A stretch of DNA of 64,000 nucleotides from Mobula hypostoma (lineage: Eukaryota): the NCBI RefSeq assembly GCF_963921235.1, contig NC_086107.1, positions 101,186,001-101,250,000 of the forward strand, read 5' to 3'. Each line of letters begins with the position of its first letter. Positions within the stretch are counted from its first letter, which is position 1. Of this stretch, positions 1-64,000 are shown piece after piece. A program made the position numbers and the translations under genes. The notes below the pieces were generated by a model. It searched no databases. It saw only the letters and a list, made by a program, of their open reading frames with translations, and was not told where the DNA came from.

Positions 1-808
1 TGGGTAAAGCACTGGAGTCGAAAGCAAGGATGGTGCTCTCAGCACCAGCTGCTGCTTAAAAACACTATTAATGCACCAAAGAGGTCCCGATGTTTGACGA
101 TAGAACACAAAGGACAGATAATCCAAAGTTCTGTCATAGATGAAAGAACGACAGAGAGATGCTGAGGTTTAGGAAGGAAGTTGCTGCCCTAGACAGCCCG
201 AGCAGTCAGAAATGGAGTCAGGTAATTTAGAAGGTTGTGTTAGTGGGTATTACAGAGGAGGGCCATGGAGGACTTTGAAAACGAGGATTTAAAATTGGAG
301 CATAATGTATGTGGGAACTGGTGACAGTGGGTGAGCACGGGGCAGATGGAAGGGGTCAGGGCTGCTGGTTGCCTCTTCTGTGACATTTTACACCCTCCCC
401 CGTCCCCTTCCTGGTGACACAGATTGAGGCCGTTCAGTGGCCAGCCTCTTCTGCCATTGTTAGATCAAGGCTGAACTGAATCTGACCCCATCTTCCCATA
501 ACCCTTCCCCGCACAGATCCATTCATCTCTGTGCTGACGTTTCACTTGCCTCCCAGCTCTGGGGAGGGGGTTGTCAGATTGCCACTCCCCTTTGTGTGAA
601 GGGCCACGCTCGAATTACATGCTTCTCAGGCTAGACCTCGCCAGAGGAAATGGCTTCCACTTACCCTATCAGCTCAGTGCGAGCACTTCTGTCAAGTCCG
701 CCCGGGCTCTGGGCCATCACTGCTGATGATTTAACCCTTTCAGGCCTGTGGTGAAATCCTGGCCCGGACTGAGAGAGTTTTCTGATCTCTGGCCCTTTTG
801 GTGTGCAG

Positions 809-956
809 GCAACCTGCGAGCGAAGCTTTATGGAGATGGAGAAATCCCACCAGAAGGCGATGGAGGAGCTGCAGAGGCAACACCAGCGGGAGTTGGAGAG
901 GGTCCAGCAGGAGAAAGAGCAGCTGCTGTCTGAGGAAACCAACGCCACAATCGCCG
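809..956 (+). CDS. TRIOBP: TRIOBP-like coding exon (C-terminal coiled coil): [49 protein letters not shown]
   Basis: Acceptor gtgtgcag at 801-808 and donor gtacga at 957; 148 nt, phase 0 to 1. The peptide resembles the TRIOBP/MPRIP 'CERS..EME.SHQ..MEELQR.H.REL...QQEKE.LL.EET.AT' segment (from recall). Upstream exons lie outside the window. Confidence 0.9.
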
Positions 957-2013
957 GTACGAACAGGGAGGCTTGCAGCTGGTGCTGGTGTGGGGGAAAA
1001 GGAGGGAGAGAGGCTGCATGCGGAAAGTAATCTCCCAGCAGGGCCCCTCCCAAGGGGGTGTCTCCTCCAAGACCCCTATCTTGTTACAACACAGCAGGAG
1101 GGCATTTGGCCCATTTAGTCTGTACCAGCTCTCAGAGCAATCCCACCAGTTCCTTTCACCCTTGTGTTTCCCTATAGCCTATACAATTTGTAAAGTGCAC
1201 TGTTGAAATGTAGCTATGGTGGCTGGGAATTTCAGAATCAGGTTTAATACCACCGGCATTGCAGCAGCAGTACAATGAAATACGTAATAAGAAGGAAAAG
1301 AAAGTGTAAATTATAGTAAGTATATATGTATTAAATTGTTAAAGTACACAAGTAGTGCAACAACTAGAAATGAAAATGTAGTGAGGCAGTGTTCATGGGT
1401 TTATTGTCCATTCAGAAATCAATGTGTTCATTCAGGCTTCTGTACCTTCTTCCTGATGGTAGCAGTGAGAACAGGGTGATGGGGGTCCTTAATGATGGAT
1501 CCCGCCTTTTTGAGGCATCGTCCCTTGAAGGTACCGCATACTGGATAATCTGGTGGCGTATTGTAGAGTAAGGGTTAACCATCGGTCAGGGATGATCATG
1601 TCCTTCTGAGGAAAGGGTCCTGACCCGTTACCTCGGTGAGTTGGTCTGATGATGTGGCTCCTCCGACAGTGAGGCACACCCTTAATGCTAGATCTTCTTC
1701 TTAAGTCTCCAGGGTATTTTGACCCCTCTAAGTATCTCTTAAATGTTATGAGAGTCCACCATCCCTTCAGACAGTGTCCAACAAGTTCCAGATTCCAACC
1801 AGTGGCTAAATTTTTTTAAAAATCCTCTGACCCTGTTGGGGCGTATTCTGGAGTTAGGGTATATAGCAAAGATTAATTTCAACAGCAAGCAATCTTCAGA
1901 TCTGAATGTGGATTGTAGATTGAAGTTAAAATGCAGCTTGGAACAGCAAGTTGCAGACTAGGGGAAAAAATTCCTCTGACCCCTTCTAACTCTCCTACTT
2001 CTTAACCCTGAGA

Positions 2014-2092
2014 CAGGGTTCCCAGCCTGGGGTCCACAGACCCCTCGGTTAATGGTAGGGGTCCCACGCATAAAAAAGGTTGGGAATCCTTG
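2014..2092 (+). mobile_element. ~80-bp hAT-like MITE
   Basis: Terminal inverted repeats cagggttccca.cc / ggttgggaatcc.tg; degenerate 8-bp flanks ccctgaga / ccctaaat. A reverse-oriented copy lies at 53490-53567. Confidence 0.6.
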
Positions 2093-3084
2093 CCCTAAAT
2101 CAATATTCATCATAAACACCTCTGCCAATGGGAAACGACCCTCACTATCCATAACATAGGTTTAATAAGATCCAGGCTGATCTTTTACCTTAGCACTACT
2201 TAGCCCCACATTGCTTGACTTCATTGACAGATTAAATGTTCCTTGATAAGTGATTAGCTAAACCAGTAGGAGGTTTCCCTTCATTAAGATTAGTAGAGAT
2301 TCTACTGAATGTCATCAAACCTGTCGTGAACAGAATCAGCAGTTTACAACAGCCACTCGGAAGAGGATGTGGCAAACCTGCCTGAGTCTGATTGGCAAGG
2401 AAAGTCTTGCTGGAAACAGAGTGTTAGGTGGGGTGGATTTAGGGAGGGGTTGATGGGTGTGTGAGAGAACCCTTAAACCCACATTAACCCATTCTGTTCT
2501 CACCAGCTACCCCAGATTCCTCCACTCGCCTTACACACTTGGGACAGTTTACAGCAACTTCCTGACCTGCGCAACTCTGGAACTGGGAAATCATGGTGTA
2601 GAAGTTTACAGATTGAATGCTGGAAAATGGGATTAATATAGAGAGATACTTGATATCTAGGATAAACTTGGTGGGCTGAATGGCCTTCTAGTCTGTTCTA
2701 TGATCATTGAGTCGCTTTCTGATTGGAGAAGCGGGTGTGTAAAGGGGGCAAATGTCTAGCATCTGTTTATTATATTTTATTGTAATCCTGTTTAACTCAC
2801 ATGAACTTCAGATCAAGAGGAATTAAATCCGCTTGACTGGCCAACAAATCTTTAACATTCTTACATTTATTTATTTTTATTGTTTTGTGCGGCTGTAACG
2901 AAGGGGTGGGAGGAGCCGGTGGGTCTAATATATTTGGATTGTTAGAAAATATTCGATAAGTTGTTAGACAGTTAACAGAGAGCAGAAGGTGAGAAGGCAA
3001 GGGGCATCTACCTTGGTTGTGTCGCCAAAAAAAAGCATCATCATAAGAATTGTTGCTGGGATGGGGGCTCAACAATCAATCAAT

Positions 3085-3352
3085 TTATTTACTTATTGAT
3101 TGATTGAGATATGGGGGGAACAGGCTCTTCGAGCCACAGCACCCAGTAACCCCCCGATTTGATCCTAGCCTAATCACGAGACAATTCACAATGACCAATT
3201 AACCAGTTCGCCTTTGGACTGTGGGAGGAAACTGAAGCACCCAGGGAAAACCCACACGGTCACAGGGAGAAGGTACAAACTCCTTACAGGCAGTGGTGGG
3301 AATTGAACCCAGGTCACCTGTGCTGTAAAGCGTTGTGCTAACCAGTACGCTG
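3085..3352 (-). mobile_element. tRNA-derived V-SINE (HE1-like)
   Basis: Reverse complement of the V core (gtttgtaccttctccctgtgaccgtgtgggtttt...ggtttcctcccacagtcc), B-box ggttcaattc and AT-rich tail. Confidence 0.65.
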
Positions 3353-3849
3353 TTTTTCAGTCCGTCTCACTGAACTGGTTGTGCTGGGTGTTTCCAGCAT
3401 TCTGATCTGCTTCCGGTTCGTTGCGGAGGCAGTACAGGGGTACAGCTGGTGGAGCCGCTGCCCCTCAGTGGCGTTGTCACAGGTTCAGTCCTGACCTCAG
3501 GTCTCATCTGTCTGGAATTTGCACATTTTCCCTCCTGACTGTGGGGGGGGGGGGTTCTGGTTTCCCCCCACATCCTAAAGATGTGCGGGTTAACAGGCTG
3601 TAACCTGTCCCCAATGTGTAGGTGCTGTGTAGAATCCGGAGGAAATGGAACTGGGATTGGAATTTAGTTTATTATCATTGTATATACTGAGATACTATGA
3701 AAAGTTTGCCTTGAGTGCTGTTCATACACAGTGTACTGAGGTAGAATAAAGTGTAACAGCTACAGGGAAAGTGAAGTGCAGGTATATAACAATCTACAAG
3801 GTAGATTGAAAGGTTAAGAACCCATGTAATCATAGTAGGGAACTCTTAC

Positions 3850-4250
3850 TACATCGGGTTAGAAGCTATCGAGCCTAGTGGTGCGTGCTTTCAGGCTTTT
3901 GTATCCTCCACGCTTTATAAGGGGGAGGAAGTGAGAATATCTGGGGTGGGTGGGGTCGTTGATTATGTTGGCTGCATTACTGAGGCAGCGAGAGGCGCAG
4001 GAGGAGGCTGCTTTCTGTGAGGCGCTGAGCTGTGTCCGCAACTCTCTGCAGTGTCTCGCAGTCACGTGCCGAGCATTTGCTGTACAAAGCCACTGGTGAA
4101 AACGAGATTGATGTGGAATTGTGTGTAGGGCTCTCACATACATCCACCAACTCCTCCCAGAACCTGTGCCCACCTGCACCGTACATTTCTGTGGCTCTAT
4201 TTCCTGCAACACTGTTTTCCGTTTCCAGTGTGTTCCTCTGTTACTGCCAG
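3850..4250 (-). mobile_element. Rex1/Babar-type LINE 3' fragment
   Basis: Minus-strand translation ends ...SRCLSNAANIINDPTHPRYSHFLPL..GGYKSLKARTTRLDSF, the typical C-terminus of this family. Confidence 0.6.
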
Positions 4251-4399
4251 CGCTGGGAGCAGTGATGTTACCTGGTGAGCCCTGGACCCCATCCTCACAT
4301 AGACGTTCCTTCTGTTCTCTCCGCTCCCACCCCTTCTCTGCGACTGAGACCATGCTCCTTTTCTCCAGTTCCGAACGGGGAGAGGTTCTGTCTCTACAG

Positions 4400-5015
4400 G
4401 CGCTGCCTGACTTGCTGAGAGTTTTTTCACCTAGAACCTGCCAGCCTTCTCCTTCCCATCCTCCCCCCACCATCTTTATAGGGCCTCTGCCCCCTCCCTC
4501 TTGTACTCAGTACCAGAGCCCATGAAGGCAAGTATGCCAAGTGCTATTTTTTCCACCACCCTGATGGCCACATACTCCTCTTACCTCTCCTCACCTGCCT
4601 ATCAGCTCCCCCTGGTGCCCGTCCTCCTTCCCTTTCTCCCATGGTCCAATCTCTTCTCTTATCAGCTTCCTTCTTGTCCAGCCCTTTGGCTTTTCCACCC
4701 ACGTGGCTTAACCTATCACCTTCTAACTGTAACAAACGGAAGGGTCTCGGCCTGAAACGTCGACTGTACCTCTTCCTAGAGATGCTGCCTGGCCTGCTGC
4801 GTTCACCAGCAACTTTGATGTGTGTTGTTACCTTCTAACTGTCCTTCTTCCTCTCCTTCCACCACCTTGTTCTGGGATTTTCCCCCTTCCTTTCCAGTCG
4901 TGATGAAGGGTGTTGGCCCGAAACGTCAACTGTTCATTCCTCTCCATAGATGCTGCCTGACCTGCCAGTTCCTCCAGCGTTTGGTGTGTAGTTGCTTCAG
5001 ATTTCCAGTGTCTCT
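4400..5015 (+). mobile_element. Penelope-like element terminal region with two hammerhead-like motifs
   Basis: Pyrimidine-rich terminal sequence that is the reverse complement of the element end at 18.1-18.5 kb; hammerhead-like motifs at 4740-4766 and 4895-4932. Confidence 0.65.
4895..4932 (+). ncRNA. Minimal type-I hammerhead ribozyme motif (C3-to-G mutant)
   Basis: CAGTC-GTGATGA-AGGGTGTTGGCCC-GAAACGTC-AACTG: stem I, core, stem II, GAAA and the GUC cleavage triplet. Confidence 0.6.
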
Positions 5016-5662
5016 GGTGGTGACAATTTACAGTGGCCAGTTAACCCCTACCAATCAAGAAGTAGCCGGAAGAACGTGCAAACTCCACACTTGACAGCAC
5101 CATAGGTCAGGATAGAACCTGTGTGATTAGTGAGGCAGTAGGTCTGCTAGTTACTAGTTAGTGTCACTGTTGGACAAACGGACTGGAAACCAGTGATACG
5201 TGGCCAATGGCGGGTGAAATGAGTTGTGATAAGGACAGGGACCTGGAAGAATTTGAAAATGGAGATGAAGATAATAAAATGAATGTGTTTCTGTAATGGG
5301 AGAAGGTCAGCAAGTGCAGAGCTTATGGGTGAATGTGATGACTCCATGCCTTCATTTAGCTTTGTGACAAATGGCTCTCAGTCTCAATCTCAAAAAGACC
5401 CAGGTCATTAATTGCCTGAGGGTCTGGAAGTAATTTGGAGAATGTGTAGCTTGGGTGGTTGATGGTTGGGTTGAGCTGTTCTCCGATCTTGGCCATTTAC
5501 TTGCAAACATTTCATGAGGAGACATCATCAGTGCGCTGTTAGTTGTCTTCTTGTGTGGTGACGAAACTTCTTGCGAGTGAGTTGCCAAGATCAGAGGGCC
5601 ACGCAACCCAGCATGAAGGGCCTGCTCCTGTCGTGGTTAACAGCCTGTGTTTCATGTGACAG

Positions 5663-5780
5663 CCATCGAAGCAGTGAAAAAGGCACACCGCGAAGAGCTG
5701 GAGAGGGAGATGGAGAAAATGCGCTGCACGCAAAGCATTGCGGCCAACAGCGATCTGGAGAGACTGCATAAGCAGCACCA
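5663..5780 (+). CDS. TRIOBP: TRIOBP-like coding exon: (A)IEAVKKAHREELEREMEKMRCTQSIAANSDLERLHKQH(Q)
   Basis: Acceptor tgacag and donor gtgagt; 118 nt, phase 1 to 2; joins the previous exon in frame. Missed by the ORF track. Confidence 0.9.
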
Positions 5781-7916
5781 GTGAGTACGGGTTAATGGTG
5801 TGGCTGGGGAACCCAATACACAGCCAGTGCAGTGCATTCCGATGGAGGCTGCTGGCTGCATTCCACTTGTATAAACTGTTTTATTCCTGTTCTTTGGGAA
5901 AACCAGTATATCTATTGGCACCAGGGCACAAACTAACCGAAAATAAACTCAGACAAATGCTGGAAATACTCAACAGGTCTGTGGAGAAACAGTTAAATCT
6001 TGCTCTGATGAAGAGTCATTGACTGGACACGTTGATCGCTTATTCCTCCACAGACGCTGCTTGAACAAGCCACGTGTTTCCAGCATCTTCCAACGTCTGC
6101 AGTCTTTGTTTTGATTTTCAACATGGACTCACTGAGTTGGACTTGGAACAACATTTATTTACTCAGCAAACTGAGCCTTGCATACACAGCACACCAGAGC
6201 AATCACTCCATAGTTTTAATCAAAGTGAAACTCTCCGAGGAGTCACAGAGTCGTACAGCAGAGAAACAGGCCCTTCAGCCCATCATGTTTATTCTGCTCT
6301 TTGTAACTACATATGCTGATCCCTTCTGGACCTTAGCAATTCAGGTACTTGTGGAGATGCTTCTTGTATGTTATGAGGGTCTGAACTTTCCCCAGCTCTA
6401 CAGGGAGCATGTTCTCATCTGTTAGCAAAAAACAACCCCCTCCACTCAAATCCCCTCTAAACCTCCCATCTCTCTCCTTGTCTGAGAACACCCACCAAGG
6501 AAAAAAAGCGCTTATTATCTGTCCCCTCATAAAGACCTCTATCAGGTCACCCTTCTTCCTCTGCTCCAGGCCCACCCAGTCCCTCCTCATGTCTGTAACA
6601 CTCCTTCCCAGCCATCATGCCAGTGAAACACAAGAGACCTCAGACGCTGGAACCTGCAGCAACTATCGGTCTGCTGGAGGAACTCGGCAGGTCAAGCGGC
6701 ATCCGTGGAGAGAAAAGGAATTGTCGACGTTTTGGATCCCGATTCGGGTTTTCAACTTGAAAAGCCGACAATTCCTTTCCTTCCGCAGACGCTGCTCAGC
6801 CCACCGAGATTCCTTGTTGCTGCTAGCCTAGTGAGTCTCTCCACCTCTCCGGTGCAATCATATCCTTCCTATAGTGTGGTGACCAGAACGGAACACAATA
6901 CTCCAAGCGTAGCCTAGACAACACTTTATAAAGCTGCAACACTGTGCCCCAATTCCTATATTCTCTGCTGTGGCCAGTGAAGAGAAGGGACCTTTATGTC
7001 TTCTTCACCTGTCTGGGGTTGCTGGGATAGCATGGCTCGAAGGGCCAGAAGGGCCCACTCTGCACTGTATTGCTAAATAAATAAATTATTTCAAGAATTT
7101 ATGAACACATCCCTCAAACTCTTCCTGTTCATACTCCCTAGTGTCCTACTACCTACTGATTACATCCCACCCTTGTTGCCTTTCTGAAAGACATCAGTTC
7201 ACTCTTGTCCATTTGCCATTATCCCACTTAAGTTTTCCAACTGATCTGTGTCCCTCTCCAGGCTGAAACGGCCTTCCTCGCTATCCACAGCACACAGCCA
7301 GTTTTGCATCGGCTGCAACTTGCTTATCGTATTTGTACATACATGCACAAACATAAGAGGGCAGAGGTCTGGAGAACACAACAAAGTTCTCCTGCTGAAA
7401 GCAGGGTGATACTTGCAGCAGAGTAGGGATTTCTACATAACACAAGTTAAGGGTGTAAAATCCATTCCAGTGGCAGCACGAAGATTACTGCACAGGACGG
7501 GAGAGCAAGCTTCAGATTTTGACTGTGGGTTGTATTTACACCATGGAAGGTCAGGATTTAAATTCCCAAAATTGTAAACAAAACTTTGGTATAGAAAGCT
7601 TCCCTTGATAATGGCAAACATTAAGCAGTAGGGTTGTTTTAAAGCTGACCGCTAGAGAAGCAAACCTAGCATTTGGAACATAATTGACTCCCAGCCCAGA
7701 ACGGTACACTTGATGCTTACCTCCCTGCTGATGTTGCCCAACAAACCACTCGGTCTGGGAGGCAACTAGGGATGGGTCATAAATGCGTGCGGTGCCCGTG
7801 ACTGGATAGGCTGTGTCTCCAGCTGTGATTGACAGGCGTTTCGCCCAGTCACGCGGAGGGATGGTGTGTTGGGTCTGCCGATGCAACTGCATATTCCGTA
7901 TCTGTCTGTGTCACAG

Positions 7917-8076
7917 GAAGGAGCTGCAGGTGCTGCAGCGGGAGCTGCAGGTGCTGTCGGAGCAGTACTCCCGCAAGTGCCGGGAGATCGACTGCCAGGT
8001 GAAGGAGACCCAGCTGCGGGAGAAGGACCTGTCGCGGAGCCAGCAGGAGAACAAGGAGCTGCTGCGGCAGAACCAG
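7917..8076 (+). CDS. TRIOBP: TRIOBP-like coding exon: KELQVLQRELQVLSEQYSRKCREIDCQVKETQLREKDLSRSQQENKELLRQNQ
   Basis: Acceptor tcacag and donor gtgatg; 160 nt, phase 2 to 0. Carries the family motif RELQVLSEQYSxKC; GC3 is very high. Confidence 0.92.
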
Positions 8077-8754
8077 GTGATGAGAAAGTGCTCTCTGTTT
8101 CCCGGCGGCAGCCCACCGTGTGGGAGAAGGCAGGGGTTGAAGCATTAATAGTACCCGGCAACACTCTGCTGATAGAGTGAGATCATTGAGATAATCTCCT
8201 AGGGTGTATAGTGTCAAAGAAGCAGGCCTTTCGGCCCACTGTGTCTGTGCTGACCATGGGGTGCCCACCTACTCCGATGCCGTTTTCTGTGCACACACTT
8301 TGCCATCACCTCTCACCCCACTGATCGCCCACCGCCTACACTAGGGGCAGTTGACAGCGGGCAGTTCATCCACTGACCCCGCACGTCTTTGGGATGTAGG
8401 AGGAAACTGGAGCACCCAGAGGAAACTATAGAGTCACATGGAGAACCTGCAAACTCCACACAGACAACACCTGAGATCAGGATTGATCTATGAGACACCA
8501 GCACTCATGGCTGCTGCACTGTGCCTGTGCTCCAGATCAACTGGGTGGCCTACAGGCCTAGGTAGGGTGAATCAGTCTCTTTTCCCCAGGGAACCAAAAA
8601 CTAGAGTGAACAGATTCAATGTGACGAGAAAACTTTAAAAGAGCAACTTACTAATGCATAGGGCAGTGTGTAAATGAGACAAGCTGTCAGAGAAAATAGC
8701 TGCAGGTACCGTAATAACATTCATTTGTATATATACTGTACATGGATAGGAAAG

Positions 8755-9565
8755 GTTCAGCATCAGAATCTGGTTTAATATCACTGGCGTTTGTTGTTAT
8801 GTGGCAGCAATACTTTGCAAAAAAACTGTAAATTTCAGTAAGAAGTGAGAAAAATTAAGTAGTGAGGTAGTGTTCATGGGTTCAGTGTCCATTCAGAAAT
8901 CGGATGACGGAGGGAAAAGCTGTTCGTGAATCGCTGAGTGTGTGTCTTCGGGCCTCTGTACCTCCTTCCTGATAGTAGCAATGAGAAGAGGGCATGTCCT
9001 GGGTGATGGGGGTCCTGAATAATAAATGCTGCCTTTTTGAGGTATGGCGCCTTGAGGATGCCCTGGATGCTGGCGAGGATAGTGCCCATGATGGAACTAA
9101 CCAAGTCTACAACTTTCTGCAGCTTATTTCAGCCCTGTGCAGTGGCCCCACCCCTGTACAGACAGTGATCCAGTACCCCACCGTACAGATGGTGATCCAG
9201 TGTCCCCCTCCCTGTACAGACAGGGATCCAGTGTCCCCCTCCCTGTACAGACAGGGATCCAGTGCCCCACCCCCCGTACAGACGGTGATCCAACCAGTTA
9301 GAAATCTCTCCAGGGCACGTAGGTAGAAATTTGCGAGTGTCTTTACTACAACTGCTGTCGTGCCTTCTGTGTGGCTGCATCGATATGCTGGGCCCAGGAA
9401 GAGACATTGACGTCCAGGAATTGAAATTGCTCACTTTTTCCACTTCTGATGCCGTGATGAAAGCTGGCATGTGTGCCCTCCTCTTGCCCTATCTGAAGTC
9501 CACGATCAGCTCTTTAGTCTTACTGATGTCGAGTGCAAAGGTTGTTCCCTGCAACACCACTCAAC
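8755..9565 (-). mobile_element. Rex1/Babar-type LINE 3' fragment with an internal minisatellite (9141-9292)
   Basis: Minus-strand translation KKAAFIIQDPHHPGHALFSLLLSGRRYR; five ~26-31-bp copies of ccctgtacagacagtgatccagtg. Confidence 0.65.
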
Positions 9566-10772
9566 CAGCTTAGAGGGATACCAGCCAAAAACAGGCAAAT
9601 AGGACCAGCTTAGGTAGGCAAAGAGAAGTTGGGCTGAAGTGTGTGTTTCTGTACCGTACTCTTCTCCTGCTTGGGCCCTTAGCTCCCTGTGCAGCATAGG
9701 CCATGTATGACCTCCCGTCTCCAGCATCCAAAGTCGATGACATGGTTGGAGTTCATCGATTCTTCTGTAATCCATTGCATCCACTGTACAGGGATTGTTC
9801 TGTACAGCTTCACCTGAGCCCTGTTAGCTGGCCTTACCCATTTCCACCTCTCATGACATGGACATAGAGTTGGACTTCCCATACCGAATTACTCTGACTC
9901 ATTGACTCCCACGCTGAGGATCCCTCTAGACTGAACCCAGAGCCTCAGTATTTAAATTTCTGGTCAGTGATTTCCAGGATGGGGGTGGGGGTTGGTGATG
10001 GGAACCCTGTAAAATATTACGCTGGGGAGTTAAACCTCTCTTGCTGGTGGTGATCACTGAGAGGCACAAGTGGAACTTCCATCGGTCTGTGTTTCGATGT
10101 TATTAGGGGTCAGGCTTTGTGCGGCGATGGGCTGCTTCATCCACCGAGGACCTGCAACTGGAATTGAGCACCCTTACAACTAGAGACCATCGAGGCAGAG
10201 CTGTCGGGGAGGTGTGGAGAATCGTTGTTAAGGAATGCCCTGCGTATTTGACTGGCAAGGAGTAGGATCTTCTCTGTTACTCCAAACCAGGCTTGTTGGG
10301 TAACCTGTGTTTCCTAATAAATGCACGTAGACTGTCTGGGTCAACTCATAAAAGTTTGATTACTGTATCCCTAAAACAGATCCTGCTCATTTCCCCAATG
10401 AGCCTCTAATCCCATTGTTTTATCCCTCCACTGCTCTTAAATAGCAGGAAGGAGGGAGGTAATCAGGAAATGGTGCAGCAGTCTAGAAAATCTAGTTAGC
10501 AGGAAACATTAGGGCAGATTTTCAATTTCCGGTCTGGCGGATGTGGGGAGGTTTGGTGTTCAGTAGGTGTAGAGTTTGTCTGACCGGTCCACATTCACTT
10601 CACTTGGGTAACCCAGGACACCAGCAGTCTGTTGGATCAGAAACTAATCCAGGACCCTTCTCTTCTCTTGAATGGGCGGAAAGACCCCAGAGGGGTGTCT
10701 CTAAAACAAGGCTCCTATGCCTTCTCCTTATTTACCCTGTTCCCACTATTTCGGAAAGTTGGAGAGGTAAGT

Positions 10773-11113
10773 GCACGGTGGCAGAACTGCTGCCCTACAA
10801 TGCCAGCGACTCCGGTTCAATCCTGACCTCAGGTGCTGTCTGCGTGGAGTTTGCACGTTCTCCCTGTGACCATGAGGGTTTCCCCCAGCGTTCCTGGTTT
10901 CCTTCCCCATCCCAAAGACATGTAGGTTGTTTGATTAATTAGCCATTGTCATTGCCCCTAACGCGTGGGTAAATTGTAGATTCTAGGGGGATCTGATGGG
11001 AACATGGGTGGAATAAAATGAGATTAGTGTAGGAGAAGTGGAAGTGATGGTGAGCATGGACTTGATGGGCTGAAGGGCCTGTTTCTGTTCTGAATGTCTC
11101 TATGATCATGACT
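10773..11113 (+). mobile_element. tRNA-derived V-SINE (HE1-like) with CR1-type tail
   Basis: B-box ggttcaatcc, V core ggagtttgcacgttctccctgtg, tail gggctgaagggcctgtttctg. Similar copies lie near 3430, 8210-8500, 14160, 16040-16300, 20050-20320, 20740-20960, 26560-26750 and 62130-62310. Confidence 0.7.
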
Positions 11114-11736
11114 TTTCCCAGACACTGTTCATACTTCAATCAGTATCACCAACAAACAGCTTTAACTGGTAACATTGTTGGGAAATATCTGCCTGAATCG
11201 TCTACATCACAACACTTCACGTTTCTCTAGGGGATGTAAGAAGTAGAATTTGGCCCCTTGTGTCTGCTCCACTGCTTTATAATATCATGACTGAAACTGA
11301 TTGTAAGAAACTTCGTGATGGCCTGAAGTGGGTGGTACAAATGCAACTTCACTTCCCTGTCAGGAATAGTTCATACTCAAAGTGATGAATGAATGAATAA
11401 GTGAATGGAATGGGTTTGGTCCATTGGAACTGAGTATAACGGGCTTGAATGGGAATTGATTCAAAGCATTGAAAGTTGTTACAATGAGAATGAATGGAGA
11501 GGGCCAGGTCAATCACAGTTCTGTACGGTGAATGGTTCACATACGGCTTGTGTTTATCAAAAACCAGAATGCTCTCAGAGGATTATGCTTGAAAAAGAGT
11601 AACTAAAAAGTTCAAAGTAAATTTATTATCAAAGTACGTATATGTCACCATATACAGCCCTGAGATTCATTTTCTTGCAGGGATTCATAGTAGCATAAAG
11701 AAATACAGTGGAATTAATTGAAAACTACATACAAAG

Positions 11737-12780
11737 CATCTGTGGGTGTGAACTTCCCACTATTCAGGACACTTACAGCGACAGGTGTGTAAAAAGGGCC
11801 CGAGGAATCATTGGGGACCCGAGTCACCCCAACCACAAACTGTTCCAGCTGCTACCATCTGGGAAACGGTACTGCAGCATAAAAGCCAGGACCAACAGGC
11901 TCCAGGACAGCTCCTTCCACCAAGCCATCAGACTGATTAATTCATGCTAATAAAATTGTATTTCTATGCTATGTTGACTGCCCTGTAAGACCATAAGATA
12001 TAGGAGCAGAAGTAGGCCATTCAGCCCATCAAGTCTGCTCCGCTATTCAATCATGGGCTGATCCAATTCTTCCAGTCATCCCCACTCCCCTGCCTTCTCC
12101 CCATACCCTTTGATGCCCTGGCTAATCAAGAACCTATCTATCTCTGCCTTAAATATACCCAATGACTTGGCCTCTATAGCCGCTTGTGGCAACAAATTCC
12201 ACAGATTTACCACCCTCTGACTAAAGTAATTTCTCCGCATCTCAGTTCTAAAAGGAGATCCTTCAATCCAGAAGTCATGCCCTCTTGTCCTAGAATTCCC
12301 TACCATGGGAAATAACTTTGCCATATCTAATCTGTTCAGGCCTTTTAACATTCGGAATGTTTCTGTGAGATCCCCCCTCGTTCTCTTGAACTCCAGTGAA
12401 TACAGCCCAAAGGCTGCCAGACGTTCCTCATATGGTAACCCTTTCATTCCTGGAATCATTCTCGTGAATCTTCTCTGAACCCTCTCCAATGTCAGTATAT
12501 CTTTTCTAAAATAAGGAGTCTAAAACTGCACACAATACTCCAACTGTAGTCTCACAAGTGCCTTATAGAGCCTCAACATCACATCCCTGCTCTAATATTC
12601 CATACCTCTAGAAATGAATACCAACATTGCATTCGTCCTGTTGCATTTATTTCTGTACATATTACTTATTACAAATTACAGTAACTTGCACTTTGCACAT
12701 TCAGATAAAGGCATAATGTAAAGATTTTTACTCACGTATGTGAAGGATGTAAGAAATAAAGTCAATTCAATTCTATTCAA
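11737..12780 (+). mobile_element. Rex1-type 3' end split by the CR1 insertion at 11987-12635
   Basis: ORF 11708-11950 (RCVKRARGIIGDPSHPNHKLFQLLPSGKRYCSIKARTNRL); the 3' UTR resumes at ~12637 and ends aataaagtcaattcaattc. Confidence 0.6.
11987..12635 (-). mobile_element. CR1 LINE 3' fragment
   Basis: ORF 12076-12489 ERVQRRFTRMIPGMKGLPYEERL...RGDL.ETF...RTRGH...FSQRVVNLWN.LP, plus the CR1 3' hairpin and tail. Confidence 0.85.
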
Positions 12781-13149
12781 AGACTGACAACCAATGTACA
12801 GAAGAAGACAAGCTGCAAATACAAAAAAAAGAATAATTAAATAACACTGAGAACATGAGTTGTAAAGTCTGTTCAGAGTTGAGGTGTCAACTGAAGGGTC
12901 ATAACTGCTCCTGAACCTGATTGTGTGGGACCTATGGCTCCTGTACCTACTGCCTGGTGGTAGCAGTGAGAAGAGAGCATGGCCTGGATGGTGGCAGTCT
13001 AAATGCAGGTTTTGCTAATTTTCTTGCTCTCAGTTTCCTCTAGATTGTAATCCAGCCAAGCCCTGATGCCCCAGGATTTCTTCGACCTCCTAGGTGGACA
13101 GGGAGGGTTAAGGTTCAATGTTTCAGAAGTTTCTTTCTGTCCCTTGCAG

Positions 13150-13269
13150 GAGCTGAACAGCCAGTTGCTGGAGGAAATAGCACGGATACGAGAGCTCGTT
13201 ACAGGGAAGAGCCAAGATAGCACAGCCACTTTACCTGTGACAGGTGACAGAGACAGCTGTGAACTAGAG
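13150..13269 (+). CDS. TRIOBP: TRIOBP-like coding exon: ELNSQLLEEIARIRELVTGKSQDSTATLPVTGDRDSCELE
   Basis: Polypyrimidine tract plus ttgcag acceptor, gtaaaa donor; 120 nt, phase 0 to 0. Ends in SCELE as in TRIOBP. Confidence 0.9.
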
Positions 13270-16200
13270 GTAAAACTGTGGAGGAGGGAGAGGGATGGGG
13301 GTGAGGGTGAATTGGGGTGGGTGGTGAGGAACAGTGCTTTTCACTGAAATCTACACATTAGACACTTGACCAGGAAACACTGTAAGAATTATACAGTGGG
13401 GAGTGGCCAGTCAACCCCAAGAGGCCCTTCTATTCAAATATCCCAACTCCACTGGCTTTATACCAAAGTCACAAAGCCTTCCTTTTTAAGCTCTTAATGC
13501 ATTATTTCTATGTACTTACCATTGAATTAGCTTCCACCGCCCTCTCAGGATGCATAGTTTCTGATCTTGGCGAAGTTCAAAGTAAACTTATTATCGAATG
13601 ATGTGTATGTTGTCATGTACCACCCTAAGATTCATTTTGCTGTGGGCATTCATAGTGAATACAAAGAAACGCAATAGAATCAATGAACAACTGCACACAA
13701 ACAGAAATGGGTAAACACTGAATGAACAAATGAAGAGAAACTGTGCAAATAAAACAGAGATAAATTAGAATTACAAATAAATAATATTGAGAACATGGGT
13801 TGTAGAGGCCTTGAAAGTGAGTCCATAGGTTGTGGAATCAATTCAGTGATGGGGTGAGTGAAGCTATCCACTTACTGTGCTAAAGAAAGAATTATCTCTT
13901 TCCCCGTGCTCACATGTGTTGATGTATTATTTAAGAGAAATTTGGATAAGTAGGCGGATGGGAGGGGTACGAAAGGGTACGGTCCAGGTGCGGGTCGATG
14001 GAACTGGGTGGAATGGTGGTCCAGCATGGACTGGATGGGCCAAATGGCCTGCTGTGGTACTCTATGAATGTGTGACCATGTGTCCATTCCTTGTTCCCTC
14101 TGGCTACAGAAGCAGTTGGGCACGTTTCTGATTTCTGCCGATAAGGAGTGTTAGCCCATCCTCCCCGTGACTACGTGGGTTTCCTCTGGGTGCTATTGCT
14201 TCCTCCCACTTCCCACGTGGGTTAGGGCTAGTAAGTTGTGGGCGTCCTGTGTTGGCGCTGGTCGTGTGGTCCCAGCAAAATTTGATTTGATTTGACGCAT
14301 TTCAGTCTATGTTTCGGTGTGCGTAACGACAAATAAAGCTCATCTCTAAATCTTCCTTTGGGGCCACTACAGTCGCAGCGAAGGCCGTGTTTTGGAGGGA
14401 ATTCCAAGGGTGAGATCCAGTGTTGGTGAAGGATCTGCATTATATATTTCAAGTCAGGACGGCACACAAGTTGGAGGGGAAATCTGTGAGAGGTGGTGCT
14501 CCCATGCACCTGCAGTTCATCCTGTCTAGAGGACATATGTCATGGGGGCGGTGTTGCATGTTACTACAACGTTAAAGCAGATCAGCTCTGGGTAATCTTC
14601 CGACCGAAGTATTCCCTGGAGAGTGACCTGGGGAACACTGGCCTAGTTAATACAGTACAGTGACCCTCAGATTCTGGTAATCTCTTCCCCTCTGTGCCAG
14701 ATAGCCCAGCAGTCCTCTGCTGTTCCAGTGGTCGCCTTTGTTTGTCACTTGATTGCAGATCAGAATTGATTTGATTCGTCCCTTAGCTGAACCTGAGTGA
14801 CCGAGATGTATCAAACGTGAAGTATGAAACAGAAGTCAGGAGCTTTTAATTATGAACTTGCACTGCTGTTTTTCATTATTCTTGACCTTGGAAGGCTAAT
14901 TACAAATATACATCTAAATTTGATTCCTGTGACCGGGCAGGCTGCTGACATGACATCATTGGATGTACTGAGTTCGGCATTGTGTCTTTATTACTCTCAG
15001 TCTTGACACCTCTCGGACTGAATTATTACTGGACTGGGAGGTTCAAATCTTTTGCTACATCACCTCACAAATATAGGACCAATCTTGATTAAAGACGTGA
15101 GTCTTGAGTTTAGTTAGTGAAAAATAAACGTTATGATTTTGATTGAAGTTTAGTGAGGAGATTTAATTGCATAGTGCATGGAGTTCTCTTCAGTCTCTGG
15201 ATTTCTGCACTGTTATGGAATTAGAGGACAGTGCAACACACAAGACTGCCTTTTGGCCCATCTTGATCTCCCAAAACCAACTCTCTGTGTGGACTTTCTC
15301 CCCCTTCCACTTCTTATCTCATTAGCTTTGACGGAGATGGATATGGGCCAAACAGGATTAGCTTAGTGGGTACTGTGGTCAGCATGGACAAGAGATGCTG
15401 AAGGGCCTGTTTTCATGCCGTATATCTCTATGACTGAACTCCTGTTTCCACTCCCTTTTTAGCTGCAAATGGCAGCTGCCAACAACCTGGAATCTTTACT
15501 GAAACAAGCTCCCTTCTCTTTCTTCAACTGATCACCTTGTCTTTCTCTCTGGCACCTGAAAACTATTTCCCTTGCTCTGAAATAGGGGAGGGTTCAGTCA
15601 GCTCTGAAGGTGTTTTAAACAGACAGGGGAGGCTGTCAGTCTTCTCTCTCTTCCCCTGAACAACAGCGCTCTCCGCCGCTGCCTCTGGCATCTTGCCGAG
15701 GCTGAGCTTTGTAATGATCTGTAACCCCACCAGCCTGCTAACACTCAGCAGTGCTGCTGAACCCACAGATGCAGCCCTTATCGTTCACCAACAGACAGCC
15801 TGTTGCAGGTGCACTGCTGGGCGATATGGCAGTGAGAGGACTTACAGGGGCTGCTGGTCCTCTGAGAGAATCAAGTTCTTAGCTGCTCCTGGGGCAGGCT
15901 GTTCCTGATGTGGTAGAGATCCACTCCTGCGGCAGGCTGTCCTTGATGTGGCGCAGTTCACTAACAGCTTCTCTGTGGAAGGCAGTTCCTACAGCAGTAC
16001 GTCGATAGTAAAGGCGCTGAATTGGAATCGCGCAACAATAGCGCAGCGGTTACAGCTCGCAGCGATCCCGGGTTCAGAGTTCAATTCCGGCGCTGTTCTG
16101 CAAGGAGTCTCTGTACACCCTCCCCGTAGAACGCTGGGTTTCCCCTGGGTGCTCCAGTTTCCTCCCACAGTCCAAAGGCATACCGGGTAGGTTAATTATA

Positions 16201-18019
16201 AATTGTCCCGTGGCTCAGTTAGGGTTAACCGGGGTTGTGGGGTGGCTGGAACAGCGTGGCTCGAAGGCCAACTTCGCATGGAATCACTAAAGAAATAAAT
16301 AAATTCTCGGGTTTATTATCACTGACACGTCGTGAAATTTGTTTTGTGGCAGCAGGGCAGAGCAATGTATAAAAATCACTAAGTTACAGTAAGAAAAATA
16401 AGTGGAAAAGAGGAATACGGAGGTAGTGTTGATGGGTTCATGGACCGTTCAGAAATCTGATGGCCAAGGCAAAGGGGAAGAGGTTGTTCCTGGAAGTTGA
16501 GTGTGTGTCATCAGGCTCCTGTACCACCTCTCTGATGGTGATGAGAAGAGGGTGTGCTCTGTACAGTGGATGCCACTTTCTTGACACGCCACCTTTTGAC
16601 GATGTCCTCGATGGTGGGGAGGGTTGAGCCCCTGATGGAGCTGGCTGTGTTTACAACCCTCTGCGGTTCCTATCCATTCTGCACCTTGGGGGCTCCACGC
16701 CAGGCGGTTATGCAATGCTCCCCATGTACCGTGGAGATGTTCTGACAGGCTGCAGCACTGTCTGGCGTTGGGGGTGGAGGGCACTGCACAGGATTGAAGT
16801 AGGCTGCAGAGAGTTGTAAAATTGGTCAGGTCTGTCATGGGCAACATCTGTAGTATCCAAGACATCTTCAAGAAGCGGTGCCCCAGAAAGGCGACCCCCA
16901 CCACCCAGGACATGCCCTCTTCTCATTGTTACCATCGGGAAGGAGGTACAGAAGCCTGAAGTTCAGGAATAGCTTCTTCCCCTCTGCCATCTGGTTTCTA
17001 AATGGACACTGAATCCATGAACACTGTCTCACTACTTTTTTTAACAATTGTTTTTGCACCACTTGTTTGAATCTAACAATTTACTATACATATATACCTA
17101 CTGTAATTCAGGTTTTTTCTTATATTTATCATGTATTTCATTGTACTGCTGCCGCTCAGTTAACAAATTTAACGACGTTTGCCGGTCATATTAAACCTGA
17201 TTCTGGTCCATCATCAGGGGCAAACACAGGCAAACGAGACTAGCTCAGAAAGGTACCCTGGTCAGCATGGGCAAGTTGGTCTGAAGAGCCATGTACTTTA
17301 TAACTATTATTCTATTAACGGGTTATGACATAAACTTCGTTAACACATACACATACCACCTGTGGAGTGACATTAAGTTTTACGTCCCAAAGAAACCTTT
17401 CAGAGTTTACATCGGATGTACTTCTACCTTCCTTCATTGGAAATTTTTAAAAAATCGATGTTGGTGTAGCTGATAACAGTATTCAGGTATCTGTGGATGG
17501 ACCTAAGGTACAAAGGACTAATCGGTGACTGGTGGTGATTGAATGACAGGACAGCCTTGAGGGGCTAAATGGCCTTCTCCTCTGTTTTCCATCTTCCTGT
17601 CTAAGTGAAGTAGTGACCTGGTTTAGACACGTGTACCCATGCTGTCCTCTTGACCATTCTCTCTGCTCACTGGCACAGTCAACAATCCTACGTTGAGGGC
17701 GAATACAGCCAAGAATCCCCACAGGAGCCACAAGGACTTCCAGCTGAGCAGCAGTGTTAGCTGGCAATCCCAGTGTGTCGGGGTCAGGGGCCATACATTT
17801 AACCACCACTGGATGATCTTAAACCAGCTCCTCCTGCGGGTATACGTAGTTGCCTAGGAACTGGGTCACAAAACATTGTTTGTCTTTAGCAGCCTCGGCT
17901 CAAGGCCGATGCAGTAAATCGTTTCCACACGAAAACTTGAGGGCCAGTGTTATAGGGAAAGCTGAATTAATTAGGACTTTATTGCCCCGAAGCACAGGAA
18001 AATGAGGAGAGCTTTGATA

Positions 18020-18038
18020 GACACACACATACACACAC

Positions 18039-18084
<46 letters not shown>

Positions 18085-18094
18085 ACACACACAC

Positions 18095-18125
<31 letters not shown>

Positions 18126-18127
18126 CA
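18020..18127. repeat. (CA)n microsatellite
   Basis: Directly visible. Confidence 0.95.
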
Positions 18128-19035
18128 ATGCTGGAGGAACTTGGGTCAGACAGCATCCACAGAAATGAACAAACACTCAATGTTTCAGGCCGAGACCCTT
18201 CTTCAGGACTGGAAAGGAAGGGGGAAGATGTCATATTAGAAAAGTGGAGGGGGGAGGGAAGGAGGACGGCTAGAAGGTGATAGGTGAAGCCAGGTGGATT
18301 GGAACAGTAAATGTCTGGAGGGGAAGGAATCTGAAATGAGAGGAGAGTGGACCATGGAAGAAAGGGAAGGAGGGGCAACGGGGAGGTAAGAAGAGGTAAC
18401 TGGCCAGAGTGAGGAAAAGAAGAATAGGGAAGGGGGAGGGAATTTTTTTTACCGGAAGAAGAAATCAATATTCATACCATCAGGTTGAAGGCTACCCAGA
18501 TGGAATATAAGATGTTGTTCATCCACCCTGAGGGTTGGCCTCATTTTGGGACATTTTGTGACATGTCAGAATGGGAATGGAAATCGGAATTAAAATATTT
18601 GGCCACCAGGAAGTTCCACCTTTGGCGGATGGAGCCGAGGTGCTTGACGAAGCGTTCCCCAGTTAACGACGGGCCTCGCCAATGTAGAGAAGGCCGCATC
18701 GGGAGCACCCAACACAATAGACGGCCCCAGCAGGTTCACAGGTGAAGTGTTGCCTCACTTCACCTGGAAGGACTGCTTGTGGCCCTAATTGGTGGTGAGG
18801 GAGGAGGTGAATGGGCAGGTGTAACACTTTGCCCTCCTGTAGGGAGGGAGATTAGTGGGGAGGGATGAATGGACAATGGAATCACGGACGGAGTAATCCC
18901 TGGGGAAAGCGGAGAGTTGGGAAAGGTAAAGATATGTTTGGTGGTGGGGTCCCATTGAAGATGGTGGAGGTTGTGGAGGATGATGTGTTGGATGCAGAGG
19001 CTCATGGGGGGGTAGGTAAGGACAAGAGCAACTCT
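18125..19035 (-). mobile_element. Penelope-like retroelement 3' portion (GIY-YIG endonuclease remnant plus hammerhead-bearing end)
   Basis: Minus strand at ~18755-18662 reads RQHFTCEPAGAVYCVGCSRCGLLYIGEARR*. A hammerhead-like motif CAGTC-CTGAAGA-AGGGTCTCGGCCT-GAAACATT-GAGTG lies downstream on the same strand (18174-18211). Confidence 0.8.
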
Positions 19036-21386
19036 GGCGCTGTTAAGGCGACGGGAATATGGGATCAGCGAGATTTGATAGAGGTATACAAATACGAGGG
19101 GTACAGAAAGGGTTAATGCAGGCTTTTTCACTGAGGTTGGGTGAGAGAGCTAGAGGTCATGGGTTAAGAGGGAAAGGTGAAAGGTGAAATGTTTAAGGAT
19201 GCTCTTCACTCAGAGTGGTGTTGATCTGGAGTGAGATGTCAAAGCAAGTGGTGGATGTGGGATTTCAACATTTAAGAGAAATTTGAATAGATACTGTGCA
19301 TGAATGGGCGGGATGTGAAGGGCTGATCAAAGGAACTAAACAAGAGTAACAGTTCAACAGGGACTAGATGGGCCAAAGGACCTGTTTCTGTGCTGTAGTG
19401 CTCCATGAGTCTATACCAGGTGTTACATCTGACCAGCGCATACCCTCCCCGTCCCCGGGGCTCTTTTGGGGCTGTGTCCAGTCTTGGGTTGGGTCTCACT
19501 GGCCTCTCTGCAGAGCGAGCCGCGCTCTCGGTGGGCGGTGTTGGCCCGCTCCAGGGTCACTGCGCCAGCAGAGGTGTGAAATGCAGAAATCGGTGTATTC
19601 CCAAGCTGTAGCTCAGCCTCACAACTGGGAGATCTCTCGAGTGTTAAAGTCAAGTCAAGTCACTTTTTATTGTCATTTCGACCATAACTGCTGGTACAGT
19701 ACACAGTAAAAATGAGACAACGTTTTTCAGGACCATGGTGCCACATGAACAATACAAAAACTATACTGAACTACGTAAAACAACACAAAACTACACTAGA
19801 CTACAGACCTGAAGATCCTCCCACAGGGCTGCAGCCTCGTTCACTCCGTTATATCATCACAAAGCTACACCTGGCCCGTGATGAGCTTCCAGCCAATAAC
19901 TTACTCCCTGTTTATTATGCCACACTTAACCCATTCAGCTCCTTCCATCTTGTACCTGATGCTGGGGAATCCATTCTGTACATGAACCAACCAGCGACCT
20001 GCGGCAGGATCTCAGCAGGTCTCAAGCAGCATTTGAGCTGGAGAAAGTATTTATTTATTTATTGAGCTATAGCGTGGAATAGCCCTCCTGGCCCTTCAAG
20101 CCACGCCGCCCAGCAATCCCGATTTAACCCTCACCTAATCACGGGACAGTTTACAATGAGCAATTAACCTACCAACCGCTGCGTCTTTGGACTGTGGGAG
20201 GAAACCGGAGCACCTGGAGGAAACTCACAGGGAGAATGTACAACTTCCTCACAGGCAGCGATGGGAATTGAACCTGGGTCGCTGGTACAGGAAAGTATTG
20301 TGCTAACCACTACACCACAGTGTTTCTCCACGGATACTGCTCGACCTGCAGAGTTCTTCCACCAGCCTGTGTGTTGCCCCGGCTTCCTGCATCTGCAGTC
20401 TCTTGTGTCTGTACAGTATATAAACCATTTGAGCGCCCCGTGGAGGGGAGGCTTGGAAATGATGCTTTTTTGGCCTTAAGCTGCGAATTTCTGCTGGAAT
20501 TACTCCAGTGGAAGAGGTTAACCTTCACAATGAACAGTTCAAGGTTAATGCTAGGCTCCTCTCATATCGAAGCACAATCCAGCATAGGACAGGGACAGCC
20601 TGTGCACAGGGGGGAGCAGGGGAGGTGAGCGAGTGGGAATGGGGAGAGAATAAAACGGGACTGGGGTATACGATTAGCATGGGCTTGATGGACCGAAGGG
20701 CCCGTTTCCGTGATGCAAGAGCAGATGAAATTCTGTGGCTTCAGAAAGTAACATTTAACGGCACCAGAGACCCGGATTCAATTCCCGCTGTGGTGAGTGT
20801 GTACGTTCTCCACATGACCGCGCGGATTTCCTGGCGCTCCAGTGTCCTCCAACATCCCAAGGGTGTACGGGTTAGGGTTAGTAAGTTGTGGGCATGTAAC
20901 GTTGGTGCCAGAAGCATGGTGACACTTGCGGGCTGCCCCCAGCACGTCCTCACTCGGACTGTGTCAGTCTGTAGTGAAGGACCTTGGCCTGAAACGTCGA
21001 CTCTTTACTCTTTTCCACGGATGCTGCCTGGCCTGCTGAGCTCCTCCAGCATTCTGTGTGCATTCGCGCATTTCACGTATGCTTTTCAAAGTTTTGATGC
21101 ACGTGTGGCAAATAAAGTTATTTTTTTCCTTTACTCAGTAGTAACAACCTCTAGCCAAACCATTCACAGAGTAAAGATGAGTCAAAATTTAACATGAGTT
21201 ACTTCCAGCATCTCTAACTTGCTCCATGGTCAATGTTATTCTACAAAAGCTAATCCCTCGAATGGATTGAAGCAACTCGCTCCTGGGTATTTATTGTTCT
21301 GCCTTATTGCCAGCATGTTTCTGGGCTCCTTGTTCTTGGGATTGGACACTGGGGGTGAGCTTACAGCACTCTCTCTCTGTCCTCAG

Positions 21387-21473
21387 ATGTTGCTGCGGGT
21401 GAAGGAGAACGAAGTGCAGAATCTCAGGAAGGAAACGCTGTGCCTACGCGATGAGCTTCAGACCGTGCAGTGG
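21387..21473 (+). CDS. TRIOBP: TRIOBP-like coding exon: MLLRVKENEVQNLRKETLCLRDELQTVQW
   Basis: cctcag acceptor, gtgagt donor; 87 nt. LLRVKENE...CLRDELQ matches TRIOBP. Confidence 0.92.
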
Positions 21474-21606
21474 GTGAGTGCCTCTCACAGGCCTTCCGGC
21501 GAGTTAACGAGGCAGGTCCAGTTCGGGGGCCTGACCCTCAGCGCTGTCGCGGTCCTCCCACCGCCCGTCTGCCCGCTGTGACTTTGTTCGTGAATTCTCT
21601 CTGCAG

Positions 21607-21768
21607 GATAAGAAGTACGCCACGGACAGGTACAACGATATTTTCGTGGAATTGAGCGTCATGAAGGTGAGAACGGAGCGTGAGCTGTGCCAGGTGAAAG
21701 AGCAGCTGAAGCTGGCACTGTCTGCACTGAATGAGAAGACGACTTTACAGGACAGCGGCAGAAAATAA
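21607..21768 (+). CDS. TRIOBP: TRIOBP-like last coding exon: DKKYATDRYNDIFVELSVMKVRTERELCQVKEQLKLALSALNEKTTLQDSGRK*
   Basis: ctgcag acceptor; TAA at 21766-21768; donor gtgagt at 21771. The stop shortly after AL.EK fits TRIOBP, whereas MPRIP continues further. Confidence 0.9.
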   Translation, partial: DKKYATDRYNDIFVELSVMKVRTERELCQVKEQLKLALSALNEKTTLQDSGRK

Positions 21769-22945
21769 CGGTGAGTGCGTGCACCCCGGGGTCTGGTGAG
21801 AGCTGTGTGTACTGACCCTGGTGTTCGGCTTCATATCACCTCACCCTTATCTTCCTCACTTCCCCTACCTGCCAGGAACCGGCTCTGGGGCCTTCCTCCA
21901 GTTCTGAACTCTTCCATTCACCTGTGTCGATGGAGGCTGCAGAGGCCCTTAACACTGGCATTGCCCCCTCAAGGTGGTCCACAGTCACAGAGAGAGACAC
22001 AAACAGGTCTTTTGGCCCTTTGAGTTTGTGCCAACCAGCAAGCACTGGTTATTTCTCACTTATCCTCTCGGACAGAGCCCGAGGTGCCATCTGTTCTCCT
22101 ACCTGCGCAGTGCTTGGACAACTTAAACGTTGGCCCAGATGCACTGGGAGCCTAAGTGTCGGGTGCAGAGTCGAGGGTCGGGCTGATTCCACCCGCCCTC
22201 CTGCCAGTGTTTGTTCCTTTCTCCGCAGCGCCGGGACCGTGAACCGATCCGGCTGCTGTGCGTTTCTGCCCCACTGGTGTGGTGAACTGGGGACTGAGGC
22301 TTGGGCCTACTCCGGCAGCTCCGGGAGCAGATCTGGGATCAGTCTGGTTCGGGATGCTGTGGGCTTGCTTCTGTTGTTTGCATAATGCGTGCTTCCTTTC
22401 CCCCCCTTTTTTTAATTGGGTTATTCGAGTTTCTTGCTTTGCGGCTGCCTGTAAGCAGGCAAATCTCAGGGTGTATAATTTATCCATTCATTGATAATAA
22501 ATGCCCTTTGAATCTTTGAATCTCTGTGGCTGGAATGTTCGGCTGAAAATGAAGCAGATAATTTCATGATCAGCTGTTATTCCTACACTCCAGTGCATTG
22601 TGTGGCTGCTATGGACAACCGGTCTGTATGACAATAATCCCACAGGGGCAAAGCGGGCAAAACCAGCATTTATCAACATCGCTAATTGCCATTGGGATGG
22701 TGATGGTGAATTGCATTCATAAACCACTGCAGTCCCGCTGGAAAAGGTAGTCCCAGAGCACCACTGGGGAGGGAATTCCTGGGTTTTTACCCAGTAAAGA
22801 AATTGTGTTATATTTTAACTCAATTCTATTTTAATTGTCATTCAATCATATATGAATGCAGCCAAATGAGACAGCGTTATGATGGAGTCAAGGTGCAAAA
22901 TCACATTACCAACAGTCACACTGTCACAGTATAAAATAGTCCCGA

Positions 22946-23314
22946 CACCTCCCCCTACCGTCCCCCAGCACTGCACCTCCCCCACCCCCGGCACTGCACC
23001 TCCCCCACCCTCCCGGCACTGCACCTCCCCCTACCGTCCCCCCCCACTGCACCTCCCCCACCTTCCCAGCACTGCACCTCCCCCTACCGCCCCCCAGCAC
23101 TGCACCTCCCCCACCCCCCCCCCGGCACTGCACCTCCCCCACCCTCCCGGCACTGCACCTCCCCCTACCGCCCCCCAGCACTGCACCTCCCCCACCCCAC
23201 CCCCGGCACTGCACCTCCCCCACCCTCCTGGCACTGCACCTCCCCCACCCTCTCGGCACTGCACCTCCCCCTACCGCTCCCCGGCACTGCACCTCCCCCA
23301 CCCCCCGGCACTGC
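22946..23314. repeat. C-rich minisatellite, ~23-bp unit (cccggcactgcacctcccccacc)
   Basis: About 15 tandem imperfect copies. Confidence 0.95.
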
Positions 23315-24843
23315 AGCTTGAGGCCCAGTCCTCGCATATAGAATATTAGTAAAAACAAAACCAGACAAACATATATGTACATAGTCCAGACCCCTCAGCC
23401 CATTTGAAATCTTCAGTTGACCACAACTGCGCTACACATCCCCCTGTGGAGCGTGTCGGTTCAGATGCCGCTCCCCGGTGGCTGATGATGGTGGTCTCCG
23501 CCTGCTGCCCCTGTGGTAGTAAGGATCGTGCCTTTGGTAGGAAAGGCCAGTGCTTTGGCAAGTCTCTGTGGGCTTGGGGAGAGGATACGCAGGGTCGTGA
23601 TTGAATGTTGGTTTTGCTCACCCCTCTGCTCCGCTCTCGCCCCTCCCCTCGCAGGCTCCCCCTTGGCCTTGCCACAGAGGAAGAGACCCAGCGATGAAGC
23701 CTTCAGTCCCGGCCGAAGGCTCGGAATTACCTGTGGATGCGGAGGTGCCTGGAAGACTCGCTCCGTGCCTTTCTTCTGGTCCTACTGTTTAATAACGGCT
23801 CCCAATGTCGAAATTGCTGTGAAATTAAAACTGAGAATATATATATATATATATATATTATGTATACACACCGGTTAGCAGTTATCACCTGTTCCATTCA
23901 ACCCCTCATCCATCCTAACCCCTCGCACGGTTGCCGTGGTATCCTGCAACCACTAGGCATTGGCCTGCTTTTCCGATGCGTCCGAGTCGGCGGCTGTGAA
24001 GACCACAGTGGCTCTGGGCTGGGATTCCCCACTCCAGCGTCTTGGCTTTGTACTGGAAGGTACACAGCCCATCCTTTGGCGCCATAGCCAGTTCCAGCGT
24101 CCAGGGTGGCCAGCTCGAGCTGGGGCTGTCTCCAGAGCTTGTCTTCCCTCGTTCCGCCCAGCCCGCCACCCCACCCGCGGAGCAGCCGGTGGGAATGGGC
24201 ATGGACACACTGACCCATCACCACGCTCTGTTTGCAGAGGGAATCAGGAGTGTTCTACCTGTGTGGTGGGAATTCACCCTCCCTGCCGTACAGATTTCTC
24301 GAACTTGTCAGTTCAAAAGGCTTTGTTCCTCATCACCCCCCCGCCAGCTTTTTATGACTGTCAGCATTGAACTTCAACGCCCTGAAATCTTCCTCCCAGC
24401 TGATCCTCAGGGCAGCTTCCAGGGAGTGAACCAGCCTTCTCCTGGAAATCCCGGGATGGACAGGCGGTTGGTGACCCGAAATGGGAATCAGCTCTGTTTA
24501 AGCAGGATGTTCAGGGGGTTCATTCAGGACCCTTCTCTCCCCTCCTCCGCTATCCAAGCCAAGTGACGAGTGGCTGAGGAAGAAAGGAGGTGTATTATTA
24601 TGTGAGGTGCTGTGGCAGAGTCCAGTTCAGTCTGTACCCTGCCGTGCTAAAGCTTTGGACAGATGCACGTGATTTTTTCATGTTCGTACATGTGCTGCAG
24701 CCCGGAAACTTCCTCTACCCTGCAGGTTTAGCAGACAAAGGCATTCACACCATCAAGCCCATTCTACCATTCAGTTTGATCCTTAGGATGAGCGGGGAGG
24801 AGAAACCACTTTCTCCCATCTCACTTTTCAAAATCCTTGATAC

Positions 24844-25828
24844 GCATATCCAATGGGACTGGATGGATAGGGTATAAGGACACCCAGGGGTGGGGCATAT
24901 CCAATGGGACATGGATGGGCAGGGTATGAGGGCACCCAGGGGTGGGGCATATCCAATGGGACATGGACGGGTCGGGTATAAGGACACCCTGGGGTGGGGC
25001 ATATCCAATGGGACATGGACGGGTCGGGTATAAGGACACCCTGGGGTGGGGCATATGCAATGGGTCATGGATGGGTCGGGTATAAGGACACCCAAGGATG
25101 GGGCATATCCAATGGGACTGGATGGGTAGGGTATGAGGGCACCCAGGGGTGGGGCATATCCAATGGGACTGGATGGGTAGGGTATGAGGGCACCCTGGGG
25201 TGGGGCATATCCAATGGGACATGGATGGGTAGGGTATGAGGGCACCCAGGGGTGGGGCATATCCAATGGGACATGGACGGGTAGGGTATAAGGACAGCCT
25301 GGGGTGGGACATATCCAATTGGACATGGATGGGCAGGGCATAAGGACACCCTGGGGTGGGGCATATCCAATGGGACATGGATGGGTAGGGTATGAGGGCA
25401 CTCAGGGGTGGGGCATATCCAATGGGACTGGATGGGTAGGGTATGAGGGCACCCTGGGGTGGGGCATATCCAATGGGACATGGATGGGTAGGGTATGAGG
25501 GCACCCTGGGGTGGGGCATATCCAATGGGACATGGACGGGTAGGGTATAAGGACAGCCTGGGGTGGGACATATCCAATGGGACATGGATGGGCAGGGCAT
25601 AAGGGCACCCTGGGGTGGGGCATATCCAATGGGACTGGATGGGTAGGGTATGAGGGCACCCAGGGGTGGGGCATATCCAATGGGACATGGACGGGTAGGG
25701 TATAAGGACACCCAGGGGTGGGGCATATCCAATGGGACTGGATGGGTAGGGTATGAGGGCACCCTGGGGTGGGGCATATCCAATGGGACATGGATGGGTA
25801 GGGTATGAGGGCACCCAGGGGTGGGGCA
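24844..25828. repeat. G-rich minisatellite, 51-52-bp unit, ~19 copies (ggggtggggcatatccaatgggacatggatgggtagggtatgagggcaccc[t/a])
   Basis: atccaat recurs every 51-52 nt from ~24848 to ~25778; there are no unique spacers. Confidence 0.97.
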
Positions 25829-28159
25829 GACCTGCCACAGGGTACTGTATCTAAATGCAATGACTAAAGACCACTTAGGAACTTTTCTCCACCTTTTTCT
25901 CTCCAGTTTCCTTGCAGGTAGACCATTAGACATCGTAGCAGAATCAGGCCATTCAGCCCATTCATTCTGCCCCGCCACTGGACCATGGCTGATTTATTTT
26001 CCCTCTCCTGTCTTCTCCCCATAACCTTTGACGGCCTTACTCTGCTTTCAATGTACCCAGTGACTTGGCCTCCACAGCCACTGGTGGCAGCGAATTCCAC
26101 AGATTCATCACCCTCTGGCTAAAGAGATTCCCCTCATCTCTGTTCTTAAGGAACATCTTGTATTCTGAGGCTGTGACCTCTGGTTCTAGACTCTCCCTAT
26201 TGGAAACATCCTCTCCATGTCTATTCTGGCTAGGCCTTTCGACATCTGATAGGTTTCAAAGAGATCCTCCGCTCACTTTTCTAAACTCCCAAGGGCAGGC
26301 CCAGAATCATCAATTGCTCCTCATATGTTAACCCTTTCATGGCCAGGATCATTCTCATAAACCTCTGGACGCGCTCAAATGCCAGAACTTCCTTCTGTTT
26401 CAGTTTCTGGATACCACATCCCTCCCTTCATTGCCCTCCTGTCCAGTCACTATGCTACTTATTTACTATGTTCATGTTTTATTTTAGCAGAAAGAGACCA
26501 TTCAATCCATCAAACCCATGCTAGCTCTCAGAACAATTCCATGCCCTCACTAATTTTCCCTGCGCTCTATCCTTCTCACATTCAGGTTGACTTCCTCCAT
26601 TTTCGACCACCAGCGGCCAATTAACCCACAAAGCAGATTCCTGGAGTGTCCAGGGGAATCCCATACTGTCACAGGGAGAACGATGAAACTCCAAAGTCTG
26701 GATTGAACCCGGATCTCTGAAGCTGTGAGGCAGTGGCTCCACTCACTACCTCACCAAGGCACTCTGAGTCTCTTTCTGCCACTTCCAGTCTCTCCCCACC
26801 ATTCCCACCCTCACTCAGGAGCCTCTATCATCCCAACCTCTCCCAGTTGGCCCTGGCTGTTTCTGGTCATTCACAAGCCCTCCCAGGCTCTCTCAATGAC
26901 TCCTAGGCAGTTCCAAATGCTCCCCACCAACCTTGGCTTCTCTAAGTGTTCCTCGCTGCTCCCGGTCACTCCCAGCCGATGAATAGCTCCCAAATTGCCA
27001 GCAGAAGGAACAGAGCGAGTACAGGCAGAATAGAGATACCAGTGGACTCTTGTCTCGAAAGCAGAGTACACTGTGTAGTGTTGCCGGGGAATAATCCCTG
27101 GACCGTGATGTTTCCTAAACCGAGGTGTGAAGAGCCCCCATTGGGTTGCAGTGTGCACGCTCACTGGTACTGTCTGCTCTGCACTGACGCTCCCCCTTCG
27201 TGGCTCTGCCTCCCACTGACCTGGAGGGTAGCAGCCAACAACTAGAGTTCACCAGCCCCGTCGCTCCAACCACCCGATTATCTCCTGTGCTGGTGAGTCT
27301 AGTCAGTTGACTAGACAGTCCTGGACACCCAAACCACAGCCATCTCCACTCGTCCAGCTGCCGTCCACTGCCCAGCTTATCAGAACGTTCCATGTCTGGC
27401 CCCAGAGAGAGAGAGCCATCCCGTTGAATACTCAAGAGCTGAGATCTTCGGTTCTCTCTCCAACTCCTTCCTGTTCCCTCTCCAAGGCTGAGCTGTGGAT
27501 CCAAGACATCCCTACTGGTGAGATTCCCGCTTTCTGCCACTGTTGCCAGTCTTCACCCCCAACTTAACTGATCTTCTGAAGCCTTCACACCTTCCTCCTC
27601 CCCCGTGCTGCTTATGGGTTCTTCCAAGACCAGGGTACCGATCCCACCCAGCCTGGAGCTCTTTCCAAACTGTGTGGTGTCACACCGCACCCTGTCTTCC
27701 TCATCTTAGCACCCGGCAGCCTCAACCCTCCCCATCGATGTCACCTCTCCTATTTCTGCACCCCTCCAATTCTCGAGCAACGCACACAAGATGGTGGAGC
27801 AACCCTAGTATCAGGCAGCATCTATGGAGGGAATAAACAGTCACTCTTTCAGGCTGAGACCCTTCACCAGGACTGCCAAACAGAGGAGAAAATCTTCAAG
27901 GTTGGCACGTCTCGAAAAGACTACACAATTGTTTGTTCCCATCCATAGATGCTGCCTGACTTGCTGAGTTTCGGTTTGTTGCTGAAGATTTCCCAAGTCT
28001 CATTCTCATCTCATTATTGCCCTGTAGAAGCCCAGAGCCTGCTGCAGCCCCTACCAAACTCTCTCCCTCCCTCCTCAACATTTGACCAGGATCAACGCCA
28101 ATTGCCTTAAAGTCACCTTAAGTGTCTTGTCGTTTACCAGGGCTGTGAAGCACATCATC

Positions 28160-28540
28160 ATTGTGTGCCGTGTGGTATGACATCATCATGATGTGCCATG
28201 TCATGATCTATCCATGACCATGATGGTTCTTGGCAAATTTCTCTACAGAAGCGGTTTGCCATCGCTGCCTTCTGGGCAGTGTCTTTATAAGACGGGTGAC
28301 CCCAGTCAATATCAATACTCTTCAGGGATTGTCTGCCTGGTGTGAGTGGCCACATAGACTTGTGCACCGGCTGCTCATTTGGCCGTCCACCGCCTGCTCC
28401 CATGGCCTCATGTGATCCTGATTTGGGGTGGGTGGGAGGGGTGGTGGTGCTATACCTTCCCCAAGGGTAACCTGCAAGCTAGTGGAGGGAGGAAGTGCCT
28501 TACACCTCCTTTGGTAGAGACGTAACTCCACCCCGCCACT
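28160..28540 (-). mobile_element. Non-autonomous RTE-derived element
   Basis: Minus strand contains gatggcaaaccgcttctgtagagaaatttgccaagaa (RTE/BovB-type motif) and a (tga)-rich tail. Confidence 0.5.
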
Positions 28541-30879
28541 CAAGAAGCATCTCAGGGGTTTAAAACTCTGAGGCAACATATTATCATAATGACCTACACC
28601 CTGGCCTTCGGCTAGTTCCTCTGACACAAATGCCTCTTGTGCTTGCAAAGTTACCAGCCCTCCCGGGACAGGAATGCCTTCTCTGTGAGTCTTGGGGTGG
28701 CCAGTTGTAAGTGAGGAACTCAAACTACACCCCCATCCTAGGAATTTTGAAGTCTTGGACTCCACCCTGCCTGTTACATTTATAAATGCACCCCCAGTAC
28801 TGCCTATTGCGTCCACAGTCCTGCAGGTTACAGATCAGGATGGAAGACACCCTCATTGCAATAAGTCACAACAGTGTGGCCTGGAGTGTGAAGCACTGGA
28901 GTGGCTGATAATGTATCAAAGAAGCTACTGTGATATGAAGCACGTGTAATATTCTAAAGAGTATTTTCATTGTAGACTAGCATATAAAATAAATTTGTTA
29001 AATATGAGTGAAACCTCGTGTGTGGCCAGTTTGTGTGTCAGCAGCTGAGGCTGTGAATGGGAGAGCGTGAATGGAAGAAATTGCTGAGGGACTCAATGGA
29101 ATCAAGCCTTAGCCCATTGTACCCCCAACGTCATAACCCTCGATCATTTTCACTCCTAGAGCCTCTCTCTCCCCTTTCCCCACTCCTCTCACATTCAGGG
29201 AAGGAAAACCTGCAGTGCCCAGGGGAGAGTATTACGAAGGAGCATAGCTCATGGGAAGGAATTTCTTCTCAAATATTCTCCTATTTCCTTACGACCAGGA
29301 AAGAAGCCATTAGGCCCTTCAAGTGTATGTTGGTTTATACAGCATCCCACAAGAATACAAGGAAATTGGAACAGGAGTTGTCAAAGTTCAAAGTAAATTT
29401 TATTATCAAAGGTCAAATACGTCACCACATACAACCTTGAGTTTCATTTTCCTGTGGGCATACTCAGCAAATCTATAGAATAGTAACTATAACCGAGGCA
29501 ATGAAAAATCAACCAGAGCACAGAAGATAAACTCTGCAAATGCAAATATAAATAAATAGCAGTAAATAACGAGACAAAATAACAAGACAAAGAGTCTTTA
29601 AAATGATCTCCATGGCAACGCCCTACAGCCTTGAATTCCTCAATCTTTTAAAAATGTCTCTACCTCCCGATGATCCAACCTCCACATCCCCCAATGCAAA
29701 GAAGTTCCTCCACTCCTCAACGTTAACTGACTGTCCCGTATTGTAACTATGTCCCCTCATTGGAAACTCTCATGATCTCTCATACACCAAAGATGAATTG
29801 ACTTTATTACTTGCATGTGAGGAGTAAAAATCCTTACATCTCCGTCCAAATGTGCAATGTGCAATTTATAGTAACTTATAATAAATAGTATGTACAACAG
29901 GACAGTCAGTATAACATAGAAATACAATTGTGTCAGCGTGAATTAATCAGTCTGATGGCCTGGTGGAAGAAGCTGTCCTGGAGCCTGTTGGTCCCGGCTT
30001 TTATGCTGCGGTACCGTTTCCCGGATGGTAGCAGCTGGAACAGTTTGTGGTTTGTGATGAATTCTTCATCCCTCAATTCGTCTCATCATATCCCTTGCAT
30101 TTTATTCGTTCACCTGCACTGAATTTTCTCCATAGCTGCCACAGAATAGTCTGCATTCTGTTTTTTTTTGCTACCTGGGTGTACTCACCAACTGTGATGG
30201 CACGATCTGTCTGGATGGAGTACAGACAAAAGCTTTTCACTCTGTCTCCGTGCATTTGACAAGGATAAACCATTATTCCAATGTTACATCTTGACACAGG
30301 CACTACTTTCACAAGCACTTTTATATAGAGCAGAGGAATCAGGAAATACAGGTCTATAGTTCCTTGAAAGTGGTGTCACAGATTGATAGGATCATAAATA
30401 TATTTGCCAGCAGGGTTGAAACTCCAAAACTCCAGATTAATACTTCTTTGCAAAATCCCTCTCATCCCAGGGATATCATAGGTCCCATTCTAACACACAT
30501 TAAGACTATAAGATATAGGAGCAGAATCAGGCCATTTGGCCCATCTCGCTCAGCCCCATTCTCCTGTTTTCTCTCTTTGTTCCTTCACGCCCTGACCAAT
30601 CAAGAATCTATCAACCTCTGCCTTAAATATACATAATGACTTGGCCTTCACAGCCGCCTGTGGCAAAGAATTCCACAAATTCACTACTCTCTCTGTGTTA
30701 TTCCATACATCCCTCAACTCCCCCCCCCCCACCGCCGCCGCCCCCAATTCTAGTACTAGCTGCCTACAGCAATGACAGTTTACAGCGGCCAGTTATCCTG
30801 CCAGTCCGGGTGTGCTGGAGATGTGGGAAGAAACCAGAACACCTGGGGGAAACCCCAGTGGGTCATAGAGAGGTTCGTG

Positions 30880-31900
30880 GTGAACTACAGCACAGGAACA
30901 GGACCCTCGGGCCATCTTGCCCGTGCCAGACTATTACTCTGCACCTGGACCATAGCCCTCCATAACGGAGCCCAAATTCACCACACGCTCACCACCCTCT
31001 GAGTGAAGAAGCTCCCCTTCACGTTCCCCTTAAATATTCCACCTTTCATCCTTAACCTAAGACCTCTAGTTCTCGTCTCACCAAACCTCAGTGGAAAAAG
31101 CCTACTATAGATAAACCCTATCTATACCCCGCATAATTTTATTTATATATAGGCATCCGTTAGCCTCGTGAGACCATAGATTTGCGTCTTGGAAGGTTTC
31201 CAGGGCGCAGGCCTGGGCAAGGTTGTATGGAAGACCAGCAGTTGCCCATGCTGCAAGTCTCCCCTCTCCACGCCACCGATATTGTCCAAGGGAAGGGCAC
31301 TAGGGCCCATACAGCTTGGCACCGGTGTCGTCGCAGAGCACTGTGTGGTTAAGTGCCTTGCTCAGAGACACAACACGCTGCCTCAGCTGAGGCTCGAACT
31401 AGCGACTTTCAGATCACCAGGCCGACGCCTTAACCACTTGGCCACACGCCAATGCGGTAATTTCATTTACCTCTATCAAATACAGGGAAATGTTTATAAA
31501 GTCCTAACCTATTCAACCTTTCCCTATAAGTCAGGGGCTCAAGCCCCAACAACATCCTTGTAAATTTTGTCTGCACTCGTTCGATCTTCTCGTTCCTGGA
31601 GGTAGGTGACCAGAACTGCACATACTACTCCAAATTCAGCCTCACCAACATCTTAGACAACTTTAACATAACATCCCAACTCCTGTACTCAATACTTTGA
31701 TGCATGAAGGCCGATGTGCCAAAGACTCTCTTTGTGACCCTATCTACCTGTGGCACCACTTTCAAGGAATTATAGATCTGCACTTCCAGATCCCACTGTT
31801 CTACCACACTCCTCAGTGCCCTGTCGTTCACTGTGCAAGTCCTACCCCAGTTTGTCCTCTCAAAGTACAACACCTCGCACTTGTCTGCATTAAATTCCAT
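30880..31900 (-). mobile_element. CR1 LINE fragment interrupted by a SINE
   Basis: ORF 31625-31936 MEFNADKCEVLYF...QSIEYRSWDVMLKL..LVR.NLE; 3' hairpin region near 30890-30960. Confidence 0.75.
31150..31446 (-). mobile_element. tRNA-headed SINE with CORE-like box
   Basis: Minus strand: A-box tggccaagtgg, B-box gttcgagcc, CORE-like gagcaaggcacttaacc. A near-identical + strand copy lies at 48006-48300. Confidence 0.75.
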
Positions 31901-33336
31901 TATGCAGACCATGGAAAGTGTGCAAACTCCAGACATACAACGTGGGAGGGTGGGATCGATCCTAGATCACTGGAGCTGTGAGGGAGGGGTGCATCTCAGT
32001 CCAAAATCCCAGCCCCTTAGGGAAAGGTTGGATAGATCCCATCTCTGCATCTGTAGGCAGCCTTCTTTCTGTCAAACTTTGAAAGGACTTCTTGACGGGG
32101 TCATCTCTCATTCCTCAGTACTCTGGAGGAGGTGGGATCCTTCCACATTAATGGGGTGCAACCCCTCACTCTGGGCTTAAGCTGAAAGCTTCTGTTGCCC
32201 CAATGTTTTTGGACCACAGTTGCTGCTGTGTTTCTGTTGCTTCTCCTCAAGGCCTACTGTTCGCTTCATTACTTAATCCTCTGCCCCTTTGCTTCTTTCC
32301 CTGACTGCCTCGTGCAGCCAGGTAAAGGGTTTCAACCTGGAATTTGACTGTCCCCCAACACTACACCCCCCCCCTCCCTGCCCGCCACCCCCATAGATGT
32401 TGACTGAGTTCCTCCAACATCTCTTTGAGAAGCAGCCAGGACCACATATGACTGTTGTGTAACAAGATTTGCATTGAAGTTAGTTAATGAGCTGAAACTG
32501 CCCACTGAACTCCAGAGAACACCGTCTGAACTGTGGATTCAACCACCTTGATCCTCTCATGCAATCAGATGAGACAGAAACAGGTCCTTCAGCCCATCAC
32601 ATCAATGCTGACCTTCAAGTGCCCATCCACGGTAATCCCATTCACCAGGGACACAAGGGATTCTGCAAATGCTGGAAATCTTGAGCAACACAGACAAAAT
32701 GCTGGAAGAACTCAGCATGTCAGGCAGCATCCGTGGAAGGCAATAAACAGTCGACGCTTGGCCCTGATAAATTGTCTCAGCCCAAAACATGTGCTGTCCA
32801 CTTCCCTGCATAGATGCTACCTGACGTGTTGAGCCTCAGAATTTTGTGTGTGAATCCCATTTACCACCTCTCTAGCGTCCTTTGTTACTAGTAGTGCACA
32901 TCCACGGTACAGGGCATTCAGTGGATAAAGAACAGGTGCCATTTTACAGATGTCCATAAATTTGATCATACAGTCAGAAAATACACTTGATATGGTAACT
33001 GTACCTCCACGGTATTGTATTGAATAGCATCAAGAGAACATCAGACTGACAAGAAAGAACAATCTTGTAGTGGGGAGAGAGAGAAGGGAAACTAGTTCTG
33101 CCACAACACACATAAAACAGTCTTGGCCCAAAATGTCAACTGATTATTCCTTTCTATAGATACTGACCTGCTGAAGTCCTCCAGAATTCTGTGTGTGCGC
33201 TCTGGATTTCCAGCATCTGCAGAACCTCTTGTTTTTAAAACTAATTCCGCCATTGTTAGGACAAACATATGTATATACATGTTGGATTTTTGAATTTAAT
33301 AACATTACAGGGTCTCGTGCTGCCAGGGTGTCAGTA

Positions 33337-34665
33337 ACCATATAACCATATAACAATTACAGCACAGAAACAGGCCATCTCGGACCTTCTAGTCCATGCC
33401 GAACTCTTACTCTCACCTAGTCCCACCGACCTGCACTCAGACCATAACCCTCCATTCCTTTCCTGTCCATATAGCCATCCACTTTAACTTTAAACGACAA
33501 CATCGAACCTGCCTCAACCACTTCTGCTGGAAGCTCGTTCCACACAGCTACCACTCTCTGAGTAAAGAAGTTCCCCCTCATGTTACCCCTAAACTTTTGC
33601 CCTTTAACTCTCAACTCATGTCCTCTTGTTTGAATCTCCCCCATTCTCAATGGAAAAAGCCTATCCACGTCAACTCTATCAATCCCCCTCATAATTTTAA
33701 ATACCTCTATCAAGTCCCCCCCTCAACCTTCTACATTCCAAAGAATAAAGACTCAACTTGTTCAACCTTTCTCTGTAAATTAGGTGATGAAACCAGGTAA
33801 CATTCTAGTAAATCTTCTCTGTACTCTATCTATTTTGTTGACATTTTCCTATAATTCAGTCACCAAAACTGTACACAATACTCCAAATTTGGCCTCACCA
33901 ATGCCTTGTACAATTTCAACATTACATTCCAACTCCTATACTCAATGCTCTGATTTATAAAGGCCAGCCTACCAAAAGTCTTCTTCACCACCCTAACCAC
34001 ATGAGATTCCACCTTCAGGGAACTATGCACCATTATTCCTAGATCCCTCTGTTCTACTGCATTCTTCAATGCCCTACCATTTACCAAGTATGTCCTATTT
34101 TGATTAGTCCTACCAAAATGTAGCACCTCACATTTATCAGCATTAAACTCCATCTGCCATCTTTCAGCCCAGACTTCTAACTGGCCTAAATCTCTCTGCA
34201 AGCTTTGAAAACCTACTTCATTATCCACAACTCCACCTATCTTAGTATCATCTGCATACTTACTCATCCAATTTACCACCCGTCATCTGGATCATTAAAG
34301 TATATGACAAACAACATTGGACCCAGTACAGATCCCTGAGGCACACCACTAGTCACTGGCCTCCAATCTGACAAACAGTTTTCCACCACCACTCTGTGGC
34401 GTTTCCCATCCAGCCACTGCTGAATCCATTTTTACTACTTCAATATTAATACCTAACGATTGAACCTTCCTAACTAACCTTCCATGTGGAACCTTGTCAA
34501 AGGCCTTACTGAAGTCCATATAGACAACATCCACCGCTTTACCCTCGTCAACTTTCCTAGTAACCTCTTCAAAAAATTCAATAAGATTTGTCAAACATGA
34601 CCTTCTGTGCACAAATCCATGTTGACTGTTCCTAATCAGACCCTGTCTATCCAGATAATTATATA
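33337..34665 (-). mobile_element. CR1 LINE, 5'-truncated, with RT domain and 3' tail (frameshifted)
   Basis: ORFs with RSCLTNLIEFFEEVT...YMDFSKAFDKVPH, YADDTKIGG and FFTQRVVAVWNELP; (accatata) tandem tail at ~33337-33352. Confidence 0.9.
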
Positions 34666-35207
34666 CAGTAAGTCAGGTGTTTGCAACCCAGGTACAGCTT
34701 ATACTTTTTAAATATGTCTTGACCTCCACCACTCCTTCAGCCCGTGCCTTTCTGATTCCAACCACTCCCCAGGGAAGAAGGTTTGTTCCTCAAATCTCCA
34801 CGGCCTGGTATGGAAACACCAATGCCTTTGAATGGAAAACCCTACAAAAAGTAGCAGATCCAGCCCAGTCCATCACAGGTAAAGCCCCCTCCATCAATGA
34901 GCACATCTACATGGAGCTTTGTCACAAGGAAGCAGCATCCATCATCAGGGACCCCCACCACCCGGGCATGTTCTTCTCACTGCTGCCATCAAGAAGAAGG
35001 TACAGGAGCCTCAGGACTCACACCACTAGGTTCAGGAACCATTATTACTCCTCAACCATCAGGCTCTTGAACCAGAGGAAATAACTCTACTCGCCCTATC
35101 ACTGAACTATTCCAACAACCTACAGACTCACTTTCAAGGACTCTTCATCTCATGTTCTAGATTTTTACTGTTTATTTATTTAGTTTTTTATTATATAATT
35201 ATTTTTT

Positions 35208-38016
35208 CCTCACCTCTAGCTGGTAAAAGCTGAGGTACAGGCACTGCCAAGCACACTCATTTCTCAATTGTTAGAAACTTTCAGACTATTCCAGTGGTGT
35301 TTAGTATTGTTCTTCTCTGGATATTTACAAAAACATTGTTGTGGATGCTGAATTGTTTAATGCTATTGTGTAGTGACTTTGGGATGATACCCGTTGTAGA
35401 TATTACTACTGGGACAATGTATACTCTGGTCCTGTTTCATAGTCTTTCAGTTTCCTTTCTTAATTCAGCATATTTCTAGTGCTTTTACTTATTGATTTCT
35501 GTATGTTGTGTGTATTTGCAATGGCTATATCTATTAAATAAGTTGTCCTTCCTTTTTAATTCTGTGATATTATATCCAAAGTTATTATTGGTTGTGCTAA
35601 CTGTATTAATGGATCAGTTGTAATATAATTTGTAGGACTCTGACTCTAAAATTGGTTCAGGTTTGTATTTATACTGTAATAAGGTGTGGTGTCTTTTATG
35701 AGTTTGTATTTTAAAGTAAGATTTTGGTGAGTAATGTTTGCCACTTGATTGTACCTGTGTAAGTAATCAGGTTGAGTTAAACTGCTACAGGATCCTGTAA
35801 TAAGTTAGATTGTTTCTGGTTTCTCTCGGCATTTTCTGCATTTATCATCTTGAATTTGTTGATCTTTTATTATGTAGTTTTGATATTTTTTTGTGTTGGT
35901 CACCTGGTCCTGTATTTCCACAAGAAACCACTCTTTTTTTTGAGAAGAGGTCTCCAACTCTGAGCTAGGCATTTGACACTTCCTTGTTGACATCTAGTCT
36001 ACTCAGATCATGGGGATGTCTTCCATGAAGGGTCATGCTCTTCCATTGGTTAACTTTTTCATCTACAGTGATAATTTCTTCATTTTTCTGGGTTGTGCTT
36101 TCATTTAAGTTTAGTGGTGTGTCCTTACCAGAATTGCATATGCTCATGTGGAGTGCTGAATTCTGGTTTCGTAGATGAAAATATATCCTTAGAAGTTTTA
36201 TCAGATTGTTTTGTAAATCTTTAATGTCTGTTATTCCTCTTCTTCCTTCTGTCCTAGATAGGGTTAATCTAAGTACATTCAAGTGTACATCATGTTTTCT
36301 AAAATTTGTCATTTCAGCTCTTATTTTTCTTTGTAAAATTTCCAGATCAGTTTCAGACCAAGATATTACGCCAAAAAGAATATGTTAATATTTTTGTTGC
36401 CTTTTTATATTTTTACTATTGAGTTCTGTTTGGCAGATTTTCTTAAGTAAATTTGTTTAAAGTTTTCACTTTATCACACTATGTTCTATTTTCTTTGCTT
36501 ATTGATATCCCAGATACTCATACCCTATAACTGGTTGCATTTTATATTCTGCTAGCTCTGTTGCAACTTTCCCTATGTTTAATGTTCTGCACTTCTCCAG
36601 TCCAAACTTCATGTTTATATCTTTAGAAAGTAGTTCTACTATTCGAATTAATTGCTTTAGCTTTACTGATGAAGGAGTGTATCATTTCAAATCATCCATG
36701 TCTAAAAGGTGTGCCAGGGTACAACTCGTTTGGTTGTCTCTGATTTGATACCAATTTTTCATCCGATTCAGCAAATTAGAGAGTGGGTTTAAAGCTAGAC
36801 AGAACCATAGCAGGCTTAGAGAGTTGGCCTGGAAAATGCCTCAGTTTATTTTGATAACAGTGGTCGTTTTTTTTGGTTATTAATAGATAGGGTGATTATA
36901 GTACATCAATGTTGCATCAGATGTTGGAATTTCACAAGTATTGGGTGTAGTTTATATACTTTAAAAACTTCTATCAACCATGAGTATGGGACAGAGTCAA
37001 ATGCCTTTTGGTAGTCAATATAACGACATGAAAAATGTCTGCTTTTCCAATGGGCTTGATTTGGAATTATAGAATCGATTATCAGTTGTTCTTCACATCC
37101 TTTCATACCCTTTCAGCATCCTTTCTGCTCTTCAATGAGTTTCAATAGGTGTATTTAATGTCAGAGAAATGTATACAATATACATCCTGAAATTCTTTTT
37201 CTTTACAGACATGCATGAAAGCAGAGTGCCCCAAAAAATGAATGACATTAAAACACTAGAACCCCAAAGTCCCCCCATTCCCTCTCCCACACACAAGCAG
37301 CAATGACCCCCACCAGCAAAAAAGTATCAGCACTCTCCACTGAACACTCAAGTGTGCAGCGAAGCATCAATAAAGAGACAAATTTGCAGTACCCCAAAAA
37401 CATCATGTTCACCCAATAATTTGATACACCACAGGCTCTCTCTCTCCCTAATAAGGGAAAAAGAGATGTGTCCATTTCACAGTGAGAGGGGAGGCATAAC
37501 AAACAACTCGCCGGTTTATGATGTTCAAAGTCTGTAAATACATTGTGATTATCTAAGTGAGTGGTGATTAGTTGTGAGATACATGATGTTAGAATTTTAT
37601 ATATAGTTTGTAAACAAGTGATAGGACGATATTTTGATGGGTTATTTGTGAATTCTCCTTTAGGTAAGAGATACATTTTATCTGCTGTCAAAAATTCAGG
37701 CACTTTTTCAGGATTTTTAGAAAATTTTTGGTATGTATTAATAGTTAAAGATGAAGGCAAGTACATTTTTTATACAATAATTATGAATATGATCACTGCC
37801 GGTACTTTCCTAGTTGTGGGTATTTTTTTATAATTCTTTTAGTATATCCATTGTCACTTCAGGTGTTTGCATTTCTTCAATTGTGTGAGTGTGTTCTTTT
37901 CCCTCCCCAATCCAGCTTGCTTTTCTTGATTGAGTATCACCCTGTTTGACCAGATATTAAACCAAAAATTCATTATCTCTGTGTTTGTTGGTAATTCTGT
38001 GCTAGGGTTTGTCACA
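35208..38016 (-). mobile_element. R4/Dong-clade non-LTR retrotransposon (RT + CCHC + restriction-like endonuclease), decayed and 5'-truncated
   Basis: Minus-strand motifs: PSKYRPITCLQTIYKILTS, EEQKGC, YIDYQKAFDSVP, GIFQANSLSLLWFCLALNPLS, HLLDMDDLK, MKFGLEKC, CRKC..ETI*LITGSC, RYNQV, LIDIAI, KYAEL, VPVVISTTGIIPK. Confidence 0.85.
37137..37534 (-). mobile_element. Unclassified non-coding repeat inserted in the R4 RT
   Basis: Removing it restores DNHNVF-I-EEQKGC. Its end is the reverse complement of 41545-41645. Confidence 0.7.
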
Positions 38017-39161
38017 TTATTATTATTATTTCTTTTTTTCTTCTTTTATAGTTACATATTTTTGTGTCTTTTGTACATTGGTTGTTCATCCATCCTGTTG
38101 GGTGAGTCTATTGCTGTGTTATTTGCATATACTGTGAATGGTCGCAAGAAAATGAATCTCAGGGTTGTATATGGTGACATATATTACAGAACTTTGATAA
38201 TAAGTTTACTTTGAACTTTGAACTTTCGAACTCCCAGTATCTTATCCCCTTCCCTTAAACCTACACTCTCTCTGGCTTCGGTTCTCCTCTGCCAGACTGT
38301 CCTCAACCTCTGGGGTCTGAGACCATCCTGTTATCCTGTTTGTTTCCGTTCCCACTGCTGAGCGTGACCTCTGGCCTGGAATAATCCCATTCGCCCCTTT
38401 CCCTGTATCCCTGTTGCTTGACACTTCCTCTCTCTCCTGCTGCGACCCAGGTCAGGATGAGGTGCAAGACTGGAGTATGCTAGTGGACCATAAGATCTAC
38501 ATTAGGAGCAGGAAAAGGTTATTCTGCATGCACCACTTCAATCATGGCTAATTCTCCCGCCTTCTCCCCTAACCCTTAACCTTTCACCCCTCCCCCTTGT
38601 CCAATCAAAAACCTATCAATTTCAGCTAGCCTGTTCTGGTCCACCATGTTAATGTCACCGCCAAGGAAGCTCACCAATGCCTCTACTTCCTCAGGAGGCT
38701 AAAGAAATTTGGGATATCCCCAACAACTCTCACTAATTTTTATTGATGAGCCACAGAAAGCATTTTGTCTGGATGCATAACAGGGTGGAATGGCATGGTG
38801 ATCTCAAGAAACTGCAGAGAGTTGTGGACTCTGCTCAGCACATCACAGGAACCAGCCTCCCCGCCATGGACTCTGTCTACCCTTCTCACACTGCCTCAGT
38901 AAAGGAGCCGGCACAATCAAAAATCCAAAAAGCCCAGACATTCTCTTTTCTCCCCTCTCCCACTGGGCAGAAGATACAAAAACCTGAAGGCACAGACCGC
39001 CAGGCTCAAGGACAGCTTCTATCCCACTGGTTATCAGACCCTTGAATGGACCTCTCGGATGATAAGATGGACTCTTGGCCTCACAATCTACCTTGTTATG
39101 ATCTGGAACTTCATCATTCACTGGCACCACACATTTCAAGTAGCTTTTACACTGTATTGTA

Positions 39162-39370
39162 GCTGGCCTGTGGTGTAGTGGCATCAGCACTGGACTAAGA
39201 GGCGAATGGTCATGGGTTCAAATCCGGCGAGCTCCTTACACGCTTTCCATCCGTGTTGGGTTGAGCATCGAGCTAGCAACTCGGCCTTGTAAAAAAAAAC
39301 AGACAAAAATGCTAAATAAGCAGAAAGGTTGCCGCCCCGATGTGCCACAGGGGACAGAAAAGAAAAACGA
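39162..39370 (+). mobile_element. tRNA-derived SINE
   Basis: A-box tggtgtagtgg, B-box ggttcaaatcc, RTE-like gagctagcaactcggccttgtaaaa; inserted into a Rex1-type tail. Confidence 0.6.
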
Positions 39371-39494
39371 CACAATATTCTGCATTGTTATTGTTTAACC
39401 TTATACCAGCTCAATGCACTGTGTAATGATCTGATTGTATGAGATTGGAAGCATCCCCTCCACGCGTGTGCTATCTGGGCCTTTAAGTAAATAA

Positions 39495-39850
39495 TGTATG
39501 AGATCATGAAAAGGCAACGTAACTTCATCGGACATGTGATTAGGGAAGAGGAGTTACGGTAATTATGGGAAAGATTGAAGGGAAGAAAGCAAAAGGAAGG
39601 CAAAGACAAATGATGATGGAGACAGCAGCCAGAGAACTGGAAATGAATACCAATGAATTGATCCACTTGACCCGAAACAGGAGTGTGTGGGCCATGGCAG
39701 TCAAAGCTCAAACTGGGCATGGCACCTGATGATGATGATGATGAATCTGATGATGATGAATGATCTGTGATGATGAATGATGATGATGAATCTGATGATG
39801 ATGAATGACCTGATGATGGATGATCTGATGATGATGAATGATCTGATCTG
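39495..39850 (+). mobile_element. RTE-clade LINE 3' end with an expanded (GAT)n-derived tail
   Basis: KRQRNFIGHVIR...MGKIEGKKAKGRQR...LTRNRSVWAM...GHGT*, followed directly by gatgatgat... (39727-39850). Confidence 0.75.
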
Positions 39851-40707
39851 TGTAAGGGTGTGCAAGACAGGCTTTTCACTGTATCTCGGTACATGTGACA
39901 ATAATAAAGCAATTCCAACAGCAACACCAATACCCAGTAACTTAACCCCCCACCACCCTCAGTGGCAACAAATTCCACAACCTCACCGCCCCTCGGCCGA
40001 AGAAATTCATCCTCATCTCATTTTTAATGAGTTGTTCCTTTATTCTGAGGCTGTGCCCTCGGATCCTGGACGCTCTCGCTAATGGAAACATCCTCTCCAC
40101 GCCTATGCTATCCGGGCCTTTAAGTATCCCGTAAGTTTCAATGAGATTCTCCTCCTGTTGGACTAGGAAATGATGATGCTGGGGAATCGGCAGGAACAAA
40201 GGTTGGGAAAGAAGAATTATGTCAACACTTTCTATGACAGCTGTTTTGAATGGCAGGCTGGAGTCACATCCCTCTAATTCACTGTCAGTGGTGTCCTGGG
40301 ACTGTGGAAACAGAAGGACACTGTCCCTGATCCCGTTACCCCCTCTGGAAACCAAAACAAAGACTACAGACGCTGAAAATCTGAAATAAAAATTGAAAAT
40401 GCTGGAAACACTCAGCGAGTCAGGCAACGTCTGTGGGGAGAGAAAAACAGTTACCATTTCAGGTCAGAAGCCCTTTGTCAGAACAAGGTCAATGTTGCTA
40501 CCACTCCTGTATGGGCATAGTACGGATGAAGTGGTCTGACCCTGGCACTGGCCCTGCGTTGGAGTGTGGCTGCCCTTTCCTTTGGGAATTCTGGCAAGGA
40601 GCAGGAAGTGATTCAGTGTGGCGGAATGTTCTGCTTGCTGGCTGGGATTTTCAGTTCACCGCGTCACTGAGCACTTTCTCCAGTGGAGCTGTGGGCAGAG
40701 CTTGACA

Positions 40708-40723
40708 GTGTGTGTGTGTGTGT

Positions 40724-40755
<32 letters not shown>

Positions 40756-40990
40756 CTGTGTGTGTGTGTGTGTGTGTGTGTCTGTGTGTGTGTGTGTGTG
40801 TGTGTCTGTGTGTGTGTATGCACACACGTGTATATGCATGAGTTTGTGTACATGTGTGCACACGCATGTGTGTGTGTATGTATGCATTTGCACGCACGTG
40901 TATATGCATGAGTTTGTGTACGTGTGTGCGCACAGGGATGTATTTGTACATGTGCGTGTGGGGGTGTGTTTGTGTAAATGTGTGTGTTGT
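40708..40990. repeat. (TG)n microsatellite grading into an alternating purine-pyrimidine tract
   Basis: Directly visible. Confidence 0.95.
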
Positions 40991-42614
40991 ATACTGGAAC
41001 AGCGGTCACTATACACTGGACCCAGGCACTGATGCAATGCAAGACATCCCATCTGAAGGATCCAGTGTCTTCGTCCCGACAGGCTGCTGACTGTGAAAAG
41101 ACCTGGAAGGACAGTTTCCCTTTCGCCGTGACTCAGAGTTACCTGGGAGCAGGGGCATGGGGCACAGGAGAGGAACTGCCACCCAAATCCCCTCTCCGTA
41201 GGAGCGGTGAGTTCCAGCTCTTCTGGTTATGCCTGACGGACAGTGAAGTGGGGTTTCAGATCAGAGCACCGTGCTCGGTGACGGCTGTGGATTTGGGTTG
41301 GATGTGAGGTCTGCGGTGGGCCATCCTCAGTGGGGCCAGAGGAGGCTTCGGCCCTTGGGGATCCCCAAGATTGCAACTGAGGACATTTCAATGCAGGTTT
41401 CAGACCACCATTCTTTACTGGGGGTCTTGCTCTTGCATGGATGGTGGGTGGAGGGGCTGATGCTTTTTTTGCGGAGTTGGGTGGAGGTGGGGGAGGGTCG
41501 TTGCTTTGTTGCTGCTTGTGCACAAGGCGGGGGGCTATTGTTTTAACTGTCATTCATTCTCTGGGGCACTCTTCTGTTTTTGTGGATGTCTGTGAAGAAA
41601 AAGAACTTCATGGTGTATATTGTATACATTTCCCTGATATTAAATGCAACACACACACAGGAGCAAAAAGCATATGCACAGGGAAATAGGAAATTTACAG
41701 GGGTAAATAGAGGAACACACAGGGTAAGCAGGCCATAAGGACACAGGAGCAGAGTTAGGCCCCAATTTTGCTCCTATGTCCTCATGTCTTATGATCTTTC
41801 CCGCTGGCGCAGGCAAAATAAAGAAAAATCACAGAGCAAAATTCTGCAGGTGCTGGAAAATGGAAATGCAAAACAGAAAATGCTGATAACTTTCAGCAGG
41901 TCAATGAGAAAGTCCTGGAATGTTAACTCTGCTTCTCCCTCTACAGGCGCTGACTGATCTGATGAGAACTTCTACTGTTCCTTGCTTTTGTCCAAAACAT
42001 TGGAATATCGGCAGTTGGAGGCATCGACATATTAATAGCTCGGCTCTGCTGCAAGTGTACTGATAAGAACGAGTATGCTGCCTTGCAGGAACTCTAACAC
42101 GTTTCTGCAGGGGCGTTGGCCTTAACCGAGAGTTACCACCCGCAAAATAAAGGATGTGTTGATAGTTTAATCCCTTAAATATAATTTATGTTCTGTGTGT
42201 TGCCTGTGATGCTGCTGCAGGCAAAGTTTTCCTTGTACCTGTACCTCTCCACACTTGTGCACATGACAATATAACTCAACTTGACTTCATTTTAAGACGT
42301 GCCCAGCTAAACACACACTAAAGCTCACGGAGGGGGCTTTAGAACGATATGGAGGGACACATCCAGGAACAAGATGGGGAATAAGGATGATATCAGTCAG
42401 TAAGATGCAGAAGAATGTGATGACAACATCATTATGATGGGACATAGAGACTGATATGGAGAAGTACACAGGAACATAAATGGGGGTGTATATTTAGATT
42501 ATTACTCAGGAACTTAACCCAGGAGAATATCCTAACTGGTTGCATCACAACCTGGTACGGAAACACCAATGCCCAGGATCAGAAATGTCTACATGAAGTG
42601 GTCTACATAGTGTT

Positions 42615-43290
42615 CCTTCCTGAGACCGCATTTCGGTGAGTCAGATCATTTGGCTGTACTCCCACTACCTCCACACAGAGCCTAAAGAGCAAGGCTCCAG
42701 AGATCAAAACAACTAAATGCAGACTGCAGGAGGCTGGAGAGTGGCTACGGGACTGTCCTGAGCCATTGGACTGGGCCATTGTTCAAGAACTCATCCGAGG
42801 GATTCCACGACAAATTTACAAATTTCACGACACATGCCAGTGGTAGTAACCTTGATTCTGAGGACCTGCATGATCACACCAGGGCCGTAACAGACTTTAT
42901 TAATACAGCTGTGTATAAGTGTGTCCCCACAAAATCATTCAGGGTTTACCCCAATCAGAAGCCCTGGGTGAGTCATGAAATCCGGAATCTGCTGAGGACC
43001 AGATCAGAGGCATTCACGTCTGGAGTTCAAGAATGCTACAAGAGGTGTAGGTATGATCTCCGGAAAGCCATTCCTCGAGCCAGGTGGAGATTCCGGACTA
43101 GACTGGAATCAACGAGGGATGCTCGACAGTGGTGGCAGTGTTTGAATGCCATAACCTTCCACAAAGCTAAATCTTGTGACACAGGGGACAGCAGAGTTTC
43201 GCTTCCAGGCGAACTCAATGCCTTCTATGCTCACTTTGACCACCAGAACGGTGGGGGGGGGGGGCGGGGGGTGGAACCATCCCGTATCCC
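42615..43290 (+). mobile_element. Rex1/Babar-type LINE internal ORF2 fragment (endonuclease-RT linker)
   Basis: SDHLAVL, CVPTKSFRVYPNQKPW, RYDLRKAI, SLPGELNAFYAHFD. Confidence 0.75.
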
Positions 43291-44102
43291 CATCGTGTAT
43301 TTCTGGTGCTTCCACAACTGACGGTCTCACTTTAAGGACTCTTTATCTTGTTATTTCATGCTCATTATTTATTGCTGTTTATTTATATTTGCATTTGCAC
43401 AGTGTGTTGTTCATTGATCCTGTTTACAGTTACTGTTCTATAGATTTGCTAAGTCTGCACACGGGAAAAGAATCTCAGGGTTGAATGTGATGACATGAAT
43501 GTACTCTGATAATAAATTTTACTTTAAACATTGAACTTTGGAAACAGCCCAGTCCATCCCAGTCAAGCCCTCCCCATCATTAAGCACCACTACAAGGAAG
43601 CAGCATCCACCATCAAAAACTCCCACCATCCAGGCCATGCTCACTCATCACCCCTACCCTTCAGGCAACAGGTACAGGAGCCTTTTGGTCCCACCACGTC
43701 CAATAACAGTTACTACCCTCCAAGCATCAGGTACTTGGACCAGTGAGGATCATTTCACTCACCTCAACATTGAACTGGTTGCACAACCTATGGATTCATT
43801 TTCAAGAACTCTACAACTCACGTTCTCAGCATTAATTAGATGTTATTTGCACAAATTGTCTTCTTTTGCATATTGGTTGTTTGTCAGTCTTTGTTTATGA
43901 ACAGTTTTTCATGAATTCTATTGTATTTCTTTTTTTTTCTCTGTAAATGCCAGCAAGAAAATGAATCTCAAGTTGGTATATGATAACACATACGTGCTTT
44001 GACAAAAATTTACTTTGACTTTTGCCCTACAAGCACTGTGCACAAAAGAGAAACGTGCAGAATGCAGGACAAGAAAATCAAAGTCAAGTTCAGTATCAGA
44101 AG

Positions 44103-44655
44103 TACATTCCCTCAGTGGTCATTTTATTAGGTACACCTGCTGATCAATACAAATATCTAATCAGCCAATCATTTGGCAGCAATTCAGTGTATATAAAACC
44201 ATGCAGACATGGTCAAGAGGTTCAGTTGTTGTTCAGACCAAAATGAGAATGGGGAAGAAATGTGATCTAAGGGACTTGGACCATGGAATGATTGTTGGTG
44301 CCAGATGGGGTGGTTTGAGTATCTCAGAAACCGCTGATCTGAGATTTTCATGCACACCAGCCTCAGAGAGTGGCATGAGACTCAAAAGGCATCCAGTGAG
44401 CGGCAGTTCTGTGGACAAAGACATCTTCTTGTTGAGAAAGGTCAGAGGAGAATGGCCAGACTGGTTCAAGGTGACAGGAAGGCGAAAGTAACTCAGATAA
44501 CCACGTGTTACAACAGGGGTGTGCAAGAGAACATCTCTGATCCACACATGTGCAACCTTGAAGCGGACGGGCTACAGCAGCAGAAGACCACAAACATACA
44601 CTTAGTGGCTACTTCATTATGTCCAGGAGGTACGTAATAGAGGCCAGAGTGCATA
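44103..44655 (+). mobile_element. Internally deleted Tc1-like DNA transposon
   Basis: TIRs ctcagtggtcattttattaggtac / gtacgtaatagaggccagagtg; frameshifted HTH region MGKKCDLRDLDHGMIVGAR..GLSISETADL / GQRRMARLVQGDRKA.VTQITT.YN; no DDE domain. Confidence 0.8.
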
Positions 44656-45261
44656 TGCACAGATGCATACTTGTAGCAACATCACAGGCTCCTGGCATAG
44701 ATAAACAGCTATCACCAGACAAACAAAGACTAAACACAACTTCTACGAGAAAGGCCACAAAGCAAACAAAAAAAACCTCGTCCATTTTAGTGCAAAGTGA
44801 CCAAAGTAGTCATAGTGGTGCAGAACTGAGATAGTGATTAGGGCTTTTGCTCAAGAACCGATTGGTAGAGGGGGAGATTCAGATTAATTAATTAATTAAT
44901 TAAATGCATTGACATTGAAACATACTGTGAAATGTGTCGTTTGCCAACTCAACCTAAGGACGTGCCAGGGCAAGGGTTGCCATGCATTCCGATGCCAACA
45001 TAGCATGCCCGCAATGTTCACGATGATCTTGAACCTGGTGGAGTGGGACTTAAGGTCCCTGTACCTTCTACCCCGACGTTAGCTGTGAGAAGGTGACGTG
45101 GCGTGGTCAGGATCCTTGAAGGTAAATATTGGCTTTCTTAAGGCAGCACTTCACACTGATCAGAATCAGAATCAGGTTTCGTATCACCGGCTTAGGTCAT
45201 GACATTTACTGAAATGTGGCAGTAGTAGATTGCAATACATGATATTAAACACTGTGAATTC

Positions 45262-45830
45262 GACCATAAGACATGGGAACAGAATTAGGCCATTCATCCT
45301 ATCGAGTCTGCTCCGCCATTCCATCATGGCTGATCCCAGATCTCACTCAGCCCCGTACCTCTGCCTTCTGGCCATATCATTTGATGCCCTGACCGATCAG
45401 GAAACTATCAACTTCCCTCTTAAATATACCTGCAGACTTGGTCTCCACTGCAGTCTGTGGTAGAGCTATCCACAGATTTACCACTCTCCGGCTAAAAAAC
45501 AATCCCTCCTTACTTCTGTTCTAAAGAGTCACCCCCTCAATTCTGAGGCTGTGCCCTCTAGTTCTGGATACCCCACCTCCTCTCCACATCCACCCTATCT
45601 AGTCCTTTCTACATTCGGTAGGTTTCAATGTGATCGCCCGCATTCTTCTAAGTTCCAGTGAGTACAGGCCCAAAACTGCCAAACACTCCTCATATGTTAA
45701 CCCCGACATTCCCGGAATCATCCTCGTGAACCTCCTCTGGACCCCCTCCAATGACAATGCATCCTTTCTGAGATAAGGAGCCCCAAACTGTTGACAATAC
45801 TCCAAGTGCGGCCTGACTAGTGTCTTATAA
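45262..45830 (-). mobile_element. CR1 LINE 3' fragment
   Basis: EYCQQFGAPYLRKD...LEGVQRRFTRMIPGM. Further CR1 3' ends lie at ~6240-6620, 25920-26390, 47529-47866, 53380-53960, 55940-56385, 57445-57790 (+) and 59730-60050. Confidence 0.8.
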
Positions 45831-46409
45831 CGGCAGTAAGTGTGTAGTATTGAGGTAGTGTTTGTGGGTTCAATGTCTGTTCAGAAATCTGTTGGCGGAG
45901 GGGAAGAAGCTGTTCCCGGATCATTGACTGTGTGCCTGTAGCTCCTCCCCGATGGTGGCAATGAGAAGAGGGCACGTCCTGGGTGTCCTTAATGATGGAT
46001 ACTACCAATGGTGGGTGGTGGGAGGGGATGTCTCCACGATGTACTGGACTCAATGCACTACTCTGTGTAGACTCCCTGGTACGGGGCAGGGAACCGCCCA
46101 GTGTAGTCAGAGTCTCTGTGGAGAGATCGTTGACTTGAGAAAGGACAGCGACGTTTCATTCCTACTAGAGAGTTTGGATGATTCTGTGTGGGCGGGGAGG
46201 GTAGATTGGGACAGAGATGGTGCCGGGAGGGGATGGAAAGGAGGTTAATGGCGTGATCCTTTGACCCATAAAAGTAACGGCATAGAACAGTGGGATCGCA
46301 GACAAGAAAAATGCTGGGAAGTGCGGGGTTGTTGGACGTGCCCGGTGAGTCAGTCTGTGTGAATGGAGACGATATGACCATAATCCACAGGAGCAGAATT
46401 AGGCCATTT

Positions 46410-46900
46410 GGCCCATCGGCCAGGCTGATGGCGCGGAGCCGATATCACGGGCAGACGGACGGGAGACGTGCCCGGGTCTGAGAGCAAGAGCGCTTTGAGA
46501 CCGCCAGTGCCAGGACGGGCGTCACTTCAATCCTCATCTTCGTTAACCAGGCACCCACCAGCGGCAAAACCCGCCAGGGCGCCCCCCGGCTCCGGGTGGG
46601 CTTTGTAAAAGCGACAGCTGATGTTCTTTCTGCGCTACGGCTCCGGCTCCGGCTCCGACTCGGCTCGGCTCGCTGTGTTTAAGGCAGGACGGAGCGGCTC
46701 GGTGAGAGAGCCCGCCTGCCACCTAGTGCAGGAAACGGCAGCCGCAGCATCAGCCAAGCCCTCCGCACCGAACAGACCCGGCTCGTCAGGGCAGCGCCGG
46801 GCTGAGGCCGGTTACCCGAGAGGGCAAGCCCGCCACCTGTTTATAAAGGCGGCCAGATTTCTCCCCGGCATGGGGAGGGGACAGGGGCCGATTAATTGGG
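46410..46900. promoter_or_regulatory. CpG-rich island-like patch with a CTCF-like motif (46716-46729, minus strand GCACTAGGTGGCAG)
   Basis: Dense CpG against a depleted background; motif matches the CTCF core CCASYAGRKGGCRS at 13 of 14 positions. Confidence 0.5.
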
Positions 46901-47250
46901 ATAGGTTGGAGAAAGACTGTAAATAAGGACAGCAGTTAACGGATGGGGGGAGCAGGGACACAGATTGTTAATGTGGAGGAGCAGATTCAGATAGGGAGGG
47001 GAGGATAAGGACAGTCATCTTAACCAGTTTATAGCCAGCAGGTTGAAGACATAGTTCCTAATCTAAAGGAGAAGGGTATGACATCAGTGACTGGGGGCAG
47101 GTTACTGAGAGCCATCTATATGACTCAACGCACGTCTGGGTAATCAGACTGGCGCTCTCCCTAACGAGATCAATAAACAGAAATTCCTTACTAAATTTGG
47201 TTGTCCTTGCCCCTTGCAGTCTGGGTAAACAATCCCCCTTGTGATACTCT

Positions 47251-47917
47251 TGTCAGGAAATGCAGGGGAGGCTTGACCCTAGACCAGGTCAGCGGAGAGG
47301 ATTTAGCAGAGAGAGAGAGAGATACTTTACTAATAGACGGCAAACTACCAAGCCACAACACAAGAGAGAACAGAATCTGAGCACGACAGGCAGCCAGGTA
47401 AACTTCAGGCAGGGAGTGTAGAGGCTTGGAGCAACTGGACGAGGCTGGCTGGTTCAATGTGTGAACAGGGACTCTGCATGAGAACTGGGTTTAAATAGGC
47501 TGCAGGTGATGGGCTTGGATCAAGCGGCATAGAGTCATAGAAAAGCACGGCACAGAAACAAGCCCTTCGGCCCATCTAGTCTGTGCTGAACCATTTAAAC
47601 TGCCTACTCCCATCGACCTGCACCAGGACCATAGCCCTCCATATCCCTACCATTCATGTAACTATCCAAATTCTCTTGAACATTGCACCCACCCCTCACA
47701 TTGGCAGCTTGTTCCACACTCTCACGACCTTCTGAGTGAAGAAGTTTCCCCTTAAACTTTTCACCTTTCACCCTTAACCCATGACCTCTGAAGTCCCACC
47801 CAAACTCAGTGGAAAAAGCCTACTTGCATTTAGTCTATCTATACCCCTCAGAATTTTCTATCGAATCTCCAGGTGGCTCCTGTTAGCTGGGTAGAGCCTG
47901 TATGTGCAGGACTGACA
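47251..47917 (-). mobile_element. Putative Gypsy-type solo LTR interrupted by a CR1 3' fragment (47529-47866)
   Basis: Termini tgtcag...ctgaca; minus strand has TATA-like tatttaaa and poly(A)-like agtaaa in LTR order. No clean TSD. Confidence 0.55.
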
Positions 47918-48005
47918 GCTTAAGGGTTTTAAAAATAAAAATAAAGATTAAAGATCTTTCAAAGAATGGCTTTATTTGTCACATATACATCAAAATGTTG
48001 GCATA

Positions 48006-48300
48006 TGGCCTTGTGGTTAAGGCATCAGTCCAGTGATCTGAAGGTCGCTAGTTCGAGCCTCAGCTGAGGCAGTGTGTTGTGTCCTTGAGCAAGGCACTTA
48101 ATCACACATTGCTCTGCGACGACACTGGTGCCAAGCTGTATGGGTCCTAATGCCCTTCCCTTGGACAACATCGGTGACGTGGAGAGGGGAGACTTGCAGC
48201 ATGGGCAACTGCTGGTCTTCCATACAACCTTGCCCAGGCCTGTGCCCTGGAAACCTTCCAAGGTGCAAATCCATGGTCTCATGAGACTAACGGATGCCTA
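48006..48300 (+). mobile_element. tRNA-headed SINE with CORE-like box (sister of 31150-31446)
   Basis: gttcgagcc B-box, gtgtccttgagcaaggcacttaatc, tail ...gagactaacggatgccta. Confidence 0.75.
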
Positions 48301-50462
48301 TAATACATCAAAATATACAGTCAACAACCAACATAGCCCAAGGATGTGCTGGGGTGGGGAAGCCCATCCTGCTTCCAGTGCCAACGTAGCATGCCCACAA
48401 ATTACTAACCGAACCCATACGTCTTTGAAAACTGGAGCACCCAGAGGAAACCTACCAGGTCATGGAGAGAACTTTCAAACTCCTTCCAGACAGCTCTGTG
48501 ACAGGACAGGGGATGTGATGGAAGGAGGGGAAGGCTTTGCTTGGGGAGGAGGTAAATGACTTGCCAGTGCGATGAGGAAGTTGATCTCTGGGGAATACAC
48601 TCCTTGCTCTGGAGAGTAGCTGGTCTTATTGGAGAACGTTTCTGATGAGACAAGGCAGAGTAGATACCAAGAGTTTCTTGACCTACAGCACATGCAGAGG
48701 ACAGGTTTCAGAATAAAACTTTGGGGGAGGGAGGAGGCTGGTGAATTCTTGTATATCCCAGAGGTCATGAACAATCTGTTCCTAATAAGGCTATGATTGC
48801 TAACTGGCTGGAGCCATGGATGGGTATTAAGCAGGAATGTGGGTGAGGAACTTCAGGAACTTCACACCTCTCTTCCTTACCTTCTTAAGGCGAGAAGGTT
48901 GCAGTGCCAGAAGGAGGAATTCCCTCATTCCTCTTCTTTGATGTTATCATATCAGAGGCTCTGCCCTGGGTCCAGCACCTAAGTTCCATCACAAAGAAGG
49001 CATGGCAGCACCTCTACTTTCTTAGAGGTCTGCATAGGTTTGGCATGTCATCGAAAACACTGACAAACTTCTATAGAAGCACAGAGAAGAATATCCTAAC
49101 TGGTTGCAACATAGACCCGCATCAATGACCAGGAAAAGAAAAGGCTACAGAAAGCGGTAGATATAGATAAAGCCCTCCCTTCCACTGAGCACAGCTACAA
49201 GGAGCACGGTCACAAGAAAGCAACATCCATCATCAAGAATGCCCACCATCCAGGCCATGCTCTCTATTCTCTTCTACCATCGGGCAGGAGGTCCAGGAGT
49301 CTTTGGTCCCACACCACTAGGATCAGGAACAGTTAATATGGTTCAACCATCAGGCCCCTGAACTGCTGTGGAAATCTTCACTTGCCACAACTCTGAACTA
49401 ATTCCACAACCTACAAACTCACTTTCACGGACTCTAGAACTCATATTCTCGGTATTAATCGTTTCTTCTTATTGCACAATTTGTCTTCTTTTGCACCTTG
49501 GTTGTTTGTCAGTCATTGTTTATGTATAGTTTTCCATAAATGTTATTGTATTTCTTTATTTTCCTGTAAATGCCCATAAGAAAATTAATCTCAAGGTAGT
49601 ATATGCTAACATATATGTACCATGATAATAAATTTACTTTCAACTTCTTTTCGTTTCTCCTACCAGACTGCAACACTGCCCGTATCTCAGCATTAAACTG
49701 CATCTGCCACCTCTCTGCCCATCTGCCAGCCTCCTCGGAGTCTGTTGCTCTCCTCTTCATCTCCTTTCTAATGGATGTCCCTCTGTTCTGAGCTCACACC
49801 CTATAGGAAACATCCTCTCCACATCCATTCTACCCAGACCTTACAATTTGATAAACTTCAATGAGATACTGCCTCATTCCTCATTCTTCTAAACTCCAAT
49901 GAGTACAGGCCCACATCCTTCAAATGCTCCACATATAGTACATTAGCCCTTTCATTCCAGGAGTTATTCTCAAGAAGCTCCTCTGGACCCTCCACAGCAC
50001 ATCTTTCCTGAGAAAGGGAACCAAAGTTGCTCACAATATTCCAAGTGCAGTCTGACTAATGCCTTGTAAAGCCTCAGTATTATATCCTTGCTTCAGTTAT
50101 CTCCTTACATCATAGCACTATAGACTAGATGTCATGGTCTTACTCAAGAATGAGTGACAAAAGCACATCATAGAAAGTATTCTGACAGGATGCATCTCTA
50201 CTGCTCTGCTCTGGACAAACACAGCCTGCAGAGTGGCAAACATGGTCTAGCCCGTTACAGGCTCATCACAGTCCAACTTCATGGGGCATTGCTTCAAAAA
50301 GGCTAACAGTAACATCAAAGGTGGCTGTTACCTTCCCCCTTCTACCTCTGGAAGAAGACATGGGAGCTTGAATACCAAGACATCCAGACTCAAGAACAAT
50401 GTCTTCCCCACTGCTTTCAGACCCCTGAAATAATCTCATTTCTCACATCCCCTTCCCGGTGG

Positions 50463-50790
50463 TCCTCCAAGAGGACTGTAACCTTGTCGTAGGGCTTGGA
50501 AGCCCTTGTGCCTCGGTGACCCGGGGAGCTATGCTGGCGGGAGTCAGGCTTTATGCTTTGGCACTTGGTAGGGTCTCCCATGCCAAGCAGGTCAAAGGGT
50601 AGAGGTTAGACTAAGAGTGGTCCATCAGTCCTGCAGGTTCAAGGGTTCAGCTCAGGGCTAATGATCCTAACTGGTCAAAAACAATTGTCACGGAAACAGC
50701 AAAGAATTCTTCTACAACTGTATGGACAGACAGAGATGGAGAACCTTCATTGCTGTCATAAATGCCAGCGATGTAACGGCAGTAAGTAAG
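50463..50790 (+). mobile_element. Bipartite non-autonomous RTE element (5' UTR fused to 3' end)
   Basis: RTE-type 5' motifs accttgtcgt...gagctatgc...caggtc; 3' end DRQRWRTFIA...; (taag) tail. Confidence 0.6.
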
Positions 50791-51739
50791 TTCCCAGTGG
50801 TGCTTGGACTTAATTCTTCTCTCTCTCTGTTATTGTTTCTTTCTGCACGACTTCAGATTGCACAATTTTTGCACCATTCTGTTATTTTGTTCTTGTCACT
50901 GTACTTAATGGTGTATTCATTAATATCATTCACACTCTTTACTTCATGAGTTTCATACAAGCAAGGGAATTGCTTTGCATCCTGGTTTATATGACAATGA
51001 ACTACTTGGGAATTTGAACAACAATGATCAAGATGAGAAATCAGTTTGCGTGAACGGAGAGTTGCAGGCGAACCACAGAGGGAGACCTGAACACTGGTCA
51101 CATGAGAAGCTTCAACTTTAGTCCGGGTCAGACCAATGGGCAAAAAACACCCACATGTGAAATTGCTTCCAACACTATCAGTGGGCAGATGGATGAACAA
51201 GACAGAAGGCATGGAGGTCAGGACTGGGTTAACAAATCTTCCCGGTACACTATCTTCCAGCGTCGGTGAAGTTACCCAAAGGGATTGCGAAGCACAATTT
51301 AACTCCCTGCCCCACGCGTTTAAGGCAAAGATAGTGATAAAACTTGGTTCTACAAGTTGTTCTAAGGAAGGAAGAATGGTGTGAAGCTAGAGAGGTTTAG
51401 GAGTAGTGTTCAGGAGCTTAAAACCATGGGAGCCGATGGTACGAGATCATAGGTAGAGATGCACAGAAATAATCAGGTAACACAATAACCATGGACAGGT
51501 TTAATCTTCACGCTGATGGGACACCCAAGTTATGTTGCAGTTTTGGTTAGAGTATTGGGTTCAGTTCTGATTCCCTTATTATAGGAAGGATGTGGAAGCT
51601 TCAGAGAGGGTTCAGCAAAGATTTAGCAGGATGCTACCTCAAGATCCAAATGAAGCTGGTGCTATTTCATTACATTTTTTTTTAAGAATAAAGCATATCT
51701 TGAAATGTAAAGTAATAGCTCTAGCGTGTCCAATCCCAG

Positions 51740-52175
51740 ACAAGAGAAATATGCAGATGCTGGAAATCCAAGCAACACACACAAAATACTGGAGGAACTC
51801 AGCAGGCCAGGCAACATCTATGGAAAAAAGTACAGCGGGCGTTTCGGGCCGAGACCCTTCGGCAGGACCGAAGAAAAAAAAAACAGGAATAGATTAAAAG
51901 GCGGGGGGGCATGATCTCTGAAGAGGGAGGGATGAAGTAAAGTGCTTGAAAGTTGATAGGTGAAAGGGACAGAAGGCCATGGAAGAAAGGAAATGGGCGA
52001 GCAACACCAGAGGATGGGCGGGCAAGGAGATAAGGCAAGAGAGGGAAAAGGGGATGGGAAAAGATGACGGAGAAGTGGGGGCATTACTGGAAGTTTGAGA
52101 AATCGATGTTCATGCCATCAGGTTGGAAGCTACCCAAACGGAATATAAGGTGTTGTCCCTCCAACCTGAGTGCAC
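51740..52175 (-). mobile_element. Penelope-like element 3' fragment with a degenerate hammerhead (51833-51870)
   Basis: Collinear with 18125-18530; minus strand cggtc-ctgccga-agggtctcggccc-gaaacgcc-cgctg. Confidence 0.7.
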
Positions 52176-53199
52176 CTAGGCCCCAGTATGTGGTGGGCTA
52201 CTCTTCACTCCTCCATCCCAATGGGGTCGCCCCCCCCCCCCGCCAGTGGCTTTGTTTCTGCCCGCCGCCACCCTCACAACCTGTGACCCTCGCCCTACGA
52301 CCTCCCCCGGTCTCTTCCCCTCATCTTCGCCACCGTCGTGGAATAAGGTTGTTGCCTACACAAAATATGCCCGGTCGCCCCTCATGAGCTCGGGGTAAGG
52401 CCTGCTCCGGCCCGCCCGGAACCTGCTTCCCTCCCGGTGAGGAGATGTCCCGCTGGCACAGTCCGGGAGGACATGCTGAAGGTCGGTGCATCTAAAGCTG
52501 AGACTCCTTGGGGAAGAACCACGGTCAAGACTCCTGTCACTCCTGGACACCGAAGGACTGAACTCCCGTGTGACAGTCAGACACTTCGGGACAGGGGCGC
52601 GTTGTTACTGTACACGCGTCCGGGAGCGAGTGCCCTGGATCTGACTTGGAGACGGGAATCCGTGGCGGCCGCCATCTCTGCAGCCGGGCGCAACTTCAGG
52701 GCGAGCAACTTACTGAAAGGCAGCGCCCCAGATGTTGGGACAGAACACTGGTGCTTTATCCGGGGAGCTGAATAGGGCTTTCAGCCGCGGAGATATAGAA
52801 GGCTGCTCCACAAACTGGGAATAAAGCCTCATTAAGAAAGTGGTGTGGGCGACAGTGCATCGCTCAGCCCACTCAGAACCAGGGCTTGGGCATTGTGTCA
52901 GGATTCCCTGTAACAGCTGCAGGGAAGTTTCGGCAGCCTGGTTCCCGGAGGGTGTCAGGAGCCTCGCAGATGCATACCTGAAAACAGTCGCAGATTTCGC
53001 TAGATTCTCCCAGCCAGCCTCCAGCAAAACCTTCACCCTGACGACCCAATGCCCTTTAATCTCTCCTGCCCACTGCCCACTGCCCACTGCCCACTCACGG
53101 ACCTTTGCCAGGCCGCCCCCCACCACCTTCCGTAATTTAGAACTTGTTTTCTTCTCACTAAGTCTAATGAAAGGTCACCGTTCTGAGATGTGGATACAA

Positions 53200-53234
<35 letters not shown>

Positions 53235-54284
53235 AAATTCGGCAAATCAAGCAACGTCTGTGGGGGAAATAGACAGATAAAGTCTTGGTCTGATGAAGAG
53301 TCTCGGCCTGAACTATCAACTGTTGATCCCCCTCCATAGATGCTGCCCAGTGTTTCCATTTAAAAACTCATTTTCTCACAGAAACGTACTGCACAGAAAC
53401 AGGCCATTCGGCCTATCTTGTCCATGCTGGGCGAGATGCCTGTCCACTCTAATCCCATTTATCTGCATTAGGTCTGTATCCCTTTATACCCGGGGCTCCC
53501 AATCTCTTTTATGTCATGGGCCCCTACCACTAACCGAGGGGTCTGGACTCCGGGTTGGGACCCTCTGTTCTGTACCTTTCCCATCTAAGTACTTATCCAA
53601 ATGCTTTTAGACATTGTAATGGTGTCTGCCTCTACACCTCTTCTGGCAGCTCATTCTAGATAAGTACTAGCCTCTGTATGAAATACTTTTAAGTTCCTTT
53701 AAGATCAACTTTGAATCTCTCCCTTCTCACCTCCTCTGGCTCTAGTCTCCTCTGCCTTGGGCGGGGGGAAAGACTCTGAGGGCCTTCTCTGTCCCTCGTG
53801 ACTTTACAAGTCTCTATAAGGTCACCCCTCAGCCCCCTACACTGCAGTGAGAATAAACCCAGCCTGTGCAATCTGTTCGTTCACCTACAACCCTCCATTC
53901 CAGGTAACACCCAGTCCTCCCTGTGCTGGCAACCAGACCTGTGCACAATACTGTTCCGCGTGATGTGCAGCTACAACACGACTTCATAGGAAGAACACGC
54001 AAACTCTGAACGGACAACAGCCAAAGTCAAAGTTCAAAGTGAACTTATCATCAAAGTGCATATCTGTCACCATATACAACCCTGAGATTCATTTTCTTGC
54101 AGGCATACTCAATAAATCCATAGAATAGCAGCCATAACAAAATCAATGAAAGATTGGACGAACTTGGGCATTCAACCAGTCTGCAAAAGGCTACAAACTG
54201 TGCAAGTATTTTTAAAAAGCAATAAATATTGAAATCCAGAGATGAAAAGTCATTGAAAGTGAGTCGATAGGTTGTGGGAACATT

Positions 54285-54800
54285 AGGCCAGACTTGGTTT
54301 TCCGGTCCAATTCCTTACAGGTTGTCTACATTGTGGAACTCACAGTCCGGTGGGAGGAATCAGTGGTTGAAACATATGCATGCAAGAGACTTCGCTATGT
54401 AGATCTAGCAGCTGAAACTCAGCAATGGGGCTGGAAAACTGAAGTTTGTCCTATGGAAGTGGGTTGTAGGGGATTTATAGCCATATCCACCATCAAATTG
54501 CTGAAGGAGCTAGGGATCCATGGTTGAACTGTACGGCAAACCATCCGAGTCACATCTTTAGCAGAGGAAAGAAGCAGTCACTGGCTTTGGATCAAGTGAA
54601 AAGTCTTCTCTTGGGCTGTCAAGAGAGTGGGAGGACACAACGGGGGGGGGCAGGGGGGGTGACTCTGGGATGCCGGAAGTCATTGTCAAGTCCTCCAGAG
54701 ATGTAGTGGGCTAATCGATGAAACCTTGAGGAAGGAGGGTGCCCACTTGAAACCCATGGGTGCCAACCCTGTGCTACTCCCAACATCAAGGCAGTCTCGA
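54285..54800 (+). mobile_element. HERO-clade non-LTR retrotransposon 3' fragment (restriction-like endonuclease)
   Basis: RPDLVFRS...IVELTVRWEE...KRLRYVDL...GWK..VCPMEVGCRGF...SSHWLWIK. Confidence 0.75.
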
Positions 54801-54894
54801 GCAAGTGCTCAGGACCCATTGGCAAGAAGGATATTAACATCTTATCCTATGTTTTTTGATTTTTTTCAATGATGGGGAAAATGAAGTTGATTGA

Positions 54895-55420
54895 AGTTAT
54901 ACCCTCTGTTTCAAGAGCCTGATGGTTGGGGGGTAATAACTGTTCCTGAACATGGTGGGGTGGGTCCTGAGGCTCCCGTACCTTCTTCCTGATGATAGAT
55001 GCTGCCCTGCTGCGACAGCGTTTCATGTAGATACGGTCAATAGTGGGGAGAGCTTTACCTGTGATGGACTGGGCTGTATCCACTACTTTTTGTAGGATTT
55101 TCCATTCAAGGGCACTGGTGTTTCCATACCAGGCTGTGATGCAGCCAGTCAATATACTCTCCACAACACACTTAAAGAAGTTTGTCAAAGTTTTAGATGT
55201 CATGCCAAATCTTTTCAAAGTCCTAAGGAACTAGAGGCACTGCTGTGCTTTCTTCATAATTGTACTTACGTGCTTGGCCCAGGACAAAGGGTCTGAAATG
55301 ATAATATAGAGGAGTTTAAAGCTGTGGGCCCTCTCCACATCTGATCCCTAATGACGACTGGCTCATGGACCTCTGGTTCCCTTCCCTTGAAGTTAGTAAT
55401 CAGCTCTCCGGTCTTGCTGA
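54895..55420 (-). mobile_element. Rex1/Babar-type LINE 3' fragment
   Basis: RFGMTSKTLTNFFKCVVESILTGCITAWYGN...LQKVVDTAQSITG. Related copies lie at 16450-17200, 38640-39150, 43540-44020, 48950-49645 and 62760-63160. Confidence 0.75.
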
Positions 55421-56439
55421 CATTGAGTAAGGATTGAACCTGTGTCTCTGGTGCTGTGGGGCAGTGGCTCTACCAGCTGTGCCTCTATGCCATGCTCCTT
55501 TGAAATGTTGCTTGCTATTGTGTCTTTGAGCTGGACTTTGGTCTCCTTTCACAGCTGAGTGTTCAATTTCCACTACTAATGTACCAGAGATGTTGCACCT
55601 TGTGAATGGTACTATAAATGCAAACTGGTTGATGATGCTGCTTCCACTGCCTCTCCTTCGATGCACCTCACCCCCCAACCCCGGAGGGATCTGTTGGGAT
55701 GTGAAGGGCCCAAGTATGGAACAAGGTTCCTCCCGGCCTCCCACACTAAGTTGCTGAGATCCCAGCTACCCAATTTCTTGGTGCCTTCACCTGCCCTCCT
55801 CCTTCCTGAGGTGGGATCCCCTGAATGCATTTCCTTCTCTTTCTCCCTCTGCAGTCTCTCTCCACCCTCCTTCCACCTTCCCATCTACTACACCCTCTTT
55901 ATTCAATAACCCCTTGGACCAGCAACACCATAACTTTAGAATTAGAACATAGAACATAGAAGATTATAGGCCCTTCAGCCCACAAATTTGTGCTAACCCT
56001 TTCACCTACTCCAAGATCAATCTAATCCTTCCTTCCTATGTAACCCTGCATTCCCCCTCATCGATTAGCCTATCTAAAGTCTCTTAAATGTCCCTAATGT
56101 ATCTGCCTCTACCACCTACTCCGGCTGCATAATCCACGCACCCAGCACTCGGTTTAAAAAAAACCTTCCTCTGATTTCCCCCTCCCCATACTTTCCTCTG
56201 AACATCTTAAAGTTATGTCCCCTTGTATTAGCCAAGTTTTCCCTTGGAAAAAGCTTCTTGGTGTCCATTAGATTGATGCCTCTTATCATCTTATGTACCT
56301 CTGTCAAGACACCTCTTATCTTCCTTCTCTTCAAAGAGAGGAGCCCTAGCTCGCTCAATCTTTCCTCATAAGACATGCTGTCTTATCCTGGGACAGATCA
56401 TGTGTTTGAGAGGGGGTGACGGAGTAGCCGGGGACAAGA

Positions 56440-58430
56440 ACTTTAGCAGATGGTTGCAGGAGCCACTGGGCACTGACGGTAGAGGGTATAAATGTTCAGG
56501 GTAATGCCAATCAAGCAGGACTGCCTCGTCCTGAGTGGTGCTGATTTTCTTGAGAGTTGCGGGAGTGGCACTCGCCCAGGTAAGCAGGGAACCACTCCTG
56601 ACTCGTGGTTGAAAGGCATGGAGGTATCGGGGCAGAAGTCACTCACCACGGGATCCCCAGCCTCGGACCCCGTGCTCGTATAGGTGGTAAGACTCTCGTA
56701 TGAAAGCTGGCCGTAGCATGGCGCCGTTTACGGGCAGGAGTCCAGCTTCCCTTGGCAGAACGGAGAAGTGCCGCGGGGGTTCTAGAAGCCAGCTCCATCA
56801 CAGGGAACGACCCCCCCCCCAGCTTCGAGGGCATCTCCGAAAGGCCGAGCCTCAGGAGGGCAACGTCCTCCATTAAGGATGCTCACCGTCCGGGACATAC
56901 CCTCTTCCCGTTACTACCGTTTGGGAGGGGGCACAGGCACCCAAAAACCCCCACCCAAAGTTTTAGGAGTAGATACATGGATGATAGAAAAATGGAAGGT
57001 TATGTAGGAGGGAAGGTTTAGATTAATCTTAGAGCACGTTGAAAGGACAGCCCAGCCTTGCAGCGAAGGGCCTGTATGGGGCTGTAATGTTCTATCCATC
57101 GATCTATTTACTGATTTATCTACTTATTAATTTTATTTAATTTATGGTAATTATAATGGCTTGCTCTGTACTGCAGCCACAAAGCAGCAAGTTACGTGAC
57201 GTATGTCAACGATAATGAACCTGATTCTGATTGTGATTCGATTTCTTGCAGCGTGCGGGGACGGGCTGCTTCACCTCGCCGCCAGTTGTGAATGGGCGCC
57301 ACTGCGCGGTCGCCCTGAACGTCCCCTGACGGAAGGAGGGTCACTGAGCAAGCCGCTGAAGGTGGCCGGGCCCCCAGAACTCAAACAGTGATGAGCTGTG
57401 GCCGGGATGGTTGACCTCCAAGACCCACTCCTCCCATACCCGGTTTGTGTCTCAGCCCAATGGGCGTGGAGAGGACCTTTCCTTTGGTGGGGGAGTCTAG
57501 GACCAGAGAACACAGCCTCAGAACTGAAGGACAGAGACGAGGAGGAATTTCTTTAGCCAGTGGGTGGTGAATCTGTGGAATTCGTTGCCACAGACAGCTG
57601 TGGAGGCCAAGTCACGGGGTATATAAAGCAGAGGGTTGATAAGTTCTTGATTAGTAAGGGCAACAAACATTATGGGGAAAAGGCAGGAGAATGGGATCAA
57701 GAGGGAAAATGAACCTGCCAAGATGGAATGGTGGAGCAGATTCGATGGGCTGAATGGTCTAATTCTGATCCTGTGTCTTATAGTCTTAGGGTCAATGGAG
57801 TGTGATCTCTCTGTTGCCCAGTGGCTGCCGTGATGTTGAAGGCGGTCTCTCACATTGCCTCTGGAGTTCAGTCTTTGGTCCATGCTCGTGATGAGGTTGG
57901 GAGGTGAGTGATCCTGATGGAGCCCAGGCCGGCCACTGGTGATCAGCTCCCTGGTGGGTGAGTGCCATATAACAGCGCTGCTGACGGCGGCTTCCGGCAC
58001 AGCGAGTGTTGGGGCGTGGAGTGGAGTGGAGTGAGCAGGCTGCCATTATCTGGATTGGATTTGTCCTGCCTTTTGGGAATGGGGCAGACGTGGTCAGTTC
58101 TCCACATCGCCAGTGCCATGACCTCACTGGCCCAGCGTGACTGCGGGGGCAGCTAGTTCTTCAGAGGAGGTCCCCAGTACTCTAGCTGATCTCACAGCCT
58201 TCTCACCGCTCACCGCTGTACCCAGCGCCTTTCGGCTATGTCTTGGCTGAAGACAGGCTTTTCTGGTGGGAATCTCAGGAGAAAGCACTCGGTGAATACC
58301 CACTTGGTGGTCACGAGTGCGGCAGACTTTTCTCGAGCCCTGACCTTGCCGAGGACGGCACCGTCTTCTTCTGTCGGCAGTCTAATTGTTCCTGACTCGG
58401 TGTGGCGGGATCGCCAAGCTTTGATCTAAC
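56440..58430 (-). mobile_element. Old, heavily diverged CR1/L2-group LINE ORF2, split by younger insertions
   Basis: Minus-strand remnants CPIPKRQDKSNP, GLHQDHSPPNLIT...LNSRG and GGQPSRPQ, plus a later C-terminal segment; interrupted at ~56760-57235 and ~57445-57790. Confidence 0.6.
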
Positions 58431-58929
58431 TGGGGCTAAACATTGGCTGACCTTCTCCATTGATACCTCCTGACCTGCTGAGTTCCTTCAGCATTTTGCT
58501 TCTGTTGCTCTGGATTTCCAGCATCTGCTAAATTGCTTGCGTTTTGGATCTAATCCATCAGACGTGGAATTGCTTTCCTACCCACTCAATGTGACGGTTG
58601 CTGTTTTCACCCTGTGTTGCATCTTCACCAAGTTGACACCTTGCACTGGCAACATCAGAGGTCAGGGAAAGGGAGTAGAAGTGGGGCCATTTGACCCAGC
58701 TGGGATCTTCAACAATATCATGGAGAATCTGGATCTTCACCTGAAAACCCCTGCCCAAAATCTGAAACACTCAGCAGGTCAGGCAGCATCTGTGAAGAGA
58801 GAAGGACAGTCGACGTTTCAGTCTGTAACCCCTCGTCACAAGAGTATCATCGTTTCTGTCTCACTGTTTTTGATCCCCACAGAAACGTAAGTGCGTTGGT
58901 CTTAAATCCTCTCAACAAGACTTTTTTTT

Positions 58930-59590
58930 TAGATTATGAGAACACTCGGTCCTCTTTTATTGTCATTTAGAAATGCATACATGCATTAAGAAATGATACA
59001 ATGTTTCTCCGGAGTGATATCACAGAAAACAGGACAAACCAAAGACTAACACCGACAGAACCACATAATTATAACATATAGTTACAGCAGTGCAAAGCAA
59101 TACCATAATTTGATGAAGAACAAACCACAGGCACGGTAAATAAGGACTCAAAAGTCCCCGAGTTGATCGACTCCCGAGTCCCCGATAGCAGGTGGCAAAA
59201 GGGAGAAACTCCCTGCCATAAACCTCCAGGCACCGTCAACTTGCCGATACCTTGCAAGCAGCCGACCACAGCCGACACTGAGTCCATCCGTCCGAAAACT
59301 CTGAACTTTCGAGCAGCCCCTCCAATACAACCTCCCGAGCGCCATCCTCTGCCGAGCGCCTTCGACCTCTTCCCGGCCGCTGAAACATGCAAAGCTGAGG
59401 ATTTCGGGCCTTCAGCTGTGGAGATTCCGATTACCACACAGTAGCAGTGGCAGCGAAGCGGGCATTTCAGAAGTTTCCAGATGTTCCTCCGCACTCTCAC
59501 GTCTGTCTCCATCAAATCAGAATTGTGCACGGTCCCCTACTTGACAAATAACAGACATCACCACCGAAGTGGCCGCGCGCACTGCCACCT
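58930..59590 (-). mobile_element. Young, unclassified non-coding retroposon-like element (~650 bp)
   Basis: CpG-retaining 5' half starting aggtggcagtgcgcgcggcc on the minus strand; AT-rich 3' half with aataaaa near the end; no credible ORF. Confidence 0.5.
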
Positions 59591-61224
59591 TCTCCACGGC
59601 TCTCTGGGTCAGGACATCCCACACATTCACAGTCCTGTCTGACAAGAAATTCCTGCCCATCTGCGCTTCGTCCTGACACTTACCTCCTAACTCCAGATTG
59701 CTCCAAGATGGCCTCCCCCCACCATGATCATAGAGTTGTATAGCACAGAAACAGGGCATTCTGCTGATCTTTTTCCCTATCTACTCAATTCCCTTTGGAC
59801 TGTATCCATCTTTGCCCTTGCCTATTTCAGTGTAGAGAAAATTTATCTTAAACCTAGAGATGGTGTCTGGTTCTACCATCTCCTCTGGCCACGCATTTCA
59901 GATGTCAACTACCCTCAGTATAATAACTTCTCCCTCAGATCCCCTTTAAAGCTCCTTTCTCTCACCTTTAACCTCTGCCTTCTTGTTTTTGATATCCCTA
60001 CCACGTGGAAAAGATTCTGACTCTCTATCCCATCTGATTCTCTCATTACCTTGCACATTTGGGAAAGTTCCTCTCTCATTTTTCTACCTCTGGAGCTTGG
60101 ACCTCCAGCACGGTCAGCAGGGCTACTGACAAACTCTCTCGGGTCCTCCTGAAATAATTTCGAGAGAATCGCGGAATTATAGAATGTTTACATTGCAGAA
60201 GGAGGCCGTTTCGCCCGTCATATCTGAGCTTGTTGAATAACTTCCAAGTCTGATTCCACCGTCCACCACTCAGTCTGTAGTCCTGCCCTTCAAGTACACA
60301 ACCAACTCAAGTTCAAGGGTGAGGAGGTCTTTCCCACCCTCCCAGGCAGTAAGTCCCAAAACAGTCAGACCTCCTGCATGAAGAAACGTTTCACCATTTC
60401 CCGTCTAATCCCTCCTGCGCTCTGCTTTCTGACCACTCAGCTCAGGGAACAAGATCTCCCTAATTACCCTGTCCAAGACCCCCATAATTTGGTCTCAGTT
60501 GGACGCAAGCCCTTCCCTTCTTCAGCGAATGCCACTGACCTCTTACAATAGGACAGATCAGTGGCCAGACCATGTGACATAGCAGAATTAGGCCATTCAG
60601 CCCATCAAGTCTGTTCTGCCATTCTGCATCTGCTGAAAGTCTTGTGTTTAAGACTTCCCTATCCCTACCACTGACAGATAAGCTCACCACAAAATTGTTA
60701 CAACTTTTTGCAGCCTACATTTAAAATTAGCTCTGAAAAAAGTCAACAGATTCCAATGATTGCAAACCATACGATTTTACAACCACCTGTAAAAAAATCA
60801 TTTGCAGGATCGAATCTACATTTTACGTTTTGGTGAAGCTTCCCAATAATTTATAATCATTAATGGAAGAAAGTTATCATTTACCAGGGATAAGCAATTG
60901 GTGCTGACGGAAGTTTTAAGTTTGACTTTTCTAACCATGGTTGAGAAATTAAGACTGTGACCTGTTCAAAGAATTTTTGATGGTCAGGAGTTATTTATTG
61001 GCTTCCTTACATAGGGAATGGCATTCCATTACGCAGGTTATCTGATGGACATCCGTGAAGTGAAAAATCAGCTGTAATTTTTTTTCAAAATGCTGCGCTG
61101 GTGTGAAAGATAGAATCCCATGCCCTGATCTCTCCTCGTAACCATTGGGAAAGCTTGTGTTTAATAGGCTGAGAAGGTGTGACTAAGAAGTAACTTCAGA
61201 GCGATCCTCATCTTTTTTTCCCTC

Positions 61225-61262
61225 CAGTCCTGATGAAGGGTCTCGGCCCAAAATGTCGACTG
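61225..61262 (+). ncRNA. Minimal hammerhead ribozyme motif in a Penelope-type terminus (two CpG-decay mutations)
   Basis: CAGTC-CTGATGA-AGGGTCTCGGCCC-AAAATGTC-GACTG: perfect stem I (CAGTC/GACTG) and CUGAUGA; GAAAC has become AAAAT. Confidence 0.65.
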
Positions 61263-63819
61263 TACTCTTTTCCATAGACGCTGCCTGGCCTGCTGAGTTC
61301 CTCCAGCATTTTGTGTGTGTCGCTTAAAATGGCGGGTGGTTTTAATAATGTGGATACAGAATTGATTAACTTAGCAGAAGTTATTAGAGAGGTATAGCAC
61401 AGAAACAGGCCAATCAGCCCACTATCCACCCTCATTCTATGCTAACCCATTCTCACAATTGAAAGCGCAAAGTACTTTTATTATCGAAGTATGTATACGT
61501 TACACAGTCTTCAGATTTGTCTCCTTACAGGCAAAGAAACCCAAAAGAACACATTTTTAAAAAGAGCACCGTCAAACACCCAATGTGCAGAGAAAAAGAA
61601 AACGAATCTTGCAAACAATAAAAGTCAGCAAATAGTATTCAGAAATGGAGTTTTACAAAAGTAAGTCCACAGACATGAGGCCAGGCATCACCGCAGCAGG
61701 GGCAGGCCACAGCTTCAGTTTAGCGCTGAGCAGAGCTGAACAAACGTCACAGGGCAGTGAGCAAACTGGCCTATCCCTCACCTCCGGTCCTGACACCCTG
61801 ACCTTTTCAATCTGGCTTAAACTGACCAAACCTCGGGCCTTTCCTCGCCCTTGGTGACAGGCCTGGGCTCCACCTTGAATCTGCCTCATCTCCGCTCGCC
61901 TTGACTCTGCCTCGATTTTACCTCGCCTCACCTCAACTCCACCCCGACTTTGCCTTGCCTCCACTTGCCTCTCTATTGCTTGTGGTGATCGTTTGCCGGG
62001 ACAGGTGTAATTAATAGAGTCTTTGTTTGCTTTCTTTTGTTTGCCGCTGATGAGTAGTCTCTGGGTTTCACCAGTGCTGTGTTAAACCAGAACCCATCCT
62101 AGCCTAACCCAGTCTGTCCTCCCCCACACTCCAATCCACACCCCCCCCATTTTTATCTACTGGGGGCAATTTACAGCAGCCAACTGACCTACCGACCCTC
62201 CCGTCTTTGGGATGTGGAAATTAACCAGAGCACCCAGGGTAAACCCACGTGGGTCACAGGCAGAGCGTGCAGACTCCACACAGAGAGCCTGGCGCTGTGA
62301 GGCAAGGGTCTTACCAGTTCCTGTCAGACCTTTGGAGATCCACATAAACATACACCATGGACCCCCTCCTGCAGCTTTCTAAAACCTTCGCCCACAGAGC
62401 AAAAACATTGTATATTGAACCCTGGAGCTGTTAGTGCCCCAGTGGGTGCGCTGACAGTCCGATGTCAGTGGCTCTCTCAGGATTCAAGATTCAACATTGT
62501 TTAATGTCATTTCCAGTGCACAAGTGTAAAGGAGAACAAAATAATTGTTACTCCAGATCTGATGCAGCCCAAAAAAAAACACAATAATAATTTTAAAATC
62601 ATAATAAATATAAATACATAAGATAGCTTATATACATAAATTGATTGTATGTCCATAAAGGTTCAGGAGTGTCTGTTAATGTAAGGTGACTGAAATGATA
62701 GTGCTGGTGGTGGTGGTTGGGGTGTGGAGGTGTGTGTTAGTGGGTGGTGGTGTTGATTGGCCTTACTGCTTCGGGATAGTAACTGTTTTTGAGACTGGTG
62801 GTCCTGGCGTGGATGCTACGTAGCCTCCTCCCTGATGAGAGGGGGAAGAAAAGTCCATGGGATCCTTCATGATGCTACTGGTCTGCTTTTTGGCACCTTT
62901 CTCTATCTCTGTGTGCCCTCGATGGCGGGTAGGCCGGTTCCCGTGATGCTGTGACTACCCGTTGTAAAGCCTGCTAGTCTCCAAACCCTGCAAGTGATGC
63001 GGCTTGTTAGGGCGCTCTCTACTGGGCACCTGCAGAATGACATGCCGATGGAATGTGCAGAGCTGAGCTCTCGTCAGCCTCCCCAGAAAGCCGATGCACT
63101 GGCGAGCTTTCTTCGCTGTGAAGGACGTGTTCCGGGACCATGAGATGTGCACGTCCAGGTGGAGGCAAAGGTCAGGAGGAGAACATGCAGACTCCGCGCA
63201 GACAGCACCTGAGGTCAGGATTGAACTACCAGCTGCGCCACTGAGTCTCCCAAGGCCACTAAGAAATCCAGCAGGGAACTCGGGCAGAAAGTCCCTTGAT
63301 CAGAGAGGGATTGGGAACATGGAGCTCACCCCTATCGGAAGTGGTTGAAGGAAGGAACAACGACTTATGTAAGGGGAAGCTGAGGGAGGAGCCCCTGTGT
63401 CCGCCAGGACTGGTTGGGCCAGATGGCCTGATTCTGTCTCGGGGGCTGATGGGCAAGGGAGAGAGGGTGGGTTGTAGGGGAATTGGGGGCTACTCTGAAA
63501 GCTGGCATGACTCGACGGGCTGAATGGCTGCCTTCCATGTTGTGAGGAGTTGTGTCCGACTGGGTGCAGGGCCAGTCACCACCGTCGGCTGCCTGGGGGG
63601 ATTGGCAGGCAGGGAGCTGTACAGGAAAGCTGACTATCACATTGACCACGGCAAGGCCCCGCAAACCGATCTGATAAACCACCCGCTGTCGGACATGAGA
63701 TAAGTATGAACAGGACACTGCGGAGACTTGTCACTGCTCTTCGAGGCAGACCTTGAAGGTTCTTGGATTTTCCTCTCCTCCCTTCTCATTGCACAGTTAG
63801 AGTGGGGGGGGGGGTGCCA

Positions 63820-64000
63820 GGCAGGGTGGTGGAATGCTCCTCCTGCAGGATCTCTGAAAACTACGTCTGTCAGAAGTGCATCCAACTGCAGTTACTTATA
63901 GACTCTGTGCTGGAGCCGGATGAAATCCGGATCATTTAGGAGGCTGAGGGGTTGGTCGACAGGGCCTACGGAGAGGTAGTAACGTCCAAGGTGCAGTCAG
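63820..64000 (+). mobile_element. CR1 LINE ORF1 N-terminus remnant (zinc finger / leucine zipper), running off the window
   Basis: VVECSSCR...YVCQKCIQLQLL...DEIRII*EAEGLVDRAYGEVVTSKVQ. Confidence 0.65.

Follow-up and report, generated by a model that had tools for sequence, protein, structure and literature searches.

Minimal hammerhead ribozymes (min-HHRs) were described in the pLTRs of metazoan Penelope-like elements (PLEs) by Cervera and De la Pena in 2014 (PMC4209133), with a consensus composed of a U-rich stretch, CUGANGAH, a G..C stem II, GAAAN, a palindrome, NUH and an AU-rich stretch. Rows with a CG/UC core in that work include Ixodes, Culex, Takifugu, Petromyzon and Xenopus; no chondrichthyan stands among the chordate rows examined in its Fig. 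S3, and its searchable supplements gave 0 matches for shark, Callorhinchus and Leucoraja. PAc, the Poseidon PLE of Anolis, likewise carries a hammerhead and a tail (Frangieh et al. 2024, PMC11167929), and non-LTR retrozymes are the subject of a 2026 preprint (Li et al., 10.64898/2026.07.22.740005). Activity published for PLE min-HHRs is low or protein-dependent. A literature search returned no relevant chondrichthyan report of a PLE hammerhead among the titles listed; the supplements of the 2026 preprint may list the family described here.

We analysed a 64,000-nt stretch of the genome of the ray Mobula hypostoma (the window), myliobatiform-ray-like in its sequence, in which an earlier note had proposed ten dispersed, damaged variants of a minimal hammerhead at PLE ends. 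With a probability of about 0.9, the motif represents a minimal type-I hammerhead from the pLTR of a PLE with a Neptune-type cysteine linker, present as copies that are 5′-truncated, mutated and likely catalytically dead. Its assignment as a PLE min-HHR held up point by point against the consensus in PMC4209133: both have type-I topology, CUGANGA followed by an unpaired nucleotide, G10.1–C11.1, a palindromic GAAA-C-G-U-C core, a 5-bp stem I, a U-rich 5′ flank and an AU-rich 3′ flank, and in both the copies are mostly solo, from truncated PLEs, with some opposite-strand pairs. Unlike the published forms, the ray has a short stem II, of 4 bp and with 4 nt in its loop, and abundance in the ray appears far above the 4,000–9,000 motifs given there for coelacanth and Xenopus.

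All ten proposed sites were found in the window, on the strands given. Three of the approximate positions (6004, 53288, 58808) begin 3–4 nt inside the motif, and the site at 4740–4766 is real but comprises the 3′ half only, without the 5′ strand of stem I and without CUGANGA. A profile of these ten seed copies, each with 60 nt downstream, gave 25 matches in the 64-kb window, 23 of them at E<=0.001 (the ten seeds plus 13 further, mostly partial copies), and 0 matches in the reversed window. Copies differ in their 5′ ends (profile positions 2 to 170 over 22 matches), and the repeat unit holding the motif is ~110 nt long. A 31-letter pattern with <=3 mismatches matched twice in the window, against 0.00 expected, a count reached in 0 of 100 shuffles. 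The strict min-HHR pattern had 0 exact matches, so the window contains no intact copy, and the 16 matches of Rfam covariance models to the window up to E 5 include no hammerhead family, as is to be expected of copies devoid of stem III.

The best-preserved copy (61225..61262, plus strand) carries two CpG transitions, G12>A and C15.2>T; its element extends over about 61209–61329 and has no tail. Also on the plus strand, the copy at 4895..4932 (C3>G, G1.1>A) closes a PLE 3′ UTR rich in pyrimidines and has a partial tail to about 5016, and the one at 20965..21003, in an element of about 20962–21072, has a damaged CUGA box. The profile search and lesion table place a diverged copy with C3>G at 58808..58845 on the minus strand. 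Further profile matches include a diverged hammerhead copy with a tail that was absent from the earlier list (40362..40487, minus strand) and two partial plus-strand copies with tails, starting from stem II (33116..33236) and from about the GAAA box (58436..58544).

As claimed, every proposed copy is damaged: all ten have a core or stem lesion, and in nine of them one or more of the 11 invariant core positions are changed. In the copy at 18174 the core is intact, but the ACGU palindrome (G16.2>A) and a single pair of stem I are lost. Since each copy bears such a lesion, all ten are likely catalytically dead, as far as their sequence allows prediction. Other features persist, with A as the extra nucleotide after A9 in 9/10 copies, G10.1 in 10/10, and CG at 15.2–16.2, in the palindrome that replaces stem III, in 6/10. 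With CpG at each of C11.1–G12, C15.2–G16.2 and C17–G1.1, the core readily suffers CpG loss. The claim that lesions often fall at CpG stood in direction (CpG cells differ in 25/80 cases vs. 48/300 for non-CpG cells, Fisher p=0.004), but the excess is weaker than it appears (18/70 by hand count without the C11.1 column), because C11.1>U, which probably reflects a subfamily difference and not decay, makes up 6 of the 25 changed CpG cells. We rejected the idea that C11.1>U is a novel register shift, since U at 11.1 already occurs in published rows (cichlid, Xenopus 1 and Latimeria; PMC4209133).

Contigs from four of 23 listed public runs (X1, X5, X9 and X11, of which X1 possibly comes from the same sample as the window, and X9 is RNA by guess only) were aligned to a single copy, that at 61225; the state read from them is biased toward this mutated reference, and some differences go uncounted. 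The consensus proposed from the window is the majority state in these contigs, with a full core, the extra nucleotide after A9, G10.1–C11.1, the GUC site and, instead of stem III, the palindrome ACGU. A consensus without CUGANGA/GAAA, named beforehand as what would speak against the proposal, was looked for in the contigs, where the core was present as majority. G12 accounts for 66/72/79/63% and C15.2 for 66/72/85/67% in X1/X5/X9/X11, and the palindromic CG at 15.2–16.2 is the majority; C11.1 prevails in three runs and makes up about half in X9, with U at 10–49%. Outside CpG, N7 is the one motif position with a high-share variant; it is U or C (C 39/49/64/29% in the same order of runs; second letter 29–64%), and two-letter variation fits a free core position. 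Among the listed changes, A6>C at 2–6% is the only non-CpG core change. The supposition of a very large number of relics was likewise supported, with 131,807 contigs aligned in X1; the summed depth on the 61225 copy is not a copy number. Depth starts sharply near 61223 and ends near 61325, and loose contig ends behind 61324–61325 continue into the tail.

Two copies are physically joined to the end of a PLE RT-EN ORF, which substantiates the assignment to PLE ends; only these 2/10 reach ORF sequence, the remaining copies being assigned by common repeat sequence. The 5′-truncated PLE at 18114..19059 (minus strand) contains a decayed C-terminal ORF (19059–18449) in five colinear, frameshifted stretches, comprising thumb/linker with a C-x-x-C remnant near 18830 and then GIY-YIG pieces, followed by a 240-nt 3′ UTR, the min-HHR (18211–18174) and a downstream block with a (TG)n tract at its end. 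A second 5′-truncated PLE at 51739..52197 (minus strand) retains the EN ORF's final ~30 codons (stop 52086–52084), a 213-nt 3′ UTR, a min-HHR with A6 and U16.1 lesions (51870–51833), the downstream block and a tail. The order of the element is thus the end of the EN ORF, a pyrimidine-rich UTR of ~210–240 nt, the hammerhead, a conserved block of ~60 nt and an optional tail of ~35 nt. PAc resembles the ray family in its pLTR hammerhead overlapping the ORF start and in two 3′ ends that define an optional 30–40-nt tail, but belongs to the Poseidon clade, whereas the ray family has a cysteine-rich RT–EN linker ascribed to Neptune-like elements; moreover, cleavage of PAc was measured and found to be protein-assisted and dispensable for insertion in vitro (PMC11167929).

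On the protein level, five pieces at 19056–18461 (minus strand) match positions 649–857 of an 860-column profile made from 54 full-length relative proteins (best iE 2e-9), and 44 of the 54 match this region by tblastn. The ~210 C-terminal codons found there match RT plus GIY-YIG proteins, the RT core lying outside the window. Two relatives, P0015 and P0020, show RVT_1 just under the curated cut-off (E 4e-6 and 8e-7) and GIY-YIG above it (E 5e-4 and 2e-5). A HMMER protein search returned 14 relatives. Proteins of Hypanus, Mobula and whale shark are the nearest relatives. Pfam matched 0/6 of the short window ORF pieces and gave no match for P0001, and a word-index protein search with a 52-aa ORF piece gave none. 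A C-x2-5-C-x-x-C pattern occurs in 52/54 relatives by a simple count not anchored to position, and it is by the cysteine-rich RT-EN linker that the family would be classed as Neptune-like.

Five head-to-head pairs are present in the window, three of them with a tail on one arm only. At 27768..27993, a min-HHR (27875–27838, minus strand; A6 and U16.1 lesions) faces a partial plus-strand copy (27911–27993), and at 53236..53347 a minus-strand arm (53236–53283) abuts the hammerhead at about 53285–53322 (plus). The pair at 5954..6124 joins an arm at 5954–5993 (minus, E 0.084) to a hammerhead at about 6000–6038 (plus) with a tail; this right copy is diverged, and the whole pair lies in a TRIOBP intron. 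Two pairs were absent from the earlier list: 6627..6809, with a tailed minus-strand arm (6627–6735) and a very decayed plus-strand hammerhead (6747–6809), and 32646..32852, where 32646–32761 (minus) abuts 32760–32852 (plus). The former arm of this last pair begins in the 3′ strand of stem II and has a tail, and the latter begins at stem I and has none. A young 99-nt insertion (4731..4829, plus), made up of the hammerhead 3′ half and the downstream block, sits inside the 3′ UTR of the 4895 copy; the 13-bp direct repeat on either side of it (4718–4730 and 4830–4842) is likely a target-site duplication. This was the one convincing case in a search at nine sites; a 17-nt match near 32646/32852 was rejected as a target duplication, as it lies ~40 nt past the right end.

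Inverted partners, one-sided tails and the 13-bp target duplication are ordinary features of PLE insertion. EN+ PLEs share with the window 5′ truncation, an adjoining inverted 5′-truncated copy, a tail at one end, short target duplications and microsatellite neighbours (Craig et al. 2021, PMC8557442; Arkhipova et al. 2013, PMC3846280), but the inverted structures of the ray, unlike those described there, are tiny (about 110–230 nt) and hold little beyond hammerhead and downstream block. Strand-switch joints also occur in the contigs. Among the 15 joints listed of 223, 10 of 11 strand-switch joints have one end at 61223–61227 and all four back-joints land at 61226–61230; the homology of the reference copy itself begins at about the same place as 61223–61227, which biases this table. 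The ~93-nt back-joints hint at some tandem arrays elsewhere in the genome.

Could the motif instead amplify as its own ~95-nt unit, i.e. as a PLE-derived non-autonomous element of SINE-like or non-LTR retrozyme type? Contig depth with sharp limits near 61223 and 61325 would suit such a unit, as would the four listed joints that go back 91–95 nt, from 61318–61320 to 61226–61230, as would-be head-to-tail units. The retrozymes of the 2026 preprint (10.64898/2026.07.22.740005), which derives animal retrozymes from PLE pLTRs, are also type-I hammerhead repeats and include one chondrichthyan. They form tandem arrays with complete hammerheads, however, whereas the window holds dispersed, lesioned copies and no tandem array of complete hammerheads; its sole head-to-tail pair, 4740/4895, is the nested insertion with the 13-bp duplication. 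As the depth edge coincides with the start of the reference copy's own homology, 5′ ends in the window vary and two copies enter the ORF, we consider independent amplification unlikely.

In the window alignment 78% of stem I/II cells are paired, and a covariation score of 0.238 was equalled or exceeded in 103/500 shuffles, a poor test with 11 window copies that are decayed paralogues, two of them in poorly aligned rows. Only 2/7 copies fold better than shuffles (z about −2). The majority-state monomer is predicted to form stems I and II together with a core helix that is not native; unconstrained co-folding of two copies yielded no catalytic dimer. The natural pair 4740/4895 was rejected as a working dimer (probability of the ACGU:ACGU helix 0.0 in the fold). 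Covariation no higher than in shuffles and the Rfam result would agree with a hammerhead likeness that is coincidental, in a repeat whose sequence is kept on other grounds, for instance as an ORF start or splice acceptor; one frame across the motif is open for 33–43 codons in 2/5 copies examined, and stem I shares bases with a (Y)n-CAG stretch that resembles an acceptor. Such a coincidence is very improbable, given that the invariant core, the extra nucleotide after A9, G10.1–C11.1, the palindrome and the 5-bp stem I co-occur where PLEs carry them and that the high-share variation falls on free N7, and PLE hammerheads are known to overlap an ORF start (PAc) and an intron end (D. virilis). Least probable of all is that some copies are functional, selected ribozymes acting on the host TRIOBP pre-mRNA. 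Five copies (4740, 4895, 6004, 6747 and 20965) do lie on the sense strand of TRIOBP introns, and differences are rarer at non-CpG core positions than in the downstream block (11/90 vs. 96/438, p=0.04), a comparison confounded because the copies were picked for a recognisable core and subfamilies differ downstream. Against a host role stand the lesions in 10/10 copies, the dead CUGA box in both members of the only close sense pair, and published work in which solo min-HHRs did not cleave in vitro.

For the preferred reading, a PLE pLTR hammerhead, published PLE work suggests that reverse transcription would begin internally, just downstream of the hammerhead, so that even the shortest cDNAs would carry the motif and make it the commonest remnant. 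Cleavage after GUC would take place in an active master element, where the ACGU palindromes of two pLTR hammerheads in tandem would pair, probably aided by a PLE protein, and each solo copy would decay neutrally once inserted. Dimer cleavage was reportedly seen by Lunse et al., as cited in a review. More tentatively, the hammerhead might shape insertion by its fold and not by cleavage, with the outer 5′ edge of stem I as the point where cDNA synthesis stops or changes strand; tiny and fold-back copies would then begin at this edge and not at the GUC cut site. This reading draws on the strand-switch joints and back-joints listed above and on the window pairs, in 4/5 of which the forward copy begins right against its inverted arm, either exactly at the motif's 5′ edge or slightly inside it.

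The arrangement was already published in 2014, and the ray motif is of the known PLE hammerhead type, changing no concept; what it adds to the known occurrences of the PLE min-HHR is a batoid ray family of very high copy number. From this family comes a natural and homogeneous consensus on which the model of dimer or protein-assisted cleavage can be tested. The very large number of insertions makes breakpoint statistics feasible, and setting 5′ breakpoints against the ribozyme over many of them can test the role of cleavage or RNA structure in the PLE life cycle. If the fold does shape insertion, the huge copy number in rays would provide a genome-scale readout of PLE hammerhead action.

All ten motif copies reported in the earlier note (starting at 4740, 4895, 6004, 18174, 20965, 27838, 51833, 53288, 58808 and 61225) were recovered on the strands described there, each adjoined downstream by a conserved block of ~60 nt. 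Its observation and its reading of them as Penelope-like element (PLE) minimal type-I hammerhead ribozymes (min-HHRs), a known kind of motif, proved right. A profile built from the ten copies returned 25 matches in the window, 23 at E ≤ 0.001 (10 seeds and 13 others, mostly partial), and 0 in the reversed window searched as a control; an extended profile yielded 22 matches covering 2,372 nt (3.7% of the window). Neither a strict min-HHR pattern nor an Rfam hammerhead search matched any copy in the window. As had been claimed, every copy is damaged: nine of the ten carry a core lesion, and the remaining one (18174) has lost the palindrome and one stem I pair. The 4740 copy retains the 3′ half of the motif only. 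The suggestion that lesions often fall at CpG held in part, as 25/80 CpG positions differed vs. 48/300 elsewhere (p=0.004), but C11.1>U, seemingly a subfamily state, accounts for six of those 25 differences. Only two of seven copies folded better than shuffled sequence. A further, very decayed hammerhead-like remnant lies at ~53162–53200 (+), directly before a (CA)n tract and downstream of a weak PLE-profile match (52819–52932 (+), iE 0.14).

The placement of the motif at PLE ends was borne out by coding remnants, which locate it at the 3′ end of the element. Upstream of the 18174 copy lies a decayed, frameshifted ORF end (19059–18449, minus strand), separated from it by a 240-nt pyrimidine-rich UTR; ahead of the 51833 copy, a 213-nt UTR follows what remains of the same ORF, its final ~30 codons, and the UTR common to the 4895 and 18174 copies agrees at 83% over 104 nt. 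Querying with a 52-aa ORF piece retrieved 14 relatives (seven of eight checked labeled Hypanus, Mobula or whale-shark), the best of which, P0001, led to 54 proteins of 734–1126 aa. RVT_1 and HTH_animal are assigned to most of the 54 and GIY-YIG to some; an atlas search was consistent with these. Their profile matched five colinear window pieces (columns 649–857 of 860, best iE 2e-9), and 44 of the 54 matched the ORF region upstream of the 18174 copy in tblastn. Rescanning two of them placed RVT_1 near the cut-off and found GIY-YIG, and Pfam searches of six short ORF pieces and P0001 gave no match for any of these on its own. The pattern C-x2-5-C-x-x-C occurs in 52/54 proteins and as a remnant in the window; published work describes a cysteine-rich RT–EN linker as the mark of Neptune-like PLEs.

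Contigs from four of 23 public sequencing runs (131,807, 87,944, 9,680 and 101,026 contigs) were aligned to 61160–61400 at ≥82% likeness. Summed depth climbed from ~4–11 in the unique flank into the millions within the repeat; as this gives no copy number, the claimed very large number of relics in the genome stands as a very abundant family. Both lesions of the reference copy (61225–61262) reverted in all four runs (G12 in 63–79%, C15.2 in 66–85%), even though the alignment favours its mutated letters. N7 was U or C (C in 29–64%), the remaining CpG positions showed 5–14% transitions, and A6>C (2–6%) was the sole non-CpG core change among those listed. C11.1>U, at 27, 33 and 49% in runs X1, X5 and X9 vs. 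10.5% in X11, is thus probably a lineage-expanded subfamily. The consensus in the earlier note thus represents the majority state. It carries the full core and matches the consensus that Cervera and De la Pena published in 2014 (a U-rich flank, CUGANGAH, a stem II closed by G-C, GAAAN, a palindrome, NUH and an AU-rich flank). Stem covariation over 11 window copies did not exceed that of shuffles.

Five profile-match pairs on opposite strands are arranged head-to-head (5954/6004, 6627/6747, 27768/27911, 32646/32760 and 53236/53288), and in 4/5 the forward copy begins at or just inside the 5′ edge of stem I. Among 15 listed of 223 contig joints relative to the reference copy, 10/11 strand-switch joints had one end at 61223–61227 and 4/4 back-joints landed at 61226–61230, i.e. 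at that same edge and away from the GUC site at 61257, in a table biased since the reference itself begins near there. Several copies carry an optional ~35-nt tail behind the TG-rich end; three of the pairs have it on just one arm, and loose contig ends behind 61324–61325 run into the same tail. The 4740 copy is a young insertion of 99 nt, flanked by a 13-bp duplication (4718–4842 in all), within the UTR of the 4895 copy, an older family member; this head-to-tail pair is therefore nested. As a working dimer it was rejected, with both CUGA boxes damaged and an ACGU helix probability of 0.0 in the fold. The first 7 nt of the insertion may form a very short inverted arm. Inverted pairs, one-sided tails and flanking duplications are all PLE features described in PMC8557442 and PMC3846280.

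A single frame runs open from the hammerhead for 33–43 codons through downstream block and tail (61226–61324 (+), 51869–51741 (−)) and may be the N-terminus of the PLE ORF. A polypyrimidine tract with CAG over the stem I 5′ strand resembles a splice acceptor (61205–61227, 4870–4897, 18209–18236(−)), as in D. virilis Penelope, where an intron likewise ends at helix I.

Six exons of a TRIOBP/MPRIP-like gene map to 797–21765 (+) at 95–100% identity to a Mobula hypostoma protein, making the first motif copies intronic; the 40-aa exon at 5662–5781 matches M. hypostoma TRIOBP at 100% identity and proteins of Hemitrygon and M. birostris at 98%. The window therefore derives from a myliobatiform-like ray. 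Elsewhere, the window holds a long tandem array with minus-strand open frames (~24750–25990), a GC-rich short-unit repeat yielding proline-rich frames (~22870–23390), and ATG-rich and (TG)n-type repeats (39730–39850, 40660–40930) with spurious snoRNA and miRNA Rfam matches below gathering scores. Open frames resembling non-LTR retrotransposon fragments (12076–12519(−), 33860–34282(−), 34659–35084(−), 35965–37769(−), 42686–43321(+), 54847–55230(−)) presumably merit CR1/L2-, Rex- and R-type labels.

By analogy with PMC11167929, internal RT initiation just downstream of the motif would generate the tail and make this region the commonest remnant. In a master transcript, tandem copies of the PLE terminal repeat could, judging from the literature, create two active sites by pairing of their palindromes; according to PMC4209133, min-HHR dimers have low activity and monomers none. 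Alternatively, PLE hammerhead activity depends on the PLE protein, and insertion in vitro can proceed without it, as stated in PMC11167929. Unconstrained co-folding of two copies did not recover the catalytic dimer, a modelled outcome compatible with a weak 4-bp helix (−1.7 kcal/mol) and not evidence for it.

The PLE min-HHR of this ray family was not found in the literature searched, which covered neither preprint supplements nor one further supplement file.
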